The notes beneath the pieces are model-generated. The model searched no databases. It was not told the DNA's origin and worked only from the letters and a program-made list of their open reading frames with translations. DNA of 64,000 nt from a virus (taxonomy: Duplodnaviria; Caudoviricetes): the IMG/VR virus record IMGVR_UViG_3300033121_001571. The stretch is one strand, 5' to 3'. Positions 1-64,000 of this stretch are shown in pieces. Both the position numbers and the translations under genes were made by a program. Every line of letters starts with the position of its first letter. Positions within the stretch are counted from its first letter, which is position 1.

Positions 1-34
1 TCCAGCAGAGAAAACTATAACTCATATTTCATTT

Positions 35-2911
35 GTGATAGCGATATTATCCTGCAGCGATAGTGAAGAACGTGTCTCTCTGTTAACTTTGCACTTTAAT
101 CACTTGGGTAAAATCGTAAAAACTAGTGTTAGGCATTTTTATGGTCTTTTACTTTGTGACTTCGAGAAAGTGGGTGAAAAGTTGTGGATGTTAAAATCTA
201 GGGAATCTGATCGTTTATTAGGATAAATGACAGTTATGAAACGCCCTAACACAACCTTGCTTCCAAAACTGGGTGATCTAATCTTTTGTGGTTACAAGTC
301 TCAGTTTGATCAAAATCAACAGTTGCTTTTTGTTTTGGAGAAATACAATATCGTTGAAGTCTACTTAGCTGTTAGCGTTAATCTTGAAGAAAAGTTAACA
401 GTGATATGCATAGATTCGCTTGGATCTGTGTATAACGGTACAAAGACGTACATTCACCCGTCATACGTGGCCTTACACCAGATCTACTCAAATATATGGA
501 TAGTAACTTCTGTCTAAGAATTAACTACAAAATACGTTGTACAACGCAGAGATAACACTCACAGTGCAAAGCTTCTTGCACCGTGGTATGCATTCTACGC
601 TGGAGATGACTAAACCTAACACACCCGTAGCGGGAGATTTAGTGCATTATATTGATCATACAGGAGCTATAGCTTCTATTTGGTTAACTTTGCCGCGCGG
701 CGGGAATATTTCAGGAACGTACTTTTCTTTCAACTTAAATAAGATTATAAGCGTGAGATTTGACTTCACTTTTCAACAATGGAGCTACAATAATCACATT
801 TGGACTTATTGGACTTACGGTGCACGACTGTGACAAAACTAGTCCAAGATGACTCAAGTTTTTCTATTGGGAGACTTCACTCATTCAAATCAAGACAATT
901 TCTACACTCACCCTGTTTTCTGAAAACAGAACATAGTTACTCACAATCGAGCTATGTTATTGAAAATTTCAGTAGAGTGACTGTGTTACAACTCAGCGCA
1001 AAAAAAAGTGATGCAGTACACGTGTATTTTCTTGCTGTTGTGGTAAACATTCTTGTTGATACGAGAGTAACTGAAGTTCTCAGTTTTTTGATGAATAAAA
1101 AAGTGCACTGTTTACACCTTGTAAAGAACAATCCTTTACTTGAACACGTGCCAGATCTGATGATCGAGACTGGTACTTCAAGTGCTTATTTCTACAACTG
1201 GCAAAGAGAGCTATTGTGAACCCTGGTGAACTATTGATCACGAGAGTTGGGAGGGACATTGGTGCGTTTGTTATTTTAGACGTTTGTTGTGCTAAAGAGC
1301 ATCTCTCTTTGATGAGAGAGTATCAAAACTTGAGTCGCGCACGGCGTATAGAACGTTTTCCGTCCTTAAAAACGTACTTTGAATTTCGAAAAGCACATTC
1401 TGATTTTAGACTTTATCTAAAGCTATTTTCTTCTCTTGAAACAGTAGTACGTAATTGCATATTATTTGATGCTTGTTTCAGCATTGACAAAAACAACGTT
1501 TGGTGGAACGATGCAATCTTGTGATTTTTATTTCATTATGAGAACAAGCGAATTATGTGAGGATGATCATGTTGGAGTGATCGAACAATATCTCATCATC
1601 GAAGTGAACACAAAACCCTCTGTTGTTGCTGCGTTTAATGAATACAGGATCTTACATGAGTACTTATTTAACGTTTCTCTATCAAAATACATCGTAGAAA
1701 ATGCTTGGGAACAAGACAGAAAGAAGTACAGTTCAAGGTTATTTGATATCAACGCAAAATTGATTGACATTCAATCTGGCGTTGTCAGTCAAGCAAATCT
1801 ACACATTCCAACGTTTTTCTTAAATCCAAACATTTGGGTGCTGTGTTACAACTAAACAAAGAGTTAGTTTCTAAAAATGGAGCACTCGTTGTTTTCGAGC
1901 TGCAAGAGCCTCCGTACCCACAGTTACTATTCAAAGATGAAATCGATGGAATTGTATTCGGCTCTGGATCAGGTTCCCGTTGGAAGCGCGCAACATTTCT
2001 TACTCTGTCTAGCACCCAGTGTCTTCTTGTCAACCTAGAAATGTTATCTCTTGATCCGCTAGATCTCAAATTGATAAAAACATACTACAACGCTCCTGTT
2101 TTAAACTGGGACGTTACTAAATACACGCTTACATTTTCGTTTTTAACTAACCGTTGTCCTCCGCACATTACACACCTAACTCTAAAAACGAATGACACAT
2201 GCTCGATTCTAATCCTGTAGAAGATTCTGTTGTGCTTGTTAACAACGTCCCAGTTGTTCAATTCTGGTTTAACGTTAACAAGCCCGCGTTAAAATCCCGC
2301 GGCCTCGGCGTACTCGTGAAATATTCTAAAAACAACACATATGCTGAACCGACGCAACGCATATTGGTAGTTAAGTTACCCATAAAAGAAGCAATTCATA
2401 TTCAACAAACTTTTCAGAATATGAAAGTAATTGACATAATATGTCATAATTCGATTCTTATTAGAATCAAGCGTGTGTCTGGCTCTGATCACAACTTTAA
2501 CACTATTGAGTTGTCAGAATTTGACAACGAAACAAACACATGTCTATTGACTTTAACGTGATGACAATTGACTGTCTAGCACCCACTGCGTTTCGTGATG
2601 GGACTTTGCTGTTTATTGATTACTTCAAAAATTACAGGCTTACGTTGCTAGTGAGCAACTGTAAACGTAAAAATTTTAGTATTTTTTGCGATGGTGTTGC
2701 AGTACGTTGTAACGACAACACCATTAAAACACCTATGAAGTTCAGTTGTCAGATCAATTTTAACAAAAACAGGAGAGGTTACGCAGTCCCTTACGTTATG
2801 TATCTGTATGTTAATGGTGATGTTCTAGCACACTCTCTTGCAGTTGAAAAGATCACATACCATCCTTCTCCAAACCCAAACGCAGTAATAACACTGCAAC
2901 TTGGTGAGTAA
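35..2911 (+). other. Cluster of about 9 short (60-140 aa) hypothetical phage ORFs, several with SH3-like 'GDL(I/V)' starts
   Basis: Abutting or overlapping co-oriented ORFs; 227 (KRPNT..LGDLIF) and 537/607 (KPNTPVAGDLVHY) share an N-terminal pattern; no recognisable catalytic motifs. Confidence 0.55.
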
Positions 2912-2914
2912 CAG

Positions 2915-3946
2915 ATGTTTAATCCTCGTCTTGTAGACAAAGTTTCTTACGTTGTAGCAGACAAGAAAGAAATTGAAACACACTCGTGTGAGTGTTATTC
3001 TACGTACGTTCACGATGCAAGTTCTAAGAACTGCAAGCATTCGGTGGAGTCGTTCACTAACAAAGTGGGTAACACTCATAACGTAATCTGTGACAACGTA
3101 CCATTTCGTGTAAGACTCTTGTGTGTAAATGCAGACAACACCGTCAGCGTCGTGAGTTCAGAAAAATCATATTTGTTAACTCTAGAGATTGACCAGTTTG
3201 TGGCAGCGGTCATCAATGATGGTGTTCAACCAGGAGGTGAGTTCAACTCTGAGTTCGTGTGGGGAATCAACTCTAACAAGATTCAATTAGTAGCAGTTGG
3301 AAGCGATCTACACAAAGATATGTGTAAGAACACAGAAGATCTCAAAAGATCGCTCACAGTAACAAAAGTCAAACCTTCTGACTTGCGTGTGGGAAACATT
3401 TACAACACAAAATCTGGTGAGCAGCGTCTGTATCTAGGAAAAGTGCTTGAAACAAGCAATCAAAAAACTTACTATGCAAGTTATCTCATTCCAAATGAAC
3501 CACGTCATCATCTTTACGATGCAAAAGGATTTCAGTTACAAGCAGAGATGAAACAGAAGTGGCCTTCTCTCTCGTTGAGAGAGAAATTTACTTGGGAAAA
3601 AACGTGTCCCGAAGGTACTAAACTTAGAGACAAATACAACAAAATTTATATTTCTTTCCATTCATCAATGAATTTTGTCTCAGACGCTAATTCAGCTGAC
3701 GTTGATCTTGCTCTTGAGATAAGAGAAAACAAAGACTTGTATTTTACATATGAAACACATAATTGTTACGATCTAGCTGAAGACATTATGCAAATTAAGA
3801 GTCGTCTTTGGTATGATTCTTCTTGTCAGTTCCATTATGGAACCAAAGAATATGAAGCATACCAGAGGGACGTCTACCTCAGAGCACTCGAAGAATACTT
3901 AAACAATAGAAAAAAGTTTAGAGACAGTTTGAAATGGTTTGTATAA
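2915..3946 (+). CDS. Hypothetical phage protein (343 aa)
   Basis: Long ORF with ATG start; internal 'SDLRVGNIYNTKSGEQRLYLGK' SH3/KOW-like segment. Confidence 0.75.
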   Translation: MFNPRLVDKVSYVVADKKEIETHSCECYSTYVHDASSKNCKHSVESFTNKVGNTHNVICDNVPFRVRLLCVNADNTVSVVSSEKSYLLTLEIDQFVAAVINDGVQPGGEFNSEFVWGINSNKIQLVAVGSDLHKDMCKNTEDLKRSLTVTKVKPSDLRVGNIYNTKSGEQRLYLGKVLETSNQKTYYASYLIPNEPRHHLYDAKGFQLQAEMKQKWPSLSLREKFTWEKTCPEGTKLRDKYNKIYISFHSSMNFVSDANSADVDLALEIRENKDLYFTYETHNCYDLAEDIMQIKSRLWYDSSCQFHYGTKEYEAYQRDVYLRALEEYLNNRKKFRDSLKWFV

Positions 3947-5026
3947 CCGCAAATGCTAAAGACAAACTACTTTATCTAAAAGACTGTCCCGTCGGGACTG
4001 GGTTTACCAACGACAGTTATGTTGGATTCATCATTAACTTTGACAAAACTTACCACACAACATGTCTTATAATCTCACGTATGAATGATAGTATACACTT
4101 TGAAATTTATGATGAAGGTGCTTACTTCACTAGCGGTACAAAAGTCTTTTATTCTTCAAAATCTCTGAAGTTCATTCATCAGAGAATTTAACTAACAAGG
4201 TTTAATTTTTGGAAAATTGGGAAAGTAACAATAAAATCTATCTGAAAGATGTTCCACTTGGAGCAATCATAATTGCTCCTCTTTGTTATTTGGTTGTCGT
4301 TAACAAGAAGTCAGGTATGAACTCTGGTATAACATGTATTTGTTTGTGGCAATTAGACAACAAACTATCAGATAAGAGTTTAGATATTGAAACTCATGAC
4401 TATGATGCATCATTTGTGTGGAAAGACAGCGTAAAGTTCATATATCCCTCAAAATCTTCAATAGAACAACTGCAACTTGAAGTATCGCTAGATGAAAGTC
4501 GTTAAAGTTAAGTTTATAGACATACCTGTTGGTAGCATTGTGTTCTATGATGATATTGGCAAATATAAAGCAATGATACTCATCAAAGTCACAGACAATC
4601 TTTGTGTTAAGTTTAAGTGTGACTCGATTTCAATTGAGTCATTAAGTTCTGCTGTGTTTTTTCTTTACGACAAAGATGTCATAATAATGCCAGACAAACG
4701 AATCATAACAGGTTACTGAAATGAAAAACAAAGCGATAGAAGCCAACCAGATTCTGTATTTAACAGAAATTCCAACAGGATCCTTAATCGTCGAAAGAGA
4801 AGAAATTTCTCTAGTGATTTTTCACAACAATGATTTCAGCAAATACTCGTATTGTACTAAGTTGCTCACCGTGTTTCATAAACACTATAATAAATTTGAA
4901 TTTTTGATCAAAACATACAGTTCAAACGTCTATGTGTGCGTCCCGCCAGCGATCATTTTGACCCCTCAGCCCACAGGCCGCCCTCAGAATAAACCAAAGA
5001 AAGCGGCTAATGGCAACAGTGGCTGA
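3934..5026 (+). CDS. Four tandem small paralogous ORFs (3934, 4209, 4492, 4721)
   Basis: Shared N-terminal motif LYLKDCPVG / IYLKDVPLG / KFIDIPVG / LYLTEIPTG. Confidence 0.6.
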
Positions 5027-5060
5027 CGGTTAAAAGATATTCTGAGGGCGGCCTGTGGGC
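4969..5060. repeat. Perfect 23-bp GC-rich inverted repeat with 46-nt spacer
   Basis: gcccacaggccgccctcagaata (4969-4991) and its exact reverse complement (5038-5060), at the boundary of convergent genes. Confidence 0.9.
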
Positions 5061-5084
5061 CGCCGCAGCAGCCTGGCACCTGAG

Positions 5085-5933
5085 TCAAACTCTCTGTGAG
5101 TAATCCCACCCTGCAGCTAAGAAAACTTTGCTAGCACCCGCTGACAAGAGCTCTTGTTCCACCGCACCAAGTGTCTCACCTTTGTCAACGTTATCATCTA
5201 CTACTAGAACAGATCTTCCAACAACGCTCTGATCTCCAGAAAACTTGTGCATATTGAAAAACTTCCTCCATTCGTGAGGAAGTTTTTTTGTTTCTGGTTT
5301 CGTGCCTGCACGCCGCCAATTCTGCAAGTGTTTCTCTAATCTTGATCGAGTACGAGTCACATAGTCGTTATTTTGTCCAGCACTTAGTGCTCTAGAAGAA
5401 AATTCTTTGAACCTCGGTTCATCAATCGACAGCTCACTCGCTGTCTTTTTTTGTAACAAATTTGGTGCATATTGAACATTCAAGTGACGAGCAACTTCAG
5501 ACGCTAAGTAACTTGCCATTCTAGAACCAGACTCTGGCGCTGTCACTAAGTCTACCTCGTCTTGAAACGCTGCTGCAATTTTTCTTGCAATGATCTTGAA
5601 AACTATGTCTTGTGATTTCTGATCAGTGTAAAACACTGTGTTGCTTACGTTGACAGTCAAGACTTTAAGCAAGTCAAGTATGTCTTTTGGCTTTACTTTC
5701 TTCTCTCTCAGCACTTGTAGACGTTGTAAATCAGTGGTGAGATTTGTGTCAACTAATTTGTCAACGTACCTAAATGGAACATACAAGTCTACGTTCCTTA
5801 GTTTTGACCAAGGATTTGCTCTGAGTTTTAACATCGACATCAGATCATCTGAATCAACATAGTACGAGTTTTCAGACATTGCACGGAGTTCTGTTAAGAT
5901 GATCTGACGTAACTCAGAAAGAATGATTTTCAC
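5085..5933 (-). CDS. Phosphoribosyltransferase-fold (ComF-like) protein with N-terminal leader; start revised to GTG 5933
   Basis: PRPP-binding motif VLVVDDNVDKGETL; leader (M)KIILSELRQIILTE; GATAATTA box 5 nt upstream of the GTG. Confidence 0.75.
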   Translation of the reverse strand: MKIILSELRQIILTELRAMSENSYYVDSDDLMSMLKLRANPWSKLRNVDLYVPFRYVDKLVDTNLTTDLQRLQVLREKKVKPKDILDLLKVLTVNVSNTVFYTDQKSQDIVFKIIARKIAAAFQDEVDLVTAPESGSRMASYLASEVARHLNVQYAPNLLQKKTASELSIDEPRFKEFSSRALSAGQNNDYVTRTRSRLEKHLQNWRRAGTKPETKKLPHEWRKFFNMHKFSGDQSVVGRSVLVVDDNVDKGETLGAVEQELLSAGASKVFLAAGWDYSQRV

Positions 5934-6165
5934 TTGTCTAATTATCAAACAGATAACAGTGAAATCGTTAAACGAATTAACTGCTGGAGACTTAGTCTTT
6001 AACGATATGCTTGTGCCCGAAGAAAACACGTGGATCTTTTTATCAAAGAAGACAATTGGTGACAAGGTAAAAATCACGTGTTTAGACACAGAACGCACTC
6101 GTGTGTTTTGCTTTGTTCTTTCAATTTACGATGAAGACGTAAACATGTGGGAAGTTGCAGAATAG
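5923..6165 (+). CDS. Small SH3-like hypothetical protein
   Basis: 'LNELTAGDLV' motif like other small ORFs; real start probably downstream (GTG near 5959). Confidence 0.5.
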   Translation: MIFTCLIIKQITVKSLNELTAGDLVFNDMLVPEENTWIFLSKKTIGDKVKITCLDTERTRVFCFVLSIYDEDVNMWEVAE

Positions 6166-6170
6166 CACAG

Positions 6171-6198
6171 TGTAACTCTCGCACTCGTGCAGTATAAT
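6171..6198 (+). promoter_or_regulatory. Sigma70-like promoter TGTAAC-N16-TATAAT, 7 nt before ATG 6206
   Basis: Perfect -10 box; the TGTAAC upstream element recurs before dnaE. Confidence 0.6.
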
Positions 6199-6205
6199 TG
6201 ATAGA

Positions 6206-6766
6206 ATGACAGAAGAAGCTTACAACGCAGACAACAACGAGATTGTTGTCGTTGACACGCCAGTGTCTCAATCAAGACCCAGCGTTGCTGGTTTACAACC
6301 CGCTGTGTATTTCAAAGATGCCAAGTGGGACCGTTTGTTTGACGTGGGAGACTCGATCGTCATTGAAAGATTTTCCACGCTGTTAAGTGGAAATATGTGG
6401 CTAGACACACAGACATTCCAAGTCATGGCAATCAATGATGAAACAGGCGATGTGAACCTGTATAACAACCAAGCGTCACAGTGGGCTATGACAAACTATG
6501 CCACTGCTCCACTGTACGGACACAACTTGTTATTTGCAACTGGATCTCTTGAGAAGAAAACCCCTGAAGAACAGACAGCAGTCTTTGACAAAATCAAAGA
6601 AACTTTACCAGAACAAGCTCAGACTCAAAATGAACAGGTGCAAGTTATCAGTGTTCCTTCACTTCCGCCAACACAAGTGAAACGTCCCAGGGGTCGACCC
6701 AAGGGTTCTAAAAACAGACCAAAAGAAGTGATCTTGCAAGAAAAACTTGCAAAAGAAAAAAAGTGA
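6206..6766 (+). CDS. AT-hook DNA-binding protein
   Basis: C-terminal KRPRGRPKGSKNRPK AT-hook. Confidence 0.75.
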   Translation: MTEEAYNADNNEIVVVDTPVSQSRPSVAGLQPAVYFKDAKWDRLFDVGDSIVIERFSTLLSGNMWLDTQTFQVMAINDETGDVNLYNNQASQWAMTNYATAPLYGHNLLFATGSLEKKTPEEQTAVFDKIKETLPEQAQTQNEQVQVISVPSLPPTQVKRPRGRPKGSKNRPKEVILQEKLAKEKK

Positions 6767-6973
6767 CTACCTAGTTGCTTTCACTGTCGGTAGCCTTCCG
6801 AACTCTCTAACGTAAGGATCTTGTCTTACGTACGTTGTAGAGTCTTCTTCGGGAGGCACTGGACCAAAATCAAACTCTTCAGTGTCAGTCAAGTGATCAT
6901 CTAACGTATCTTCAAGTTTGTTGTCACACATTTCTCTTATCAACAACTTGAGTTTTTTCACTGTGATGATCAC
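6767..6973 (-). CDS. Small acidic protein with leader motif
   Basis: MIITVKKLKLLIRE; GATATTTA box 4 nt upstream. Confidence 0.65.
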   Translation of the reverse strand: MIITVKKLKLLIREMCDNKLEDTLDDHLTDTEEFDFGPVPPEEDSTTYVRQDPYVREFGRLPTVKATR

Positions 6974-7048
6974 GATGTAAATATCGATTCACCACAGCTA
7001 GGTGTACATGCCTGTGCACAGCTACAGAAAACAGTGTACTATCAGTCT

Positions 7049-7501
7049 ATGAGAAACAATTCGCTTTTCTTGGTTTTGGTTGCTTCGCTCACTTTGGGTT
7101 GCACTGGCTCTTTTGACATCTCTCCTATTCACGCAGCAGCACGTCGTGCAAAGGAGAAAGAGTCTGAGTGGTCTAAGAAAGACTCGTCAACTTCTCTTTG
7201 GCGAAGAGGATCGTCTCAAGCAGTGTTGAACTCTCTTCGGTTCAAGCTGAGTGACATCAATGTCTCAGACGTTGCTTTCGCAAAGCAATATGCAAAAGCC
7301 GTCGTCAGCACTGGCCGAGTTGTTGGAAACTACGTGCCACTCGCAAACAACTGCGCATCGTTCACTTATGATGATACTCAAGTTCTTGCTTGCGCAAGAG
7401 GTGACGAGGGATTCGTTTGGAAGTGCAACGCAGTCAACAATGACGAACGTGCAGTCGAGACTTGCAAGTCAGAGTTGCGCTCGAGTTATGAGAACTTCTA
7501 A
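7049..7501 (+). CDS. Putative lipoprotein (start revised to ATG 7049)
   Basis: MRNNSLFLVLVASLTLG-C lipobox; TACTAT -10 box 6 nt upstream. Confidence 0.65.
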   Translation: MRNNSLFLVLVASLTLGCTGSFDISPIHAAARRAKEKESEWSKKDSSTSLWRRGSSQAVLNSLRFKLSDINVSDVAFAKQYAKAVVSTGRVVGNYVPLANNCASFTYDDTQVLACARGDEGFVWKCNAVNNDERAVETCKSELRSSYENF

Positions 7502-7688
7502 ATCCAATCAAAGTCGCTTCGAAAAAAGCGTTTGATCTCTAGATCTACTAGGGCAAATGCATAGTAAGCAAGTGGGTAATCTATGTTTACCCACGAACTG
7601 TTTGTCTTTACAGTCTTTACAAGAACGCATATAGAGGAGTCTTTTCTGCTTCTAAACAGAGAACCCGCTTCTTTCACATAATTACATA

Positions 7689-9275
7689 TCAATCATCTGA
7701 TGTGACAACTGCATCAATGTTAACAAAAGAGACTGCAGTTGACACTGCATTTCTAACTGCACACACAGTAACTCTCACTGGGTCAACTATTCCAGCAGAG
7801 ATTGGATCATTAACGTATTGACCAGACATCGCGTTCCACGTCTCACCAGTTGAAACAACGTTGTTCACGATGATATCAGGTGAGACGCCAGCGTTGAGTG
7901 CAATCTTTCTCAGCGGCGCTTCACACGCACTTAAAAGAGCTTCATAACCAAATTTTTGGTCTTTATCGTGAATAACTTTTGTGTTTCGAAGCTTTGCAGC
8001 AACAAGCGCAAGAACAGACCCTCCCCCAGGAACTATTCCGTCTTCTGCGGCGGCGCGGGCTGCGCACAGAGCATCTTCAATTCTGTGAAGTTTTTCTACA
8101 GCTTCTAAACTTGTCAACCCGCCAACTTTGATCGTTGCAGCTCCAGAAGTCATTCCTGCTAAGCGAGTCTTTAGAAATTCTAAAGAACTAGCGTCCAGCG
8201 TTGGATCAGATTCAATCTGATCTCTTATGTTTTGAATGTGTTCTTGTGCAGCTTGATCAAAAGTTGAAACTGTCAATAACGTTGATTTTGCGTCTACGAT
8301 CACTTTTGTCGTAGTTCCAAGATCCTTCAAAGAAACGTTCTTGACTACAAGACCAGTGTTTGCTGAAAACAACTTTGCTCCCGTTAAAGCACACAAGTCT
8401 TTAAGTAGTTCAACTCTTTTTGCTCCGTAAGCTGGAGCTCGAACAGCTACAACGGGCATGTTTATCTTTGTTCTGTTGAGGATGAGCACTTGCAGTGCTT
8501 CTTCGACTATATCATCTGCAATGATTAGAAGCGGTGTTGATGTGCTCTTTGACCTCACAACTTCTAACAAATGCACAATGTCTTCTAAAGAAGACATCTT
8601 TTTGTCAGTGATAAACACTAAACAATCGTTGAAGCTAGCGTTCATCTTTACTTGATCAGTAACAAAATACGGAGAAACATAACCACACGGAATCTTAGTT
8701 CCTTGAACTTTCTCTACGTACGTTCTCATAGACTTTGACTCTTCAACAGTGACAACGCCGTCAGCGCCCACCTGACTTAACGCATCTACAACGATAGTGC
8801 CCAGCGCTCTGTCATTGTTCGCTGAGATCGAAGCGATGTTCTCAAGTTCAGACGGCTTGTCAATTTTCTTTGACATTGCTACAACTTGTGAGATTATTTC
8901 ATCTCTTGCAACCTCTAGACCCAAACACATCTCTCTCCTAGAGACACCAGCTTCAATAAGTTTGTTGCACTCTGTCATCAGAGAGTGTGCAAGAACAGTC
9001 ACAGTTGTTGTTCCGTCGCCCGCTAACTCATTTGTCTTTACAGCTGCTGAACGCAACAGATCAGCACCAACTCGTTCAAGTTGGTTTTTGAACGAGATAG
9101 CCTTTGAGACTGTGACGCCGTCCTTAGTCAGGACGTGTTCTTTTTCGTCTTGAGACACAATAAGAACTGTTTTTCCCTTTGGTCCAAGAGTGCAACCAAC
9201 CGCTGCTGCGGCTTTATCGGCACCAGACATTATTTGAACACGTGCTTCTTTTGAAAAGACAACGTTAGTCTTCAT
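7689..9275 (-). CDS. groEL: Chaperonin GroEL-like (phage-encoded, no GGM tail)
   Basis: TLGPKG, TKDGVTV, AGDGTTT, GIVPGGG, GIVDP motifs; 528 aa. Confidence 0.97.
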   Translation of the reverse strand: MKTNVVFSKEARVQIMSGADKAAAAVGCTLGPKGKTVLIVSQDEKEHVLTKDGVTVSKAISFKNQLERVGADLLRSAAVKTNELAGDGTTTVTVLAHSLMTECNKLIEAGVSRREMCLGLEVARDEIISQVVAMSKKIDKPSELENIASISANNDRALGTIVVDALSQVGADGVVTVEESKSMRTYVEKVQGTKIPCGYVSPYFVTDQVKMNASFNDCLVFITDKKMSSLEDIVHLLEVVRSKSTSTPLLIIADDIVEEALQVLILNRTKINMPVVAVRAPAYGAKRVELLKDLCALTGAKLFSANTGLVVKNVSLKDLGTTTKVIVDAKSTLLTVSTFDQAAQEHIQNIRDQIESDPTLDASSLEFLKTRLAGMTSGAATIKVGGLTSLEAVEKLHRIEDALCAARAAAEDGIVPGGGSVLALVAAKLRNTKVIHDKDQKFGYEALLSACEAPLRKIALNAGVSPDIIVNNVVSTGETWNAMSGQYVNDPISAGIVDPVRVTVCAVRNAVSTAVSFVNIDAVVTSDD

Positions 9276-9307
9276 CAGGTAGTTATATCTCTAATTTGAG
9301 ATTAGTA

Positions 9308-9565
9308 TCACTTGCCTTTGATAGCAAAAGCATAGACAGGATTTCCTTCGTGCCATCCGATAGAAACTTCACCTTTTAAATACTTGTCTAACAAGTTAAG
9401 AACTACGCCTACTTGTTCTTTGTCTTTTAACGACTTAGAAAGTAGGCGTAGTTTTGCTTCTGTGAAGTCTGAAATATTTTCGTCTGTGTGAATCAATTTT
9501 GAGTAAATAGAGTGACCAGTTGGACAGATCTTGATGTCTCTCTTAATCCTACGAGGGTCACTCAC
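9308..9565 (-). CDS. Hypothetical protein
   Basis: ORF with GTTACTTA box 5 nt upstream. Confidence 0.65.
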   Translation of the reverse strand: MSDPRRIKRDIKICPTGHSIYSKLIHTDENISDFTEAKLRLLSKSLKDKEQVGVVLNLLDKYLKGEVSIGWHEGNPVYAFAIKGK

Positions 9566-9621
9566 AAGTTTAAGTAACGGTGAATTTTCCCTCCTTCACA
9601 AGATTGTTCAAACGTGATAAT

Positions 9622-10014
9622 TCAACCCAAACCTTCTGGTATAACTAGCTGCTTTTTGATTTCACAGTTCACTGCTTTTCCGTCTTTGATAAAGAGACCC
9701 ATTTGTTCTGAATCCTCCCAGGTCACAATTGCTTCAATCTTTCCCGTGATACGTGGAACAATCATCTTTATCAAAACATCATCATATAAAGAACCAGATC
9801 CACACCCACGCCACAAAAAGTTTTCTAACTTGATCTCTTTTTTCGCGTCTCCTTCTGCACAAATTCGTTTAGCTTTTCGTGCTAACCCGTCTAAGAAATT
9901 TTCTTCTGGAAGCTTGTTTGTTTCTACAAGTTGATCGCACAGTAACACAATATCTCCTGCTTTCATTGTAGCATCTAACGCCAACAGCTCTATGTTAGTG
10001 ATGTTGTAACTCAC
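9622..10014 (-). CDS. Hypothetical protein
   Basis: Co-oriented ORF in operon. Confidence 0.65.
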   Translation of the reverse strand: MSYNITNIELLALDATMKAGDIVLLCDQLVETNKLPEENFLDGLARKAKRICAEGDAKKEIKLENFLWRGCGSGSLYDDVLIKMIVPRITGKIEAIVTWEDSEQMGLFIKDGKAVNCEIKKQLVIPEGLG

Positions 10015-10020
10015 AGTTCC

Positions 10021-11229
10021 TTATTCCTCTGTTTGTGAACTATTTTCTTTGTTAAATGAAACATACACGTCATTGTCAATGCTTATGCTGTCTAAGTTGT
10101 TGACTCTTCTTGATAACTCATCCATTGAGCTTATTGCGTCTTTTTTGTTTTTTACTTGTCTTCGAAGTGCATACTCTTTGATGAACGCAACAGGCCACGT
10201 TTTGACCTGTTCGTACACGTCTTCTTCAAAGAACTCTTGAAGAATAAACTTGATCACTTCTTTTCCCAACGTCTCCACTCGCACGAGCTCGTCTATACGG
10301 CCCGGGCGCAACATAGCCTTTTCAACGTTGTCAATGTTGTTTGCAGTCACAATGACTACTTTGCAAACGTTATGTAAAGATTCAAAAAACCTCATCAAAC
10401 TTTCAGTTGATGCGTGGCTTCTGTCAATGTCATCTATGATGATTGCTTCTGCGTTAACGATTTGCAAAATCTTTACAAGTTCACTGATGTGGTGTTCTGA
10501 AAAATCATCAGCATTCAACCTGACAGAGAACAGATCTAGGTTCTTGATCAAGAATTTAGCCATGTTAGACTTACCCGTACCAGGACGTCCAACTAACAAT
10601 ATTGTTCTATGAATTCCTTTTTTCAAGAAGGATCTCAAGTAAAGCAGTATCTCTTCCGCTAAAGGAGAAGAGAAGATGTCTTTAAAGACATCTTCATTAA
10701 ACACAACATTAGTGCTTGAGTTCACAGAATCATTGTTTGAAAAGTTGGGATTCTGTTCTAGGACAGAGTTTTTACAGTTTTTCCCGTGAAATAAAACTTT
10801 TCTGATAACATCAAACGATGGTTGAGTTTTCACCAAAATTCCACTGTAAAATTTTCCCAACTTGTCAGTTATCCAAACAAACTCAGTTGAATCTACTAAG
10901 GCTGTGTTTTTGATTAACGTGATGCTATCGTCAGCGCTAAACACTTCAGATTTTACGTCAGGGAGGTTGGATAACTTGTGTGCTAACAAGCTTCGCAATA
11001 CGTCTCCCTCGACTTGGTCGTATCCTTCGTCGGTAAGACGATCTAACCAGAAGTCATTTTGTGGAAACACTGCAGAAAATATGTTAATAGATTGAAGTGC
11101 AACGTTAAGCACAGTTGGATTGTTTTGAATCTCTTTCAAGCCAGACAAGACACTAGTTGCAACTAGAAACTTGTCACGTAGCGCGTTAAGAGATTTGATT
11201 TTTTGCGTAACTTTTTTAAGACTTTTCAC
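10021..11229 (-). CDS. AAA+ ATPase
   Basis: Walker A GRPGTGKS, Walker B IIIDDID, SRH 'VTANN...AMLRPGRIDE'. Confidence 0.92.
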   Translation of the reverse strand: MKSLKKVTQKIKSLNALRDKFLVATSVLSGLKEIQNNPTVLNVALQSINIFSAVFPQNDFWLDRLTDEGYDQVEGDVLRSLLAHKLSNLPDVKSEVFSADDSITLIKNTALVDSTEFVWITDKLGKFYSGILVKTQPSFDVIRKVLFHGKNCKNSVLEQNPNFSNNDSVNSSTNVVFNEDVFKDIFSSPLAEEILLYLRSFLKKGIHRTILLVGRPGTGKSNMAKFLIKNLDLFSVRLNADDFSEHHISELVKILQIVNAEAIIIDDIDRSHASTESLMRFFESLHNVCKVVIVTANNIDNVEKAMLRPGRIDELVRVETLGKEVIKFILQEFFEEDVYEQVKTWPVAFIKEYALRRQVKNKKDAISSMDELSRRVNNLDSISIDNDVYVSFNKENSSQTEE

Positions 11230-11492
11230 TGTAGTACGCTCAAGAACTTTCTTCGCTTTTCCACAAAGTCATCATTGATCTCTTCATAGTAAAACATCTT
11301 ATATAACTCTGCGTCAAATTCTCCCAGAGTCTTGCACTTCAAGAGTCTTTCTTTCTCTGCATTAGTCAGCGTTCTATACTCTTTTTTCTCTGAAATCTTT
11401 CTGAGAATCTCAGAAACCAACACTGCAAGCAAAATTCCACCAAGAAAAAAGTGCAAAATAAACACCAAATACAACAAATTGTCTTCAGTCAT
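11226..11492 (-). CDS. Small membrane protein
   Basis: N-terminal hydrophobic helix. Confidence 0.6.
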   Translation of the reverse strand: MTEDNLLYLVFILHFFLGGILLAVLVSEILRKISEKKEYRTLTNAEKERLLKCKTLGEFDAELYKMFYYEEINDDFVEKRRKFLSVLQ

Positions 11493-11528
11493 TTAGAAAT
11501 CTTCCTAACTATTTTGGGGAGTGTTAGA

Positions 11529-12221
11529 GTGTACAAAAGAATTTTCACGTTAGTTTTCCTTGTTTTGTGTTTGTTTTCGTGTGTTAACTGTTCATCAGTA
11601 AAAGTTAACTCTGCTGCAAATGCTAGAGACGCAAAAGAAAAGACAGTCGCACTAATTTACAAAGACATTTTCGGTGAATATAACATCTACTGTGCAGGTG
11701 TCTGGATCTCTGAAACAGAAATCATGACTGCAGCACACTGTGTAAATTCACAGTACGAAGACCAAAATGCTGTTGGCTTGACACTCGATGTTGTGTCAGA
11801 AGACATGATCAAAAAAGACAACATCGTCCCAGTCAAAGCAGTGATTGCTAAAGTTAACACCAGTGTAGACTTAGCACTTCTTAAAGTCGATAAGTGGGAG
11901 TTCCCTAAGAAAAGAGTTGCACCAATTGGTGAAACTTTACCGTCTGTGGGTGAAGAAGTACACATAGTGGGCCACGTAGCTGGCTTGCCATGGACGTATT
12001 CTCACGGAGTTGTATCAGCTAAGAGAGGATTGATGAGCAGGGCACCAATACAAGCTGGCACTGTTCAAATTGAAACATTTGCATACAGGGGAAATTCTGG
12101 TGGAGGCGCTTTCAACTCACAAGGTGAACTTATTGGAATCTGTTCGTTTTTCTTCAATGCGGCTCCGGGTCAGATCTTTTTTATAAGTGTTGATGATATC
12201 AGAAAATTTCTTAGTTCTTAA
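11529..12221 (+). CDS. Exported trypsin-like serine protease (start probably GTG 11529)
   Basis: TAAHC, DLALL, GNSGG catalytic triad motifs; signal or lipoprotein-like N-terminus. Confidence 0.9.
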   Translation: MYKRIFTLVFLVLCLFSCVNCSSVKVNSAANARDAKEKTVALIYKDIFGEYNIYCAGVWISETEIMTAAHCVNSQYEDQNAVGLTLDVVSEDMIKKDNIVPVKAVIAKVNTSVDLALLKVDKWEFPKKRVAPIGETLPSVGEEVHIVGHVAGLPWTYSHGVVSAKRGLMSRAPIQAGTVQIETFAYRGNSGGGAFNSQGELIGICSFFFNAAPGQIFFISVDDIRKFLSS

Positions 12222-12513
12222 GAACTACTGTGACTCTTTCTCTATCAGAGAAAGACACAGACCATTGCTGCCCCTTTGATTCATCCCAGATCATAACTGA
12301 ATCAGAGTGTACTTTCATAATTGATCCCTCGTGTATCTCTTGCTTCCCACGCTCAACAGTTCTGACAAAGAAAACTTGGTCATTCTCTTTAGCAGAAAAC
12401 TTTCCATCTGAGTCAAAGACTGACTTATGTGTTGATAAGTCAACTTTGATCTTTTTCTTTCTTTGAACTGGTGCTTTCTCTTCTTTTTCTCTGATCAGAC
12501 TTTTTCGCTTCAT
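12211..12513 (-). CDS. Hypothetical protein
   Basis: ORF in minus-strand operon. Confidence 0.6.
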   Translation of the reverse strand: MKRKSLIREKEEKAPVQRKKKIKVDLSTHKSVFDSDGKFSAKENDQVFFVRTVERGKQEIHEGSIMKVHSDSVMIWDESKGQQWSVSFSDRERVTVVLKN

Positions 12514-12519
12514 GTGAAT

Positions 12520-13047
12520 TCAACTCAACATCTTGTTTACGTTATCAATGAATCTGTGCAAATTTGCACTCACTTCGCCGTATTTCGTGTATCTTCTCCA
12601 CGGCGCGGGCCACTCTAGAGAGTCTAGTTCTTGAACTATCTCTTGTTCACGGTTCTTTAAATCTTTTATGAGTTTTGTAAACACATCAGAGTTCAATCTG
12701 ACATAGTTTTGGATCTGTTGCCAATCTCCAGAACGTGACTGAGGGTATGCAAACGATATGACATCTAAGACGTTCGTGTCTTGAGGCCACCCATCTTCTG
12801 CATCAAAAGCAGCGGGACACGCAAGACGAAAACGTTTTTGAGAAATTCTTTCTTCCACTATATCACTCAGACTGTCGAACAGATCTGTAGCATAACGTTC
12901 TTGATCTTCTTGTCTTTTGAAGACGTTAGACATAGATCGCTGTAGATCTGTCATCTTTTTTAAGAAATCTTTTCCTCTTTTCTTGTTGAAAGCTGCACGC
13001 GCATCAACTAAGCTTTCAACAATGTATTCTCGAAGAGTTTTTAACAT
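12520..13047 (-). CDS. Hypothetical protein with leader motif
   Basis: MLKTLREYIVESL; GATAGTTA box 6 nt upstream. Confidence 0.7.
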   Translation of the reverse strand: MLKTLREYIVESLVDARAAFNKKRGKDFLKKMTDLQRSMSNVFKRQEDQERYATDLFDSLSDIVEERISQKRFRLACPAAFDAEDGWPQDTNVLDVISFAYPQSRSGDWQQIQNYVRLNSDVFTKLIKDLKNREQEIVQELDSLEWPAPWRRYTKYGEVSANLHRFIDNVNKMLS

Positions 13048-13472
13048 CGTTGGTAACTATCTGTAAGCCACGTCCAATACGTAGACAGTGCGTGATCAGA
13101 AGGTCTTTCTGTGCCCACAGAACCCTTCAAGAATATTCTGTGACTGTCGTGAGCATATCTACCAACGCCAGACAGTTCAGATATTTCTGTGCCATTCTCG
13201 TACTCTTCAGACATCTTTTTTAAGAGTTCATATCGCCTGTTAACGAAGCCAAGAGGGCGAATGATGTCTTTCACAACGTTTTCGGGTGTTTCTAGAAAAT
13301 CTTTTGCTGAAATAACTGTCGACACAAACGCTCCAAAGACTCTATCTAACTGCTTTCTAGACGTTCTGTTAAGAAGAATACAAGCAACAAGAAACAACCA
13401 TTCATTGTGTGCTAAGTCTTCTTGGATAAGGCCGTACGGACTAGTCTTTGCGATCTTAGTTTTCACTTCCAA
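13041..13472 (-). CDS. MBD4-like HhH-GPD DNA glycosylase
   Basis: SPYGLIQEDLAHNEWLFLVACILLNRTS resembles the MBD4 catalytic domain; HhH LSGVGRYAHDS; PSDHAL catalytic Asp. Confidence 0.85.
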   Translation of the reverse strand: MEVKTKIAKTSPYGLIQEDLAHNEWLFLVACILLNRTSRKQLDRVFGAFVSTVISAKDFLETPENVVKDIIRPLGFVNRRYELLKKMSEEYENGTEISELSGVGRYAHDSHRIFLKGSVGTERPSDHALSTYWTWLTDSYQRC

Positions 13473-14366
13473 CCGTGATCTGTCTAAGCACGCACAACTT
13501 GTCTTGTTCGGGATAATAATATTTCACACAATTAACGTATAAATTGTGTATAAACATAAATGTCAATTCAAATGCTAATCTTCCACCAAGCTCAACTCCA
13601 GTTTTATTGACTAAAATTGCATCTTTACCACTCGATAAACGAATAATATCACCTTCTTTGACAGAAGAGATTTTACAAAACACAAATTTACACCTTCTTC
13701 TTTCTAAGTGATCTTTTTTGATATTGCTCATTTTGGTGTTTACTTTCTTCGTGATCAGATCTCACTGTTCACTGACGCAATAGACAAAAGCTTCATCTGA
13801 TGAATACGGGAAAAAGATCTTTTTTAAATCGTGTGTGTCAAATGTAAAATACAAAATTTGTGTTTTGTAACTACCTGTGTTTTCAGAGATTTTTAACACC
13901 AAATACACAGCATCAATTATTAGAAAGAACTTTACGATATCACCAATCTTAAGATCTTTACATTTTTTCTGTGTAAGCATCAAGTTAAAAACAGACCGTA
14001 ACCGCCGATCGGCATAGAGTCAAATTCTATGATCTCATATTGAAATTTAGGATTACCCATTTTCGCAATAAACAGATAAATTTCTGCATAACTTTTTGGT
14101 TCAAGAAACTCTACATCAATAGAATCAAGATCAAATCCATTAGAACGTAACTTCTCACAAACTTCTCTTGGTAAGTTATTATCTTCATACTCAAAAGCAA
14201 CTTCGCTAATAAAATCTACGCCTAGCTTTTTCCAACCAACGTCATAGGCTTCTGTTATTTTACTTTCTTTCAAATTTGTCTTAATAAAAATTGTGCAAGT
14301 CATATTGTGTCCATCATTACTCCAATCACCGACAACAAGACCTAAAATTTTCTCTTTATTCTTCAT
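13456..14366 (-). CDS. Three hypothetical ORFs (13456, 13762, 13980)
   Basis: Co-oriented; the first two have 'VKEGDII' / 'DLKIGDIV' motifs. Confidence 0.55.
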
Positions 14367-14835
14367 TTTTTACACCTTTCCACCACAGTGGTTCTCGAGC
14401 TTTTGGTTCCCAGACAGCAAACTTTTTTTCACCAGCATAGAAGGCTCTGTATGAAGCAACAGAGTCATTTGATTTGTAGATGTCAGGCATACACAAGACA
14501 AAATCTTCGTGCAGCTTGTAATCACCCACTAACTCTGGAATGTCAAGAAGCGGAACGACATACGTTGTCTTGTGCACTTTCCCGTACCTGTTTACGAACT
14601 CACTTGCTAGTGATGCAGCATGCACTAACACCCAAGCATAGTTGTGAGGTGTTCTAGCGGTCCAGATAGCACAAGGATGATTTACGTGTGTTGGCTTGTA
14701 AGGAACATCATAACCTTTTTTATCAGCAGCAGTACTCAACAACTGCACGCTTTCTATGAGCATCTTGCCAACGTGTTTATTGCACAGATCTTTAGCTGCT
14801 TGAATCGGGCAGTTGTCAACTGCAAAGATGTTCAA
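14356..14835 (-). CDS. Pyrimidine-dimer DNA glycosylase / endonuclease V family
   Basis: MNIF...A..LCNKHVGKMLIESVQLLS, YKPTHVNHPCAIW signature. Confidence 0.85.
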   Translation of the reverse strand: MNIFAVDNCPIQAAKDLCNKHVGKMLIESVQLLSTAADKKGYDVPYKPTHVNHPCAIWTARTPHNYAWVLVHAASLASEFVNRYGKVHKTTYVVPLLDIPELVGDYKLHEDFVLCMPDIYKSNDSVASYRAFYAGEKKFAVWEPKAREPLWWKGVKNEE

Positions 14836-15302
14836 GAGATGTCGTGTTTTGAAGTTGGTTTTGTCTGCACAAAAACAACAACTACATCTTGCGATGTGTT
14901 TGCATCCAATAATTCTTGGAGTTTGTCTCGTCTAAACACAATCACAGTCCCATCGGAGACTGCAGCGCTAGCGATCCCTTTCTCTCTTGCAAGAGCAACA
15001 AGAAACTTAGCTTCTGAATCAAGAACGTTTTGTTTCACCTGCAAAAATTCCTATCTCTTGATGAACCGGCGTCTTCACTGCCACCCAACTTGTGATACCA
15101 CCTGACTGTGTCTGCAATTGCATCACTGATCTGGTCTTTCTCTACAAAGACAGGTTTTGGTGTTGATACTAAAGAAAATGTCTTGACTGATACAAGTGCT
15201 ACCATGTAAGAGTTATCTTGTTGTTTTCTGACAACAACAGTGTGACCACTCGAAAATGCTCTGTTGATCTCTTTTGCAGTCAATTTTATTGATTTCACAG
15301 CT

Positions 15303-15854
15303 TCAATACCCAATCTCTTGGAACACTAGTTTGTTATACTCTGCCCATGGAAAATTTGCACTATCTTTCATCTCTTCAACACTCGCTAGCGCAAGATCAC
15401 CTTCTTCTGAGGGCACAAGAGTCCCAGATGCTTTTATTTTGTAGTAAGAGATAACTTTACTGTCATTTTTGATCGTAGTGATGTGAGATATCTCTTCAGT
15501 GTCAAGACCAGTCTCTTCTTTCAACTCTCTTATAGCAGCGTCTTTTCCACGCTCGCCGATTTCTCTTTTACCCCCAGGAAATCCAAACAGTTGTGATCCT
15601 GGACCCCTAGAGACACATAGAACTTTACCATTTAAAAACACTACACAGAGAGACACTTTGACAGTGTCATCTGCTTCATCTTTTGGTTTTTCTTGTTTAA
15701 TAGAGTGTCCATGCCACATCACATTTGACGTGTCAGTGACTCTTGCACCGTGTAAAGATGCAGCGATCTCACTTATAAACGTACGGATCAATTTCCTTTG
15801 ATTTATCAATGTGTCCGCGCGATCCGAACTTTCTTTCAAGTTCATCTCTTTCAA
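15303..15854 (-). CDS. NUDIX hydrolase
   Basis: Nudix box GGKREIGERGKDAAIRELKEETGL. Confidence 0.9.
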   Translation of the reverse strand: MKEMNLKESSDRADTLINQRKLIRTFISEIAASLHGARVTDTSNVMWHGHSIKQEKPKDEADDTVKVSLCVVFLNGKVLCVSRGPGSQLFGFPGGKREIGERGKDAAIRELKEETGLDTEEISHITTIKNDSKVISYYKIKASGTLVPSEEGDLALASVEEMKDSANFPWAEYNKLVFQEIGY

Positions 15855-16158
15855 TCCACGATGTCAGTTTTTCATCCAAAACCTTCTTAAGAAGGTCAAC
15901 ACCCGCTTCTATGCTTCCCGTCTTTTTTACGTAATAGTGATATCTGTTGTTGATAATTCTTGAGACAGAAGCTTTCTCGTATCTAGAGAGTTTTCGATCT
16001 AATATTCGTTCAGCGTCTTCAATCCACAACTGTGCAAAACTACGAGGTGCATAGTGTGTTGACAGATCGTTTGAGTGCCAAAGCGCAGAAAGAGAATCAA
16101 TGAATTCTTTGTCTTGTTTGAGTTCAAACAAGAACTCTTTCAATAGCTTGTTAGTCAC
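15769..16158 (-). CDS. Hypothetical protein with leader motif
   Basis: MTNKLLKEFLFE; AATATTTA box 4 nt upstream. Confidence 0.65.
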   Translation of the reverse strand: MTNKLLKEFLFELKQDKEFIDSLSALWHSNDLSTHYAPRSFAQLWIEDAERILDRKLSRYEKASVSRIINNRYHYYVKKTGSIEAGVDLLKKVLDEKLTSWIERDELERKFGSRGHIDKSKEIDPYVYK

Positions 16159-17225
16159 AGTCTAAATATTCTCCTAATAAACTCCAGCACGTATCCAAAT
16201 AACGAAAAACTTGCTTCGTTTGAACTCTTGACATTGAAAGTTGTTGATATGTTGGGATTTGAAGTCACAACTTCTTGTGTCACTGGCTCTGGTTCTTTTT
16301 TGACTTCAGGTGCGACAGTCGGTTCCCAAGTTTTTAACTCTAAATTTGTCTTAGGAAGAGTGACGTTAAACAACTTTTCAATAACTGGCCTGATTTTATC
16401 ATACCTTCCAGGATAGATCTTGATCTGAGGACCAAAAGTCATTTCTTTAATGATTGAAATGCACCAATCTTGAGACCAAGGCTCTAGTTTCGAACCTTCA
16501 GTCGCTAAAAACAATCTTCTTGCAGCGACTGCTGGAAGATTTGCAGCAAAGGAATAGTATGCAGCTCGAAGTGCAAGAGCCCAATCAGTCTCTGGTGATT
16601 TAGCAAATATCTCTGTAGAAAATGGAGTGTCAAACCACTTTAATCTATCAGCAGTAAACTTTAACTGTGCTTTTCTTGCTCTGACGTCAGACCAGACATT
16701 TGCCATTGCTGCGGCCCAAGTCTTGGCACGAAGCTTTGAAGTGTCGTCCCAAGAACCCTGCAAACCCGAACACCCAAGAAACAGTTTTCTTTGAAGATCA
16801 ACGCTGTTGACTTCTTGTTCATTCAAGAAAAATCTCCACTTTCCATTTGAGTTCTTCTTGAAAGACGCTCCGCACAAAGTCAGTGCTGGCGCTAGGGGTT
16901 CGAGTACAACGCTTGGTTCAGAGTTGTCTATCACAAATCCCAACATTGTGCTGACGCTGTATTGGCTAGCTTCACCCCACTGAATGAAGCCGACACTCAC
17001 TATCATTCTATCCCACATGTTTATACATGAATAATTGCCACCCTCCGTAGCAGTGATAACTTCTAATACTTTCTCACTAAAGTTTGGATTTTCGACCGGC
17101 ACAAATTTTGCTTCTTTGTGACCGGCGTACATGGGCCCTTCCCGCTTGTTTGTGCCGTCATCATACTTTCCCCACTTGATGTCATCAACTGTGACTTTAT
17201 ACATTTTTCTTTTCTCCGATAGCAA
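16155..17225 (-). CDS. Putative lysozyme-fold peptidoglycan hydrolase (endolysin candidate)
   Basis: ATEGG..CINMWDR..VSVGFIQW motif typical of lysozyme/chitosanase-like hydrolases; amphipathic C-terminal tail. Confidence 0.55.
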   Translation of the reverse strand: MLSEKRKMYKVTVDDIKWGKYDDGTNKREGPMYAGHKEAKFVPVENPNFSEKVLEVITATEGGNYSCINMWDRMIVSVGFIQWGEASQYSVSTMLGFVIDNSEPSVVLEPLAPALTLCGASFKKNSNGKWRFFLNEQEVNSVDLQRKLFLGCSGLQGSWDDTSKLRAKTWAAAMANVWSDVRARKAQLKFTADRLKWFDTPFSTEIFAKSPETDWALALRAAYYSFAANLPAVAARRLFLATEGSKLEPWSQDWCISIIKEMTFGPQIKIYPGRYDKIRPVIEKLFNVTLPKTNLELKTWEPTVAPEVKKEPEPVTQEVVTSNPNISTTFNVKSSNEASFSLFGYVLEFIRRIFRL

Positions 17226-17670
17226 TCAAAGCACCTTCAATGTCAATGATTTGATTTGCGCCACGGCGGGCGTCGATTTCTAAAGGATTAGAGTAATAAA
17301 AGTGAGAGTACTTGCAACCCCAAAGTATGCCCAAAGACATCAACGCATAAAACACAGGAAAAAACACACCCATTCTCATGTACTGAGAAACGTGTTCTAA
17401 CTCATGGTTCATAATCTTTTCGTATCTATCTTTTGCTTCAACGTTAAGCACGATGACATTGCCTATCGTCTGTCCGCTCCATTTTTTCCACATCGATAAC
17501 AATTTTTTGGGAGCACGAGTGTGGTCAACTTTCCACACAAGAGCATCAGAATTCTTTTCAGAAAACTTATACCAACCGAACACAGAAAAAACTAGCACAT
17601 ACACCAATCCAAAAAATGTAACTGGTGCTGCCCAAGCAATTCCCAAAAATCTCTTGACGTTCATGCTCAC
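17197..17670 (-). CDS. Membrane HExxH zinc-peptidase-like protein
   Basis: GQTIGNVI, HELEHVSQ, NPLEIDA; two hydrophobic helices. Confidence 0.7.
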   Translation of the reverse strand: MSMNVKRFLGIAWAAPVTFFGLVYVLVFSVFGWYKFSEKNSDALVWKVDHTRAPKKLLSMWKKWSGQTIGNVIVLNVEAKDRYEKIMNHELEHVSQYMRMGVFFPVFYALMSLGILWGCKYSHFYYSNPLEIDARRGANQIIDIEGALIAIGEKKNV

Positions 17671-17685
17671 TCCTGAGCATATGTA

Positions 17686-18717
17686 TCAAGACTTTTCTGC
17701 TTTGAATTGGCCAGCACATAAGTACCAATTCCGCGCTTTCAACATGCAAGATCTCATAGCCTCTTTTTTGGGAAGAGACGATTCTTCTAGTTCATTTTGA
17801 ACTTCTTTTTCAAGATCTTTTATCAAGTGCTTGAGAAAAGTACCAACGTCATCTCTCTTGAAGAGACCGTCAGTTGACTCTCTCAGGGCTTGTTCTAAAC
17901 GTTCTGAAGTCACAACTAAGTCGGCAAACTTAGCACAGTTAACAACGTTATCGATCTGTGCAGTCGCTGGTTCAGTTGCAACAACAGCAAATTTTTCTGT
18001 CTTTGCTTTGAAAGCTAAGTTTTCAAAAGCTCTAACGTCATTTCTAAGTGGATAGTAAACGAGACCCTCGCCAGGACCAGAAAGACCAAACTTAGATTCA
18101 ATGAACGGGTCACAAGTGCTTATCTTGTGCACTTGCTCATTGATTTCATCAGTGATCGTCTTGAGTTCGTCTGAATTCTTTCTGAAGTCTATTGTAACGC
18201 TGTGAGTGTGATATGGAATGACAGTGCAATTTTGTTGCATATTCTCTAGCAAAGACAAGAGAACAAGGATCTGAGAAGGGTCGCAGATCATGTGTTTCTT
18301 ATCATCACCGTTATAAAGTGAAACAGCAAAAACAGCAAAGTGTTTTTCTACCATAGAAGCAATAGTTCCTTTCACTGGTATGCCCTTTCCAAACCACTCA
18401 CCGTGAACAACGACCGCATCACAATCTGCGTGTTTTTCAAAAACTTCTCCAGAAGATAAACTCAACCCTGCGGCCCAGGTTGCAAAGCCCATATTAGAAT
18501 TTTTAACAGTCACTTCTTGGTGCCTAGAAAGAAATCTTACATCGTTTTTGAAAAAGACGATTGCGGCATTGGTACCATGAAGCTTTACTTTAGAACGATA
18601 AGTAACAATCTGACCCGGATCAGGTCCGATCTCTAAGAGATGAGGGTACTTGACTAGAGTCTTTCTCAGTGAGAAAAAATTGACTATGCTTGGCCAATAA
18701 AACGTTTTGTGAATCAT
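17686..18717 (-). CDS. RNA ligase (Rnl2-like)
   Basis: Motif I KLHGTN, motif III GEWFG, motif IV GEGLV, motif V FKAK. Confidence 0.88.
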   Translation of the reverse strand: MIHKTFYWPSIVNFFSLRKTLVKYPHLLEIGPDPGQIVTYRSKVKLHGTNAAIVFFKNDVRFLSRHQEVTVKNSNMGFATWAAGLSLSSGEVFEKHADCDAVVVHGEWFGKGIPVKGTIASMVEKHFAVFAVSLYNGDDKKHMICDPSQILVLLSLLENMQQNCTVIPYHTHSVTIDFRKNSDELKTITDEINEQVHKISTCDPFIESKFGLSGPGEGLVYYPLRNDVRAFENLAFKAKTEKFAVVATEPATAQIDNVVNCAKFADLVVTSERLEQALRESTDGLFKRDDVGTFLKHLIKDLEKEVQNELEESSLPKKEAMRSCMLKARNWYLCAGQFKAEKS

Positions 18718-19595
18718 TCAGTTGTCCACAACTTGTCGAAAGTTTCGACAAATCTGTTCCAGTATTTAGAGTTTGTCATAGATGCAAAATTCATCTGTTC
18801 AAAAACATTTTTGACTTTTTCCCAGTCTCTTACTGGCTCGCTGCTAAACATCTTCTTGGCTTCTTCATCAGACCAAGTTTTGAACTTTATCAAAGAATAA
18901 TTCTTTGCAAATTGATCACTGAGTTCTTTGTTACTTTCAAAGAACAATTTCAATCTTGGAATATCTCGACAGTACATCTCTGCCACAGAATCAGAGAAAC
19001 CTTTCAATTTCTTGACATTGTCGCAAGCATCTCCACGTAGAGATTTCCATATGACATAATCGTAATCAGTGTTATCAACATAACATTTCTTGACGGGATT
19101 GTATAGAGAGACATTTTCAAATTCATTCAATAACTGAATGAAATCTGAATCAGTGCTGACAACGGTGATTGGCACAGCTCGAGATGATGCTGCAACCAAG
19201 TTATACACTACATCATCACACTCAAGTTCAGGTTGTTTTACTACGTGGATAGGAAAGTTTTCAATCAACATTTTCTTACACAGGTCTGCTTGACGATAGA
19301 ACTCTTCCATTTCACTTCGTTTATTTTCAGCTATAACCCTGTTAGCTTTGTACTCTGGACTGATCTCGTACCTAGACGTTGGGTGCCCATCAAGAACAAA
19401 GACAACTCGAGTTGCTTTTAGCGTTTCAACAAGTGCGCGGAGACTTCGAAAGAAGTTGAACACAATGCTGTTCTCACCACCAAAACCAGCTCGTGATCGG
19501 TGCAGGAAATTCTGCCCATCAATGTAAATTGTTCTCACAGTTCCATCTACCTTTTCCGACAGTTTGGTGCACTCACTTACAAGGGCCCCTAACAT
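18714..19595 (-). CDS. 5'-3' exonuclease / flap endonuclease (T4 RNase H-like)
   Basis: IDGQN, YKANR, ECDD, STDSDFIQL, LRGDACDN. Confidence 0.93.
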   Translation of the reverse strand: MLGALVSECTKLSEKVDGTVRTIYIDGQNFLHRSRAGFGGENSIVFNFFRSLRALVETLKATRVVFVLDGHPTSRYEISPEYKANRVIAENKRSEMEEFYRQADLCKKMLIENFPIHVVKQPELECDDVVYNLVAASSRAVPITVVSTDSDFIQLLNEFENVSLYNPVKKCYVDNTDYDYVIWKSLRGDACDNVKKLKGFSDSVAEMYCRDIPRLKLFFESNKELSDQFAKNYSLIKFKTWSDEEAKKMFSSEPVRDWEKVKNVFEQMNFASMTNSKYWNRFVETFDKLWTTE

Positions 19596-19606
19596 ATACC
19601 GCTACT

Positions 19607-19634
19607 GCCCCCAGACCGCCCTCAGAATATCTTT
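19607..19634 (+). repeat. Third copy of the 4969/5060 GC-rich repeat
   Basis: gcccccagaccgccctcagaatatcttt matches the reverse complement of 5033-5060 at 26/28 positions. Confidence 0.85.
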
Positions 19635-19685
19635 CAGGTGCCCAATAAAGTTGCCTATGGCAAAAAAAGAAAGCACTCTGGTGTG

Positions 19686-20219
19686 TCACCAGCACCATGA
19701 CAACGATTCAATATCAATTTTGTTCCAAGCAGCAACTTGTGCTACTGTCGTAGCGTCAGGACAGAGTCTGCTGATGGTGTTCAAGTGTGAAGCCATAAGA
19801 GTTCCTGGAACGTGTTGTGCCCCCAGCGCGTGGCCCATCTCGTGTAAAACAATCAACTGGACTGCGCGCTCATATCTTCCCCTGATCAAAAAGATCTCTC
19901 TTGAACCCAAACTTGGTGTATACGCAAGAACATTAGTGTTCTCATATTTCTCTGTGAGATCAGTTTCTGAGATGTTGATGCAACAATAGCTTCCGCTGTT
20001 GACTACGAATCTCTTCCAGTTCTTGAGAGACTTGTCCCAAGTCTGCACAGCATCAGAGACATCACTCAAACACTCATCTGCAACGTTAACACAGACATTG
20101 CAGACTTGGTTGTCAAATCCTCCTGTCACAGTGGGACTTACCCAGTTCTCTGTAACACACGAGAAGAAAAGAACAAGTGCAATAGTTGCTACTATAAAAA
20201 CTTTCTTGACACGATTCAC
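19686..20219 (-). CDS. Matrixin-family (metzincin) metalloprotease, lipoprotein-like
   Basis: HEMGHALGAQH plus Met-turn 'TLM'; signal peptide ending LFFSC. Confidence 0.85.
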   Translation of the reverse strand: MNRVKKVFIVATIALVLFFSCVTENWVSPTVTGGFDNQVCNVCVNVADECLSDVSDAVQTWDKSLKNWKRFVVNSGSYCCINISETDLTEKYENTNVLAYTPSLGSREIFLIRGRYERAVQLIVLHEMGHALGAQHVPGTLMASHLNTISRLCPDATTVAQVAAWNKIDIESLSWCW

Positions 20220-21000
20220 GGAAGCTTTGCTCTCGCAGTTCTGCCGTCGCCTAAGTCAACTAACACTATTTTCTCTGATGCAGATTCTGCTGTGTCTTCA
20301 GAGAACTGTTCTGAACCAAGAAACTCACGAGCGCTCTGGACAGGCCCAGTTCTAAACAGATCAGGAAAGTTTTCTTGTGCTTGTTGAGATGCTGTCTTAA
20401 CGTTCTTTTCAACAGCGCTTATTGCAAGAGAAACAGCGTAATTCTTAGCTTCTTCAAGACTCTTGAAAAAAAGACCCTTAACATTCAAAGATGATTCTCT
20501 GCTGCGGATGTCTTCAAATTTTGTCTCAAAAAAGAAAGAGATCTCTTCACCCTTCAGAGTCTTCTTATACGTTTTTTCTAGAATCCTCACGGGAATTATC
20601 TTGAGTCCAGAATGGACAACAAGATAAACAAGGTGTCCCACTTCAAACTCTTTCATATCTTCTTGAAATTTTGGAAGTGTCATTTCTTCTCTTGCTCAAG
20701 TTGGTAGACACCCATGTGCATCTGAGTGATGCTCACAAGATAATCTGGTGCATCGCGCCCCACAACGAGACCACAAGTGACACAAGCGTCAGTGATTTTC
20801 TTCCACAACTCAGCTTCTTTTGAGAAACTCGTTTGCAAAGACAACAAGTGCGAAACTGCAAGAGTTGATTCACCAGATATAACAGAGACAGACATCAAGT
20901 TTCGAAGATGTGTCAACTCTTCTTGTGTGAGTTCTATCCTAGCGCAACTCGGAAATTTACACTTGACTGCTGGCTTTTTCTTAGCGGATTTCTTATTCAT
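20216..21000 (-). CDS. Two hypothetical ORFs (20216-20683; 20680-21000)
   Basis: Coupled stops and starts in operon. Confidence 0.6.
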
Positions 21001-21274
21001 TTTCAAGCTTCTCCAGAGCCTGAACAAACATGTCATACGTGTCTTTGTGCGCAACTGATTTTTGAATCTTAGCAACTCTCATCGCTAACTTCAGAGTCTT
21101 GATGTCTAATTTATCTTCAAATTCTTCGACGAGTTCTCGCTTGTCATCATTGAGCATCTCAATCTCGTTTTCAATATTGTTCATGCGTGTGATAAATTCA
21201 CCAGCAAGCTTCTTAATCTCATTAAGTTCATCAGGTTGCATTGCTGCAACATTGTAGTTTTTAACCTTCTTCAC
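20993..21274 (-). CDS. GapR/DUF2312- or T4 DsbA-like coiled-coil DNA-binding protein
   Basis: EFITRMNNIENEI..L.DDKRELV.E..LDIKTLK.A.R pattern. Confidence 0.6.
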   Translation of the reverse strand: MKKVKNYNVAAMQPDELNEIKKLAGEFITRMNNIENEIEMLNDDKRELVEEFEDKLDIKTLKLAMRVAKIQKSVAHKDTYDMFVQALEKLENE

Positions 21275-21280
21275 TCTCAA

Positions 21281-21309
21281 AATATACTGTGGGGTGAAGT
21301 AGTGTTCAA
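21281..21309 (-). promoter_or_regulatory. Sigma70-like promoter TTGAAC-N17-TATATT, 6 nt before GTG 21274
   Basis: Near-consensus -35 and -10 with 17-nt spacer. Confidence 0.6.
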
Positions 21310-21316
21310 TTGAGCA

Positions 21317-22372
21317 TTACATGGTCTTAATCTTTGTCAAGACATCATTGATTCTTTGCACAAGTGGATGGTTCTCAGGAACACCACCTGACAGTGCTGT
21401 CTTGATCTGCGCAGACAACATCTTGATATACAATTCTTTTAAAGAATTCTTTGTTGCATCAAGTATAGTTTTCTCAGCTTTGTTTCGCTCGTTTTCAGGA
21501 ATTTGTTTGAGTTTTTCTAACTCTGGAATCGGTTTACCGGCGACAGATTGTAACTGTTGCAAGTTGTTTGCAGACAAGACAGATCTTGCGTGTTTGAGTG
21601 CATCATCAAGCGTTTTATTGACGATCTTTTGTCCGTCTCTAGCTATGTCTTTGACAACGTCTGAGTTACGAAGCATCTTTTGAACTTTTTCGTTATTGAC
21701 CAAATCGTACATAGATTCAATTTTGTTACTCTTGTCTTCAACAATTCTAGAACCAACATTGAACGTTGACTCAAATGGAAGTCCTTCGCCTTCGCCACCA
21801 AATCCAAATCTGTCAGAAACTTTTACGTGATTGAAGTCTTTACCAGGTCGGTGTCTGACTTTTTCAATCACGTTGTCTAGTTTACCACCTGTCAATACGC
21901 TAAGAAGTCGTGCTGCGACGAGAGGAGATTTTTTAGCTAAAAAACCAGTCACAAGCAAGTCAGGTCTGTACATAAAAGCAGCAACGAGAACATCGTTATC
22001 CATGAATGCTTCCCAAGTGTCAGCGTACACTTGTGCATACTGTTGCCTGATTGTACTTATAGCTTTTCTTTCGTTGGCGAAGATATCATCAAAGCTATCT
22101 CTCAAGACTGGAATCATAACAGTCACTAAACTCTCGAATGCAACGTGTGCAAGAGTCATAGCTCTTTGAGAGATCTCTTTTGTTGCACCAGCTGCAACCT
22201 TGAATACGTCAGTGAAAGGTTTTATAAAGACAGCATACAGTGTCTTTGGACTGGCAAAGTGAGCACCGTACGGTCCATACATTGCATCAGACAAGTACAG
22301 ATCACCGTACCCATCATCCTCTAACAGGATCTCACCAATAGCTTCTTTTAAGAGGCGTTCTTTATTCGTCAC
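21317..22372 (-). CDS. Hypothetical protein with leader motif (virion candidate)
   Basis: MTNKERLLKEAIGEILLE; AATACTTA box 5 nt upstream. Confidence 0.75.
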   Translation of the reverse strand: MTNKERLLKEAIGEILLEDDGYGDLYLSDAMYGPYGAHFASPKTLYAVFIKPFTDVFKVAAGATKEISQRAMTLAHVAFESLVTVMIPVLRDSFDDIFANERKAISTIRQQYAQVYADTWEAFMDNDVLVAAFMYRPDLLVTGFLAKKSPLVAARLLSVLTGGKLDNVIEKVRHRPGKDFNHVKVSDRFGFGGEGEGLPFESTFNVGSRIVEDKSNKIESMYDLVNNEKVQKMLRNSDVVKDIARDGQKIVNKTLDDALKHARSVLSANNLQQLQSVAGKPIPELEKLKQIPENERNKAEKTILDATKNSLKELYIKMLSAQIKTALSGGVPENHPLVQRINDVLTKIKTM

Positions 22373-22621
22373 TCAAGTAAGTATTTGCTTTGATCTCTGC
22401 GAGGATATCGTCGTACGATGATATTTTGACTGTTTGTTTATTTGTGAGCAATTTCCATAATTGCAAGATCTGATCTCTAACTTTTTCGTTACTCAACAAA
22501 CGTCTCTTGTTAACTTTGACAAGATTATTGAGCTCTTTTTTCAAATAGTACCAATCGTCGATCTCTTTTGCAAAAGAGCTCAAAAACTCAACAGCAACGT
22601 AGATGTCATCATCTATGTCAT

Positions 22622-23083
22622 CTATGAGTTTTTTTTTGTAGTTTCACGTTTCTTGATAGCGCTCACAGCACCCATGATCAAGTTTTTTTGATATCTCACA
22701 ATCTGAGGAAGATCTTGCACGTCAAACCACTTTGCATCTGCGACTTCACAGTCTACGTGATTAATGTGCGGTTCACAACTTGTTTCATCAACAGGAACCG
22801 CAAACCATACGTGAACGTGTTTAGTTTCGTCTTGCCTGACGTTCACTATAGTAGTGATAAAGTTTTCTAAATTGATCTTGACGCCAGTCTCTTCAAACAC
22901 TTCACGCCGCGCTGCATCTTCAAGCTGTTCATTTTCGTTTTTTCTACCCTTTGGTATACTCCACTTCGTAGAATCCTCAAATTGTTTGATCAATAAGACC
23001 TGCTGTGAATTTCCTTTGTCTCTCCACACAACAGCACCACAAGAATTTAAGATCTTGCTGGGTTTAGCCTTTTCCGTTTTCAT
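22622..23083 (-). CDS. NUDIX hydrolase (Ap4A hydrolase-like)
   Basis: SCGAVV, WSIPKG, AARREVFEETGV; TATTCT -10 box 6 nt upstream. Confidence 0.9.
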   Translation of the reverse strand: MKTEKAKPSKILNSCGAVVWRDKGNSQQVLLIKQFEDSTKWSIPKGRKNENEQLEDAARREVFEETGVKINLENFITTIVNVRQDETKHVHVWFAVPVDETSCEPHINHVDCEVADAKWFDVQDLPQIVRYQKNLIMGAVSAIKKRETTKKNS

Positions 23084-23112
23084 TGTAAGAGAATACTGTA
23101 CACAGCGTAAAA

Positions 23113-23619
23113 CTACACTCGAAGCAAACGTTCATAGATCTCTATTTTTTCTTTCTGCGAAAGAAAATCACTCATGTTAAGACAAAAACTACGACAATCT
23201 TGTGCAGACAACATGCGTCTGATCTTTGTTCCACTAGTGTTGTGTGTAGATTTTCTATCTACACATAAAAAATGCATGTTTGACTTAGGAAGAAACTTGT
23301 GTTTATATGCATTAGAATCAGTTATGTCAGAGTACACAACAAAATCTTCGTAAGGTTTAGACTCTATGTATTCAATCATGTCCTTGACTGGATTTCCACA
23401 GAATTTTACTTCTACGTTCTTGGGAAGAATCTTTAACAGATAATCTTGCCAAATTTCCATCATAACTGATCCAGATATCACAAACTCATTTTTTCTTTTA
23501 CGATCAGCCATTGACACAAAAACAACAACTCCCTCAGAGTCTTTTGATGCCAATCTAACAAGCAGATCGTGACCTTTGTGATATGGTTTAGCAGACATAA
23601 CGATTAGGCCTTTTGACAC
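23113..23619 (-). CDS. Cytidylyltransferase-like (HxGH) nucleotidyltransferase
   Basis: KPYHKGH and TSGTKIR motifs. Confidence 0.8.
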   Translation of the reverse strand: MSKGLIVMSAKPYHKGHDLLVRLASKDSEGVVVFVSMADRKRKNEFVISGSVMMEIWQDYLLKILPKNVEVKFCGNPVKDMIEYIESKPYEDFVVYSDITDSNAYKHKFLPKSNMHFLCVDRKSTHNTSGTKIRRMLSAQDCRSFCLNMSDFLSQKEKIEIYERLLRV

Positions 23620-24704
23620 TTTAACCTCGTTGAATCAAATCGAAGGTTTAACCTACCGTTTGCAATTCCAGCAAACGAAAACGCATCATAGTCAACTGGT
23701 TCAACAAAAATATATCCCCTGTCAAACGTGAGAAAAACTCCATCAGTGTTTGAAAACACTTTATTGATATCAACGCTTATGAATTCATTAATAAACTTCG
23801 TTGCATCGACGAACGCTTCGTGACTCAGCTGTTTTGCAGAGTTTTTAATCGTTTGATTACCAACAGTGATCAATTTTGAAACTTCTTTTAACAAGGTACA
23901 CAATTTCACTAAAGTACCAAACCATAGCGCTGTACAGCTTGATATCTCTTCACCTTTTTCTTCTAGAAAACTAGAAACATATTCAATAACTTTCAATTCT
24001 TTTGGTGAGTTTTCTGGCGAGTGTAAAACGTTGTTAACAAATGATTTGAGTTGTGATATTAGATCTGCCATCTTTTGAAAAGATTCATACATTGCAACAT
24101 TTCCCTTAGAACCACAACGAATAGCAGATCTGAAATTTTCAAGATATTTTACTTCAAACTTCTTGTGACTGACCAAGAGATCAAAGCTATACATGCCTCC
24201 CATAGTTTTCCCGCCAAACAACGTTGCAAGTCTTTCTTCTCCAGGACCACATCCAACAGAATCTAAACTTGATCTAAGAGGAACACTAAGAGACTCTTCT
24301 GGCCAATCATAAAATCGTAAAGAATCTAACGTGTTAACATCTAATAGTTCTTCAGTCTTAAAGAAAAACTCTTCTTCAGAACTTTCTTCTATAGAGACGT
24401 TGTAATCAATCACTTCAGGACAAAACACAGAATAATCTTTTCTAGAACGATTCAAATTCTTCAGAAGCGTTTCCTCTTTCTTCTGAAGAATTTTTTTATC
24501 AAACACGTGCTTTTCCTTGATAGATCTAGCGACTTTTGAAACTGATGACAGTTTTAGACCGTGAAATCTCAATTCATTTTCAAGATTTGTTTTGATCTCT
24601 TGCTGTTGTCTGTATAACAACAGATCTTGAACAGTCTTTTCATAGTGTTCTTTTGCTATCTTAGATTCTTTTTCATAGTATTTTCCAAAGTTTGTTTCTA
24701 GCAC
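23604..24704 (-). CDS. Hypothetical protein, possible PD-(D/E)XK nuclease-like domain
   Basis: GPGEERLA...SFDLL...FEVK pattern. Confidence 0.5.
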   Translation of the reverse strand: MLETNFGKYYEKESKIAKEHYEKTVQDLLLYRQQQEIKTNLENELRFHGLKLSSVSKVARSIKEKHVFDKKILQKKEETLLKNLNRSRKDYSVFCPEVIDYNVSIEESSEEEFFFKTEELLDVNTLDSLRFYDWPEESLSVPLRSSLDSVGCGPGEERLATLFGGKTMGGMYSFDLLVSHKKFEVKYLENFRSAIRCGSKGNVAMYESFQKMADLISQLKSFVNNVLHSPENSPKELKVIEYVSSFLEEKGEEISSCTALWFGTLVKLCTLLKEVSKLITVGNQTIKNSAKQLSHEAFVDATKFINEFISVDINKVFSNTDGVFLTFDRGYIFVEPVDYDAFSFAGIANGRLNLRFDSTRLKCQKA

Positions 24705-25732
24705 CTAGCGTACCTGTCAATTCCCATGATTTGATTTAGAGCAGAAAATGACCCTGTCATCTTGTAAAAAGATCCAGCATGTTTAAAAACTAGACCCTCT
24801 ATAGCAGATATTTTGCTTAGTTTTTTGATCTGTTTTTCTAAAACAATTGTGTGTTGTTCTATGTCTTTTGACTTAACATACTCCACTTTTTGTTTTAAGT
24901 TATTCTCTAAAGTTATGATCTGCAAAGACGGTTCTGATATTAACTCAGAAGCATTGTTAACCAACACCTCTGATGTAAAAGCTGAGTTTATCACGTCTAA
25001 TTGAAAAAGTATGTCTCTGACATCTTTGTTAGTTTTCAAAAAGTGTTCAGAAAACCTGATGCCTGGAACTGCTGACAACAACAAGTCACCAATAGCATCA
25101 TTTTCTGTCACATCATACTTGATCAAGAAGTTAGTTAACTGTTTTTTCGCTCTTGCAAAGTATTTTTCTTTGCACCCGTTAAATGTCTTGTTTGTGTGTT
25201 TAAGAACACAGTGATTTTTAGTTGCTATTTCTTTGCAGTTAGCAAAGAACTCATTCGTAGAAAAAGTCTCTAGTTCAAAATCTTCATTTATGATTGTTTC
25301 GTGTACAACTACACAGTCAACATCGTACTTCAATATATTGACAGATCTTGAATCTATGATATCAGCAGAATACCACGTCTTGTGATTATCTCTTAGAAAA
25401 GCTTGATTTCTTTCATCAAATGTTAACTTGACAAAAGTTCTATTGAGTTTTTTTGCACCCTCAAGAAACGTTTCTCTTAAGTGATCTCTATCAGGAAGTC
25501 TAGATGCAATCTCTTCTTTTGAGACTCCTCCGATTTTAGTATCTGTCTTATTTCTTGCAAAAACTAAAGACTTTAAATCATCTGATGCTGTGAAACACAA
25601 ATTTAATCCATCAAACTTCTCAGTGGCTGTTAATTTCCCTTGCTGAGCTTGCGAATACAATTCCAACAAAGAACTGAATTTAAGATTCACATCTTCCCAA
25701 AGGTGGGAGATGTGGCCAGCTAAACCACCCAT
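24698..25732 (-). CDS. Ligase-superfamily nucleotidyltransferase-like phage protein
   Basis: MGGLAGHISH start; TEKFDG (motif I), EGLVF (motif IV), YKMTG (motif V). Confidence 0.7.
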   Translation of the reverse strand: MGGLAGHISHLWEDVNLKFSSLLELYSQAQQGKLTATEKFDGLNLCFTASDDLKSLVFARNKTDTKIGGVSKEEIASRLPDRDHLRETFLEGAKKLNRTFVKLTFDERNQAFLRDNHKTWYSADIIDSRSVNILKYDVDCVVVHETIINEDFELETFSTNEFFANCKEIATKNHCVLKHTNKTFNGCKEKYFARAKKQLTNFLIKYDVTENDAIGDLLLSAVPGIRFSEHFLKTNKDVRDILFQLDVINSAFTSEVLVNNASELISEPSLQIITLENNLKQKVEYVKSKDIEQHTIVLEKQIKKLSKISAIEGLVFKHAGSFYKMTGSFSALNQIMGIDRYARC

Positions 25733-25893
25733 ATTAACTTATTTTTGCATTTGCTAATATCTCTAACATAGCTAGTTTCACGTGTTGCTCAGTGATTTCA
25801 CCCTCAACGCTATATCGTTTTTTTATCAACTCTTTAAACTTATCTGTAACTTCAACAACGTACTGCTTGTCATCAACCTTTATTGAAAACAAG

Positions 25894-27297
25894 TTACCTC
25901 TTTTTCGGAACAATTGGTGTTGGTGCAGCAGTGTCTTCTTTTTCTGTAGAAGTCTTTGTAGAGGACTTTTCAGGAGAAGAAACTCTGATCACGTTTGGTT
26001 TGATAGATTTCTTTTGTGATTTTTTAGTAGAATCTATCTTTGTGTTTGCAGGAGGATCTTCTGGCGTTGGAACCTGATTTCCAGGAACTTCCCCAGTGAC
26101 TATCTGGGCAATTCCTTTCAAAAATGCTAAGAGAGCTATCTTTTCTGACTTATTCATAGAGTCAATGTATTGTTCCATAGCACTCTTAACTGCGGAGTCT
26201 CTAAATGATCTACCAGAGCGTATGATATTCAATTTTTCAACAATATCATCGTATTCTACGTTACCAGTTTTTAGAATCTCTACATCGCTTTGAAATGACT
26301 TTGAGCTACCATTTTTACTCTCTTGGTCATTTTCTGCAGGTAGGTGTGCAGACTGCTTTTCTTTCTCTTCTAGACCATTCCTGTAGAGCTTTGCTCTGTT
26401 AGATACAGCATCCTCAAGCAGAGAATCAAATATTTTTTGTATGTCACTCACTTTGATCTCCTGTTAAATGAGATTCTATTTTGTGGCAATTCTCTGTATT
26501 TTTTAGCGTACACTCTGTTCGGAGAATCTTCTACAAAGACTTTTTTCCTTGAAGACTCTTCTAACAGAATTTTGTCTACAAATTTATCAAATGAAACAGT
26601 CTTATCATCTACGCTTTCTTTGTAAAGAAAGTCTAAAGTAACCTCATCAGGTTCTTCATCTACATCAGGTTGAAAATCTGTGTCTTCTTCTTCAGAATAA
26701 TCTCTGTTATTGGGACAGCTTGGAGACTCACAGTATCCACCCAACTCATACTCACAACCACAAAACTCACAAACTTCGTTATCCATTGCAAACCTAAGTA
26801 TTGTCAACAGTTCTATGCTAATTGGTCAATTACGTTTGCGTTGAGTGATTTGTTTCGTTAACTGTTTGTGTGTTCTTTTCTTGAACAGGAATTTGTTAGA
26901 AGCTAGTTTGTAACTTGCGATAAATCCCAGCCATGTTTATTAAACACATGTCTTCTAAAACATTGATATCTTTGATTTCAAAATCTGAAACTGAAAACTT
27001 GTATTCATATTTCTCTTGTTTACTTGATATTAACAGTGTCATTGTTGAATACAAAGAACTTTGAACTAATTTCAGAGTGTTAAGCGCTGTGTTGATATCA
27101 GTTTTAATCTTTAGTGATAATATGCCCAAAGTATCAACTACATTTACAGCAACGTCCTTTAACACTCCAGAGCAAATTTGTGTTCCATTTTGGTCTACTA
27201 TTGTACCAAGTATCGCAATGTCTTGAATATCAATTTCATTGAAGTCTTTATTTTCATAAATCGAATCTTCTAATAACTCACGTTTATTGCTTTGCAC
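25894..27297 (-). CDS. Three hypothetical ORFs (25894, 26448, 26896)
   Basis: Co-oriented; 26448 has a CxxC..CxxxxC Zn ribbon and an acidic tract. Confidence 0.6.
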
Positions 27298-27311
27298 ATT
27301 GCAAATTTACG

Positions 27312-27668
27312 TCATGAGTCGTTAATGTACATAGCATCAACGTGTAATTCATCTAAGAAAACTGATAGTTCTTTATCAAGATCAGTAACTTTGGCAACAC
27401 TCTCAGACGAAAGAACAACTGTCACAGAATCTTTCTTAAGAATTATTGCTTTCGCATAGTGTTGCATCTCTTGTTCTTTGTCTATCAACGTAGAAACAAA
27501 GTACTTTCTTTGTTCTGACGTTCTCAACATAAATCTCTTCATCATATTACCGTCAGATATGTCCCATTTTTCTTTTGCAACAATGACAGGACGTTTTTTA
27601 GCAGTGATAACACTAGATTCTAAGATAGACTTTGCATACTCTTTTCTAAAGTTTTCAAAGTTGTTCAT
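27312..27668 (-). CDS. Pterin-4a-carbinolamine dehydratase (PCD)-like protein
   Basis: W...G.M.KRF....FV......QH.A.....VTV.L......VTDLD.ELS..LD pattern; catalytic His residues partly substituted. Confidence 0.6.
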   Translation of the reverse strand: MNNFENFRKEYAKSILESSVITAKKRPVIVAKEKWDISDGNMMKRFMLRTSEQRKYFVSTLIDKEQEMQHYAKAIILKKDSVTVVLSSESVAKVTDLDKELSVFLDELHVDAMYINDS

Positions 27669-28423
27669 AACAGAACTAAACCCCCAACAACACAAGCTTC
27701 TGAGAACGATGAACCGTAAGATTGAACTTGCATATCTTTAGAGATAACACATGATCCACCTTTAAATCTCAGATCTCTATCAGAACCAACTCTGTTAGAA
27801 ACAATGATGTTAGCGCCAGTTGCTTCTGACAACTCAACCCAAGAACTGTCTGGAAAACCAAATTCAGCACCCCAGTTTGTGAGTAATGCAATAGTGTCAA
27901 CTGAGCCCTTCTTATAAAATCTTTGTTCAGGATCAAAGAATGCATAAGATTCCCTGTATTGATTCATGACATCTCTACATATCAAAGCACCTAGACGACC
28001 AGCTGGAGTGTTAACGCAGATGTTCAAGTTATCAGCTGATTTCGCCCAATTAAGATCAGGGCCCCAAAGATTGTGTTTTCTCCAGTTACCTTCAACAGTG
28101 CCTCTGGGCCCGACACACACTGCAGAATTGTACAACTTAGATTCATTAAGCTCTACGTAACCAAAGATGATATGGCAGTTGTAATTCCTAGAGATCTCAG
28201 CTAACGCTTGTGTTTGATATCCATCTTTAGTTTGACACACAAACGATGCTTCAGTGACATTTGACAAAGCTTGTCCTGATATTGCTAACTCTGGTAGAAC
28301 TATTACCTTTGCGCCTTTTGCAGCAGCTTCAAACGACAGCTGCTGTGCAACAGCCAAGTTAGACTCTACGTCTAACACTTTGGGTGCAAATTGCACAGCA
28401 GCTACGATCGTTGTAGAGTTCAA
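27665..28423 (-). CDS. Carbon-nitrogen hydrolase (nitrilase superfamily)
   Basis: VLPE, RKHNL, LICRD: Glu-Lys-Cys triad. Confidence 0.92.
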   Translation of the reverse strand: MNSTTIVAAVQFAPKVLDVESNLAVAQQLSFEAAAKGAKVIVLPELAISGQALSNVTEASFVCQTKDGYQTQALAEISRNYNCHIIFGYVELNESKLYNSAVCVGPRGTVEGNWRKHNLWGPDLNWAKSADNLNICVNTPAGRLGALICRDVMNQYRESYAFFDPEQRFYKKGSVDTIALLTNWGAEFGFPDSSWVELSEATGANIIVSNRVGSDRDLRFKGGSCVISKDMQVQSYGSSFSEACVVGGLVLL

Positions 28424-28429
28424 AGAACC

Positions 28430-29140
28430 TCACTCGTTACGTTCTTCACGAATATATGTTGAAAGAAATTCTCTAAACCCATCAAGTTCACGAACAATAT
28501 CTGGGTTATTCAACATCAATTCATACTCTTCAGGCTCAACTTCACCGCTAGAGTAGAGAAGATCAATGTAGTCTTTCATTGCTCGAAGAACCATTATCTC
28601 AAATTCTTCTCTTGCTCCGGGCTCGAAGTCTGTCATCTGTTGTGCAATCCACTGAGCTTTCTTCATAGCCTTATCAACAGCTTGCTTTGCACCAGCGACT
28701 GAAAATCCTAACTCCTTTGCAATGTCAGCAAAAGTGTCACCACCAACGTCTACCGCAGTGTCAAATTTTCGTCTCTTATAATCTCTCTCATCGCCGAGGC
28801 CCTCATCACCGAGATTCTCTTTAATGATCTTTCTTACTTCGGCTCTGATAAGAGCCTCAAGCTTTGGATCAACATTGCTCTTTTTCATGTCGTCGTCATC
28901 CCTAGTCAATTTTGTTAGAGTCTTGAAGACAACAGGAACGTCTTCATCTTCTACACGCTTAATTATGTCGCTTAACGCAACACTTAACTCCATTTTGTCT
29001 TGTGGTATTAAACGTGAGTACGGTTTAGACAGTTGTTGAAGTTTATCAACAACGTTATTTGGTTCAACGGGTAAACTTGTCAGCTCTTTCTTTTCTAAGA
29101 GATTCTTGACAACAGATCTAACAAATTTATCGCTGAACAT
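28430..29140 (-). CDS. Protein with helix-turn-helix (sigma region 4-like)
   Basis: TFADIAKELGFSVAGAKQAVDKA; internal LEALIRAEVRKIIKE leader-like motif. Confidence 0.6.
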   Translation of the reverse strand: MFSDKFVRSVVKNLLEKKELTSLPVEPNNVVDKLQQLSKPYSRLIPQDKMELSVALSDIIKRVEDEDVPVVFKTLTKLTRDDDDMKKSNVDPKLEALIRAEVRKIIKENLGDEGLGDERDYKRRKFDTAVDVGGDTFADIAKELGFSVAGAKQAVDKAMKKAQWIAQQMTDFEPGAREEFEIMVLRAMKDYIDLLYSSGEVEPEEYELMLNNPDIVRELDGFREFLSTYIREERNE

Positions 29141-29143
29141 AGA

Positions 29144-29419
29144 TCACTTTCCGTACTTAGCGTCAGTCCACCTTCTACCAAAATACAAAGTTAACACTGG
29201 CGTCAAGTAAGACGCACACGCAGCGCTGTCAAACGGTCTTATTGCGACTGGTCCGATCTTTTCAAACATCGAAACAAAATAAACGATAGTTGTGATGACA
29301 AAAGCTATAGTTGCAAACGTAACTGTCACAGAACCATTACCATTTGAGTCTTGGATCCAAAACCAATTGTCTTTAACAACTGGCACATCTAATTCTTGTG
29401 TTTCTTGCTCGTCAACCAT
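29144..29419 (-). CDS. Two-TM small membrane protein (holin candidate); start revised to ATG 29419
   Basis: Two hydrophobic helices, basic C-terminus YFGRRWTDAK; GATATTTA box 5 nt upstream. Confidence 0.55.
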   Translation of the reverse strand: MVDEQETQELDVPVVKDNWFWIQDSNGNGSVTVTFATIAFVITTIVYFVSMFEKIGPVAIRPFDSAACASYLTPVLTLYFGRRWTDAKYGK

Positions 29420-29434
29420 GCTTATAAATATCAC

Positions 29435-30330
29435 TTACTTCATTGATATAGCGATTGCAATCACAGCAGTTAGAGCAACACCAGCACCAACAGCAAAACT
29501 TCCAATTGCCCAAGGCAAAACGTCTGGCTTGTTCTCTGCTTTTTTGAGTGCATCATTGACTATCTTTAACTCATCAATTTTGCTTTGAAGCGCTGATTGT
29601 AACAATTTGTTGTCAGCTTCTAACCTAGTTTTCATCTCTGATAACTTTAGTTCAGCCGAAGCACGTTCATCAGCTAACGCTTTTTCTGTCACGATCTTTA
29701 CTTTTTCATCATAAGAATCAAGTTCTGCCATGATCTGTGCAACTGCTTTTGGCGATAAAAGCAAACCTGAAAATGGAGCAACTTGGTATTTTTTCATAGG
29801 TGAAATAGCCTTACCTACATCTTGTTCACCAGGAGAAGCTTCGACTTTTGGAAGTTGAACATCTTCTGCGTATGAAACACTAGAAAACATAAATGACACT
29901 GCAAACATTATGGTAACTAAAAACTTTTTCACTTTGGATCCTTTGGTACAATCACGACAAAACCTGTCTTCTCTGCAAGAGCTTTTGCAAGACCATCGGG
30001 ATCATCTTTATATTTTTCAACTATCACAGATTCAGTCTTCTTTTTCTTCTCTTCAAGAGACTTTAAATCTTCTTCATATTTTTCTTGTGCAACTCTAATT
30101 GCATTTGTATAACGTCTAACATTTTCATCGTGCTGCGCTCTTTCATCTGCTAAGATCTTAGAGTTTCTATCTAACTCTTCTTTTCTAAGCTTTTCTAGTT
30201 GATCAACTTTGTCAGAGATCTTTTTTCGAGAAAATAAAAGAGTTATTCCTACCACAAAAGCAACTATTGCACCAGTGATTTCAAGCAACAAACGCCAATA
30301 TTTTTTGAAAAACTCAACAACTTTATTCAA
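29435..30330 (-). CDS. Two membrane-anchored coiled-coil proteins (spanin-like candidates; 29435-29932 and 29929-30330)
   Basis: One has N-terminal TM plus coiled coil; the other has signal peptide, coiled coil and C-terminal TM. Confidence 0.5.
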
Positions 30331-30945
30331 TTTGGTTTCTCTTTCTTCTTTGGAATTTCAAGAACAGCTTTTCCTTGCGCTTGTCGCTGTTTTTCTGCCT
30401 CAATAGAACTAATGATGATATCTTCAACGGTTTTTAGTCTATTTTCAAGAACAGAAAACCGATCAAATATGTTAGTGAAAATTATAGTTGCGTTTGCTAA
30501 ACTCTTAGCTACATTTGCTAGATTGTCGCTAATCTTTTCAACTTCAGACTTGTGAAGTTCAGAAAGTTCCTTGAACTCAGACACAACATCTGTAACTTTT
30601 TTCTCAAGTTCCTCTAACTTTTTTTTGTTCCAAAACATTTTATTCTTGCTTTTCTACGCGAGCACTGATAAGATCATAAAGAAGTTCTTGATCAAGAACA
30701 TCAATGTTGTTATTTTTAACAACTTCTCTAGCTTCTTCAATGGATGATTTTATTTTTTTCATAGAAGCTTTTTTTATCACAGAGTTTGCACTTGACTCGC
30801 CATTAATAACACTCAATGCAAACTCTTCAAACAATTCTTGCATAGAGATTCTGTTTTTAAACAAAACGATTCTAAGTTGAGCGTGCGTATCCTTGTTAAG
30901 TTTTACGTGAATACCTTTTCGATGTTCGTAAAGATTGCACTTCAT
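30327..30945 (-). CDS. Two hypothetical ORFs (30327, 30640; the latter possibly RHH-like)
   Basis: Operon context; IHVKLNKDTHAQLR...SMQELF. Confidence 0.55.
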
Positions 30946-31415
30946 ACGCCTGGAGCACCACCACCTGCAGACGCGCCTGATCTCTCTGCGTCTGGTGCAG
31001 GAAAGTCCTCGTCAGCAATATCTAACGAAGACTTCGATATTGCAAATCCTTGCTTTTTCATCTCATCTTCAAACAGTTTAATGACTTCTTGACTGTATAC
31101 TTTCTTTAAGAAGTTTTTTGCACGTCTCATCACGACGTTTTTGAATTCAATTAAGTTTTCAAAGTTCTCTACAAGTCTGACTACGTCAGTAGCAAACGAT
31201 TCAACGTTTATGTCCTCTTGAGTTTTTTTCTCAACACCTACATCATCTTCTTCTTTCACAGAAGAAGTAGAAGAATCAGACTCAAATTGAGTCAACTTTG
31301 CATCAATTTGAGAGTCTACAGAATCACCCTCTTCTTGAGGCATTTCATCTGTATTTTCTTCCTCTAGAAGCATATTCTCAATCAGACGTTTTAGCGCTTT
31401 TACTTTGATTTTCAC
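30942..31415 (-). CDS. Acidic protein with leader motif
   Basis: MKIKVKALKRLIENMLLE. Confidence 0.7.
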   Translation of the reverse strand: MKIKVKALKRLIENMLLEEENTDEMPQEEGDSVDSQIDAKLTQFESDSSTSSVKEEDDVGVEKKTQEDINVESFATDVVRLVENFENLIEFKNVVMRRAKNFLKKVYSQEVIKLFEDEMKKQGFAISKSSLDIADEDFPAPDAERSGASAGGGAPGV

Positions 31416-32164
31416 TTGAAAACCTCCATAAGAGCCTTTGCTTTATTGACTCTTTCTTCAACGATCTCCCAGTTAATTTGCTTTAACATAGCTACGATAT
31501 AACTCTTTTTATCAGAACCGTAGTCTCTGGCGTACGCATGCTCATGCATATCAACAACTAACACTGGGTAAAAACCAACTTGAACGTCTTGACTATGATT
31601 GCTTATAGTTGCGTTGACGAACTTCTTCAAAAAGATGTTAAATCCGCAGACAGCCCAGCCGTTTCCACAAGCCATAGCACAAGCTATGAACTCGCTCTGC
31701 CAGTCTTCAAACGTTCCCCACTCTCTTTCTAACATGATATAGCTAGAAGAATCCATGTAGATATCAGAGTGTGGATCAAAGCAGTTTGCAAAGTAAAGTT
31801 CGTGCAACCAAACAGCATTCAAGTTGAACGTTTCATCTAACTTCAAAGAACGAAACTTATCATGCCTAGAATTCGTGTTAACTTTATCGGCAGTGTCTAG
31901 TTCTGCAGACACTGAATTTAAAGAATCAATGTAATCAGCATACAATTGAATGTGTGCCTGCTTTGTTTTCTCAGACACAAATTCACTGACTTGTTTGAAT
32001 TGCTTTCTTTGAGCAACGTATGATTCTTTCATATTTTCGTGTTTAATTGCTGGAGACTCTAGATTTTCTGTTGTGATTTTTGCTTTGTTTAGCTCATTCA
32101 CTACAACAGACTCAATGTCTAGAGAGCTTAAAAATTGTTGGATTAAGTCTTTTTTATCTTTCAT
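31412..32164 (-). CDS. sod: Fe/Mn superoxide dismutase-like with N-terminal extension
   Basis: AHIQLY, WLHELYF, GNGW, DMHEHAY metal ligands. Confidence 0.88.
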   Translation of the reverse strand: MKDKKDLIQQFLSSLDIESVVVNELNKAKITTENLESPAIKHENMKESYVAQRKQFKQVSEFVSEKTKQAHIQLYADYIDSLNSVSAELDTADKVNTNSRHDKFRSLKLDETFNLNAVWLHELYFANCFDPHSDIYMDSSSYIMLEREWGTFEDWQSEFIACAMACGNGWAVCGFNIFLKKFVNATISNHSQDVQVGFYPVLVVDMHEHAYARDYGSDKKSYIVAMLKQINWEIVEERVNKAKALMEVFK

Positions 32165-32178
32165 CGTTCTTTCTCTAC

Positions 32179-32457
32179 TTATTCCAACCCATACTCTTTC
32201 TCAAATTCAGGCACTGTCACAGAAAACTCTTTTCCATCAGCTGTCTTAAGAACAACTTCTCTTGGAGAGACTGAAACAACCGTGTATTTCAAGTTAGATT
32301 TCTTGTGAAAAACCTTCAAGTCTGGACTGATCAAAGTTTTTTCGTCTTCAAAGACTTTCAAGTCAATATCATTGACTTCAGCAATCGCTTGAAGCTTTTT
32401 TGCCCACTCTTCTCTAAAGAGAGAAACTATTTTCTCTTCTGTCAAGAGATCTTTCAT
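32179..32457 (-). CDS. Hypothetical protein
   Basis: CATAGTTA box 5 nt upstream. Confidence 0.65.
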   Translation of the reverse strand: MKDLLTEEKIVSLFREEWAKKLQAIAEVNDIDLKVFEDEKTLISPDLKVFHKKSNLKYTVVSVSPREVVLKTADGKEFSVTVPEFEKEYGLE

Positions 32458-32465
32458 GTTAATAA

Positions 32466-32930
32466 CTATGATGCTTTTCCAAGAAGTTCTTTCAAAGAAA
32501 ACACTTCAATGCCCGCTCTTTTTAAGAGAGCAAGACCAGAAGTGTCTCTGTACTCTACGTCATATACAACTCTTGAGATCTCTGACCTCACAATCACTTT
32601 TGAACACATCAGACACGGAGAGTGAGTAACATACATGATTTTTTTCTTGTGTGTGTCTGGACACATCAAACAAGCATTTAATTCTGCGTGAATAAATCCT
32701 GACTTTCCTTCATCTAAAGAGTCGGGCACGTTTGGTTCACCTGGTGAGTTGCCATTGTAACCAAATGACAATATTGAGCTGTTGTCTTCTGGGACTATCA
32801 CTGCTGCAACCTTTAACCTGGGATCGTATCCTCTTTGATCCGCTATCAACTTAGCGATATTCATCCAAACGTTTGGCCAAGATCTCACACTCATATGATG
32901 ATCTTTGCTATTGGATGACAAGAGATACAT
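32466..32930 (-). CDS. dCMP deaminase
   Basis: FGYNG, HAELNA, THSPCLMC. Confidence 0.92.
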   Translation of the reverse strand: MYLLSSNSKDHHMSVRSWPNVWMNIAKLIADQRGYDPRLKVAAVIVPEDNSSILSFGYNGNSPGEPNVPDSLDEGKSGFIHAELNACLMCPDTHKKKIMYVTHSPCLMCSKVIVRSEISRVVYDVEYRDTSGLALLKRAGIEVFSLKELLGKAS

Positions 32931-33463
32931 CTTGCTTCATACATGTCGCTTCCTCCGATTTCGATGTCTTGATCAGACATCGTCTTTTTGTAGGAAAAGC
33001 TTGCTGGTTGAAAACAATTTGAACAAACTGCGTGAAGTTTTTCTACTCTAGTTGCCCATGGCATCATCTTCATGATTTCCTCAAAAGCTTTACACGAAGA
33101 TGACATATCTAAACTTGCAACAGCGACATTAAAACCTGTTCTGTACAAGTAGATCAAAGCGCTTGCACTTTCAGATATCATGAATGCTTCATCAACAGCA
33201 ACTAGGTTTTTTTCAGCATCTCCAGATGCATTTTTAGACACAAGTTCTAAGATGTCTTCACCAGAAGACACAGAGAAAGCTTGTTCACTCATGTTGTCGT
33301 GAGTCACTACTCTCTCAACGCTGTAACGATCATCTTTTTTTGGTTTGATCAGTATAGCATTGAACTTCTGTCGTCTCTTAAAATCAACATACTTCAACAA
33401 ATTAGAAGTCTTGGAAGCATACATGCAACCAGTAAAAATCACAAACTCATTCAAACTTTTCAC
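32891..33463 (-). CDS. tdk: Thymidine kinase
   Basis: GCMYASKT, DDRY, VDEA, Zn lasso CSNC...YEARCISC. Confidence 0.92.
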   Translation of the reverse strand: MKSLNEFVIFTGCMYASKTSNLLKYVDFKRRQKFNAILIKPKKDDRYSVERVVTHDNMSEQAFSVSSGEDILELVSKNASGDAEKNLVAVDEAFMISESASALIYLYRTGFNVAVASLDMSSSCKAFEEIMKMMPWATRVEKLHAVCSNCFQPASFSYKKTMSDQDIEIGGSDMYEARCISCHPIAKIII

Positions 33464-34449
33464 GACGAGAAAACCTCCAGCGCCAACTTTGCTGATCTAG
33501 ATAACATACTGTCATAATTGAGTTGAAAATTTAATCTTTTGCACGCCTTGTTCAAGTAAAGTACTTTCAAATCAGTCCAGAATGTCTGTTGCGATTGTGT
33601 AACAGATCTAATCAAAACATCGATATCATCTTTTGATAGTGCATCTGCACACTTCTTCTCGTATTCTAACAGATCTTTAACGTCTGGTTTCGTTGATATC
33701 TTAGGACACTGACAGTTCACAATCTCTGACACAGAATTTCTGTTGTCTGACAACACACTCTCAACCATCTTAAAGTGTCGATCATAGATGTGAATTGAAG
33801 CAGCGTTGTGGTAGTAATTTCCGCACTCTATGTGTTTACCTAATCTTTCTGAAAGTTCAATTGTCATAAGTTCTTGAAAGACAGTAAATGCAGGAACATC
33901 GTTAGCGAGACCCCAGATAACATCTTGTGATCTCATGTTCACAACAGCATGTAGCTTGTTCTGCCTTAACAGGTATTGTAGACTAATCGTGCAAGGTACG
34001 TCTAGCTTTGCATTAACAGTGTCAAAAGCATTTCTTATGTGAATAACACACCTTCTTGAGTCATTGTCTCTAACGAGTTCATCTACTGCTAGAGACCACT
34101 GTGAGTTGTTTGCAGAGTCTATGGGCATAAACATTCGATATCCATAAGCACTGTTAGCTGTCACACCGTCATCAGAAATCTTTGACCACACAGAAGAATA
34201 CTTCTGTATCCAATCAACCTTGTTATTGGCAGACAAGTACCATAACAATTCACCAGCAACGTACTCTAAAGAGAATTTTCTACCATAGACATATGGATAT
34301 CTCTCTCGTGGATCTGTCAACATAAAAGAGAAATTCAGTTTTTCTCTGATTTTTTCTCCTCTTGGAGCTGACTCATAATCAAATTGGTTATAGACTTCAT
34401 CTAATATTTTCACGTAAGCGTGAGTGAAGCTGTCATAACTTTTCATCAA
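33460..34449 (-). CDS. Thymidylate synthase-family enzyme, probably dCMP hydroxymethylase/modifier
   Basis: AYGYR, DSRR, PCT, and HAVVNMRSQDVIWGLAND, with Asp at the pyrimidine-specificity position as in T4 gp42. Confidence 0.8.
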   Translation of the reverse strand: MMKSYDSFTHAYVKILDEVYNQFDYESAPRGEKIREKLNFSFMLTDPRERYPYVYGRKFSLEYVAGELLWYLSANNKVDWIQKYSSVWSKISDDGVTANSAYGYRMFMPIDSANNSQWSLAVDELVRDNDSRRCVIHIRNAFDTVNAKLDVPCTISLQYLLRQNKLHAVVNMRSQDVIWGLANDVPAFTVFQELMTIELSERLGKHIECGNYYHNAASIHIYDRHFKMVESVLSDNRNSVSEIVNCQCPKISTKPDVKDLLEYEKKCADALSKDDIDVLIRSVTQSQQTFWTDLKVLYLNKACKRLNFQLNYDSMLSRSAKLALEVFSS

Positions 34450-35435
34450 ACACCAACTTTCAACTTTGAAATTAGATCCCAGTTAGCATTGAACCACTGG
34501 TATGTCTTGTAGACACCAACATGAATGTCTATCTTGGGTTGCCAGTACGTTTCCCACTGAAGAAGCTCGTTTGAACCCAAAGTGTGTTTCACATCGCCTG
34601 GGCGTTCTGGCGCCTCTCTCTTTGTAACGTGCACATATGTGTTGATTATGTCAAACAACTCTTGATTTGAAATAGATGTGTTGGTACAGACATTGAACAC
34701 GCGGTTTGATAGATCCTTTTCAGTGAGAACGTGATACACTGCATTAACGACATCTTGTACGTGGATCAAGTCTCTTGTCTGCAATCCGTCACCATCAAAT
34801 CTTAGTTGATCTCCTTTGAATGCAGAAGTCAACCAATTTGATATTGCTGTTGAGTACGCTGATCCACCAATCTGACCTTCACCGTATACGTTAAAAAATC
34901 TTAGTGCAACATAGTCAAAATTGTACAACTTGTGATATAATTGAAGATACTCTTCTATCTGAAGCTTTTGAAGCGCATATGGTGAATTGGGATTAGTTTC
35001 ATCCTTTTCTGTTGATGCTTCTTTAGAAGCTTTGTTTCCATACACTGCTGAAGAACTCGCAAACACAAATCGTTGAACATTACCCAGCCTAGCAGCATCG
35101 ATCAACGAAAGCGTCTTTGTCACATTTGTGTTGTGGCTATCGACAGGATTCTCTACTGAAAAAGAGACTCTTGGCATAGCTGCAAAGTGAACAATAACGT
35201 CAAATTCACCGTTCTTAACTCTTGAAAGAACAATATCAGAAGAAAAATCTGATATCACTAGTTTGTCATTGTTAATGACATCTTTTCTCAAGAGCGGAAG
35301 TTGACTGTTTGACAAATCATCAACTACAGTCATATCAAACTTTGAATCACCAAAGAAACTATTGACAAAGTTCCCTCCTATGAACCCAGCTCCGCCAGTG
35401 ACCAACACCCTCAAACGGTCTTTCTCTTCACTCAT
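34446..35435 (-). CDS. NAD-dependent NDP-sugar epimerase/dehydratase
   Basis: GGAGFIG, ASSSAVYG, YALQK (YxxxK), LRFFNVYG. Confidence 0.92.
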   Translation of the reverse strand: MSEEKDRLRVLVTGGAGFIGGNFVNSFFGDSKFDMTVVDDLSNSQLPLLRKDVINNDKLVISDFSSDIVLSRVKNGEFDVIVHFAAMPRVSFSVENPVDSHNTNVTKTLSLIDAARLGNVQRFVFASSSAVYGNKASKEASTEKDETNPNSPYALQKLQIEEYLQLYHKLYNFDYVALRFFNVYGEGQIGGSAYSTAISNWLTSAFKGDQLRFDGDGLQTRDLIHVQDVVNAVYHVLTEKDLSNRVFNVCTNTSISNQELFDIINTYVHVTKREAPERPGDVKHTLGSNELLQWETYWQPKIDIHVGVYKTYQWFNANWDLISKLKVGV

Positions 35436-35486
35436 TTGGTCTTAGAATATTCTTTGAGTGCTCATAGTATATCTACATGTTTCACC

Positions 35487-36800
35487 TCAAAGAATATTCT
35501 GTGTGTCACCAAAAAAGTCTGGCAGTGCTGCGGAGGTTGTTGCTTCGTAAGAGCTGTGTTTTCTCACAGCATTTCGCAGATGCAAGTTATAACCGCAAGA
35601 CACTCGAGTGTCTTTTGAATAAAACTTGCAGTGTTCTATCAGAACAGAGGCAATGTCAGCTAAATTTGAAAGGTCTTTTTTGACAAGATAGGGATATTTT
35701 GTCTCTTTTGAAAGCATGCTGTACTCATTGACATCAACCCACAAAGGAAGACAACCAAGATCAATGCACTCTCTTGACGCTGTTCCACCAAAAGTGTCTT
35801 CTGTGTAAAGAGCTACAACTATGTCTGAGTTTCTAGCAATGAACTTGTATTCATCTCTAGAAAAAGCTCTATCAGTCAGTTTTAAGTAACCGTGTTTTCC
35901 ACACTCAGAGTGCAGTTCTTTGTTGCTGAATTTTTGGTTTGGATTTCCAGCAATCACAACAAAATCTTGTCTTCTTTTCCATAGCTCTGGAAGCACTTCA
36001 AACATGAATTTACCACAATTCGTGTAGTCGCTTGACCTTCCTTTTCCTCCGATTCTATTGGGAACAAACAACACAACTTTGTCTCTTGTTGCTTCGTGAA
36101 ATTCTTTTTCAACATCAAAAGATATCTCAGACAACAACGGTGCAGCGTTCGACTCAGTGACTGAGTACCCATCGTCCCAAGGTTTGCTCTTTGCGATTAT
36201 AGAATCAACAATTTCTTTTGTAAAGACTTTTCTAGCTTCAATCTCAAACTCTTTCAGAGCACTGTCGCACTGCCAAAAGTTGAAATCAGCTCGAATTGCT
36301 GCTTCACACTGTCCCAACCACAAAGAAGTTTCAGTCGGAAATTTTGGAACTGAAGGCACATCTACAAAGTGACTGTGAACAACAAATCTTGGTGACTGCT
36401 TGTTGAGATAGAACAGTGTCTTATAATTTCGAAATTGCATCGGATCGTTGATATAGACTATGTCATATCTCTTTTCACTCAAAGAGAGAGCACTTTGAAG
36501 TTTAGAAAACTGGAAATCGTATCTAGTGACTAGAGCATTTGGGATAACAGGTACAGCAACGTAGTTGAGTCTTGTCCCTTCCCACTTTTCCCACAGATCT
36601 GGATTGATATCTCTGTAATTTGTGAGACACTGAGTGTCAGGACCCATTATGTCTATGACTGTGTCTCTTGTAAGATTCAAGATCTCTCTTGCTCTGTTGA
36701 TCATCATCTGCCAACCAGAGTCAGTCTCTAACATAAAAACACCGTCAGTCGTGTAAGATGATAGCTGCGTCTGAATCAAGATTCTTTTCATTGTTAACAC
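35487..36800 (-). CDS. GT-B glycosyltransferase (candidate DNA glycosyltransferase)
   Basis: LFVPNRI and EDTFGGTASRECIDLGCLP (GT-B donor-binding motif); next to the epimerase and TS homologue. Confidence 0.75.
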   Translation of the reverse strand: MLTMKRILIQTQLSSYTTDGVFMLETDSGWQMMINRAREILNLTRDTVIDIMGPDTQCLTNYRDINPDLWEKWEGTRLNYVAVPVIPNALVTRYDFQFSKLQSALSLSEKRYDIVYINDPMQFRNYKTLFYLNKQSPRFVVHSHFVDVPSVPKFPTETSLWLGQCEAAIRADFNFWQCDSALKEFEIEARKVFTKEIVDSIIAKSKPWDDGYSVTESNAAPLLSEISFDVEKEFHEATRDKVVLFVPNRIGGKGRSSDYTNCGKFMFEVLPELWKRRQDFVVIAGNPNQKFSNKELHSECGKHGYLKLTDRAFSRDEYKFIARNSDIVVALYTEDTFGGTASRECIDLGCLPLWVDVNEYSMLSKETKYPYLVKKDLSNLADIASVLIEHCKFYSKDTRVSCGYNLHLRNAVRKHSSYEATTSAALPDFFGDTQNIL

Positions 36801-36844
36801 TTAAACTACTACACAAGAGCTCGTTGTAAACGATAGTTAACTAC

Positions 36845-37231
36845 GTGAAAATCAAACTTGGTGAACTTCGATCTCTGATAACAGAGACAATTGAAACGTT
36901 CACAAAAAGACACTATGACAAAGCTCTTGCAGTTGCAACACCAGGTTCTGTTTTCCCTGTCAGAAAAGGTAAGTACATAGAGATCTATCAAAAACTTCCC
37001 AGTTCACCAAGGGGTGGGTACAACGTAAGAGAAACGCTTAGTTGGGAAGAGTGCCCAGCAGTAGAGATAACAGGGTTGCCAATAAAAGGCCCAGACTACG
37101 AACAGTTCGGCGTCTCTTCACTAGGACCACTCTATGTTCCCGTAAAAACAAACTTTGGTTTGCAAGGATACCTGTACTATGCAGATCTTGGTCACTTAGA
37201 CATTCCAGGGATTCCTGATATTTCTTACTGA
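36845..37231 (+). CDS. Hypothetical protein with leader motif
   Basis: MKIKLGELRSLITE; GATAGTTA box 5 nt upstream. Confidence 0.75.
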   Translation: MKIKLGELRSLITETIETFTKRHYDKALAVATPGSVFPVRKGKYIEIYQKLPSSPRGGYNVRETLSWEECPAVEITGLPIKGPDYEQFGVSSLGPLYVPVKTNFGLQGYLYYADLGHLDIPGIPDISY

Positions 37232-37242
37232 TAGTTAAGAAC

Positions 37243-37713
37243 ATGAAAATCTCCAAAAAGTTCATTTTTGAATCTCTCGAAGAAAATATTGAAGAACAAA
37301 TTGATGAATTGAGATCATCTCCAGAGATGCAATCTCTTGATACTTTCATCAACTACAAGTTAGACAACGAAGAGTTGTCTTATAACTGGATTGAACTTCA
37401 AGCTCTGTCTAGAAACTTGACAGCACAAAACGCAAAATTTAACAAAGACTATAGTGGTGCAGTCTCTGCAGCAAGTGCTTACGTAATACACACAGTTCGT
37501 AAAACGTTAGAAGAAGAAATGGGATTTGAATTCACTCCAAGAGAAAAGATGAAAGATGTACGTGGTTTCAGTTCAAATCCTCACGGTTCAAATAGGTGGG
37601 TAGGCAACCACGGAGGATCTGGTTTTATAGACCACGTTGGAGCTATGGGTGGAAAATACAACTGGAGCTCAAGCGACAGTAAAAACTTGTCAATGGGCGC
37701 AAAGAAAAAATGA
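37243..37713 (+). CDS. Hypothetical protein with leader-like N-terminus
   Basis: MKISKKFIFESLEE; GATAGTTA box 5 nt upstream. Confidence 0.7.
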   Translation: MKISKKFIFESLEENIEEQIDELRSSPEMQSLDTFINYKLDNEELSYNWIELQALSRNLTAQNAKFNKDYSGAVSAASAYVIHTVRKTLEEEMGFEFTPREKMKDVRGFSSNPHGSNRWVGNHGGSGFIDHVGAMGGKYNWSSSDSKNLSMGAKKK

Positions 37714-37716
37714 TGT

Positions 37717-38175
37717 TTATTGCGTCACACAACGAGCACAACTACACTTTTCTCGAAAACCACAATTGAAACACTGTGAACAACACGCATGGTCATGCAA
37801 GATCAGATCTTTACCATGACACGAGCAATCACACTCTTCTTTGTCTAGGTGATTACAGTTAATTTCATTAGTTATTTTTGCGTTAGCAATCTTATTTTTA
37901 GACGCTAAAATTTGTTCTGAACGTTCTTGATCTTCACGTCTTAGTTCTAATATTTCACGCAACAGATCGTCTATTCCTGGTCGTATGCACGCAATAGTTT
38001 TTGATATGAAATCTGGACTATTGACTGCGTTCTCAAGGTCATCATTATCCATATCAAGCCAAAATCCCCGGTGGTGTGCGTCTTCATCTATACCTGATCT
38101 GATCAGATCAAGAATAGCCATTCCCAATATGACATCAAACTCAACTTGAGTTTCACCTAAAAAGTACTTTTTCAT
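37717..38175 (-). CDS. Hypothetical protein with Cys/His-rich C-terminus
   Basis: CDCSCH...HDHACCSQCFNC...CSCARC. Confidence 0.6.
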   Translation of the reverse strand: MKKYFLGETQVEFDVILGMAILDLIRSGIDEDAHHRGFWLDMDNDDLENAVNSPDFISKTIACIRPGIDDLLREILELRREDQERSEQILASKNKIANAKITNEINCNHLDKEECDCSCHGKDLILHDHACCSQCFNCGFREKCSCARCVTQ

Positions 38176-38528
38176 GTTTTCTGTGCCTTAACTTTTTCGT
38201 TCCGAAGCGCATCCTCGAGCGTCTTTGGCTGCGGGAGCTTGTGTACCATCGCGTAAAGGGCCTCTGTCGCGATTCCAACGCCAGTCGGCCATTCGACCGC
38301 GCCGTGGTCGACATAGGCCTCCGCGAACGCCGAGCGCTTCTGGATGCGGTCGAACGGCGGTTTGAGGACGAGCTTTGTGAAGTCAGCAGTCCCGCTTGTC
38401 CCATCGGAGAACGTCACGTTCAGCTGGAGCGCTCCGGGAACTACTGTCACACTCTCCACCTTGATCGTCGGTAGCTTTCTCACGGGTTGAGCCTTTGAAC
38501 CTTTCTCTATAGTCATTGTGGTGTTCAT
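38172..38528 (-). CDS. DUF2442-family (antitoxin-like) protein on a high-GC patch
   Basis: V.SV.VV...L.VTFSDG..G.AD......F..AYVDHGAVEWP.G..IATEALY; line 38281-38340 is 42/60 G+C. Confidence 0.75.
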   Translation of the reverse strand: MNTTMTIEKGSKAQPVRKLPTIKVESVTVVPGALQLNVTFSDGTSGTADFTKLVLKPPFDRIQKRSAFAEAYVDHGAVEWPTGVGIATEALYAMVHKLPQPKTLEDALRNEKVKAQKT

Positions 38529-38850
38529 CACAGTGTGCCTTCGCCTGGTCGAAGACGCTACCAAAGAGGTACCTCAACACGCCATCCCTATTAACCTCTT
38601 CTCTAAACTTCTCGACCATGTAATTCACCCATTCCTCACGGTCATACGGTTGGTCAACAACATTTCCAGACTCGTCCCACGAAATGCCATCAAAGACATT
38701 TGAACCTGGGCCGACCAACTTCATCTTACACGCCCCAGACTTAAAGATGATGTGTCCACCCGTTGAGTCTTCGAAACCTGGAACACATTTCTTTCGACCA
38801 TCAAGCATTGCAAACTCAAGAGAAATTCTAAATGTACTACGACTCATTTA

Positions 38851-39486
38851 TCACCTCATCACGAAGTCAATGACGTCAAAGACTTCACGTTCAAGATTCT
38901 CATCGTCAACATTTAGACTCAGAAGACGACATTTTGTCCAAGATGCAAATTCTTTGTAGACATCGTGAAGCTTAGCAAGAACTAGTTCAGTGATGCTAGA
39001 ATCAAGGTTGTCTTTGATGTCTTTGTAACTAGATCGGTGACAGAAGACAATGACAGCACCCAAAGCAGCATACGCTTCATCGATGTGTTTCAACATCGTG
39101 AGATCTGTCTCACGACTGAAGACCTTTGAGTATGCATACTCACAAGGAAAACCTCGATCAAAGACAACACTGTGACCAGTCTGTCGTAGGATATCAAGAA
39201 CTCTTGGATCAGCAAAACGAAGTTGATTTAAGAACTGATCGTTCTTTGAAACTCTAGAAGAGAGAAATGACGTGTGTTCTGACGTTGCTTTGAAATAGGG
39301 CACTCTCAACTTTCTAGAGACTTCTTTTGCTATCTCTGTTTTACCACACATATCTGGACCAACGAAGAACACCAACTTTTGGTTGTTGATTGTAATATTT
39401 TTGTGAGAAGTGTGTTCTGGAAACGAAGTAAAACAATCAAGACATAAATCTCTATCTAAATTTAGGTTTAGGTGTTTACAATACAC
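38851..39486 (-). CDS. dNMP kinase (thymidylate kinase-like)
   Basis: P-loop GPDMCGKT, FDRG. Confidence 0.85.
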   Translation of the reverse strand: MYCKHLNLNLDRDLCLDCFTSFPEHTSHKNITINNQKLVFFVGPDMCGKTEIAKEVSRKLRVPYFKATSEHTSFLSSRVSKNDQFLNQLRFADPRVLDILRQTGHSVVFDRGFPCEYAYSKVFSRETDLTMLKHIDEAYAALGAVIVFCHRSSYKDIKDNLDSSITELVLAKLHDVYKEFASWTKCRLLSLNVDDENLEREVFDVIDFVMR

Positions 39487-39716
39487 ACTATAAACATACT
39501 AACACGTTACCATCTGTATTCGTTGTAATACGAACTTGTTCACAGCAACTTGTGAATCGCAGACTCTAGATCGTAATCTTTTACCTTTGAAACCATCACA
39601 GCGTCTGTTGGAAGACTTCCATCACAACGCATGTCAAGAGCTTGTTTTCTTGTCAAGACCCAGATGACGTCGCCATCTATCCATTTCTGAAACTCGATCA
39701 ATTCAAAGTACATCAT

Positions 39717-39902
39717 CTAACTCTTCTTGCTGTAAAGATCTCTGTGCCAACCTTCACCCTTGAGTAAAAAACTAGTTCCTCCAGAGATGAGTCTTTTCAG
39801 TTTTTGACCACATTTTTCACAATATCGATCAGAATCATCACTTATGTTGTGTTCTATCTCTGTGACCGTCTGACAACTCTTACACTCGTACTCGTAGATC
39901 AC
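39717..39902 (-). CDS. FmdB-family zinc-ribbon protein
   Basis: IYEYECKSC...CEKCG..LKRLIS...F.LKGEGW. Confidence 0.85.
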   Translation of the reverse strand: MIYEYECKSCQTVTEIEHNISDDSDRYCEKCGQKLKRLISGGTSFLLKGEGWHRDLYSKKS

Positions 39903-40942
39903 TCGTTTACCTCTTTTAACTTCCACGTCGTGGTGGAGCACCCAAAATTGTTTCTCTCGACCTCTGCGAGGTGCAGATTGTATAGATTCACGTTTGATTT
40001 ATCTGAGAATCCCCACACGCTAAGTCGAACTGGTTTCGCGCCGAGACCGAGTGCAGATATGACAGCATAACTCTTTTTGTTCTTTGTCATTTTGATCTCT
40101 AAAGACGTGGGAACAAACCAAACAATGTTCTTGTCACCTTCTTCAAGGGTCTCAATCGGATTGATCTCTTTTGTCTCTAGCTTAGCTAACATCTGTGGGC
40201 TGACAACAGATGTCACGTCAAAACTTCCAAATAACTCGATCTGAAACTGTGCTTGTTCTACTTTTGTCCACTCTGGAACGTTATCTCTGTAATATTCAGC
40301 TAACTCTCTCATTCTCTCCACACCAGCATACGGATTCTTTTTTGGCGATTTCTTTATCTCGTCGTTGTGTTCAATCAACACCTTGAATGCTTGGTGCCAA
40401 TTGCTGAATAATTTTCCTTGGCCCACCGCATCAAGAGAACCCAAAGCTTTTATCTTGATCAGAGTCTCTAAGACTCTTTTATTGAACTTTGAGTGTCTCC
40501 ACGTGCCGTCAGAGTTGTACAGCATGTCTTCTATATTTTTGTACGGTCTGTTCTGCAAGATCTCTTGCACAGCCGCTTCGCCGATACTCTTACAAGAGTA
40601 AAATGACGGCATGAACTTTTTCCCTGGAAGCACTGTCCATTCGTCTGAAGCATAGTTGACATCAATCTGAGCTATGTCGTAGCCCAATTGTTTGATCTCT
40701 GAAAATGCTACTGCTTTCTTTTCAGGACTGTTTAACATAGACTCAACATACGCAGTCAACCACTCCTTTTCAAAGTACGTCATCAACCACGCACACCAGT
40801 AACTGTCGATCGCATAAGCAACTGCGTGACTGTTTGAAGTCAGAACACCATTTGCTAAATAGAACTGGTGATCTGGGTGATCAACTTCAAGATCATACGT
40901 TTGGTGTTTTCCGATGGGGGTTATTGATTTGATGTTACTCAT
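39899..40942 (-). CDS. dnaE: DnaE fragment 5: IntC3 (40832-40942, 37 aa, ends Ser-Asn) plus C-terminal extein
   Basis: MSNIKSI...TYDLEV..PDHQFYLANGVLTSN|SHAVAYA; completes the conserved YGFNK-SHA motif. Confidence 0.95.
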   Translation of the reverse strand: MSNIKSITPIGKHQTYDLEVDHPDHQFYLANGVLTSNSHAVAYAIDSYWCAWLMTYFEKEWLTAYVESMLNSPEKKAVAFSEIKQLGYDIAQIDVNYASDEWTVLPGKKFMPSFYSCKSIGEAAVQEILQNRPYKNIEDMLYNSDGTWRHSKFNKRVLETLIKIKALGSLDAVGQGKLFSNWHQAFKVLIEHNDEIKKSPKKNPYAGVERMRELAEYYRDNVPEWTKVEQAQFQIELFGSFDVTSVVSPQMLAKLETKEINPIETLEEGDKNIVWFVPTSLEIKMTKNKKSYAVISALGLGAKPVRLSVWGFSDKSNVNLYNLHLAEVERNNFGCSTTTWKLKEVNE

Positions 40943-40944
40943 CT

Positions 40945-41280
40945 TTACCTATCACAGCTGGCAATTTTGACAGGCATATTTGCTTCAAGCCACAGTGCTG
41001 CCTCAATCGCGAACTCATCTTTTTCATCGCAGCACGCAACTACTTCACAGTATGAACCAAAATCGTGTGGAAACCACTTTATCTTTAACTGCATAGATGC
41101 ATCTCTGTGCTGTCTATTTTTCTGCAAGTGTTCCCACAGTTGGTCTCGCCAAATTCGGCACTGTGATAACATCTTTGTTTTGTTGTCAGGATCAGAACTA
41201 TCTAACTGAATTGCTTCTTCACTCGGAGAACAACAACCTAGTTCTATCTGAAACATGTGAAATAACCATACTGCAGCCAC
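40945..41280 (-). CDS. Hypothetical phage protein
   Basis: IELG..P.EE..Q, FPHDFGSYCEV motif; passenger in the dnaE locus. Confidence 0.65.
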   Translation of the reverse strand: MAAVWLFHMFQIELGCCSPSEEAIQLDSSDPDNKTKMLSQCRIWRDQLWEHLQKNRQHRDASMQLKIKWFPHDFGSYCEVVACCDEKDEFAIEAALWLEANMPVKIASCDR

Positions 41281-41303
41281 AGAAACAGTTACACTGCAAC
41301 GTG

Positions 41304-42305
41304 TTAATCTCTATAAGAATTTTTACTTTGAGCTCTTTTTGCTGCATCATTAGCAGCTTCTTCCGCTAACTTAGTGCCCCACTCTTCTTGGATACTGTCT
41401 CCAAGAACTTGCCCTTCATCAGTAAGGAAAATAAAATCACCTTCTCTGTAAACAAGACCAGAGTCAATAGCCTTTATCATCATATTGGTAAAATCCAAAA
41501 ATGCATTATGTTTAATTGTTTCGTGTTTTTCAATTTCTCTTACTTGAAGATATAGTTCTTCTTCATTATCAACGCCGTTAACGGACATCAGATATGGTAT
41601 GATCTTTTCATAGCGACTTTGTAAGTTAAGAACTTCTTCCATTGTCTGTGCAATTAAACGACCTTCATCATTTAAATCATAAATAGTGTGTTTTCCTTTT
41701 CTACCAACTGGCTCTATGTATGGTTCAAGAAATCCATACCATAATTCAGTATCACGCATCTTAAAACCAAAATGATGAAATCCATTAAATTCTTTTTCTT
41801 TTTTATACACTTCAGGTAGAGTCATGGGTCCAAATTGACTAATTATGTATAAAGGTATTTGTTCTATACTAGAATGTGTATTTACAGTCTTGGGTGTTGG
41901 CGGTTTGTTAGTTCCAATTTTTCTGATGCTAGCAAGATCGATCAGATGTCCCTTAGCAGACATACGTTCTGTTCTAAGAAATTTTTCATAATCACGCTGG
42001 TTACAACTAATATTGTTTACAATCTGCCACATAATTGAATGGTTTTTACTTTGATCTATGACTTTAACAAACTGCATTTCAACTTTACCAAACAATGTCG
42101 ATCTAGTGTTGTGTATATCTACATTCTGAATGGAGTATATAAAATCTTGCTCTATGATAAATGGCCCTTTGTTTGCATATTCTGGTGTATTTACAATGAC
42201 AACATCATAATTTTTGATGTCAGACAACGATTTATAAGATGTCTCTTGCGATTTTTCAAACGCTTCTGAGATTAGCTTCCTGATCTGACCAATTGTAGTG
42301 ATCAT
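41304..42305 (-). CDS. Leader-motif protein, paralogue A1, with tandem winged-helix-like repeats
   Basis: MITTIGQIRKLISE; shares PVG.K..YDLN and LTDEGQVLGD..QE.WG with 42312. Confidence 0.75.
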   Translation of the reverse strand: MITTIGQIRKLISEAFEKSQETSYKSLSDIKNYDVVIVNTPEYANKGPFIIEQDFIYSIQNVDIHNTRSTLFGKVEMQFVKVIDQSKNHSIMWQIVNNISCNQRDYEKFLRTERMSAKGHLIDLASIRKIGTNKPPTPKTVNTHSSIEQIPLYIISQFGPMTLPEVYKKEKEFNGFHHFGFKMRDTELWYGFLEPYIEPVGRKGKHTIYDLNDEGRLIAQTMEEVLNLQSRYEKIIPYLMSVNGVDNEEELYLQVREIEKHETIKHNAFLDFTNMMIKAIDSGLVYREGDFIFLTDEGQVLGDSIQEEWGTKLAEEAANDAAKRAQSKNSYRD

Positions 42306-42311
42306 TTGTTG

Positions 42312-43307
42312 TTAAATACCCTTTGCTGTCTGTGCTAGAACGTATCCCCACAACTCCTGCGCTTTATCTCCAAGAACTTGTCCTTCATCAGTCAAGTGAT
42401 AGACTTCATCTTCATCTTCATATATGAGACCAGATTTTATAGCTTTACTGATAGCTTTGTTTAGAGACACTATGTTGAATTTTCTAAATGCAATAAATCT
42501 AGCTTGAGTATCTAATAGATCAACTTTCATTGGACCGTTGACAGACAACAAGTAAGGAATTATCAATGAAGCTCTCTCTTCAACAGACAGAGCGGTAGAG
42601 ATTGAGTTATTAGAATTTATTGGTGAAGAGTTCAGATCGTAAACAACTTCTCCGTCTTTTTTACCAACTGGTTGAAGAACATCAGTAACATACTGAAGAT
42701 TTTCATGTCGATCACCAAACCACACGTCAATAAATCCTTCATCATAAGCAGAATACTTGCCTTCAAATTCTTGAACTTTTTCCATGATCTCTCTTGCAGT
42801 CATAGGTCCATTTTGTTTGACAACATACGATATAATGTCCAACATATGACCATCAAAACTTAACTTTTGTGTTCTTGTCTCTTGGTTTCCAACCTTGATC
42901 ACATCTGATATGTCAAAAAAAGCGGACACAGTTTCTGACTCTGACGAAAACAGATCATCATACAACTCTCCAGCGCTAACGTTTTCACAAACATAACAGC
43001 GTCTGATCCTACCATTTTTGATGTTTTTTATCTGCAGCGTAAAACACTTAACTACAGGTTGTTTGCGTTGTGACTTGTTTTTGAAAACAAAATAAGAAGG
43101 TTGGTCGCCATCAGTTTCTATGTCAAGAAACACTTTACGTGATGTGTTGACAACAAACACATCATCTTTGTCAATATTGAGTCTTGTTTGTTTGAACTTG
43201 ATAAGATCTCCGTTCTTAATGTCAAACACAGATCTGTATGTTGTTTCACTCTGGTTACTCAAAGCCTCAGAAATCAATTTTCTTAATTGACCAAGAGAAG
43301 TTATCAC
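42312..43307 (-). CDS. Leader-motif protein, paralogue A2
   Basis: MITSLGQLRKLISE; ACTATTTA box 5 nt upstream. Confidence 0.75.
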   Translation of the reverse strand: MITSLGQLRKLISEALSNQSETTYRSVFDIKNGDLIKFKQTRLNIDKDDVFVVNTSRKVFLDIETDGDQPSYFVFKNKSQRKQPVVKCFTLQIKNIKNGRIRRCYVCENVSAGELYDDLFSSESETVSAFFDISDVIKVGNQETRTQKLSFDGHMLDIISYVVKQNGPMTAREIMEKVQEFEGKYSAYDEGFIDVWFGDRHENLQYVTDVLQPVGKKDGEVVYDLNSSPINSNNSISTALSVEERASLIIPYLLSVNGPMKVDLLDTQARFIAFRKFNIVSLNKAISKAIKSGLIYEDEDEVYHLTDEGQVLGDKAQELWGYVLAQTAKGI

Positions 43308-43338
43308 TGGACTAAATAGTCACTGAACCAGTGTCAGA

Positions 43339-43635
43339 TCACAGTATTTCTCCCCAATCACAGTCTTCATCAGGATCAACACCAATCTCATCCCACGAAG
43401 CCCACGTTGTTCCGTCGTGCATCACTTCATTCAAGTGCGTTGGTTGCAAGTTCTTCTGAAGTGCTAGATCAAATGGAATGTGAACAATCACCGTCTTGTC
43501 GGTGTCACTCATCCTCGTGACAAAACACTTTGGGATCCACACGGTGTCTTTCTTAGACACAGATATCTTGACAGCACGCTCAGATTCACGCACCAAAGTT
43601 CCCTTGAACTCGTGAAAACTGTCACTTCTTCTCAT
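43339..43635 (-). CDS. Hypothetical protein
   Basis: RESERAV..VWIPK motif; passenger in the dnaE locus. Confidence 0.65.
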   Translation of the reverse strand: MRRSDSFHEFKGTLVRESERAVKISVSKKDTVWIPKCFVTRMSDTDKTVIVHIPFDLALQKNLQPTHLNEVMHDGTTWASWDEIGVDPDEDCDWGEIL

Positions 43636-43849
43636 CAGTGCCTATCGCTTCGATCACAAGCTGTTGTATCTTTAGAGAACGTTCTGAGTCGATTCCAAAG
43701 ATCTTCTCAGTTTCTTTCAAAGAAGCAGGTTTATTGATAACAACTTTCACACAGTTCTTAATATGTCTTGCTAAACTATCAACTTTGCTAAAACACTTGT
43801 GACACCTGTTGCACTCGAAACTGCTTGACACAACTGACTTCTTTCTCAC
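43622..43849 (-). CDS. Small C2HC/C2H2-type zinc-finger protein
   Basis: FECNRCHKCFSKVDSLARHIKNC. Confidence 0.65.
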   Translation of the reverse strand: MRKKSVVSSSFECNRCHKCFSKVDSLARHIKNCVKVVINKPASLKETEKIFGIDSERSLKIQQLVIEAIGTDEKK

Positions 43850-44607
43850 GTAGTTTTGATCACACTCTCTCTTGGTTTCATAAGATTGTAGAGAACTTGT
43901 TCTACGTGTTTGAACAAATCCCTGTCAAATCCACACTCTCCTTGAAAGACTCTCAACGCAGAATCAATGTTTAAAGCACGGTGAGTCTTCGGTTGCAAAC
44001 TTCGAAAACGGATGATGCTGTTCAGACAGTGCCTTGCTAAGTCTGGATCATGGGACCTTTCAATCTCTCTGCAGGCACGTTGTGCAAAAAACTCTATCTG
44101 TTGATTGTGTTCAGGTAAAAAACTCATATTTTTGCACCTTGTGATACAGTTCAACGCTTCTTCTCGCACCACTTCTACGTCTGAAGCGAGCGCGCTCACA
44201 AAAAACTCTCCAACAGCTACTTCAAAAAACGGAAGAACATCGATAAACGGATCTAGATTTCCGCAACACATGACATTTAATTGAACACCGTAATCAATTG
44301 GTGTGGGAGACGCAAACAAGAACAAAAAACTATTTTGATCAACTTTAACGTATTGATACATTGTAAACGCTAGATACGACAGCAAACCTATGTCTTTCCA
44401 ACCTGTTTTCACTAAGTGACTAAAGATAACGTAAGGCCACTCATCAAGTCTACGATTTTTACCAACAAAACACTTTAGTGCTTCTGTTGATCTGTTCTGA
44501 TTTGAAAGGTGCTCTGACCACTCTTTGCAGAGCTTATTGTATGTTTTTTCGCTGAAGATCATTGTTGAGTTAAGCAGAGATCTAAGTTGTCTGAAGACAT
44601 ACACCAA
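43846..44607 (-). CDS. Hypothetical protein
   Basis: Long ORF; no recognised motif. Confidence 0.6.
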   Translation of the reverse strand: MVYVFRQLRSLLNSTMIFSEKTYNKLCKEWSEHLSNQNRSTEALKCFVGKNRRLDEWPYVIFSHLVKTGWKDIGLLSYLAFTMYQYVKVDQNSFLFLFASPTPIDYGVQLNVMCCGNLDPFIDVLPFFEVAVGEFFVSALASDVEVVREEALNCITRCKNMSFLPEHNQQIEFFAQRACREIERSHDPDLARHCLNSIIRFRSLQPKTHRALNIDSALRVFQGECGFDRDLFKHVEQVLYNLMKPRESVIKTT

Positions 44608-45701
44608 TCACTACAATAGTTATTTCCTTCACCACACGCAATAAAAGTACCTGGAATGACTTTTGAACAGTATGAATTTCCTAACTTAAACACACCAGGA
44701 CTTGGATTTTTCAAAATCTTGAACAGATTGTATATTACACGATCACTGAACTTACCTCCTTCTTTGTATGAGAATTGATCGTATGATATACGAATAAGGG
44801 TCCATCCGTGTTGCACTATGTGTTCATCAAGCAATCGATCCATATTCCTAACATCATTAAAAACTTTTTCTCCTTTTATGCGAGGTTCAAAATGAATTAT
44901 ACCATCAAATTCAACATAAATACGTGCTGTTTTATCAGCAATATCAACTTGTTTTCGATGTGATTTATTTGTAAATACACTTGATTTAACAATCTGATTA
45001 TGTTTGAATTCATAAGGACTAGCGGTTAACAACAACTCAAATAACATTAACTCTGGTTTACTGTGCCATTTAGAATGTGCGGCGAGGGTGCATTTTTCAT
45101 AGAACTCATCAAAATGAGTATTACGCCAAGCTGTCAGACGTGCTGTTCGAATTGCAAGGATCTCTGGTCGAGCTGACGTTTTTTTTGCAGTGATGCGTGA
45201 TAGTTCGCGGCCCCTTGGAGACGAATTTCTTGATGCCATAGCTTCAGCTCGGCGTTTACGTTCATTTGGATTCGCCATAACAGCAGTAGAAACTGCAACA
45301 CTCATCTTAGCCTTATATGCAGTCAAATCGTCGCCACGTTCTTTTGCACGCTTCAACCATGCAAAATTCTGACCACGTTTCTTAAACGCAAGCTGTGTAG
45401 TAAGCGAAGTGAGCTCAGCGTCTGGATATGTAGTTATGTACTCCTTCTTGCTCATGTCATGGACTTGTGTCAAGTGTTTTGTAAGAGTACGACCTATAAA
45501 TCCGCAAATTCGACAAGTAACTGTGTCGTTGGCTGAAAGAACAGTTACTAGACACGCTTTTACGTGTTTTTCGTAGGGTCGCTGGTAAGAAAAGTTCTTA
45601 CCGCATCGGTCACAACGATATTGTATCCCTTTTCGTTGATCATCCACAATGGTAGCATCTCTCCCGTTTCCTTCGTCCTGAATTTGTGATTCCACGTGCA
45701 C
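44559..45701 (-). mobile_element. Free-standing Zn-finger Vsr/DUF559-like homing endonuclease (HEN3), after IntN3
   Basis: CDRC..H..C and CRIC..H..H fingers; SKPE..VDIA..IYVEFDG..H..D..GWTLIRI. Confidence 0.85.
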
Positions 45702-46282
45702 TTTACCTTTTCTCCAGTAGTGAGCTCTACTTCAACTAAGTCGAGAACACCGTGATCATGTTTCATGATCACGGGAATAATAATGTCATTTCCTGAAATC
45801 TCGTCTCTAGATCTGACTAGATCATTAGGGCAAACATCTTTTAACAACTTAGTCTCTCTGTAAGAGCCATCAAAATTATATATATTCAGAGGTTGTAAAA
45901 AGTACAAACTTTTATTGAAACCGTACCCAGCGAAATATAAGATCTTATCGTAAAGGTTGTTAGCAACATCAGCAGTGTAACCGTTCTTTATGCATCCTTG
46001 AACAAAGCTATCTCGCGTTTCTTGTGCAGCCTTCTTCGCCGCTTCACCGCCCGAGATGCTGCGCTTCATGATGGCGCGGCGAACCTCGTCACACTTGTCC
46101 TTCGGGAAGCCGGCCACCTTCTCGGCCAGTTCCATCACCTGCTCCTGAAAAATTATACAGTTGTGCACCAGAAGGCCATTTGCGAAGAAATTGTGGTTCT
46201 TCTTGACCTGGATGTCGTACACGGGCTGTGCAGGAGCACGCTTGATTGCACGGATCTTGATGGGAACTACATCAGGCATCAT
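45560..46282 (-). CDS. dnaE: DnaE fragment 4: IntC2 (46160-46282), 83-aa extein, IntN3 (45563-45910, starts Ser)
   Basis: VYDIQV..NHNFFANGLLVHN|CIIFQEQ...YGFNK|SLYF...VKCTWNHKF. Confidence 0.93.
   Translation of the reverse strand: MMPDVVPIKIRAIKRAPAQPVYDIQVKKNHNFFANGLLVHNCIIFQEQVMELAEKVAGFPKDKCDEVRRAIMKRSISGGEAAKKAAQETRDSFVQGCIKNGYTADVANNLYDKILYFAGYGFNKSLYFLQPLNIYNFDGSYRETKLLKDVCPNDLVRSRDEISGNDIIIPVIMKHDHGVLDLVEVELTTGEKVKCTWNHKFRTKETGEMLPLWMINEKGYNIVVTDAVRTFLTSDPTKNT
45999..46030. repeat. 32-bp direct repeat, copy 1
   Basis: tgaacaaagctatctcgcgtttcttgtgcagc, identical at 47429-47460. Confidence 0.95.
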
Positions 46283-47428
46283 CCACCTCGACAATATCGA
46301 ACTCATCGAAGCAACACACTTCTTGGTCGAGCTCGCCGCCTTTCAAACCCTCGAAAAGACCCGAACCCGTGCTACGATTGTAGAACATCGCATCATTGTT
46401 ACGATAATCGTCAATGAGTTTGACTTCAGTCCCAGCGTCGAACCATTCATCGGGACGAGAGATGTATTTGACACGCTTAACTGGTTGGAGAGGTGTAGAT
46501 GAAAAGAAGCCTTCCGCCCCATCACGCATCATCTTGACGTGGACAATTCTCTCGTTAAGATGATCTGCTTGCAGGCGTTCACCTTCGTCAACTAGCCTGA
46601 TCACATTGGGACATGCAGTCGTCTTCTCTACCCATAGTGGGTCAAGAGGCGACGGATGGTGTGGACACGCACGCCAGTCGTGTTGACGTTGACGCTCGAG
46701 CAGGCAAAACACACCCGTCAAGTGCGTGTAACAAACAACGTAATCCCTCATCATTCACACTCCTGTTCGCGATGCATTAAGCACGCAGCACATATATCGC
46801 GGCCAGGTGTTGACGTCCAAAATTGCTCGTGGCAATCAACACACGTTTGCGTTGGGCTGATGGACAACTTCGTTGCTACGCCGTGTGATGACATAGAACG
46901 AGACAACGCATCAGCGTCCAGCACAACGCGACGTGGGTTGATTTTCATTGCCAACGAACTTGCACATAGTTGACACACCGGTCCATGGACGTCCAACACA
47001 CGAGGACCATGATACTCAAGTTCCATATCGTTGCCCACTTCTTCATGGGCTCGAAACGTATCGAACCAATCGGCATAGGTGAGGTCCTCACGCTTAGCCA
47101 CTTCAGGATGTGACTTCAAGGTATTGATGAAATTCTTGAACGAGGTGAGCAGCTCTTCCTCGAAATCTTCGATCTTCATGCCTAAATTGTCCTCAAGTTG
47201 TGTGGGTAGTTCACAGCCTCAGACCCCCAGACGCGTCTCACCACATAACCTCGAGCCTCAGCCGCGCGGGTGAATGATTCATCGAGTCGATACTGTCGCT
47301 TCATCTTGGACGTCAGTTCGTGCTTTTCTGGATTGCCGTGCCAGTAGTCGCCATCGAACTCTACGAGAATGTTCTCATTTGGAACGTAGAAATCGAACTC
47401 ATGGTTGATGCCTTCAACGTGGCATCTG
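46031..47428. mobile_element. GC-rich foreign insertion (about 1.4 kb) from a related phage's dnaE locus
   Basis: Bounded by the 32-bp repeats; 46081-46140 is 36/60 G+C versus 23/60 for the largely synonymous native segment 47521-47580. Confidence 0.75.
46272..47179 (-). CDS. Two hypothetical ORFs within the GC-rich insert (46272-46754, 46751-47179)
   Basis: Coupled ORFs; Cys-rich C-terminus in 46751. Confidence 0.6.
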
Positions 47429-47712
47429 TGAACAAAGCTATCTCGCGTTTCTTGTGCAGCTTTCTTTGCAGCCTCGCCGCCAGAGATGCTTCGTTTCATG
47501 ATAGCTCTGCGAACTTCGTCACACTTATCTTTTGGAAAACCCGCAACTTTTTCTGCGAGTTCCATTACGCTTTCTTGAAATATCAAACAATTATGAACTA
47601 AAATAGAATTTGCAAAAAAATTACCATTCTTCTTGATTTGAAGATCGTAAACGGGTTGTGAAGGAACACGTTTGACCGCACGGATTTTGACGGGAACTAC
47701 GTTAGACATCAC
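47182..47712 (-). CDS. Chimeric ORF: IntC2' (47590-47712), about 53 aa of DnaE extein, then the C-terminal part of a Vsr-like endonuclease
   Basis: VYDLQI..NFFANSILVHN|CLIFQES...ETRDSFV then FDFYVP..ILVEFDGDYWHG..D..GYVVRRVW. Confidence 0.85.
   Translation of the reverse strand: MMSNVVPVKIRAVKRVPSQPVYDLQIKKNGNFFANSILVHNCLIFQESVMELAEKVAGFPKDKCDEVRRAIMKRSISGGEAAKKAAQETRDSFVHRCHVEGINHEFDFYVPNENILVEFDGDYWHGNPEKHELTSKMKRQYRLDESFTRAAEARGYVVRRVWGSEAVNYPHNLRTI
47429..47460. repeat. 32-bp direct repeat, copy 2
   Basis: Identical to 45999-46030. Confidence 0.95.
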
Positions 47713-47997
47713 TTGCCTTGTTGATCTGAAACTTTGATCTGAAACTCTTCGACGTTTGACTCATCTGCGCTATCTTCAACACAAAGCACTCGAAGATAAC
47801 GAATTGCACACGCTAAGAACTGTTCAGGAACCAAATTTGGTGTTTCGTGTTTTGGTACTATCTCTCTTGGAGAAAAAGTCTCTTCCACAGAGTCACACCA
47901 ATGTAAGATACCAGTTAGAGTGTTTGTTTTTACCATAAACACAAAACTACTGCACAGATACTTTCTGTTCACTTAAGTTTTAAGATCTAAACAGAGA

Positions 47998-48525
47998 TCA
48001 CAGATCAATAATGATATATTTGTCATTTCTTTTCATGACATTATCGCTAGATATGTCCCCACGCATTTTCACATAGATTCTCAAAAAATCTTTGAGATCA
48101 GAATCGGGCAGAGACTCTACGCTTTCTGGGTTGCTAACAACTTCATCTATGATGAATTTTTCATCTCTTGTCAGTTGATCTAACTTTTCCATCACAGCAT
48201 ACACTGCATAAACAATGTTATCACCCACTTCTTCATCATATCCTTTTAACTTGCCCACTTCAAAAATTTTCACAAATAGTTCAAAATCAGGAATAGACTT
48301 TAGTTTATTCAAATGATAATCAACGCCATCGCTGTCTGGAAACATCTCATATGTTGGCACAAGTTTTATCACTTTTCCTGCTGAATATTCCATGATAACT
48401 CCTTCGTTACCAAACGCAACCACGTTTCCAACGTTTGGAGGGAGGATTCCGTCTCTTTTAAGTTTAGGAATGATTGTTTCAATAAAGTATGAATCGTAAA
48501 AACCTTGGTTTCTTTTTGTAAACAT
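47998..48525 (-). CDS. Minimal protein-kinase-like protein
   Basis: FGNEG, VIKL, YAVMEKL, GDISSDNVM, IIDL. Confidence 0.7.
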   Translation of the reverse strand: MFTKRNQGFYDSYFIETIIPKLKRDGILPPNVGNVVAFGNEGVIMEYSAGKVIKLVPTYEMFPDSDGVDYHLNKLKSIPDFELFVKIFEVGKLKGYDEEVGDNIVYAVYAVMEKLDQLTRDEKFIIDEVVSNPESVESLPDSDLKDFLRIYVKMRGDISSDNVMKRNDKYIIIDL

Positions 48526-48528
48526 CTT

Positions 48529-49413
48529 TTATCTGTTCCAATCTGATCTGTCTTTGATGTGTGCTTCAATCACAATGACTTTTCCCCTGATAGCATCTTC
48601 AAAATCTTTTCTTGCAGTTGAGACAATATTTTTTACATTAGAAAGAAGCTCATCTAACTTGGGATCACCCGTTTCATTATAGTGAAATCCTCGAGTGTCA
48701 AGAATAGCCTGAGTAACGATTTCTGATATTACGTCTACCCAGTTGTAATTTCTAAACGCATTAGTAACAGCTGATTTCATTGTCAGCGCAGACACAATTT
48801 TTGGCCAAAAATAAAATTTGAAATAATCGTTCATATATTCGTTTTTTTCATTTTTGAAAGCATCAATGAACATTTTGTTGATAACTTTCATATACTTTCC
48901 CATTACAGAAATATTTGAAGTTTCATCGATCATAGCGTGTATAATCATCCAAGGTGTAGAAAGAAATCCCTTTTGAAGATGTTCAACTAGTGGAACAAGG
49001 ATCGCAGCACCTTGTTTTCTTGCTTCTTCTAATTGAAGAATTCTGTTTGATGGAACTCCAAATCTAGCTAAAATACTAGCATCACTATATCTTTCACGCG
49101 TTCTATCAGATGTTCTTCCCCTGTTTGATGCCCACCATGTAAATGCTGGTACTACGTAGATTGGAACTGACAGGTTCTTGTATAATTTAATCGCACTGTT
49201 GTAAAAGTTTTTGTTGTCAAAAAATTTCTTGACTTCTTTTCTATCTTTTTCGACGTCAGCATCACTTGAATGATTCTTAGTTTGTAAGACATAGTCTGAT
49301 TTTGCATTAACAGTCCAATCTTCTTCTCCAGCTGGCTCAATTCCAGCTAAAGGAGCTTCTGAGATCACTGAAGATCTGATAAGAGATCGGAGTTCGCTAA
49401 GTTTGATTTTCAC
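48529..49413 (-). CDS. Leader-motif protein, paralogue B1
   Basis: (M)KIKLSELRSLIRSSVISE; TPWMIIHA; close paralogue of 50110. Confidence 0.8.
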   Translation of the reverse strand: MKIKLSELRSLIRSSVISEAPLAGIEPAGEEDWTVNAKSDYVLQTKNHSSDADVEKDRKEVKKFFDNKNFYNSAIKLYKNLSVPIYVVPAFTWWASNRGRTSDRTRERYSDASILARFGVPSNRILQLEEARKQGAAILVPLVEHLQKGFLSTPWMIIHAMIDETSNISVMGKYMKVINKMFIDAFKNEKNEYMNDYFKFYFWPKIVSALTMKSAVTNAFRNYNWVDVISEIVTQAILDTRGFHYNETGDPKLDELLSNVKNIVSTARKDFEDAIRGKVIVIEAHIKDRSDWNR

Positions 49414-49432
49414 AATCACTAAATATCAACAC
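49312..49432. repeat. 121-bp exact direct repeat, copy 1
   Basis: Identical to 50896-51016; covers the TANTTA box, the leader coding region and the last codons of IntN2. Confidence 0.9.
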
Positions 49433-50074
49433 TTCATCACTGTCTGTCAAAGACCCAGCGTTTACCCACCCACGGTTCTTTGTCATGACTAAGTGGTCTT
49501 CAGTGACAGTGAGTCGTTTTCCGTCCTCTAACTCTATCTCGATCACGTCTCTTACACCGTTCGACACAGCAGCTACAACCACGTCACTCTCTATTTCAGC
49601 AGATTCCTCGTTGTATGACGGGAGAGTGACGCCGACCATCTGCTTATCAACGATTTCCTTGATAGTGATCTCACCGTTGTCTGTCATCACTCTTGAGTCA
49701 CCAGTTAAGCAACTGTAAGTCTTCTCAAGAATCTTATTGATTCTATCGTCACCCCAGTCCATCTGCTTGTTGTTATTCTTAGCGTCAATATACAACTTGT
49801 CTACGTCAGCAGCAAGTGGGCCAGGACGATAGATCGAAGTCAGAGTCGCAATGTCAATGATGTTCTCTGGTTTTGCTTTGACAAACAGGCGCTGAGCGCC
49901 CTTGCCAGTGACTTGAAATATGCCAGCAAACTTTGCTTCTTCATAGACCTTATAGACTTCTGGATCTTCCAGATCCATCTTTGATGGATGCATGTGTTCG
50001 CTGTGCCACTCTTTGATCTCATCAAAAGAGATCTTATCATTTGCAACGTTGTTGACTGACTTTACTTTTGCCAC
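49397..50074 (-). CDS. dnaE: DnaE fragment 3: vestigial IntC strand, extein, IntN2 (49400-49711)
   Basis: AGIFQ, SIYRPGP, KTYS|CLTGDSRV...TVTEDH. Confidence 0.93.
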   Translation of the reverse strand: MAKVKSVNNVANDKISFDEIKEWHSEHMHPSKMDLEDPEVYKVYEEAKFAGIFQVTGKGAQRLFVKAKPENIIDIATLTSIYRPGPLAADVDKLYIDAKNNNKQMDWGDDRINKILEKTYSCLTGDSRVMTDNGEITIKEIVDKQMVGVTLPSYNEESAEIESDVVVAAVSNGVRDVIEIELEDGKRLTVTEDHLVMTKNRGWVNAGSLTDSDEVLIFSDCENQT

Positions 50075-50109
50075 AGCGACAGTCTACTGACTGAGCTAAT
50101 TCTTTACAC

Positions 50110-50997
50110 TTAGCCTTGAATATGAGCTTCAATCACAATGACTTTTCCTCTGATAGCATCTTCAAAATCTTTTCTTGCAGTTGAGACAAGATCACTTATC
50201 TTTGCTAAGAGACTATCGATCTCTTGATCACCAGTCTTGTTGTAATGAAATCCTCGAGTGTCAAGAATAGCTTGCGTAAGAATTTCAGCTGCAATATCAT
50301 ACAACGAACGACCCTTAAACTTATAAACTCTAGCTGATTTCATCGTCAGTGAAGAAATAACACCTGGAAGCAGGTGGTTAAAATACCTTTCTTGTTTCTT
50401 GCTCTTAATTTGACCGTCAAAATCTTCGCCTTCTAAAAATAGATAAACGATCTCACTTACATACTTTCCCATGACAGACGACTCTGTCGATTCATCGATC
50501 ATAGCGTGGATGATCATCCAGGGCGTAGAAAGAAATCCTTTCTCAAGATTCTCAACTAGTGGAACAAAGATCGCTGCGCCTTGTTTTCTTGCTTCTTCTA
50601 AAGCTACGATCTTTTCTGGAGGTACACCAAACCCAGCTAAAATACTAGCATCTTCACTTCTTTCATAAGTTCTCTTAATGCGTCCTCTATCATCAAATTT
50701 AGATCCTCGTCCTGCAGCAAACCATGTAAATGCTGGCACTACGTAGATTGGAACCGACAGGTTCTTATACAACTTAATCGCGCTGCTACGAAAATTTTCA
50801 TTGTTAAAGAATTTTTTGACTTCTTCTCTATCTTTTTGAACAGTTGGCACATCATAATTTTTGAATCGAGCAATAGTCTTAGAGTCCATACCTTTAGTCC
50901 AATCTTCTTCTCCAGCTGGCTCAATTCCAGCTAAAGGAGCTTCTGAGATCACTGAAGATCTGATAAGAGATCGGAGTTCGCTAAGTTTGATTTTCAC
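50110..50997 (-). CDS. Leader-motif protein, paralogue B2
   Basis: Same N- and C-termini as 48529. Confidence 0.8.
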   Translation of the reverse strand: MKIKLSELRSLIRSSVISEAPLAGIEPAGEEDWTKGMDSKTIARFKNYDVPTVQKDREEVKKFFNNENFRSSAIKLYKNLSVPIYVVPAFTWFAAGRGSKFDDRGRIKRTYERSEDASILAGFGVPPEKIVALEEARKQGAAIFVPLVENLEKGFLSTPWMIIHAMIDESTESSVMGKYVSEIVYLFLEGEDFDGQIKSKKQERYFNHLLPGVISSLTMKSARVYKFKGRSLYDIAAEILTQAILDTRGFHYNKTGDQEIDSLLAKISDLVSTARKDFEDAIRGKVIVIEAHIQG

Positions 50998-51016
50998 AAT
51001 CACTAAATATCAACAC
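50896..51016. repeat. 121-bp exact direct repeat, copy 2
   Basis: Identical to 49312-49432. Confidence 0.9.
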
Positions 51017-51040
51017 CAGCTTACAACGCGTACGCGTCGG

Positions 51041-53040
51041 TCACCAGTAACATGTACAGAACAAAGTGTTAACTCCTTCAATGTCTTTTTTTGAAAAAGA
51101 GTTATGGTGTAAAAAACTAACGAGTATATTTTTCTCTATGTCAAACACAAATTTCAATGTACTTTTTATTGGGTATGCAAAAAGGTTCGGAAATTTAGAA
51201 TTAAGTTCTCCCACGTACAAACCGAATATCTTTTCATTTTTGTCTAATAAAAGAGGTCTGTTGAAATTTGTTCTATGATAATAGACTCTTCCACAAGGAA
51301 GCACTCGAACAAGATTTCCAACTAAAAACTCATTTTTCATTTAGGAACTTTAAGTTTTCTTAGTAGAGTTATGGTGTGTTACGTAACAACTCATACAACA
51401 ACAATGAAGTGCGCTATAACATAGTTCATCACTGCACTGTATAAAATCAGATGTCACAAATTTGACAAGTTTTTTACTTAACAGATCAAACAAAATAACA
51501 CTAACAAAATTCACTGGTCTGTTAAACTTATAACTGTTTATATCTTTTCTGTGAAGATCTGTCACTGAGATCAAATAACCATCAAGATCTTGGTGATCAA
51601 GACTTGTGTCTTCTTCCTCTTTACAGATAGCGTTAACAGCACCGTGAGCAATTATTTTCACAACGGTGTTTTCTAAGCTCTTAGTTAGTATCATCTTCAT
51701 CTAAACACTTGTACTAGTGAGTGCTTTAAAATGAGATCAAAGAATTCACTAATGCTTTCGTTTCTTATCGAAGTGTTTTACAACACAACTTTTGCAGTAA
51801 CAAGTCCATTTCGATTGATCGCTAATAAAGTTTATGATAGAACCAGACGTTCTAAAGATAACAACTGATTTAACACAGACATCAAACATTGTAACTCTCA
51901 CAAAAAACTTGTGTGGATGGTTTGCAAATCTGTTACGATTAGGTAGATCAGACACTGAAATCACATAACCATAACAAATAGTTATGTTCTCTAAACTCTC
52001 ATTTTGTGTCTTTCTAAGAACTCTGACTCTACCATGTGGGTGAACTCTTATGAGAGTGTTAATTGTAGATGTAATGTTCTTAATCATTTTTAACGTTTTT
52101 CAAAACTAACGCTAATAAAAGATCTTACAACAAACGTTTGTGTACAGATCTATGCAATAAGAACAGCCACACCCAACAATGTTTTTATTGTTGTTGTGTG
52201 CATATCTCATAGCACTGATCAACTGAAATTCAATTAACAAATTTTCACTCAGATCAAAAATAGTGATCGCTGACTTTGTTTTAGACAGAGAACAAATTGA
52301 AACAACGATACCAAAAAATATCTGTCCACGAGGGAAAATTGACTTCTCACGAGAAACACCTTTTGAAATAAAGCCAGTTTCTCCAAAACAATGAGGAGCA
52401 AAAAATTTGAGATCACCAACTTGAGTCATTGACTACCTTTAAGGTATTGGCAAAACGCTTTTACAACTCAAACAAGTACACCTTAAAACATTGTTCACAG
52501 AAACAAGTTCACTCGGCGTAGAAAACTTCATAACGTTCATGTTCATAAATGAAAACATCGTGATCTTGTCTTGCGTTCGAGAAAGAACAAGACCAACGTG
52601 AATGAACGTTGGATTGTGTAAGTACAACGAATACCAAAGAGATAGATCGTGGGGTATTATCTGAATAATCTGTCCCACAGCAAAAACGTGTCCAAGCACT
52701 TTGGCGCTCAATGATTTGTGTGCCTCTACTAAATACTCATACACTCGAAACACTCACACTTAATCACGCTTAACACGTTATCATAAAGTGATTGTTCAGT
52801 TATCGAAAACTGCACTAACTTACCTAATTTGATGTCTAAAAAAACAACAAGTACCATACCCTCAGACTTCCACTCAGTGTTCAAAACAATACCAATTAAA
52901 GCTGAATAAGGATGAAGAGTAAATGTTTTAAACGTTTTTTCTCCAATGATATCAATCTCACTGTCGTGAGGATGAACTTTGATCACTTTAGCAATAATTC
53001 TATTTTTCACAATTTTCTCACATAGACAACGTTTTTGCAA
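51041..53040 (-). CDS. Tandem array of six divergent ~100-116 aa paralogues (PH...FD...CxCxxC)
   Basis: ORFs 51041, 51350, 51749, 52112, 52439, 52729 share V.PH(G/D), G.V.S, FD....LV.F and C-terminal CxC(xxC). Confidence 0.7.
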
Positions 53041-54827
53041 CCATAGATCTTAAATAACTTGTGTTCAAATGCTAGACTCTCTTGAGAAGCTATGTTTGGA
53101 ATAGAACGCACAAGAAAACGATCAAGTCTGTGGTGACAATCTGTCCACCAAAATCTCGGTTTTGTCTCGTGACTCACAACAAAACCTGAACTCAAATAAC
53201 CGTTACCAGAACCACCCAAACGTGTATCACGATATGTCATGATTCTGTCAAAAGAGTTTTCTTTAGCCCAAGTTGCGGCAGCGCTGATCAGTTTTGACAT
53301 TCCTCCCACAACTACCGTGTTCTTCAAAAAAGCAACTCTAGCAATCTCTAGAGTCTTATCACTCCATTTTTTGATCTGGTGTGGCTTTCTAACAGTCAGT
53401 GTTGCTACAGTCTCGCCATTTTCTGTCTCAAGAATAAATCCTTTTGAAGCTGGCACGTTACCATCGATGTGATTTTCAACAAGAAATTCCGCAACAGATG
53501 CTGGATGAACTGCACGTACTCTGAGCCTTCGAGCAAAGATCTTCTTTGCTTTTTGCAGTTTGACTCTGATCATGCTCTTGATGATCTCTCGCTTGGTGAG
53601 ATCTTGCCATTCGTCTTCAAACACATGTAACAAAGAAGTGTTTGTTGTAGAGGCTAGATCTGACTTTTTCTGGTGATACTCACTGTCTGATATCACAGCA
53701 TCAGAGTGCCAGTATAATCCATTACACTCAATCGCAAATCTCTGATCACTTGACAGTATGTCTAGCTCTAACGGAGCTATTCGTTTTCGATCATTAAGCG
53801 TTGCTCCCGGATCGAACGTCAAGACGTATTCATAGATCTCACTCTGCCACCTTGAAATGACACGTGGATTGCAAGTTGAACACAGCTTTCCCTTACATAG
53901 AGATGACAGTTTTACTTGACAAGTCTCTCCGCACTCTTTACAAGAGACAACAATAAGACTTTGAAATCCAGCAACTTCATATGAATCAACATTCCATTTA
54001 TCTTTCACCGATTCAAGTCTCTCAGCGATCATCTCATGAGTGATTCTAAACGGTGAATTCACTCCCAACTCTATGAGTCTTTTTCTTGTCTGAATTATCT
54101 GTTGTTTGACTCTGTCAGCACAAGCTTTGTGTACCCAGTGACTGGATTTGACACTCTCACTGAGGTTTTCAGAACGTCTCTTTATTCTATCATCAGTCTC
54201 AGACGTTTGTCCGTGTTGAGTCCAGTGCTTTTCTTTCTTCCATTTTTCTGTGAGTGTCTTAGATATCTGAACAGCCGCTTGAGCTACTGAAGCACTGTTT
54301 TCTTTCGTCTGCCCAGAGCGCCAGTGACCGTTCTTTTTTATGAAATCTCTGCACTTTGTTGCAGCGATTCTCACAGACTCGCTCGTCTGTTCTGTCAGAC
54401 CCTTGTTCCAAGCTGGAGTGTTATTTCGTTTTCTAGTTTCGGCTCCACGAAGCTGAGAGTTTTTCTTGCTACACTTTCCGCAGAGCCTCTCATAACCAGA
54501 CTGAAATGACAAGAACTTGACAGGCCCAAAACACTGAGTGCACGGTCCTGGGTGAGAGACAAACAACAAATAAGCATCTTCAGCTAAGACACTGTGAACT
54601 TTTGCTAAGTGAGCTCGAACACTGTTAAGACTTGCTTTCATCTGTTGAGAGCAGATCGGACACTTCGAAAGAAGTGATATCGTCGGAGGGCCTGAGGTCC
54701 CTCGCGAAAACTTTTCCTCTTGCGGTGATAACTTCTTGGTCTCCAAACATTCTTTTTGTTGATCCGTCTTCAAGACAGATCTCAATCCATCCTCGTCGTT
54801 GTCTTTCATCTTTGATGATGAGTTCAA
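53007..54827 (-). mobile_element. Large Zn-finger Vsr/DUF559-like homing endonuclease (HEN2) with GNAT-like C-terminal domain; true start uncertain
   Basis: CPIC..H..H finger, PAWNKGLT repeats, ELDI...AIECNGLYWHS, LLHVFEDEW, IFARRL. Confidence 0.85.
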
Positions 54828-55512
54828 TTGTTCTCTCTACCAGTCTAAGCGTTTCAAGGCCAAGCAGATCATATTTAATGAAATTTCCGATCGCCTCTAG
54901 ATGTTTATAATTTACTCCCTCTACCCAAGGACTCTGAGGTTCCCCTTTTGATGTGATAAGAGGCATCTTATCAGGAAGATCGTCAGCTATTAGCACTCCA
55001 CCCGCGTGACGACCCAAAGAACGACCCTGTTTGAACAAGACATTCATAGACTCACCCACTTCAGGGTGCTTGTCAATGAAGTCTTTGAAAGGCTTATCGT
55101 ACTTCAGAGCATCTTCATACGTGAGAACAAACAAGTTCTTGTCATCACCGTGCTTTGTTGTTGCTTTTCTGACGCTTTGTTCAACTGTCTTCGTGGCAGC
55201 ATTGACTTCTTCGAACGGTATGCCATAGAACTTGCTGAGATCTTTTAGAAGAGATTTGACTTTAAATGCGTTGACATTTGAGATCGGAACAACGTTTTCA
55301 TATCCAAAGAAATTTCTCAGCTGATCAAGCACGAGATCTCTGTTAGCAAGATCAGAATCGATATCGGGAGACCCAGAGTTATGCGTTAAAACCCAATTGG
55401 TGTTGTCTTGTGATATCCAAAATGTATGATTATTCTCAACTTCTATATCAATAAGACGTGTACTTTCTTCAACTATTTGAATCGATTCTATCTTAGCTGT
55501 GTTTGTTAACAA
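54625..55512 (-). CDS. dnaE: DnaE fragment 2 (catalytic palm): IntC1 (55378-55512), extein, vestigial IntN half (about 54628-54786)
   Basis: WVLTHN|SGSPDIDSD, GRHAGG, KYDLLGL. Confidence 0.95.
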   Translation of the reverse strand: MLTNTAKIESIQIVEESTRLIDIEVENNHTFWISQDNTNWVLTHNSGSPDIDSDLANRDLVLDQLRNFFGYENVVPISNVNAFKVKSLLKDLSKFYGIPFEEVNAATKTVEQSVRKATTKHGDDKNLFVLTYEDALKYDKPFKDFIDKHPEVGESMNVLFKQGRSLGRHAGGVLIADDLPDKMPLITSKGEPQSPWVEGVNYKHLEAIGNFIKYDLLGLETLRLVERTIELIIKDERQRRGWIEICLEDGSTKRMFGDQEVITARGKVFARDLRPSDDITSFEVSDLLSTDESKS

Positions 55513-56482
55513 GACTTTCCTTATGTTTAGAAATTAAATGTTTTGTATTCTTGTAATTACGGTTTTCTAAATTTGGAATTACCTTATAAAGACCTTCATT
55601 ACGTAATGAAGCATAAAAATCTTCCATATAGATAACATCTATAATAATTCCTTGTGCAATTAACAAATTGCGTATTTTCATATTAGAATTTAACAATTTT
55701 GAAAACAGTGAATCACTTTCTCTAACACCTTTTAATTCAATATAACGATTTTCATTGGGAAAGAAAAAATCAGGCGTATAACAAACATCCCTACCTTCAC
55801 TTGTTACATGAAAAGTTTTGCTTTCATAAAGCGGTACATTTGATTTATAGATACAATATCGATAAAAATCTGCCTCAAATGAACTTTTGAAATAAGGACT
55901 ATTCTCAATATCTAAACGCCATCCAGATCTACCATTTATATGGATTGCTATCATTCCTTTTGATTGAGCTTCAAAAGTACATTTTTTACTACAAAATCTC
56001 ATTTTATAACTCTGCTTAGTAGATTTTACTAAGCCACATACTTGGCACACACATTTTATTTTGTTTTCTTTACTCTTTTGCGTACATTTAGCACTACAAT
56101 ACTTTCTTTTTTGATTTTTTGATTCAAAAATCACATTACAATAATTACACGTCATTTGAACAATTGGATTCTTAGTTAGAGTCTTAGAAGTTTCTATTTT
56201 AGAACACGCTCTAGAACAAAATTTTCGCCCCAATTTAGATTGGGGCACAAAGTATTCTTTGTTACATAACAGACAATTTTTCATAAACCGACCTACAATA
56301 AAATTTCTAACGCTAGAGCGCTTTTGTTTGTTTTTAACTTGACACTCAGTAGAACAGTACATTCTAGCTAACTTGCTAGTTGAACCTTTACCCACGCCAG
56401 AGCACTCAATTTGAAATATTTTTTCACAATATTTACAAGTTTTCTTTACTATGATCATAGTGGTACGTATACAACAGATCAT
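55493..56482 (-). mobile_element. Multi-treble-clef Zn-finger PD-(D/E)XK homing endonuclease (HEN1) between IntN1 and IntC1
   Basis: Four CxxC..(F/Y)CS..C repeats; KSSFEA..YTPDFF..YIELKG; AT-rich (55621-55680 is 16/60 G+C). Confidence 0.87.
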
Positions 56483-58253
56483 CAGTTGTCAATTCATGTG
56501 TTCGTTTCTTTATGAATTTTCCATCCCCAGCACAAACTAACCACTCATGATTTTCAGAACACTTAAATGTCGTACCATTTACCTTAATAAGGTACGTTTT
56601 TGTAACATGTTGCACAGTTTTATATGTTACTCTTTGTAAAGAACCGTCTTGTGTCAAGACTTTATCTCCAACTTTAATTTCATCAAGAGACGTAGTTTTA
56701 TTTTTTTCTAAAAGAACACGAGTATTTGGTTCTAAACACCTATGAACAGAGAGAAATCTGCTAAACGGTAGGTCCCACTTGATTGGATCTAAGTCTGTGA
56801 TCTCTAAAACATAGTTAACAAGTGAACCCGCACCAGAGCCTCTACCAGGACCAACTAGAGTGACGCTTCTAGCAAGTTCCATGATCTTCTGATAAGAGAT
56901 GAAATAATCTGAGTTTTTCATCTGCTTGATGACAGACAACTCTTCTTTAAGTCTCTCTACGTACTCTTCTTTCTCTGCAAGGCCCTTCTTGATCATGCCT
57001 TCTTTGCACAGTTTACACAAGTGACTGAAAGACGAAGAGTCTTCTGGGACAAGTCTTTTGACAGGGAACTTTGGCGTCCTATCAGGTTCAACAACGCCAA
57101 TCACTTGGTGAGCAATGTCGTGTGTTCTCTCAATCGCTGCAGCGATAACTTCGTCATCATAGAACGAAGTGCCCTCTTTAGAACGCAAGTACTCATCCCA
57201 CATCTGAGAAGCGTTCTTTGGATACAATTCACACTTCAAATCATCTTTAGACTTCGGAAGAGAGTCAGGTGAGTATGTCTTGTAGTTCATAAACCCAAGC
57301 TTCTTGTATAACTCTCTTTCTTTCCAGACGTTTGGATTATAGTAGTGAGCATCACCAGTGACCACAAGTTGATCTGTGACACCGTTTCTCTTGGCAAATT
57401 CTAGTATTGATCTGTTTATCAGATTCTGAGCAAGAATTCTGTTAAATTGCAGTTCAAGATAACAGTTGCCCTTTCCAACAATATCTGTCATCAGATCATA
57501 GAAGTTTCCAACTGCTGTAACACACTTCTCCATAAGAGACGGATCGTCCAACAACGACTGGTCCATAGAATCAAACTTGATCTTCTGAAGTTCTTGAAAC
57601 ACGTTATAACTTGGAAGTCCACCCAAGCAAGCAGAGGTGACAATGATGTCACCATCTTTTGCAGCCTCACGAAGGATGCGAGAATCAATTCTGGGGAACC
57701 TATAAAAACCCTTTAAGTAGCCTAAAGCTACTGCCTGAAACATTTTCTGGAGCCCACGTGATGACTTTGGCAGTACCACCAGGTGATGGCGGCGGTTGAT
57801 TGGGTTGAAGTGCTTTGTCGTCTTTGTCTCTTCTTCATCTTCAATAGTCAAAGCATTTGAAACTTCAATGTCTTCAGTCTCATCATTTTGATCAACAACA
57901 GCAATGAGCTTCGTCTGAAGCTCTTCTTGTTTTTTCAGCAGTTTTGCTGCTGTTTTTTTCTCTGTTGCCGCTAGATCGTGTTCCTCTTTGTCTCTCTGCC
58001 ACTGTTGTAGATCAGGGTGAAAATATGCTTCTACGCCTGGGATATACTTGAAGTTTTCCCCCGCCGATTTCCACTTTTCAACAAATAATTGAGCGTGAGC
58101 ATAAGAGTTGCAGTGACCGTGCTCAGTGATTGCGTGTGCGTCTAGACCGTTTTCTTTGCAAAACTTGAAGTGTTCGTCTGGGTATCCCAAACCATCAAAT
58201 GCAGAAAACCCTGTGTGGGCGTGAAGTCCAACGAATTTCTTGGGAAATGGCAC
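56433..58253 (-). CDS. dnaE: DnaE fragment 1 (PHP domain) plus IntN1 (56436-56738); start revised to GTG 58253
   Basis: LHAHT.FS.FDG, AITEHG, GVEAY, DAHY, GPGRGSGAGSL, FSRFLSVHR|CLEPNT...CSENH. Confidence 0.96.
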   Translation of the reverse strand: MPFPKKFVGLHAHTGFSAFDGLGYPDEHFKFCKENGLDAHAITEHGHCNSYAHAQLFVEKWKSAGENFKYIPGVEAYFHPDLQQWQRDKEEHDLAATEKKTAAKLLKKQEELQTKLIAVVDQNDETEDIEVSNALTIEDEEETKTTKHFNPINRRHHLVVLPKSSRGLQKMFQAVALGYLKGFYRFPRIDSRILREAAKDGDIIVTSACLGGLPSYNVFQELQKIKFDSMDQSLLDDPSLMEKCVTAVGNFYDLMTDIVGKGNCYLELQFNRILAQNLINRSILEFAKRNGVTDQLVVTGDAHYYNPNVWKERELYKKLGFMNYKTYSPDSLPKSKDDLKCELYPKNASQMWDEYLRSKEGTSFYDDEVIAAAIERTHDIAHQVIGVVEPDRTPKFPVKRLVPEDSSSFSHLCKLCKEGMIKKGLAEKEEYVERLKEELSVIKQMKNSDYFISYQKIMELARSVTLVGPGRGSGAGSLVNYVLEITDLDPIKWDLPFSRFLSVHRCLEPNTRVLLEKNKTTSLDEIKVGDKVLTQDGSLQRVTYKTVQHVTKTYLIKVNGTTFKCSENHEWLVCAGDGKFIKKRTHELTTDDLLYTYHYDHSKENL

Positions 58254-58264
58254 GAGTTTGTGAA

Positions 58265-58293
58265 GATATACTGCTAGTAAGCAAACAGTTACA
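58265..58293 (-). promoter_or_regulatory. Promoter candidate for dnaE: TGTAAC-N17-TATATC
   Basis: Lies between the terminator and the dnaE start; same upstream element as 6171. Confidence 0.5.
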
Positions 58294-58300
58294 CAGCACC

Positions 58301-58333
58301 AAAACAAAAGGCAGGAACTGTATAGTTCCTGCC
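58301..58333 (-). terminator. Rho-independent terminator
   Basis: GGCAGGAACT-ATAC-AGTTCCTGCC followed by TTTTGTTTT on the minus strand. Confidence 0.85.
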
Positions 58334-58354
58334 CAAGAGAATTTTAAACTATTT

Positions 58355-59161
58355 TTAGCCCAAGACTTCTTCTAAAATCTTGTCAATCTTTCTTGAGAAA
58401 GACTCACCTTTCCACTTCTGTGTGTGTCCACTCTGTGGATCAGTGACTGTCAAATCACCGTCATCTCCAACAGAAATAGCTGCTTGATCTCCGTTCTTAA
58501 ACCTAGTGTCAGGTCCTGCAAGATATGCACGGCCCTTCAAACGAGTGTGTGCAGGAGCACCCCCTAATTTACCATAAATCTTGTATGTTGTCTTCTTTCC
58601 TTTTCCTGCTGCTTGTTTTGCTTGTTTTTCTGCGGGAGGAACAGGCACTGGTTTGCTGACAGGACGTTCTGCAGGAGGAACTGGAGATTTATCCGTATCA
58701 TCAAGAACCCAATTTAGCAAACTCGAATCAATTTCAGAATCTTTGAAATCTGAAGCTGCTAGACTTGGACTGACTACGGCAGGAACTTGTGGTTCGTTTC
58801 TAACAAGAGAGTCTTCAGAACCCAACGCAGCATCTGCGACTGCTTTAGACACTCGTCCAGGATTACGTCCTTGAGGAAGATTTGGTCTAGACGCAACAAT
58901 TCCATTAGCAGAGTCATAAGCTTTCTTTGCTTCAGGAGTACCAATTTGGTTAATTGCTCTCTTGACTTTTGCCATCAATTCTGGATTTTTCTTTGACTCA
59001 TCGTTATATGATGGGTTCAAAGACCTCTTTAGCTCCGTTGCCGCAGCCATGACGTCCATCATAGATGCACCATCTGGTAGACCTAACACTGCATATGGTG
59101 ATTCTGCCACCTCTGAAATTAAACGCCTAAGTTGCTTAACGTTGATTCGCATCTCAGACAT
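58355..59161 (-). CDS. Leader-motif protein with degenerate J-domain and Pro-rich linker
   Basis: MRINVKQLRRLISE; SPYAVLGL...KRSLNPS (HPD lost)...KKAYD; PVPPAE repeat. Confidence 0.7.
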   Translation of the reverse strand: MSEMRINVKQLRRLISEVAESPYAVLGLPDGASMMDVMAAATELKRSLNPSYNDESKKNPELMAKVKRAINQIGTPEAKKAYDSANGIVASRPNLPQGRNPGRVSKAVADAALGSEDSLVRNEPQVPAVVSPSLAASDFKDSEIDSSLLNWVLDDTDKSPVPPAERPVSKPVPVPPAEKQAKQAAGKGKKTTYKIYGKLGGAPAHTRLKGRAYLAGPDTRFKNGDQAAISVGDDGDLTVTDPQSGHTQKWKGESFSRKIDKILEEVLG

Positions 59162-59215
59162 ATGTATTATGAGAATAAGAACTTATCTGAAAATTATCAC
59201 CTTTACATTCAATCT

Positions 59216-60217
59216 TTATGGTGACACATTCAGCATGTTTTTAAAGTAATCGATTGTCATATCTAACCCATCAGACAGATCAATTTTTGGACTCCAATTA
59301 AGTAATTCTTTGGCTTTTGTGATATCTGGTTTTCTTTGTGTTGGATCGTCAACTGGTAGATCTTTGAATTGAATCTTGTCATTAGAGAACTTAGACCCAT
59401 AAACTTTTCTTCCAACTTTTTCTGCTAACTCTAACATAGTGAATTCAACTGGGTTTCCCAAATTCACTGGACTATCTACGCTAGCAACAGAAGCTAACGA
59501 ACAAAGCCCACTTACAAGATCACTGACATAACAAAAACTTCTTGTCTGTTTTCCATCTCCATAAATTGTCATTGGCTCATTTCTCAGTGCTTGACAAATA
59601 AAATTGCTAACAACACGACCATCATGAGGATCCATGTTTGGACCATACGTGTTAAAAATTCTAGCAACTCGAACGTCTACACCTTGTTTTTTGTACTCAA
59701 AACACAGTGCTTCTGCTACGCGTTTGCCCTCATCATAACACGATCTTGGGCCATAAGAATTTACGTTTCCCCTATAAGTCTCTGGCTGAGGAGAACAATC
59801 TGGGTCCCCATAGATTTCACTTGTGCTAGCGTGAACAACTCTACAAGAAAAGAGTTTAGCAAGTTCAAGTACATTTTTTGTACCGTTATAGCAAGCGTCT
59901 AACGTGTGCACTGGGAGATCTTGATAACGTGGTGGAGATGCGGGACACGCTAGATTGAAAATCACATCTATCTTTTTCTTTCTGTCATAAACGGGAGGTT
60001 GTAAGTTTTTAAGTCGCTTTAGAAACTTCTTTTTTGAGATGTCCTGTTGATAAAACATAAATCTTGCATCATCATACAACTCCTGAAAGTGACTTGAACA
60101 AATGCTTGAAGAAGAAAAATCATCAATCCCAATCACAGTATTGTGATTCCGTTCGAACAAACTTCCAGCTAAGTTGCTACCAATAAATCCAGCAACTCCA
60201 GTGATTAAAACTCTCAT
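59216..60217 (-). CDS. UDP-glucuronate decarboxylase (UDP-xylose synthase) family SDR
   Basis: NLACPASP, ASTSEIYGDP, GPRSCYDEGKR, RIFNTYGP, DGRVVSNF, QTRSFCYVSD, DDP.QRKPDI; TATAAT 7 nt upstream. Confidence 0.93.
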   Translation of the reverse strand: MRVLITGVAGFIGSNLAGSLFERNHNTVIGIDDFSSSSICSSHFQELYDDARFMFYQQDISKKKFLKRLKNLQPPVYDRKKKIDVIFNLACPASPPRYQDLPVHTLDACYNGTKNVLELAKLFSCRVVHASTSEIYGDPDCSPQPETYRGNVNSYGPRSCYDEGKRVAEALCFEYKKQGVDVRVARIFNTYGPNMDPHDGRVVSNFICQALRNEPMTIYGDGKQTRSFCYVSDLVSGLCSLASVASVDSPVNLGNPVEFTMLELAEKVGRKVYGSKFSNDKIQFKDLPVDDPTQRKPDITKAKELLNWSPKIDLSDGLDMTIDYFKNMLNVSP

Positions 60218-60273
60218 AATGACTATTATACAACACTAGAATCAACGTGTAACAAGTACTTATCTCAGTAAAA

Positions 60274-60534
60274 ATGACTGACAAAGACAACTCACTTAAT
60301 GAGATAAAACAAACGTTGTTAGAGAGTTTTGGTCCACAATTAGATTCGTTAGAATACTATGACACAGATCAGTTATCAGAGATGTCTAAAAAAGCAGCAA
60401 AATCTTGGACCAAGGGAACAAAAAAGTTCAAAGACAAAGTTAACAAGGCAAAAAAAGCAGGAATGAAAAATCCTGAAGGATTTGCTGCTTGGATAGAAAA
60501 GAAAGCCACGGGACACTGGCCTTCAGAAGATTGA
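60274..60534 (+). CDS. Hypothetical basic protein
   Basis: ATG ORF with upstream TACTTA; NPEGFAAW motif. Confidence 0.65.
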   Translation: MTDKDNSLNEIKQTLLESFGPQLDSLEYYDTDQLSEMSKKAAKSWTKGTKKFKDKVNKAKKAGMKNPEGFAAWIEKKATGHWPSED

Positions 60535-61059
60535 TCAACCAAGACGTCTTTTTAACAAATAGATCAGGTTTTCATGGTCATCATAAATCTGTGCCAACAA
60601 GTTATCAACACCCATTGACATTCCACTTGCATTCATCATAGAAACTAACTCATTTATGACCATCAATAAACCGTTTTCAACGGCTAGCGAACATTTCACT
60701 AATTCTTTTTCATCATACGTTGCTGTGTGACAATACTTTGCAACAACTCTTTGAATGTGTTTAGTCTGAAGCACAGCATCAACACCAGTATCATAGCCAA
60801 TTCCAACAGCTTTTTCAGCAACTTTATCAACGTGATCTTGCGTGGTGCTATAGAGTCGTTCATACATCAAGTGATCACCATAAAAAGGATCACCTTTTGC
60901 GCGCCAGTGATTAGTTTGATGTATCAAAGCTGCAGATCTAAGATAGACTAGCAAGACAGACAGTTGAGGTTGGTTAGTAACAGATTCCCACTGTTCTAAT
61001 AAACGACTTAACTCTAGGTCAACGCTGCTTTCAAAGTTGAATCCTGTAACAGCTAACAT
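60535..61059 (-). CDS. Dps/ferritin-like protein
   Basis: HQTNHWRAKG..FYGDHLMYERLY...VDKVAEK. Confidence 0.85.
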   Translation of the reverse strand: MLAVTGFNFESSVDLELSRLLEQWESVTNQPQLSVLLVYLRSAALIHQTNHWRAKGDPFYGDHLMYERLYSTTQDHVDKVAEKAVGIGYDTGVDAVLQTKHIQRVVAKYCHTATYDEKELVKCSLAVENGLLMVINELVSMMNASGMSMGVDNLLAQIYDDHENLIYLLKRRLG

Positions 61060-62123
61060 TACTTTAGCCTCGAAACAAATCTTACTGTTGAAGAAGACTC
61101 AGGCACCCAAGTGACTGTGACTGGGTGACCTTTAGAATATAGTTCATAGTTAATATTTTTGACATACTTGTCAAGAACTCTCTCGTCCAGTTCTGACAGT
61201 GTACGACCCTTTGGCAAACTTGCTTTTACTGGCACCCACACTGTGCCAGGATCTATTCCTTCACTTAAAAGTGTTCCTGATTTATCTCTAAATTGAGACT
61301 CAATGACGTTATAAAGTTTTGAAACACTATCAACGTATTTATTTCTTGAAATTTGTTTATCAGTTAACAGTCTTTCTCTGATATCTTGTTTCTTTTGCGT
61401 AAAGACAACTTTTGGCAGAGTCACAGACTCATCTTGTCTCTCTTTGTCAATTTCAGCAATCTTTTTTTCTACTGCTTTCATAAGCTTTTTTTCATCAACA
61501 TGATAGTATGTAAAGTTTGCTTGTGCAAATCTCTTGACCGCAAGAAACATCGATTGATAATCCATTCTCTTACCATAGTCTTGTATGATAAGATCTGCTT
61601 GCTGATCGTACCAAAAATCTGACAGATCTAACAAATTTTCATCTGTTTTTTCTGCGTCTTTATCAGTCTTTTCTGGATCTGACAAAGCAAAAGAATAAGT
61701 GCTATCGTTGTTTTTTCTCTCTGATAAAATCATCTCAAGATGATCATCACCATCATACTTTTTAACTGCTTTCTCTAACAACTTTAAATCAGCTCTCTTA
61801 GCAGCAGAGAATCTCACTGTCTGATCGTTGTCAAACAAAAATTTGTTGACTTGAGAAACAGGTAAGAAAAATGTTGCTACTTTTCTAGCGACAGGAATTG
61901 TGCTTTCTGCAAGCTTTAATGTTGTCTTATTCGACAAAGATCTTTGAAGTTTTTTTCCATATAGAGTCTTTGTCTCTAACAAAGAGTGAGCCTCCTCAAG
62001 GACTTCCTCAAGAGGACCATCTCCTAAAAATGAGTTCCCTAAAACATACTTCAGTTCACACACCAGTTCATGCAAGAACTTTGCGTTCTGCACATGGTCT
62101 CTCAATGAAGAAAAGTTAAGCAT
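61059..62123 (-). CDS. Hypothetical protein (virion candidate)
   Basis: 354-aa ORF with upstream AT-rich TATTTA/TAATTA boxes. Confidence 0.7.
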   Translation of the reverse strand: MLNFSSLRDHVQNAKFLHELVCELKYVLGNSFLGDGPLEEVLEEAHSLLETKTLYGKKLQRSLSNKTTLKLAESTIPVARKVATFFLPVSQVNKFLFDNDQTVRFSAAKRADLKLLEKAVKKYDGDDHLEMILSERKNNDSTYSFALSDPEKTDKDAEKTDENLLDLSDFWYDQQADLIIQDYGKRMDYQSMFLAVKRFAQANFTYYHVDEKKLMKAVEKKIAEIDKERQDESVTLPKVVFTQKKQDIRERLLTDKQISRNKYVDSVSKLYNVIESQFRDKSGTLLSEGIDPGTVWVPVKASLPKGRTLSELDERVLDKYVKNINYELYSKGHPVTVTWVPESSSTVRFVSRLK

Positions 62124-62178
62124 TATGACTCTACACGTAATTATAGTTCTAAATATTTAGTGTAGACAATACATAAAC

Positions 62179-62206
62179 ATAAAGCGAGAATTTCTTCTCG
62201 CTTTAT
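62179..62206 (-). terminator. Terminator hairpin with GAAA tetraloop
   Basis: ATAAAGCGAGAA-GAAA-TTCTCGCTTTAT downstream of the HNH gene. Confidence 0.7.
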
Positions 62207-62227
62207 CCCGCCAGTCAACTATTGAGT

Positions 62228-62755
62228 TTATTTTTGAATGAATGTATCCCAGTCGGTGTGCCAAGCAGACGGAGATCCAAAATCCCAAAAGTGCATCTGC
62301 GATGGTGGAACTGGCTTACTAAGCAACTTGAGTTGCGCCTCTTCAGGCGTCTTATTTGCTTTTGCTTTGTTGCAGGGTTTACAACACGCAACACAGTTCG
62401 TCCAGCTAGTTGGACCTCCCCGTGAAGAAGGCAAGATGTGATCAATAGTGATCTCAGAATAAGAGAGCTTCTGAGAACAGTATTGACACTTCCATCCATC
62501 ACGGTTGAAAAGCACACGCTTTCTAAACTTGGGAACTTTGTGTGCTCCCTTGTTATTGATACGATACTTCATCCTGATCGTTGCAGGAATTTTGATAGAC
62601 TGCGATACCGTGCGTAACTCTTCATTCCACACAGACATGCTGTGTTCTGATGGAACAACCTCTGCCTTTCCCTTGTAAACAAGGGTAAAAGCTCTCCAAG
62701 GAGAGATAAAGTGTAACGGTTCGTACGTGGAGTTAAGTAACAAAGTTCGGTTCAT
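62228..62755 (-). CDS. HNH endonuclease (McrA-like 'LLLNxxYEPL' family); start revised to ATG 62755
   Basis: RDGWKCQYC, TIDHILP.SRGG, W.NCV.CC..CN..K. Confidence 0.92.
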   Translation of the reverse strand: MNRTLLLNSTYEPLHFISPWRAFTLVYKGKAEVVPSEHSMSVWNEELRTVSQSIKIPATIRMKYRINNKGAHKVPKFRKRVLFNRDGWKCQYCSQKLSYSEITIDHILPSSRGGPTSWTNCVACCKPCNKAKANKTPEEAQLKLLSKPVPPSQMHFWDFGSPSAWHTDWDTFIQK

Positions 62756-62819
62756 GCAAACCTCTTGCGTGTATAATAACACACAGTTTTGGGCTTTACA
62801 CTGCGTGAATAAATAGTAC

Positions 62820-63422
62820 TTAGCAGAACCAAACTTTACAAAACTCATATAAATCATCTTTTGTTAGAAACAATACTGATGGCGTATAATACTCGCTCAT
62901 TATTGCTCTTTCTGATGATAAGTGGTCTAAGTTCATAGCATGACCAATCTCGTGCATTATGATGACTTTTTTCATAGTTTCACCCATAAGCCTATCAAAA
63001 ACAACATATATTGAAACTCCACATGGACTATCACCTTCAAAAAAGGTCATTCCATACAAATTTTTTGGATAATTGATCTCATCCCACCTTACAACCCAAT
63101 CATCCGTAGATTTAGCTTCAAACACTTTGACGTATAAGACATTACTGACAACGTCTTCTTCATCAGCTGGACTATCACAAGTAAAAACTTTTGGTGCCCA
63201 AGTAAACTTGTTACTTGTGTGCACTCGCCAGCTATCAGCAGCAACATATGTAAAACGCTTGTTCTCTGGAGAGAGAGAAGACACGTCAATTACCATCTTG
63301 ACAGAGTGAAAATCAGAGTATTGAGTGTTTGGTTGTTTATTTACTGTACAACACAAACTGCACAGAACAAAAAAAAGTATCAGTAATTTCTTAAATGTTG
63401 CAGTGACGCTACGGCCACACAC
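62820..63422 (-). CDS. Second matrixin-family metalloprotease, exported
   Basis: HEIGHAMNLDH plus 'AIM' Met-turn; signal peptide; ATTACTTA box 5 nt upstream. Confidence 0.85.
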   Translation of the reverse strand: MCGRSVTATFKKLLILFFVLCSLCCTVNKQPNTQYSDFHSVKMVIDVSSLSPENKRFTYVAADSWRVHTSNKFTWAPKVFTCDSPADEEDVVSNVLYVKVFEAKSTDDWVVRWDEINYPKNLYGMTFFEGDSPCGVSIYVVFDRLMGETMKKVIIMHEIGHAMNLDHLSSERAIMSEYYTPSVLFLTKDDLYEFCKVWFC

Positions 63423-63444
63423 AAATCTAAGTAATAGACATAAT

Positions 63445-64000
63445 TCAGATCGGGTTTATAAGGTGCTTCATAAATGAAGTATAGTTGATATTTTTCTCAG
63501 AAACAACTGCTTCAATAGTTGCTAAAAACAATAGTTCTTCATTATTGAATGACTTCATAATCACGTCATTTTTAAACTTTGTCCAAGTTGGACTTAGTAT
63601 CTTTTCTTTTTTGAATAACTTATTTTCAATAATCAGCTCATTAAAAGCTTTTCGAACAAATTCTTTTGCGTTATCTTGCATAGAAGTTATACGATAGTTT
63701 CTAATGTACTTACTAAGTCTTGTTAAAGTCCACTCTGTTGAAAAATGTGAATCTATGTCTATCGATGAATTGTGTATGAGAGAAAGTACGCGGTTATCAT
63801 AGATCAATTTTTCATGATTAAAAGCAACTTTACAGTTTACTATGTCAAATTTTGACAAGACTTCGTCGATTGGACGACATTGTTTGATTACTTGCAAATG
63901 TGGATATGCAGATTTTGTAAATGGAGATTGCGCTGAAGCTATGTATTTCTCGTGTTCAGTTAAGAAGATGTTATACGCAAAATCTTTAATAGATTTTTCC
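63445..64000 (-). CDS. Hypothetical protein, probably truncated by the window edge
   Basis: FDIVNCKVAF motif resembles nucleotidyltransferase-like phage proteins. Confidence 0.5.
   Translation of the reverse strand, partial: EKSIKDFAYNIFLTEHEKYIASAQSPFTKSAYPHLQVIKQCRPIDEVLSKFDIVNCKVAFNHEKLIYDNRVLSLIHNSSIDIDSHFSTEWTLTRLSKYIRNYRITSMQDNAKEFVRKAFNELIIENKLFKKEKILSPTWTKFKNDVIMKSFNNEELLFLATIEAVVSEKNINYTSFMKHLINPI

Follow-up and report, generated by a model that had tools for sequence, protein, structure and literature searches.

The dnaE gene of this large uncultured phage is laid out as five minus-strand open reading frames (ORFs) at 39899-58307 of the window, by which we mean the whole 64,000-nucleotide stretch of DNA analyzed here. 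The ORFs, taken from the ORF list, are named F1 to F5 and their polymerase parts, the exteins, E1 to E5.

56433-58307, minus strand: F1
56739-58307, minus strand: E1 of F1, PHP domain and start of the palm, ending in FLSVHR
54625-55512, minus strand: F2
54805-55377, minus strand: E2 of F2, palm, 191 aa alignable to intact relatives
49397-50074, minus strand: F3
49712-50044, minus strand: E3 of F3, fingers, what is left of its 121 aa after the first 10, ending in EKTYS
45560-46306, minus strand: F4
45911-46159, minus strand: E4 of F4, 83 aa, from CIIFQEQVM to GYGFNK
39899-40942, minus strand: F5
39902-40831, minus strand: E5 of F5, 310 aa, from SHAVAYA through the HhH and the C-terminal domain

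The Pfam domains of DnaE stand in the right order across these ORFs (PHP, 1.8e-20, and DNA_pol3_alpha 2-103, 1e-26, in F1; DNA_pol3_alpha 101-260 in F2; DNA_pol3_finger 9-116, 7.3e-24, in F3; finger 113-166 in F4; HHH_6 in F5), which, with the ORF list, bears out a first-pass annotation that had read the DnaE motifs as correctly ordered over five minus-strand ORFs and had given fragment 4 just the 83 aa of polymerase found here. The one-gene DnaE of a relative (contig L004, 1180 aa) is tiled by the five pieces at residues 2-482, 476-669, 670-790, 783-866 and 866-1178, the last being E5. An alignment of the concatenated exteins, suggested in that annotation as a check, is free of gaps at junctions 1, 3, and 4 against ten one-gene relatives, and the catalytic PDIDSD and GRHAGGV motifs are retained, PDIDSD lying in E2 four residues past the splice site. 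E1 is 40-71% identical to residues 1-523 of the relatives' dnaE products, E2 aligns to Taq Pol III alpha 460-655 with PDIDTD included, and E5 aligns to 814-949 of the same protein; in intact relatives E3 is contiguous with E2 and E4, and E4 with E3 and E5. With a terminator-like hairpin immediately 5' of the TTG at 58307, F1 probably has its true start at the GTG at 58253.

Three of the four junctions carry paired intein halves:

56436-56738, minus strand: IntN1, 101 aa, Cys1 (CLEPNTRV), block B CSENH
55378-55512, minus strand: IntC1, 45 aa, block F DIEVENNHTF, block G VLTHN, +1 Ser
49400-49711, minus strand: IntN2, 104 aa, Cys1 (CLTGDSRV), block B TVTEDH
46160-46306, minus strand: IntC2, 49 aa, block F VKKNHNFFANG, block G LLVHN, +1 Cys
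45563-45910, minus strand: IntN3, 116 aa, Ser1 (SLYF), block B CTWNH
40832-40942, minus strand: IntC3, 37 aa, block F TYDLEVDHPDHQFY, ending in VLTSN, +1 Ser

Judged by their sequences, junctions 1, 3, and 4 are canonical split inteins with conserved catalytic residues. All of the junction strings reported earlier are present (SVHR|CLEP and THN|SGSPDID, KTYS|CLTG and VHN|CIIFQEQ, GFNK|SLYF and TSN|SHAV), and the three pairs placed there stand, with intact splice-site residues and with exteins that are colinear and complete. Cys1 or Ser1, the block B His, the terminal Asn, and the +1 Ser, Cys, and Ser are present and are conserved in orthologues that occupy the same sites in other phage contigs. 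In the suggested search with intein HMMs, IntN2 (TIGR01445 intein_Nterm, 58.6 bits vs a cut-off of 24.5), IntC2 (Pfam Intein_splicing, 47.2 bits vs a GA of 35.8; TIGR01443, 38.7), and IntC3 (TIGR01443, 21.7 bits vs 15.6) scored above the cut-offs, whereas IntN1, IntN3, and IntC1 (13.1 bits, just under the 15.6 of TIGR01443) fell below the curated single-sequence cut-offs and could be recognized only by profile matches and by their conserved sites. The IntN1 profile (five orthologues) matches the gp41-1 intein (6riz_A, E 6.5e-8) and the IntN3 profile (six orthologues) matches the Npu/Ssp DnaE inteins (7qil_A, 4e-12; also 4qfq_A and 2keq_A). IntN1 has orthologues at the same dnaE site in L003, L017, L022, L030, L034, L043, and L056-L062, those of IntC1 keep VLTHN followed by Ser or Thr, and IntN2 has same-site orthologues in L034, L043, L051, L066, L086, and L094, with IntC2 92% identical to that of L034. 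Ser1 of IntN3 is conserved in L003, L005, L017, L020, L034, and L049; IntC3, in which the penultimate residue is Ser instead of His, is 65-86% identical to its counterparts in L005, L017, L020, and L034. Orthogonality of the three pairs is plausible, since the inteins come from distinct lineages and the charge polarity of pair 1 is the reverse of that of pair 2; the halves of intein 1 carry charges of +1/-5, and those of intein 3 (-3/-2) lack charge complementarity.

The gaps between the pieces are occupied as follows:

55493-56482, minus strand: HE1, gap 1, free-standing endonuclease gene with multiple Cys4 zinc ribbons
53007-54827, minus strand: X606, gap 2, homing-endonuclease-family gene; Vsr-like core, Mom-like domain at the C-terminus
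50110-53040, minus strand: gap 2 cargo, six tandem genes of ~100 aa (51041-53040) and the ORFan o297 (50110-51003)
47709-49419, minus strand: gap 3 cargo ORFans o296 (a paralogue of o297), o175, and o87
44559-45701, minus strand: X380, gap 4, free-standing endonuclease; zinc fingers of the C2H2/Ros type, Vsr-like core (YVEFDGIIHF)
40945-44607, minus strand: gap 4 cargo ORFans o253, o75, o98, the paralogues o331 and o333, and o111

The most widely spaced IntN and IntC are 4.6 kb apart (45560 to 40942), as reported earlier. The intervening genes had been called unrelated, and other genes are indeed present, but each gap includes one endonuclease-family gene or domain; by homology, every canonical gap (junctions 1, 3, and 4) carries an endonuclease gene, truncated at junction 3. 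The C-terminal core of HE1 is of the PD-(D/E)xK type (YTPDF...YIELKG); its PHROG match is phrog_1271 'HNH endonuclease' (7.9e-16), and a profile of nine homologues matches T7 endonuclease I (1m0d_A, E 8.4e-4) across the YTPDF/VE.K motif. HE1 homologues lie between IntN1 and IntC1 in L003, L017, L030, L034, and L043, as X380 orthologues lie between IntN3 and IntC3 in L005, L017, L020, L034, L042, and L049. X380 matches Pfam ROS_MUCR (4.9e-6) and phrog_559 (6.1e-8), and X606 matches phrog_3339 'homing endonuclease' (5.4e-57) and phrog_559 (5.8e-51). Homology of X606 begins at about residue 55, making its true start uncertain, and a homologue directly follows the N-half in L002. The six tandem genes of gap 2 end in a C-terminal CxCxxC, and the gap 2 cargo has no family match in Pfam or PHROG.

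Junction 2 (F2|F3) is of a different kind, without a nucleophile, block A, or blocks F or G. Two additional segments, both absent from one-gene relatives, flank it:

54628-54804, minus strand: junction-2 tail of F2, 59 aa, KDERQRRGWIEICLEDGS...
50045-50074, minus strand: first 10 aa of F3 (MAKVKSVNNV)

The tail is conserved in 11 contigs and, from profile comparison, is a remnant of the C-terminal half of an N-intein that has lost the TxxH of block B: its profile aligns with columns 54-93 of the IntN profile (hhalign, Prob 94%, E 1e-7), and the L043 tail directly matches IntN2 residues 46-95 with 46% identity. The first residues of F3, compared by eye with IntC3 MSNIKSITPIGK, look like the first beta-strand of a C-intein, and the same M-x-K-I-[TK]-S-[IVL] start is found in L036, L038, L044, and L048. 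Predicted docking of the tail on E3 gave an ipSAE of 0.47 (median of three runs; best control, 0.00), with at least 74% of contacts shared between runs and a partner pLDDT of at least 69. Among 80 solved complexes, 58 reach the pass mark, and among 110 mismatched pairs, 2 do so; passing values of 0.60 or less come from only 7 of the 80 solved complexes plus both passing mismatches. These counts hold only roughly here, since our own alignments were used. The model lends weak support to a contact between the tail and E3.

The first-pass annotation had one enzyme built from five chains by three intein pairs, which fails on the count, as five pieces have four junctions and junction 2 is inteinless. 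Because three ligations cannot join five chains and junction 2 has no splicing residues, the end product is, from the sequences, most likely a two-chain polymerase rather than one chain. We propose that dnaE was broken four times by selfish elements. Three breaks would be 'fractured gene' sites, each with an N-intein closing the upstream piece and the matching C-intein opening the downstream one, and the cargo genes would be later acquisitions beside the endonuclease gene; junction 2 would be an older break, incapable of splicing. After translation, IntN1/IntC1 would ligate F1 to F2, and IntN2/IntC2 and IntN3/IntC3 would ligate F3, F4, and F5, yielding spliced-junction peptides such as TYSCIIFQEQVMELAEK. 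The mature enzyme would then consist of E1-E2-tail (~773 aa) and E3-E4-E5 (~514 aa), associated non-covalently, possibly with the intein remnant as a clasp. Such an end state is natural, because the closest relative, L001 (69% identity), encodes exactly this as two genes (775 and 510 aa); its dnaE is broken at junction 2 only and has a homologous tail, again without the Cys. We regard a two-chain C-family polymerase made from a four-times broken gene, with the remnant possibly clasping the chains, as the best explanation and a rather probable one.

It is also possible, if on balance unlikely, that the splice sites work while the tail and the strand are inert, decaying scars, the chains joining by the usual contact of palm and fingers in DnaE. 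The tail is a fast-evolving segment (24% identity to L034) under moderate constraint only (pN ~0.40 vs pS ~0.8; pN/pS ~0.5 against closer relatives), the docking prediction is weak, and the tails of Aeh1 NrdA are reported not to be needed for heterodimer formation (PMC3045599). However, pN is still below pS in the tail, both remnants keep their length, hydrophobic pattern, and DG / DD[DI] motifs in 11 contigs, they persist although the gap occupant varies (X606, a GIY-YIG-like gene, or none), and the retained parts correspond to facing strands of a split intein.

That the pieces are relics of a dead gene, with replication left to the host polymerase or to one encoded elsewhere in the phage genome, we consider quite improbable. 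The search for dnaE covered the 64-kb window, and one dnaE-derived ORF, F4dup (below), is clearly a by-product. However, the five ORFs are all open with their catalytic motifs present, and no further dnaE-like sequence besides these pieces was found in the window. Synonymous sites are saturated between the window and L034 (pS 0.73-0.96), yet L034 shares all four breaks, adding one at E1 residue 490, and protein identity to it is kept at 50-90% in the exteins, 55-86% in the inteins, and 50-54% in the endonucleases; the comparisons with L034 and L001 point to strong purifying selection on exteins and inteins.

A single chain of all five products, with junction 2 joined by an atypical, unrecognized, or overlooked intein, is hardly likely. 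The tail is homologous to Hint and starts with CLEDGS, which resembles block A, but this Cys is not conserved (FLLADGE in L001, LEFNDGT in L002, and IELSGE in L034 are aligned with it), in the hhalign comparison the tail falls on the half of IntN that holds block B and not on block A, and it reads FGDQ where TxxH would stand. In addition, F3 has just its 10 extra residues, with neither block F nor G and no terminal Asn-nucleophile pair, and an NCBIfam search with the tail found nothing.

The first-pass annotation gave no account of junction 2 and had no entry for the following duplication, F4dup (47182-47712):

47182-47712, minus strand: F4dup, sixth dnaE-derived ORF, chimeric
45999-47460, minus strand: GC-rich island, with one copy of an exact 32-nt direct repeat at each end (45999-46030 and 47429-47460)

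F4dup fuses three parts, an AT-rich IntC2' with Gly in place of the block-F His (KKNGNFF), residues 1-54 of E4', and the C-terminal ~80 aa of a Vsr-like endonuclease. It matches Pfam Intein_splicing and finger, phrog_559/3339 on residues 97-168, and TIGR01443 (29.9, so that IntC2, IntC2', and IntC3 all exceed that cut-off). As protein, its extein stretch shares ~94% of residues with F4, including an uninterrupted identical block of 46, whereas the duplicated DNA is just 77% identical. The island holds the endonuclease C-part, o142, o160, IntC2, and E4 codons 1-54, with GC3 of 0.52-0.67 vs 0.32-0.45 in the flanks; it is 76-99% identical to L034, which shares its gene order, against ~65-70% for the remaining dnaE. 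To judge from these comparisons, the F4dup chimera arose via a GC-rich 1.4-kb cassette from an L034-like phage, and IntC2' could compete for IntN2, giving a dead-end E3-E4'-nuclease product. An assembly chimera of two co-occurring phages, accounting for the layout or at least for the island and the duplicated IntC2-E4', is highly improbable: the island is foreign in composition, assemblers can switch at an exact 32-nt repeat, and Logan contigs do break there, but L104, a Logan contig from an independent run, matches the window at 100% identity over 47460-46001, a stretch that spans the joint between repeat and endonuclease. L034-like donors, whose endonuclease has its own N-terminal domain, lack this joint. 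The F4dup fusion is in frame, and five further runs again contain F3 as well as F5 together with its upstream cargo. Since sequences identical to F5, F3, and o142 turn up across the Logan assemblies of six independent sequencing runs, the layout is not a one-off assembly artefact.

Among 85 full-length relatives, dnaE is intact in 55 and broken in 30, at eight break sites in all. The earlier description of the locus as unusually extreme holds in relative terms, its four breaks being second to the five of L034 (IMGVR_UViG_3300015608_001846), the most among these relatives. All four breaks of the window recur in L034, with inteins and endonucleases orthologous to those here, but the dnaE of L034 is in six pieces, the fifth break being a split intein (GRG|SGGGS) that leaves a 33-aa extein between two inteins. 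L034 also differs in what lies at two of the junctions, a GIY-YIG-like gene at junction 2 and, at junction 3, a Vsr-like endonuclease of full length (276 aa), and it lacks the IntC2 duplicate.

The layout is of the 'fractured gene' type, like the fractured genes of environmental phages described by Dassa, London, Stoddard, Schueler-Furman & Pietrokovski in 2009 (PMC2677866), in which a split intein likewise breaks the gene and a free-standing endonuclease lies between the halves on one strand, with Vsr-like endonucleases resembling X380, X606, and the F4dup core. That study described three dnaE loci with three different integration points, one also with part of a second intein, and an SbcD-like gene fractured without an intein, where the break carries 25 + 9 additional residues; the window differs in combining three different split inteins and one non-splicing break in a single gene, in full genomic context, and in carrying up to 3.6 kb of extra cargo in its gaps. 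The gp41-1 split intein (PDB 6riz/6qaz), the best solved match of the IntN1 family, is like intein 1 in charge polarity, with an N-part that is not acidic and an acidic C-part (polarity of gp41-1 as stated in PMC2677866), but it has another host gene and another insertion site, the two share low identity, and the endonuclease that accompanies intein 1 is of the T7-endo-I type. The cyanobacterial split DnaE intein (Ssp/Npu DnaE; Wu, Hu & Liu 1998, as cited in PMC2677866) lies in the same host protein. Intein 3 resembles it in profile (4e-12 to 1e-7 against the Npu/Ssp structures) and in position, junction 4 falling in the same GYGFNKSH motif, and differs in Ser1, Ser+1, and the penultimate Ser. 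We take the cyanobacterial site to lie before CFNK, four residues upstream of junction 4. The cyanobacterial dnaE halves are in separate loci and result from a single split. For junction 2, the closer parallel is Aeh1 NrdA, reported by Crona et al. 2011 (PMC3045599) as an essential enzyme split by a mobile endonuclease, mobE, without splicing and assembled through insertion-born C- and N-terminal tails at the break, missing in intact homologues and proposed as interaction domains; the tails in the window, unlike those described there, are recognizably derived from a split intein, and the gap occupant varies among relatives. By its gene arrangement, the five-gene dnaE is an extreme case, though not the only one, of the known 'fractured gene' organization, and, if its inteins splice orthogonally and the two chains assemble, it would encode the working replicase of the phage.

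Polymerase domains identified by Pfam occur in the correct order across five ORFs (F1 to F5), within a region (39899-58307) of this uncultured phage in which the minus strand carries nearly every gene. This agrees with the first-pass annotation, which had read DnaE motifs in that order over the same ORFs.

Pieces of dnaE and their Pfam matches
56433-58307, minus strand: F1, PHP and the first 103 positions of DNA_pol3_alpha
54625-55512, minus strand: F2, DNA_pol3_alpha positions 101-260
49397-50074, minus strand: F3, DNA_pol3_finger positions 9-116
45560-46306, minus strand: F4, DNA_pol3_finger positions 113-166
39899-40942, minus strand: F5, HHH_6

PHP, palm, fingers and HhH are all present in the order of a C-family polymerase, with DNA_pol3_alpha split between F1 and F2 and DNA_pol3_finger between F3 and F4. 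The pieces matched Taq and E. coli Pol III alpha in the PDB, and the palm aspartates PDxDxD are in place (SGSPDIDSD, aligned with SMPDIDTD of Taq). Together the pieces tile the intact 1180-aa DnaE of a related phage contig, L004 (residues 2-482, 476-669, 670-790, 783-866 and 866-1178), and all five reading frames are open. No other dnaE-like sequence was found in the 64-kb window beyond one partial duplicate. Megablast with the 18-kb region returned no match among GenBank phages, and the DnaE proteins of cultured phages are only 22-33% identical to that of the window. Compared with L034, a relative with a six-piece dnaE, synonymous sites are saturated and protein identity is kept at 50-90% in the polymerase parts (exteins E1 to E5), 55-86% in the inteins and 50-54% in the endonucleases. 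F3, F5 with its upstream cargo, and the ORFan o142 recur as exact copies in Logan assemblies of six runs. A tRNA scan of the window found none. A terminator-like hairpin (58308-58335; GGCAGGAACT...AGTTCCTGCC, then T's, on the minus strand) lies directly upstream of the F1 frame, suggesting that F1 has its own transcript and starts at GTG 58253.

An in-silico concatenation of the exteins was aligned with ten one-gene relatives and with L001, a related contig with a two-gene dnaE. At junctions 1 (F1/F2; SVHR/SGSPDID), 3 (F3/F4; KTYS/CIIFQEQ) and 4 (F4/F5; GFNK/SHAVAYA), the alignment to the ten one-gene relatives is free of gaps, implying that the host sequence is restored on intein removal. Junction 1 lies four residues ahead of the catalytic PDIDSD, which is kept. 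The split-intein pairs that the first-pass annotation had placed at these junctions are borne out by their residues: the nucleophiles, the block B and block F His, the terminal Asn and the +1 residue are all present.

Intein halves (N-part residues conserved in orthologues)
Junction 1: IntN1, Cys1, block B CSENH; IntC1, block F NNHTF, end THN, +1 Ser
Junction 3: IntN2, Cys1, block B TVTEDH; IntC2, block F KNHNFF, end VHN, +1 Cys
Junction 4: IntN3, Ser1, block B CTWNH; IntC3, block F PDHQFY, end TSN, +1 Ser

Intein HMMs, which the same annotation had proposed as a check, gave a divided result. IntN2 alone among the N-parts passed TIGR01445, and IntC2 and IntC3 scored above the cut-off of TIGR01443, with IntC1 slightly below; but IntN1, IntN3 and IntC1 fell below the curated cut-offs in single-sequence Pfam and NCBIfam searches, so that orthologue profiles were needed to identify them. 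The IntN1-family profile matches the gp41-1 intein (E 6.5e-8) and the IntN3-family profile the cyanobacterial Npu/Ssp DnaE inteins (E 4e-12), implying that the three inteins are of different lineages; over their alignable parts they are mutually ~30-46% identical. Intein 3 is a relative of the fast cyanobacterial DnaE intein, but uses Ser1/Ser+1. Charge polarity is opposite in pairs 1 and 2 (+1/-5 vs -14/+5), and mutual orthogonality of pairs 1 to 3 would fit both this and the different lineages. Ligation at junction 3 is predicted to yield the tryptic peptide TYSCIIFQEQVMELAEK, which would be diagnostic; at junctions 1 and 4 the join directly follows Arg or Lys. In L001 (position 9060; cf. 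window 46159), junction 3 is without an intein, yet the +1 Cys is kept (TYT/CIIFQEQ); the +1 residue in distant intact relatives is His or Phe. The E4 of L001 is 93% identical to that of the window, and this likeness and the +1 Cys hint at past intein loss or extein co-conversion.

At junction 2 (F2/F3), alignment with one-gene relatives revealed 59 extra residues at the C-terminus of F2 and 10 at the N-terminus of F3, which are absent from intact homologues, like the assembly tails of Crona et al. (2011). L002, L030, L034, L036, L038, L043, L044, L047 and L048 also have this break and a tail homologous to that of F2, and in L001, the closest relative (69% identity in E1), it is the sole break, dividing dnaE into E1+E2+tail (775 aa) and E3+E4+E5 (510 aa). 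We found no conserved Cys or Ser at the tail start, no block A, F or G and no terminal Asn at this junction, and the apparent Cys1 of the window tail (CLEDGS) is unconserved among the tails of relatives. Junction 2 thus lacks the nucleophiles and the blocks A, F and G of a split intein and is therefore unable to splice. A profile of 11 tails, in which TxxH is replaced, aligns with the C-terminal, block-B half of an N-intein profile (hhalign Prob 94%, E 1e-7), and the L043 tail directly matches IntN2 residues 46-95. On visual comparison, the start of the downstream pieces, M-x-K-I-[TK]-S-[IVL], resembles the first strand of a C-intein, e.g. MSNIKSITPIGK in IntC3. Judged by these sequences, junction 2 is an intein-derived remnant and not an intein. 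We also considered a three-piece or otherwise atypical split intein and rejected it, since the exteins carry the middle of the Hint fold instead of its catalytic ends, and no nucleophile is conserved.

The first-pass annotation had held that five gene products are reassembled by three intein pairs. The three pairs stand, but junction 2 cannot splice, and three trans-splicing reactions would most likely produce two chains, one of about 773 aa and one of about 514 aa. The two would then associate non-covalently, as must the products of the L001 gene pair. The split NrdA of Aeh1 is a published analogue; its tails were made at the mobE insertion and are reported to be essential for activity (PMC3045599). 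Constraint on the window tail is moderate (pN about 0.40, pS about 0.8), and the occupant of gap 2 varies by relative (a gene like the window's endonuclease gene X606, a GIY-YIG-like gene, or none). A complex of the tail with E3 was predicted weakly (median ipSAE 0.47 over three runs; best control 0.00), with contact agreement of at least 74% and a partner pLDDT of at least 69. Of 80 solved complexes, 58 attained this mark, as did two of 110 mismatched pairs; only seven of those 80, but both of the passing mismatches, did so with a score of 0.60 or under. The tail/E3 runs used alignments built for this analysis, so these calibration counts are only rough. Tentatively, and with somewhat less than an even chance of being right, the remnant could be, rather than a scar, a domesticated docking module, in which two strands that once faced each other in a split intein have lost all catalytic parts and are kept to hold the two polymerase chains together; the enzyme would then combine three mutually orthogonal trans-splicings with an intein-derived non-covalent clasp.

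Two IMG/VR scans yielded 97 loci (a few duplicating one contig), 85 of which cover the whole gene. Among these 85, dnaE is unbroken in 55 and has one break in 23, two in three, three in three and five in one (L034), with eight break sites over the relatives. The four breaks of the window exceed those of most relatives, in line with the earlier description of the locus as unusually extreme, but L034 has more.

Breaks in relatives of the window
L034:5539-16971 (IMGVR_UViG_3300015608_001846): six dnaE pieces, four split inteins plus the intein-less junction 2
L042:10571-12059: further split-intein site at E3 residue ~55, IntN2/IntC2-like, with Vsr-like endonuclease
L022:13291-14926: further split-intein site at E2 residue ~121, IntN2/IntC2-like, with Vsr-like endonuclease
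L023:8559-10015: further split-intein site at E1 residue ~228, IntN2/IntC2-like, with Vsr-like endonuclease

The extra split intein of L034, at E1 residue 490, leaves a 33-aa extein between an IntC and IntN1, and its junction-2 gap holds a GIY-YIG-like gene. From the IntN2/IntC2-like inteins in L042, L022 and L023, one family seems to have spread to several sites in a single gene. Dassa et al. (2009) described three fractured dnaE loci, broken at different sites, on short metagenome contigs, as well as an intein-less fracture with extra residues (PMC2677866). For several split inteins in one protein (tandem trans-splicing), the literature searched, with incomplete coverage, contained only engineered cases.

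Every gap between the pieces contains one homing-endonuclease-type gene or domain, and the rest of the gap genes are ORFans.

Endonuclease genes and domains in the gaps
55493-56482: HE1 (junction 1), PD-(D/E)xK core matching T7 endonuclease I (E 8.4e-4), with several Cys4 zinc ribbons
53007-54827: X606 (junction 2), phrog_3339 'homing endonuclease' (5.4e-57)
47182-47712: C-terminus of the ORF F4dup (junction 3), Vsr-like core of phrog_559, truncated and fused
Gap 4: X380 (junction 4), Vsr-like core of phrog_559

As in fractured genes, a free-standing endonuclease ORF lies between the intein halves on the same strand at junctions 1 (HE1) and 4 (X380); junction 3 has only the truncated core within F4dup. 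The phrog_559-type Vsr-like core belongs to the endonuclease family described for fractured genes, in a paper whose text does not name the HE1 type (PMC2677866). HE1 homologues occur elsewhere in L007, L009, L010, L012-L014, L020 and L023, and the HE1-type gene is found both within fractured dnaE and, as a gene standing alone, 5-7 kb upstream of an intact dnaE. X606 ends in a Mom-like domain of acyltransferase fold (Pfam Mom 1.8e-3; phrog_1384 8.5e-9), oddly combined with a Vsr-like nuclease core. Gap 2 also contains six tandem genes of ~100 aa (51041-53040) with CxCxxC at the end and no family match. The first ~20 residues of five minus-strand ORFans located inside or next to dnaE gaps, o333 (42284), o331 (43286), o296 (49392), o297 (50976) and a DnaJ-like one (58355-59161; 59131), include a common motif, x-L-R-x-L-I-[SR]-[ES], and the 5' ends of o296 and o297 include a 121-nt stretch of 100% identity. 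The motif or stretch might serve as a shared leader or as a handle for recombination.

In F4dup itself, a second C-intein (IntC2') precedes residues 1-54 of E4, which are fused in frame to the C-terminal ~80 aa of a Vsr-like endonuclease. IntC2' and IntC2 are 71% identical, and IntC2' has Gly in place of the block-F His. Although the two copies of the extein stretch hardly differ in protein, their DNA identity is only 77%, third positions being GC-rich in F4 and AT-rich in F4dup. A GC-rich island, a 1.4-kb cassette at 45999-47460, has an exact 32-nt repeat at both bounds. It is 76-99% identical to L034, compared with about 65-70% elsewhere, and L034 has the same gene order, with a full 276-aa endonuclease followed by o142, o160 and IntC2-E4. 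On the simplest reading, an L034-like segment would have recombined into E4, bringing a new IntC2 and E4 start, and the native IntC2'-E4' would remain as a stub joined to an endonuclease that is truncated. A k-mer chimera was rejected, as an independent run also contains the repeat-to-endonuclease junction, which L034-like donors lack; the independent Logan contig L104 is 100% identical over the island and its left junction. Exact-protein look-up of F4 and of F4dup with two start choices returned no record; the 32-nt repeat, at which short Logan contigs break, is the probable cause. IntC2' could be a decoy for IntN2 or the source of an E3-E4'-nuclease product.

If the three inteins splice as proposed, tandem protein trans-splicing builds this polymerase out of five gene products, and three co-evolved split inteins of different lineages are required to work in one cell without cross-ligation. 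If the docking reading of junction 2 is true, it offers a natural case in which a split intein has evolved to serve purely as a protein-protein adaptor. The GC-rich cassette provides a dated case of horizontal transfer replacing an intein half and part of its extein. The relatives form a ready-made comparative series of 55 intact and 30 broken genes with eight break sites, in which L001 serves as a two-gene, 'already spliced' control and L034 as a six-piece form. This series shows the repeated fracture of one essential gene by homing endonucleases, followed by the filling of the gaps with cargo, and a route by which the decay of a split intein may leave a remnant that no longer splices.

Follow-up and report, generated by a model that had tools for sequence, protein, structure and literature searches.

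How a single N-intein comes to be matched by two C-intein halves, one heading a DNA polymerase fragment and the other running in frame into part of a nuclease, is the question raised by the dnaE locus described here. The window, that is, the whole stretch of DNA that was analysed, comprises 64,000 nt of a phage-like contig of ~284 kb, and a preliminary description of it had read the arrangement as possible alternative protein trans-splicing, yielding either the polymerase chain or a fusion to the nuclease. We consider it likely that the chimeric ORF is instead the scar of a nuclease-cassette insertion in a known fractured-gene system, a young relic without selected function, and that it is at most a tolerated competitor of IntC2A, the C-intein of the working gene.

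A fractured dnaE locus with one IntN2 and two IntC2-bearing ORFs

The dnaE of the window is a "fractured gene" made up of five ORFs, with three split inteins and with endonuclease genes in the gaps; all features given below between 44559 and 50074 lie on the minus strand. DnaE fragment 3 (F3; 49397..50074), which holds the N part of the finger domain, ends in KTYS and is followed by IntN2 (Pfam DNA_pol3_finger, 7e-24, plus Intein_splicing/Hint). IntN2 (~49400-49711, with Cys1 at 49711) is 59-64% identical to the IntN2 of relatives and is present as a single copy alongside the two IntC2-bearing ORFs; a tblastn search of the window found no second full IntN2. The working gene for DnaE fragment 4 (F4; 45560..46306) consists of IntC2A (46160-46282, with its start ATG at 46282 or 46279), the copy A extein (~45911-46159), and IntN3 (~45563-45910, with block B TWNH), and retrieves Pfam Intein_splicing (2.6e-12) and DNA_pol3_finger (8e-09), in agreement with its earlier reading as DnaE plus IntN3. 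F3-IntN2 and IntC2A-F4 are on the same strand in one locus, in an order colinear with the intact dnaE of contigs L014-L026.

The small ORF u87 (47709..47972; 75-87 aa) belongs to no known family, and its TGA overlaps the ATG of the chimeric ORF as TGATG, the layout of translationally coupled genes. Two cassette ORFs, u142 (46751-47179) and u160 (46272-46754), lie within the insert described below; Pfam, PHROGs, and the ESM Atlas offered no usable clue to what they do. At intein 3, an intact zinc-finger and Vsr-like endonuclease gene (44559..45701; Pfam ROS_MUCR zinc finger) overlaps the 3' end of IntN3; its product matches phrog_559, annotated as an HNH endonuclease by PHROGs, and is 52-58% identical to the same-position ORF of L006, L009, and L011. 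This gene is an example of an undamaged cassette in the window's genome, and complete free-standing endonuclease genes are present at both inteins 1 and 3 (55493-56482 and 44559-45701, respectively). A promoter and terminator scan of 45400-51200 returned a number of sites not above that of shuffled sequence and nothing decisive. Among named phage genomes, no close relatives were found at the DNA level, and the protein-level matches were distant nuclease or HNH-type matches only.

The chimeric ORF and its comparison with the working copy

The chimeric ORF (47182..47712; 175-176 aa) consists of IntC2B (47590-47709), 53 extein codons running from CLIFQES to ETRDSFV (47431-47589), and the last 82 codons of a Vsr-like/EDxHD homing endonuclease followed by a stop (47185-47430). 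Translation probably begins at ATG 47709, for a product of 175 aa, the length annotated in other assemblies. After ETRDSFV it reads HRCHVEGINHEFDFYVP...VEFDGDYWHG, and the previously described in-frame switch into a Vsr-like core at this point was confirmed by the 79-86% identity of the nuclease part to the final 82 residues of proteins of 131 aa and 246 aa, which are named very-short-patch-repair endonuclease by JGI. Likewise, the observation that two ORFs begin with similar IntC sequences ending VHN/C and continue into nearly the same DnaE extein holds on the minus strand: the chimera and the F4 product share 83/101 identical residues by BLASTP (E 3e-61), Pfam finds Intein_splicing and DNA_pol3_finger in both 45560-46306 and 47182-47712, the IntC halves are 40-41 aa long and end in VHN followed by Cys+1, and the extein stretches, both ending in ETRDSFV, are identical at 51/53 positions. 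IntC2A and IntC2B are 71-73% identical, and a repeat finder paired 45992-46281 with 47422-47711 (290 nt, 77% identity). Third codon positions account for 46/65 differences between copies A and B, and dS between them is saturated (~2 in the IntC, undefined in the extein); their low dN goes back to the time before the insertion. The chimera carries 53 of ~84 extein codons and is without IntN3; the complete F4 gene stands at 45560-46306.

The chimera is free of stops and frameshifts, as had been stated. Its QES had been taken as a departure from a conserved QEQ, and we considered it as a mark of decay, but at least nine more distant relatives with a single copy (P0016, P0036, P0037, P0043, P0047, P0051, P0054, P0055, and P0058) have FQESVM as their ordinary sequence, and that reading was rejected. 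A structure model of the whole chimera is poor (pLDDT 53.8) and therefore says nothing on the folding of the remnant; within it, the nuclease segment has a pLDDT of 65-80 with strand/helix order as expected, and the DnaE helix ahead of the junction, which might stand in for the lost nuclease helix, has a pLDDT of 42-45, too low to judge such a replacement.

A GC-rich insert between the two copies

A donor-derived, GC-rich insert of 1.4 kb (46031..47428) was delimited by identity to contig L006, by GC3, and by the gene order of relatives, and contains the 3' 246 nt of a nuclease gene plus its stop, u142, u160, IntC2A, and the first 42 extein codons. From 47442 to 45600 the window is 80% identical to L006 at the nucleotide level, with 85-93% identity over 46770-46050; other parts of dnaE are 68-73% identical, and downstream of ~46000 both the identity to L006 and the GC content fall. 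The background GC3 of the window is 0.35 +/- 0.06, which copy B resembles (IntC2B 0.32, extB 0.34), and that of the insert is 0.52-0.79 (nuclease part 0.61, u142 and u160 0.52, IntC2A 0.66, extA 0.79). Copy A has many relatives with 92-99% aa identity; copy B has none above 87%.

The insert has the gene order of the block found in L006, L007, and L010-L012, where F3-IntN2 is followed by a 246-aa C2H2-ZnF/Vsr-like ORF, an ORF of 140-142 aa, an ORF of 160 aa, and then IntC2-F4. The nuclease gene alone stands between IntN2 and IntC2 in L013 and L027, and dnaE is uninterrupted and intein-less in L014-L026. Among strains otherwise 99-100% identical, the nuclease-linked block differs by 6-27%. To judge from these comparisons, copies A and B did not arise by duplication within the window's genome.

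Junctions and a proposed course of the insertion

A 32-bp direct repeat, GCTGCACAAGAAACGCGAGATAGCTTTGTTCA, is found at both ends of the insert. The left copy (47429..47460), an exact repeat, closes the resident-type extein of the chimera, and the right copy (45999..46030) lies inside the working F4 gene, where copy A changes from donor-type to resident-type sequence; as a mosaic, the F4 gene has donor-type sequence as far as 46031 and resident-type sequence from 46030 onward. These 32 nt are the same in copies A and B and unlike all ten relatives aligned, and an identical run of at least 30 nt had P ~0.008 by simulation. The last 7 nt of the left repeat, TTGTTCA, are a microhomology with the nuclease gene, and the match at the left junction extends to 12/14 nt in the same codon phase (D-S-F-V-Q in dnaE versus D-N-V-V-H in the nuclease gene); this shared phase accounts for the open frame of the chimera. 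A homing-endonuclease cut site near ETRDSFV was considered as a cause of the junctions; the endonuclease I-Bth0305I cuts next to its own insertion site (PMC3239194), whereas 159 nt separate the extein-nuclease junction from the point of intein insertion.

On this sequence evidence, the course of events was as follows. The resident lineage had the order IntN2 ... u296-u175-u87 ... IntC2B-F4-IntN3, and its IntC2B-F4 gene took up 1.4 kb of a mobile cassette whose source was a relative richer in GC; in its full form the cassette is made up of a ZnF-Vsr nuclease gene, u142, u160, IntC2A, and the start of the extein. On the left, dnaE was joined illegitimately to the nuclease gene at the TTGTTCA microhomology; on the right, a homologous switch back to resident sequence occurred 32 bp upstream of the left-join point, and this offset produced the 32-bp direct repeats. 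The imported IntC2A and 42 extein codons now head the working F4 gene, and the resident 5' end that was displaced, with IntC2B and 53 extein codons, kept its original start and reads in frame into the last 82 codons of the nuclease gene. The putative ancestral allele, u87 followed by full-length IntC2B-F4, was not found among 60 homologues and 20 u87-bearing contigs.

Occurrence across contigs and strains

The chimera arrangement was seen in contigs of at least 12 metagenome samples, in three cassette haplotypes, and the strain chimera from assembly that had been raised as a possibility is therefore excluded; five separately assembled contigs span both copies (the window, L001, L003, L057, and L059). 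An identical 75-aa u87 protein is encoded directly upstream of the chimera in 20 contigs, and the chimeric ORF is intact in every contig examined, with 175 aa in about a dozen assemblies. Its resident part shows 0-1 nt differences between strains, too little to detect selection, and since it differs by so little, there has been little time for the chimera to decay. The very young pseudogene that the preliminary description had allowed for comes close to our own reading, namely an insertion relic differing by 0-1 nt between strains. An ORF intact in all contigs is also what selection would give, a counterpoint to that reading.

Two candidate variants of the locus were rejected. P0006 (111 aa, contig L056) was tried as an independent breakpoint after ETRDSFV and proved to be an assembly chimera: L056 runs on after ETRDSFV into unrelated sequence of roughly 65% G+C, and L057 and L059 have the gene order of L056 but continue normally into resident genes. 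L063, in which a Fic gene precedes u87, was tried as an alternative allele; its match to the window covers just 48375 to 47508, after which the contig ends, and it is therefore silent on any such allele.

The nuclease remnant

The chimera aligns only with residues 161-246 of the 246-aa nuclease, equivalent to residues 50-131 of the 131-aa form, and no trace of the remaining nuclease sequence upstream of the matched part was found in the window. It keeps 82 of 131 or 246 nuclease codons; missing from it are the C2H2 zinc fingers, the N-S-x-A-E motif, which is nearly invariant, and helices 8-22 and 29-44. Both helices are present in a model of the full 131-aa form (pLDDT 78), the latter at pLDDT 86-91. 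For this model, that of the full-length relative P0013, the top fold matches in the PDB were to I-Bth0305I (3r3p, E 1.4e-3, prob 1.00) and to Vsr (1cw0, E 1.9e-3), with TM of only 0.41-0.54 over the matches; Pfam matches of the nuclease to Vsr, DUF559, and MTES_1575 are all below threshold, and a sequence search of the nuclease against solved structures returned nothing significant. D107, E118, D120, H125, and D144 (ORF numbering) are invariant in 14 to 19 family members and present in the chimera, and putatively correspond to Asp51, His69, and Asp97 of Vsr, per PMC2677866 and a by-eye alignment.

Between strains, the nuclease part shows seven synonymous and four non-synonymous codon changes and no disruption, which is better explained by recombination with intact alleles. 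With all core-invariant residues kept, the remnant may have residual nuclease or DNA-binding activity. As a homing enzyme it is probably inactive, because the zinc fingers and two domain helices are missing, and it is for this reason that we favor reading the chimera as a young relic without selected function.

Predicted pairing of IntC2B with IntN2

IntC2B keeps R14, D22, Q24, N28, N30, F31, N34, H39, N40, and C+1, all ten of which are invariant in 15 homologues, and has the block F Asp (VYD), block G VHN, and C+1 that are features of a class 1 split-intein C-fragment. The block F histidine (HNF motif), a position that we assigned here and equated with His F:13 of PMC4031507, is occupied by Gly in IntC2B; most relatives have His there, and P0003, P0016, and P0045 have Asn. 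This His assists Asn cyclization, yet is dispensable in some inteins (PMC4031507). A model of the IntN2-IntC2B complex scored 0.65 and the best control 0.00, with at least 90% contact agreement between runs and a partner pLDDT of at least 64; the mark used for such models is reached by 58/80 solved complexes and 2/110 mismatched pairs. The pass may reflect mere likeness, because split-intein complexes have been solved, and the model bears on docking and not on splicing chemistry.

The chimera is probably still translated, and its IntC2B, presumably the C-intein with which IntN2 co-evolved, has probably kept the ability to dock on IntN2. Because IntC2B keeps the invariant residues and is modelled to dock, competition for IntN2 appears physically possible. 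The physical premise of the alternative trans-splicing proposed earlier thus survives (one IntN2, two IntC2, the invariant residues, the complex model, and the TGATG overlap). Its adaptive part, the chimera as a decoy, a titrator, or a tethered nuclease, is unsupported: the chimera is explained by insertion and a microhomology join, and its nuclease is truncated.

Weighing of alternative explanations

If strains with and without the cassette had been merged at the repeat, the locus would be an assembly artefact; a 32-bp exact repeat could let a short-k assembler switch paths, and L056 breaks exactly at the repeat and enters unrelated sequence of roughly 65% G+C. We nonetheless regard this as extremely improbable, as besides the five separately assembled contigs containing both copies, intact nuclease genes have just 7-14 nt in common with the extein-nuclease junction, insufficient for a k-mer join, and the 32-bp resident-type stretch needed for the other join is found in 0/10 relatives aligned. 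An ordinary tandem duplication in the window's genome followed by divergence would fit two direct copies on the same strand, 1430 bp apart, but synonymous divergence is saturated, yet strains differ by <1%, GC3 is 0.34 in copy B versus 0.68-0.79 in copy A, copy A groups with the cassettes of other phages (92-99% aa identity), and the intervening DNA corresponds to the cassette that relatives carry; we give such an origin almost no credence.

The remaining alternatives concern what the chimera does. Adaptive alternative trans-splicing would have IntC2A and IntC2B both splice onto F3-IntN2, with the fusion or the sequestration of F3 used by the phage to titrate polymerase assembly, as a decoy against related co-infecting phages, or to tether a nuclease to the replisome. 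One IntN2 versus two IntC2 ORFs, the full set of invariant residues in an IntC2B co-evolved with the resident IntN2, the complex model (0.65 versus 0.00 for the control, possibly through likeness to solved split inteins), the nuclease motif residues still present, and an intact ORF with a stop/start overlap with u87, fixed in all contigs examined, are consistent with such a role. We hold it to be unlikely, as one insertion would fully explain the structure, the open frame follows from the codon phase that the microhomology shares, the nuclease part has lost its zinc fingers and two helices, and the block F His, which is His or Asn elsewhere, is Gly in IntC2B. Moreover, no such fusion was seen in other lineages: the best 150 matches of an exhaustive search have their top-scoring stretch in one half only, except for a few nuclease-type proteins of 28-34% identity, with a stretch running back into the helical extein part, and among 90% clusters the one to which the chimera belongs is alone in spanning the two halves. 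Also distinctly unlikely is that the chimera is expressed, that IntC2B competes with IntC2A such that part of F3 is spliced onto the extein-nuclease tail or stalled there as a branched intermediate because the block F His is Gly, and that this is exploited by the phage or the cassette; the effect would be throttled polymerase assembly or a poisoned polymerase in co-infecting relatives with a compatible IntN2. That the chimera still works as an endonuclease in altered form, with the IntC and extein replacing the lost N-terminal module, we judge very unlikely; the invariant core D, E-x-D, H, and D are kept, the modelled nuclease segment (pLDDT 65-80) has the expected strand/helix order, and none of the seven synonymous and four non-synonymous changes is disruptive, but recombination with intact alleles better explains those changes, helix 29-44 with the N-S-x-A-E motif and the entire zinc-finger region are absent, the DnaE helix that would replace the lost one is modelled at pLDDT ~42-45, and the catalytic domain of I-Bth0305I is accompanied by an N-terminal DNA-binding region (PMC3239194).

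Significance and relation to known systems

Fractured genes that combine split inteins with free-standing endonucleases have been recognized since 2009, and the later evolution of such loci is mostly a matter of models. Read as an insertion scar, the present locus would preserve both junctions of one event, a microhomology join and a homologous switch, by which a cassette would have repaired the gene it interrupted with its own IntC and stranded the old IntC on a nuclease stump. The cassette is also a hot spot of recombination among strains that otherwise match one another. Since the genome still encodes the cognate IntC and probably produces it, natural IntC competition should be measurable; for intein engineers, the IntN2/IntC2A/IntC2B trio would be a ready-made set of competing partners. 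If the competition reading is true, this would be the first natural case of two C-inteins versus one N-intein, that is, of alternative protein trans-splicing, and if the chimera is silent or inert, it would still be a clean example of homing-endonuclease traffic creating partial duplications and fusions in phage.

Dassa et al. 2009 (PMC2677866) described fractured genes in which split inteins have a free-standing homing endonuclease gene between their halves, including three metagenomic DnaE loci. As in those, the dnaE pieces of the window are colinear on one strand, with IntN ending the upstream ORF and IntC starting the downstream ORF, and Vsr-like endonuclease genes lie in the gaps; L006 and L010-L013 show the exact layout at intein 2. 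Unlike that layout, the intein 2 endonuclease of the window is reduced to its last 82 codons, fused to a displaced IntC-extein piece, and three unrelated ORFs are also in the intein 2 gap. The window locus looks like an intermediate of the endonuclease loss or uncoupling stage of the PMC2677866 model, reached via insertion and not simple decay.

The prototype EDxHD or Vsr-like homing endonuclease is I-Bth0305I (Taylor et al. 2011, PMC3239194). To judge from the fold matches, full-length relatives of the remnant may share the fold of its catalytic domain and of Vsr; they carry conserved acidic and His residues, and they join an N-terminal DNA-binding module to a C-terminal catalytic domain. In contrast to I-Bth0305I, the DNA-binding module of these relatives is made of C2H2 zinc fingers and not of NUMOD/HTH motifs, and in the chimera both this module and the beginning of the catalytic domain are missing. 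Homing endonuclease genes have also been found at phage genetic-exchange boundaries, together with nuclease domain shuffling (Barth, Dunham and Seed 2023, PMC10448857), and here too a nuclease-linked block differs in history from its flanks and part of a nuclease is joined to a piece of another gene. Unlike in that work, the exchanged block of the window lies inside an intein-split essential gene and replaces its IntC half, and the working polymerase therefore depends on a resident IntN and an imported IntC.

A resident IntN and an imported IntC in one polymerase amount to a natural cross-reactivity experiment. The cyanobacterial Npu and Ssp DnaE split inteins cross-react, a laboratory observation made between species. 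As with that pair, an IntN would here work with a non-cognate IntC of the same family; unlike it, the window encodes both IntC forms side by side in one genome.

Results

In the window, which is part of a contig of ~284 kb for which no close named phage genome was found, dnaE consists of five colinear pieces (F1 to F5) bordered by split-intein halves (IntN and IntC): F1-IntN1 (56433-58307), IntC1-F2 (54625-55512), F3-IntN2 (49397-50074), IntC2A-F4-IntN3 (45560-46306), and IntC3-F5 (39899-40942). All genes concerned are on the minus strand. Endonuclease-like ORFs lie behind IntN1 (55493-56482) and IntN3 (44559-45701). There is no IntC at the start of F3, and thus no working intein seems to be present at the F2/F3 break; in tblastn, the end of F2 (54667-54795) weakly resembles IntN2's distal half (E 0.04; 43% over 44 aa). 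F3-IntN2 is flanked by two ~296-aa paralogues (48529-49419 and 50110-51003) which begin with an exact 121-bp direct repeat (49312-49432 and 50896-51016) and are merely 72-80% identical outside it. Because this repeat contains the last 11 IntN2 codons, part of the IntN2 end also occurs upstream of 50110-51003. The IntN3-IntC3 gap is another with duplicated cargo, namely two neighbouring ~330-aa paralogous ORFs of no known family (41304-43307; ~28% identity by tblastn).

The preliminary description correctly recognized two similar ORFs in which an IntC is followed by a DnaE extein, one of them switching in frame to a nuclease. The products of ORF 45560-46306 (copy A, the working F4 gene) and ORF 47182-47712 (copy B, the chimera) are identical at 83 of 101 residues (E 3e-61), and a 290-nt DNA repeat (45992-46281 vs 47422-47711) is 77% identical. 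Per Pfam, both contain the C-terminal part of an intein splicing domain and then a DnaE finger domain. At the N-terminus of each product is a 40-41-residue IntC whose last residues are VHN; then come Cys+1 and 53 extein residues (51/53 identical) with ETRDSFV at their end. In copy A, more DnaE sequence and IntN3 come next. Copy B runs on in frame into HRCHVEGINHEFDFYVP...VEFDGDYWHG..., a segment that matches, at 79-86% identity, the final 82 residues of proteins annotated by JGI as very-short-patch-repair endonucleases. The replacement of QEQ by QES, previously read as loss of a conserved motif, is a normal variant of other lineages.

We compared the locus gene by gene with 47 related viral loci (IMG/VR viral contigs of 85-370 kb) and several metagenome contigs. 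The dnaE of L014-L026 is uninterrupted and intein-less, intein 2 alone is present in L012, L013, and L027, and several inteins are present in L006 and L009-L011. Every relative with intein 2 has a nuclease gene in the IntN2-IntC2 gap. In L006, L007, and L010-L012 this gap holds a 246-aa ORF with C2H2 zinc fingers and a Vsr-like domain, then a 140-142-aa ORF, then a 160-aa ORF; 131-aa forms of the nuclease also exist as stand-alone proteins. The window is the exception: IntN2 is followed by u296, u175, and u87 (ORFs named by aa length), which were found in none of the relatives compared, and then by the chimera, u142, u160, and IntC2A. In several phages, the nuclease gene in the IntN2-IntC2 gap is accompanied by u142, a Cys-rich ORF, and u160 (window 46272-47179; L006 8744-9645; L010 6101-7005; L012 6113-7005), both of which are conserved at 83-95% aa identity, versus 42-70% in the surrounding dnaE; neither has a family in Pfam, PHROGs, or ESM Atlas. 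L006 also has, a few kb downstream of dnaE, a gene for a large protein (14390-16741) to which Pfam gives faint Vault / MVP-shoulder matches.

The chimera aligns to residues 161-246 of the 246-aa nuclease, equivalent to residues 50-131 of the 131-aa form, and no trace of the first 160 residues of the longer protein was found anywhere in the window. In the predicted structure of the 131-aa form (mean pLDDT 78), helices 8-22 and 29-44 precede the sheet, and the second of these (pLDDT 86-91) bears the motif N-S-x-A-E, which is nearly invariant. Among solved structures, this model is matched best by the I-Bth0305I catalytic domain (E 1.4e-3) and E. coli Vsr (E 1.9e-3), with probability 1.00 and TM 0.41-0.54. 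The chimera has kept D, E-x-D, H, and D at the invariant positions. Both helices are missing from it, as are the zinc fingers; its nuclease part is, to judge by the sequence, a truncation. The chimera's own model is poor (mean pLDDT 53.8), with 65-80 in the nuclease segment and 42-45 in the DnaE helix before it.

Two explanations of the paired copies, a local duplication and an assembly artefact, are ruled out. Against duplication stand the GC3 contrast, the pattern of identity to L006, the saturated synonymous divergence, and the database matches. Background GC3 is 0.35 +/- 0.06 (32 long ORFs), and copy B lies at 0.32 in IntC2B and 0.34 in its extein. The imported block reaches 0.61 in the nuclease part, 0.52 in u142 and u160, 0.66 in IntC2A, and 0.79 in the first 42 extein codons of copy A, beyond which GC3 is 0.27 in the next 33 nt and 0.44 in the remaining gene. 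Identity to L006 is 85-93% over 46770-46050 versus 68-73% for other parts of dnaE, and it falls jointly with GC content at ~46000. Between the copies, synonymous divergence is saturated, with 46 of the 65 differences at third codon positions. Many database proteins are 92-99% identical to the first 93 residues of copy A, and no database protein outside copy B's own cluster exceeds 87% identity to copy B. By these sequence comparisons the copies are xenologues. As for the assembly, which the preliminary description had named as a possible source of a strain chimera, the chimera or its beginning lies behind u87 in contigs from at least 12 metagenome samples, and five contigs (the window, L001, L003, L057, and L059) span both copies. 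L056 (3772-4237) breaks right after ETRDSFV, at the end of a 32-bp repeat, into unrelated ~65% G+C sequence, which is probably a mis-join at the repeat, that is, an assembly chimera; L057 and L059 have the same gene order and continue normally into resident genes. This contig is the source of the 111-aa database protein P0006.

The junctions of the xenologous block indicate how the chimera arose. Copies B and A do not differ in the last 32 nt of the long repeat (47429-47460 and 45999-46030; simulated P ~0.008), which are of the AT-rich resident type, unlike all ten aligned relatives; copy A is therefore of the GC-richer donor type up to 46031 and resident from 46030 onward. At the other junction, the resident dnaE reads GATAGCTTTGTTCA, then AGG, the relatives' nuclease gene reads GATAACGTTGTTCA, then TAG, and this is the precise point of joining in the chimera. 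Here the two genes match at 12 of 14 nt, with an exact TTGTTCA, and share codon phase (D-S-F-V-Q vs D-N-V-V-H), which alone suffices to make the fusion in frame. The simplest reading is one event, by template switch or break repair, in which 1398 bp of a foreign cassette (46031-47428) would have entered the resident IntC2B-F4 gene with duplication of 32 bp. The insert would have supplied a new IntC2 and gene start, such that the essential gene stayed whole, and the old gene start would have been left joined to a stump of the nuclease gene. An origin of the chimera as an insertion scar is thus well supported.

Strains that are otherwise 99-100% identical were compared over this region (window 46025-47275 vs L001, L056, L057, and L059). 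They differ by 0-0.7% in resident parts, with 0-1 nt in IntC2B and its extein, versus 6-27%, in three haplotypes, from ~47275 or 46991 down to ~46025, which makes the imported block a hot spot of recombination. The variable block comprises part of the nuclease remnant, u142, u160, IntC2A, and the extein start, and its right edge never lies more than a few bases from the 32-bp repeat.

Discussion

Could the leftover IntC2B still act, given the earlier proposal of alternative trans-splicing from one IntN to two IntC partners? Its ATG at 47709 overlaps the u87 stop (TGATG), a layout of coupled genes, and it keeps all positions invariant in 15 IntC2 homologues. Relatives with an IntC2 that matches IntC2A at 90-95% identity have an IntN2 only 59-64% identical to the window's, so IntC2B is the co-evolved partner and IntC2A the newcomer. 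The IntN2-IntC2B complex model passes with a score of 0.65 (best control 0.00) at a mark reached by 58/80 solved complexes and 2/110 mismatched pairs, with at least 90% contact agreement between runs and partner pLDDT of at least 64, though this pass may reflect likeness only, because split-intein complexes have already been solved. The sole unusual IntC2B residue is Gly29, at the position of the block-F HNF histidine, where all relatives have His or Asn; this His aids Asn cyclization and is dispensable in some inteins (PMC4031507). It is physically plausible that the chimera would compete with IntC2A for F3. With so few differences between strains, the resident part is too young for selection to be visible, and no other protein with both IntC-extein and nuclease halves appeared in a 90%-cluster search or among the best 150 matches of an exhaustive search. 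We infer that the chimera is at present a young relic that is probably made and may compete mildly, and nothing points to a selected function.

The locus is chiefly of value as a dated snapshot of an invading cassette, and because it naturally combines one IntN with both a cognate and a non-cognate IntC. Its hot-spot cassette fits the broader view of nuclease genes as markers of the limits of genetic exchange between phages (PMC10448857). In its layout, dnaE corresponds to the "fractured gene" type described by Dassa et al. 2009 (PMC2677866). Their study had DnaE loci among its cases and defined the family of Vsr-like endonucleases, to which the name EDxHD was later given after I-Bth0305I (PMC3239194). 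The locus is a new variant inside these known fractured-gene systems.

Follow-up and report, generated by a model that had tools for sequence, protein, structure and literature searches.

A putative intein-derived docking pair lacking splicing residues at a break in a phage dnaE gene

Splicing-dead split inteins have been engineered as affinity and heterodimerisation tags; these are man-made point mutants of full-length fragments. Naturally split inteins occur in fractured genes, where they flank a free-standing homing endonuclease gene, as at the gp41-1, NrdJ-1 and DnaE-1 to DnaE-3 loci (Dassa et al., 2009; PMC2677866). By definition, fractured genes carry split intein halves with the five catalytic residues (PMC2677866). 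In the cyanobacterial split DnaE inteins of Npu and Ssp, the disordered anionic IntN half captures the cationic IntC (Shah et al., 2013, reviewed in PMC11766414). The one experimentally studied analogue of the locus described here is Aeh1 NrdA (PMC3045599), the tails of which are essential, yet the heterodimer forms without them. Crona et al. (2011; PMC3045599) speculated that these tails are perhaps intein remnants, but found no sequence match to them. The earlier note on the DNA analysed here knew of no description of a non-splicing intein-derived docking pair. We likewise found no paper describing one, but an intein origin of the Aeh1 NrdA tails had been considered in the 2011 speculation.

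The window, i.e., the whole stretch of viral DNA analysed, is 64,000 nt long. Its dnaE is encoded on the minus strand by five genes (F1–F5) separated by four breaks. Junctions 1, 3 and 4 are ordinary live split inteins. The start of F4 is duplicated (47712-47182). The features around junction 2, between F2 and F3, are the following:

55512-54625, minus strand: F2 gene, 295 aa
55378-55512, minus strand: IntC1, part of the live split intein of junction 1 (F2 residues 1-45), ending in HN followed by Ser, as read from the translation
54790-55377, minus strand: F2 extein, PolIII-alpha palm/NTPase region, reaching to where the fingers begin (residues 46-241; Pfam PF07733)
54628-54789, minus strand: F2 C-terminal tail, 54 aa (residues 242-295), first residues WIEICLEDG
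54736-54747, minus strand: FGDQ of the F2 tail, at the position of the block B TxxH
53007-54827, minus strand: free-standing homing-endonuclease-like gene, 606-aa maximal ORF (PHROG 3339 'homing endonuclease', E 5e-57)
50110-53040, minus strand: cargo between the endonuclease gene and F3, from the ORF list; it fills the gap and is not a component of the putative clasp
53040-51041, minus strand: six tandem paralogues of ~100 aa (paralogy from alignment A6)
51003-50110, minus strand: 297-aa ORF in the cargo before F3
50074-49397, minus strand: F3 gene, 225 aa, GTG start
50033-50074, minus strand: F3 N-terminal head, 14 aa, a conserved first strand and then a variable linker
49712-50032, minus strand: F3 extein, PolIII-alpha finger domain (residues 15-121; Pfam PF17657, E 7e-24)
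49400-49711, minus strand: IntN2, split-intein N fragment, intact, Cys1 and TxxH (TEDH) present (F3 residues 122-225; Pfam Intein_splicing/Hint)

The F2 extein aligns with residues 400-578 of E. coli alpha and 460-655 of the Taq protein. F2, the 606-aa ORF and F3 share the minus strand, which is the arrangement expected of a fractured gene (Dassa et al., 2009; PMC2677866). The gap of 4.5 kb between F2 and F3 contains eight ORFs, all on the same strand. That a homing endonuclease follows the tail, as had been proposed from the sequence alone, is supported by the PHROG match. The endonuclease ORF has an N-terminal zinc finger and a C-terminal part that is Mom/GNAT-like, and its 5′ end overlaps the 3′ end of the DNA encoding the F2 tail. 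It is 55-58% identical to the ORFs that follow the tail in three other loci (L040, L093 and L095) and 30% identical to those in two more (L051 and L055). Pfam and PHROG searches with the cargo ORFs between the endonuclease gene and F3 gave no match.

The F2 tail aligns with its paralogue IntN2 from the same window at 19/44 identities (BLASTP, E 5e-5), and the match is limited to the distal half of IntN2. The earlier note had arrived at 17/38 for the same pairing; the letters of the tail quoted there were right, but the ORF extends 16 residues past the '...SDDI' where the quotation stopped. Tails from relatives form two classes, c1 and c2, that are mutually homologous (hhalign 97.8%). When aligned to columns 54-102 of the family IntN, class c1 obtained an hhalign score of 56.2 (96.6%) and class c2 reached 96.7%, and 40 column-shuffled control profiles scored no higher than 16 (≤1.6%). 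A search of 1.84 billion proteins with the tail profile yielded 858 matches. Among the best 134 of these, all strong, 120/134 carried TxxH and an upstream block A and 112/134 ended at the protein C-terminus; more than 100 genuine split IntN ends were found among the matches. The similarity between tail and IntN is far beyond chance.

By sequence, the solved chain closest to the tail is that of the NrdJ-1 split intein (E 4.3e-7, residues 76-105). When folded alone by AF2, the tail is predicted to form a beta unit (pLDDT 73). This model superposes on residues 52-96 of Npu DnaE (Z 3.7-4.5, rmsd ~2.1 Å), and inteins or Hint domains make up 41 of its 42 VIA rows. Taken in absolute terms, these structural similarities are weak (Foldseek E >0.001, Z ≤5.1). 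Judged from the alignments together with a predicted model that matches almost only inteins, albeit weakly (Z 3.7-5.1), the retained tail is homologous to part of the Hint fold.

The residues required for splicing are missing from both pieces. The tail has no block A; W242 directly adjoins the extein and hhalign covers IntN columns 54-102 only. FGDQ (54747-54736) stands in place of the block B TxxH, in agreement with what had been noticed before, and the consensus at this position is [FY]GD[QE] in class 1 tails; class 2 tails have no His there. Cys246, within CLEDG, is E, K, S or T in relatives. The F3 head has no blocks F/G, no HN, no terminal Asn and no +1 Cys/Ser/Thr, and the residues before the conserved Phe of the heads differ among relatives, with no conserved +1 nucleophile. 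The pair thus fails the criteria of a functional split intein, and with none of block A/Cys1, TxxH, blocks F/G, terminal Asn and +1 nucleophile present, splicing is impossible.

The proposed likeness of the F3 head to the first strand of IntC, without block F, HN and +1 nucleophile, held up in that the head carries the N-terminal motif of IntC fragments of the same family, M-x-K-[VI]-x-S-[VI]. This motif is present in 26/29 heads, in 14/23 true IntC starts and in 2.5% of background ORFs; it was defined post hoc, when the data had already been seen. K3 of the head is conserved to at least 90% (alignment A2), and the linker that follows varies in length and sequence among relatives. As the strand comprises only ~7 residues, the likeness to IntC depends on a short motif.

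Metagenomic relatives were used to assess the conservation of the pair. The tail is present in ~70 of 141 distinct F2 cores, with T32, G35 and D46 as invariant columns, and ~70 diverged relatives have retained tail and head jointly. The tail evolves 1.5-2 times faster than the polymerase core. In the closest pair, its omega is 0.09, as compared to 0.04 for the core. Over 15 pairs, tail pN was 0.04-0.42 and tail pS 0.32-0.78. Non-synonymous change was thus well below synonymous change, and the purifying selection on the tails that had been named beforehand as a check was found. That the tails persist in the mature proteins and are needed for assembly or activity, as in genes of the Aeh1 NrdA type, is supported by this conservation only indirectly. 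In the 9 distinct loci for which both sides of the break were available, tail and head occurred together in 9/9. Contiguous relatives have neither, and their extein ends lie ~12 residues apart, confirming that the F2 and F3 exteins are contiguous. Presence at the break and absence from unsplit homologues is also what characterises the tails of Aeh1 NrdA. Tail class tracks head length: counted up to the conserved Phe, heads measure 15-16 residues alongside c1 tails (10/10) and 12-13 residues alongside c2 tails (5/6). In one locus (L018) the F2-F3 gap is only 271 bp and contains no gene, yet the tail-head pair persists; the gaps of other loci contain unrelated endonuclease families. Mean charges were -3.9 for c1 tails, -3.1 for c2 tails and +1.5 for heads, matching the capture-and-collapse model (reviewed in PMC11766414). 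A re-fused form (P0070) has a 37-aa insertion at exactly the junction 2 site, in which a 4-residue turn connects a shortened tail to a head-like strand, and AF2 predicts this insertion to be a beta unit (pLDDT 75-90). All the tests at the sequence level that the earlier note had named came out as it predicted.

We consider it probable that the pieces at junction 2 derive from an intein and dock without splicing, so that the polymerase has two chains. The homology, the loss of catalytic residues, the conservation and the co-occurrence are observed, while tail-head binding and a role in assembly are inferred without binding data: matching splice-dead leftovers at both ends, conserved in dozens of relatives, most likely hold the two chains together. 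Junction 2 would then be a gene fission never mended by splicing, with a homing-endonuclease cassette inserted into a surface loop where the fingers domain begins, near residue 580 of E. coli alpha. The upstream gene ends in ~50 residues homologous to the distal, 'capture' half of IntN and the downstream gene starts with the first strand of IntC, both without any splicing residue. After splicing by the three live split inteins, two chains would remain, F1-F2 and F3-F4-F5, and the acidic tail and basic head may zip into a small Hint-like beta unit that ties both chains at the cut loop, beside the native palm/fingers interface.

The tail and head could instead be functional without clasping each other, stabilising their own cut ends or serving higher-order replisome assembly as in Aeh1 NrdA, with the native palm/fingers interface holding the chains. 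We find this unlikely, but it cannot be dismissed. The tails of Aeh1 NrdA are essential for activity and dispensable for heterodimer formation (PMC3045599), so the extein interface may do most of the holding here too, and AF2 folds the tail into a beta unit without the head (pLDDT 73). On the other hand, tail and head always co-occur with matched class and length, they carry opposite charges, as the halves of real split inteins do, P0070 joins both via its turn into one predicted beta unit, and the pieces kept are those on either side of the canonical split site in real split inteins.

That the two pieces are left over from an old intein or from the endonuclease insertion and decay neutrally, without any role, appears very improbable. 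The open frame and motif are kept in ~70 relatives with synonymously saturated polymerase cores, some columns are invariant with omega ~0.09 in the closest pair, the pair outlasts the loss of the endonuclease gene in L018, and it is also present in uvsW lineages only 51-53% identical, although conservation of the tail falls short of that of the polymerase core and the linker of the head varies. It is hardly credible that the fractured dnaE is disused and another polymerase replicates the phage: other polymerases in the phage cannot be excluded and the duplicated F4 start (47712-47182) shows a locus in flux, but all five fragments are open with conserved catalytic motifs and a core omega of ~0.04, an identical F2 is found on 8 contigs, and an equal layout recurs in many independent viral contigs of 45-320 kb. 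A covalent F2-F3 product, formed by atypical protein splicing (e.g., via Cys246) or at the RNA level, can almost be ruled out. The earlier note had given both routes as what would refute it. Three live split inteins do serve the same gene and Cys246 lies in a block A-like CLEDG motif, but this Cys is not conserved, there is no terminal Asn/Gln and no conserved +1 nucleophile, no intron-like RNA was detected as a match to an Rfam intron family within 44000-59000, and the 4.5-kb gap holds eight same-strand ORFs.

The tail-endonuclease-head layout also splits uvsW in other phages. The N fragment of uvsW has a C-terminal tail without TxxH, followed by an endonuclease-like ORF, and the C fragments begin MKI[KR][SK]I. 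The uvsW lineages with the pair share only 51-53% identity. A conserved nucleophile behind the head is lacking at the dnaE and uvsW sites alike, and a full intein at the junction 2 site was seen in no relative. Split and contiguous alleles are interspersed in the F2 core tree, the well-supported branches of which require at least 9-11 changes, and the nearest F2 core to that of the window is an unsplit allele. In loci sharing an endonuclease family, tail pS was 0.38-0.47 as against 0.75-0.82 for the polymerase core. The dnaE and uvsW tails cluster together, apart from genuine IntNs, in a poorly resolved tree. The patchy spread and the lack of a +1 nucleophile at the uvsW site fit a cassette that has been non-splicing since its insertion. 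The module need not be a decayed resident intein. Of the intein remnant proposed earlier, the homology to inteins and the inability to splice thus stand, but decay in place is not required, since a cassette from insertion also fits. We tentatively suggest, without favouring it, that tail, endonuclease gene and head are one mobile cassette of a distinct kind, a never-splicing homing element flanked by split-intein docking pieces.

The junction 2 locus shares with the fractured genes of Dassa et al. (2009; PMC2677866) the layout of a host gene divided over two ORFs of one strand, the first extended at its C-terminus in the manner of IntN and the second at its N-terminus in the manner of IntC, with an endonuclease gene in between. 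It also shares their sequence family, as the tail profile matches NrdJ-1 (E 4e-7) and >100 genuine split IntN ends. What sets it apart is that of IntN only the half adjoining the split site and of IntC only the first strand are present, without the five catalytic residues. As in Aeh1 nrdA-a/mobE/nrdA-b (Friedrich, 2007; Crona et al., 2011, PMC3045599), a free-standing endonuclease gene interrupts an essential gene related to replication. The Aeh1 tails, however, have no database match and the reversed charge polarity, and they act in the dimerisation of heterodimers and not in joining two fragments, whereas at junction 2 the homology to inteins is explicit, with the pair recurring across many lineages and in two host genes, albeit without biochemistry. 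With the Npu intein the pair has in common that the tail corresponds to Npu IntN residues 52-101 and that an acidic tail meets a basic head; different from Npu/Ssp are the DnaE insertion site, the lack of a pre-folded N-terminal half onto which the pair could collapse and the absence of subsequent chemistry. Like engineered dead split inteins, it would provide association of intein fragments without splicing, an association that is inferred here, but the pair was trimmed by nature to ~50 + 7-14 residues.

If the docking pair operates as proposed, a gene that a mobile element has broken would have a third possible fate besides RNA splicing and protein splicing, one in which the association module of the element is kept and its chemistry discarded. 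The 2011 speculation on the Aeh1 NrdA tails gains substance at the sequence level, and a natural system would become available that isolates the 'capture' step of split-intein assembly. The small natural heterodimerisation pairs (~50 aa + 7-14 aa, at least two classes) are candidates for orthogonal docking tags free of traceless chemistry. For annotation, the finding is a warning that polymerases and helicases 'fragmented' in this way are probably functional enzymes made of several chains. It would also explain why endonuclease insertions are tolerated in phage replication genes at sites that do not permit intein splicing. Should the reading as a mobile cassette be true, gene fission would be made harmless through non-covalent clasping, and the cassette, as it never splices, could invade essential genes at sites without a +1 nucleophile.

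The viral dnaE lies on the minus strand as five genes, F1-F5. Aligned to solved PolIII-alpha chains, junction 2 (the break between F2 and F3) falls close to residue 580 of the E. coli protein, where the fingers begin. Between the intein-like C-terminal end of F2 (the tail) and the N-terminal start of F3 (the head) the following features are found, shown here with their neighbors.

58307-56433, minus strand: F1, with PHP and palm regions and IntN1 at its end
After F1, minus strand: HNH-like endonuclease ORF
55512-54625, minus strand: F2, with IntC1 (residues 1-45, HN then Ser), PolIII-alpha extein (46-241) and tail (242-295)
54789-54628, minus strand: the F2 tail, residues 242-295, 54 aa
54827-53007, minus strand: homing-endonuclease-like ORF of 606 aa
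51041-53040, minus strand: six tandem paralogues of ~100 aa, between the 606-aa ORF and the 297-aa ORF
50110-51003, minus strand: 297-aa ORF, between the six paralogues and F3
50074-49397, minus strand: F3, GTG start, with the 14-aa head, finger-domain extein (15-121) and intact IntN2 (122-225)
Minus strand: F4 and F5, with live intein halves on both

The 606-aa ORF matches PHROG 3339 (E 5e-57), in line with the earlier note, which had placed a homing endonuclease after the tail. It shares DNA with the tail (54628-54827) in another frame; the shared stretch covers its zinc-finger start at the least and 67 codons at the most, against 29 nt in the related loci L093 and L095. All six small paralogues show V-x-P-H-G in the start region, an F-D strand and C-x-C-x-x-C at the C-terminal end, and are without Pfam or PHROG match. 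In L093 and L095, too, comparable series of small ORFs come after the endonuclease gene. Two ~296-aa paralogues (50110-51003 and 48529-49419) flank F3, identical in their N-terminal ~36 residues, and neither matched a family. Further downstream, two near-identical IntC2 plus extein starts are seen (47182-47712 and 45560-46306), of which the upstream copy reads on, without a frame change, into the core of a Vsr-like nuclease; the DNA separating them has a higher GC content (0.476 at 46001-48000) than the remainder of the window (0.35-0.43). Of the live inteins, the third departs from the canonical form: IntN3 (45563-45910) begins with Ser after GYGFNK, and IntC3 (40832-40942) ends in SN, not HN, before the +1 Ser.

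The earlier note had read the tail as the distal half of a split IntN that has lost its catalytic residues. BLASTP against the window's own IntN2 gave 19/44 identities (E 5e-5), confined to the distal half; FGDQ stands where the block B TxxH is expected and, in agreement with the note, no block A equivalent lies upstream of the tail. Tails are present in about 70 F2 relatives from metagenomes and form two classes, with [FY]GD[QE] at the block B position (class 1) or a G-x-K-H-R type strand (class 2). Using hhalign, class 1 and class 2 matched columns 54-102 of 45 genuine IntNs of the same polymerase family with probabilities of 96.6% and 96.7%, respectively, and each other with 97.8%; column-shuffled controls (n=40) did not exceed 1.6%. 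A search of 1.84 billion representative proteins with the tail profile yielded 858 matches. Among the 134 strong matches listed, 120 have TxxH with block A upstream and in 112 the match ends at the C-terminal end of the protein; judged by sequence, those with TxxH and block A are genuine split IntN fragments. Two matches from the representative library, P0220 and P0255, are full-length split IntNs with the block B His replaced (TEDQ, TEDE), and may stand midway between live and dead forms. The best match of the tail among PDB sequences is the NrdJ-1 split intein (residues 76-105, E 4.3e-7). Pfam gave just 2 weak Hint matches (E 0.026) for 37 single tails, because single tails are too short for it, and a tree of tails and genuine IntN ends (55 columns) was mostly unresolved. 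On this sequence evidence, the homology of the tail to split inteins is strong.

AF2 predicts five short strands for the tail alone (pLDDT 73). The Foldseek top rows for this model are almost exclusively inteins. Neither this model nor that of P0070, a contiguous F2-F3 protein described below, gave a match at E 0.001 or better, and what was used from these searches was confined to the composition of the top rows and the ranges aligned. Residues 8-52 of the tail model align to Npu DnaE 52-96 (VIA; Z 3.7-4.5, rmsd ~2.1 A), which is the disordered, anionic half in the capture-and-collapse model (PMC11766414).

The head begins like a genuine IntC of the same polymerase family. In 24 F3 relatives the start is M-x-K-[VI]-x-S-[VI], with K3 conserved at 90% or above, and this strand is followed by a linker of variable length and then by the extein. 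Of 29 heads, 26 have the motif, as do 14 of 23 IntC starts and 2.5% of other ORFs. As it was defined after the data had been seen, the counts have descriptive value only. Blocks F and G, the terminal Asn and the +1 nucleophile are all absent from the head, as proposed. No conserved nucleophile was found at either module edge among the relatives, and Rfam matched no intron family, nor any family at all, in window 44000-59000.

Each of the nine distinct loci for which both sides were retrieved has both tail and head, and contiguous alleles have neither. Unsplit relatives bridge the two extein ends with ~12 residues, and the F2 and F3 exteins are therefore contiguous, as anticipated, with tail and head as additions. 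The number of head residues ahead of the conserved Phe is 15-16 with class 1 tails (10/10) and 12-13 with class 2 tails (5/6). The mean net charge is -3.9 for class 1 tails, -3.1 for class 2 tails and +1.5 for heads. In the closest pair, L093/L095, the tail has an omega of 0.09 and the core one of 0.04; 15 pairs span a tail pN of 0.04-0.42 and a tail pS of 0.32-0.78. Thus, the tail is under constraint, which is weaker than that on the catalytic core.

The tail-head gap measures 271 bp at its shortest, with no gene inside (L018), and 4.5 kb at its longest, in the window. The window's endonuclease family is found in this gap in L040, L093 and L095 (55-58% identity) and, at 30% identity, in L051 and L055, both beside class 2 tails; the gap of L014 holds a NUMOD-bearing endonuclease-like ORF and those of further relatives hold other ORFs. 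Split alleles are intermingled with unsplit ones in a tree built from 141 F2 cores, and well-supported branches force at least 9-11 changes. The core closest to the window's F2 is that of the unsplit L016 (83% identity). Between the window and L040, L093 and L095, which share the endonuclease family (560-606 aa), tail pS is 0.32-0.61, lower than that of the core (0.73-0.82), which was not seen against L018 and L035, both without the family. This comparison comprises just ~30 synonymous sites. The low divergence may reflect co-conversion with the endonuclease gene; sliding identity for L093 vs L095 and for the window vs L016 revealed no sharp tract boundary. F2 and the endonuclease gene are syntenic between L093 and L095, but the DNA flanking them on either side is not related and F1 does not precede them. 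Some relatives have their dnaE fragments scattered over the genome.

P0070 (L097:6001-7398) carries a 37-aa insertion exactly at junction 2 (residues 262-298). The insertion looks like a re-fused pair in which a turn of four residues links a shortened tail to a strand resembling the head. AF2 models it as a small beta unit (pLDDT 75-90); the intein rows of the structure comparison (VIA; Z 4.0 and 2.8) tie with an unrelated row, and this support is weak.

The pair is not restricted to dnaE. Tail-profile matches lacking TxxH include two N fragments of the UvsW helicase, and uvsW is split likewise at L101:5001-7537 (Logan ERR14707361, 45 kb contig) and L100:2030-3224. In L101 the UvsW-N fragment terminates in a homologous TxxH-less IntN-like tail, followed by a 298-aa ORF (HNH-like motif by eye, no Pfam match), and UvsW-C begins with a basic MKI-type head ahead of the conserved TWQS motif. 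This head is kept in four UvsW-C lineages (mutual identity 51-53%) and is absent from unsplit UvsW. No nucleophile follows it at the uvsW site. A related-locus search started from the UvsW-N protein P0254 found nothing, and one started from P0258 found 80 distant uvsW loci, none with a tail.

The evidence best supports the reading of the earlier note, in which tail and head are an intein-derived pair that does not splice and docks F1-F2 to F3-F4-F5. What has been demonstrated is homology, the loss of the splicing chemistry, conservation, and the joint occurrence of tail and head; binding is inferred, and the predicted complex of tail alignment A1 with head alignment A2 (score 0.22, mark 0.32) is evidence neither for nor against it. 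In the main rival reading, the tails are required, but not to join the two fragments; the Aeh1 NrdA tails are a precedent (Crona et al., 2011, PMC3045599). The function proposed here is that of those tails; an intein origin was speculated for them, and no sequence match was found. Fractured genes (Dassa, 2009, PMC2677866) have the same arrangement as junction 2, whose pair differs in lacking catalytic residues. The Jug-phage paper (2026) reports polymerase genes split by endonuclease genes without giving a mechanism. Full-text searches, which did not cover subscription journals, turned up no account of non-splicing half-inteins that serve as a docking pair in nature.

The pair may have originated by decay of a resident intein. 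More likely, we infer, an endonuclease cassette would have moved into new genes, bringing along the intein-coding DNA adjoining its split site. Such an origin would account for the fact that full intein alleles have not been seen at the site, for the missing +1 nucleophile at the sites, for the retention of exactly the tail and head pieces, and for the lower divergence of tail DNA relative to the core in loci that have the endonuclease family in common.
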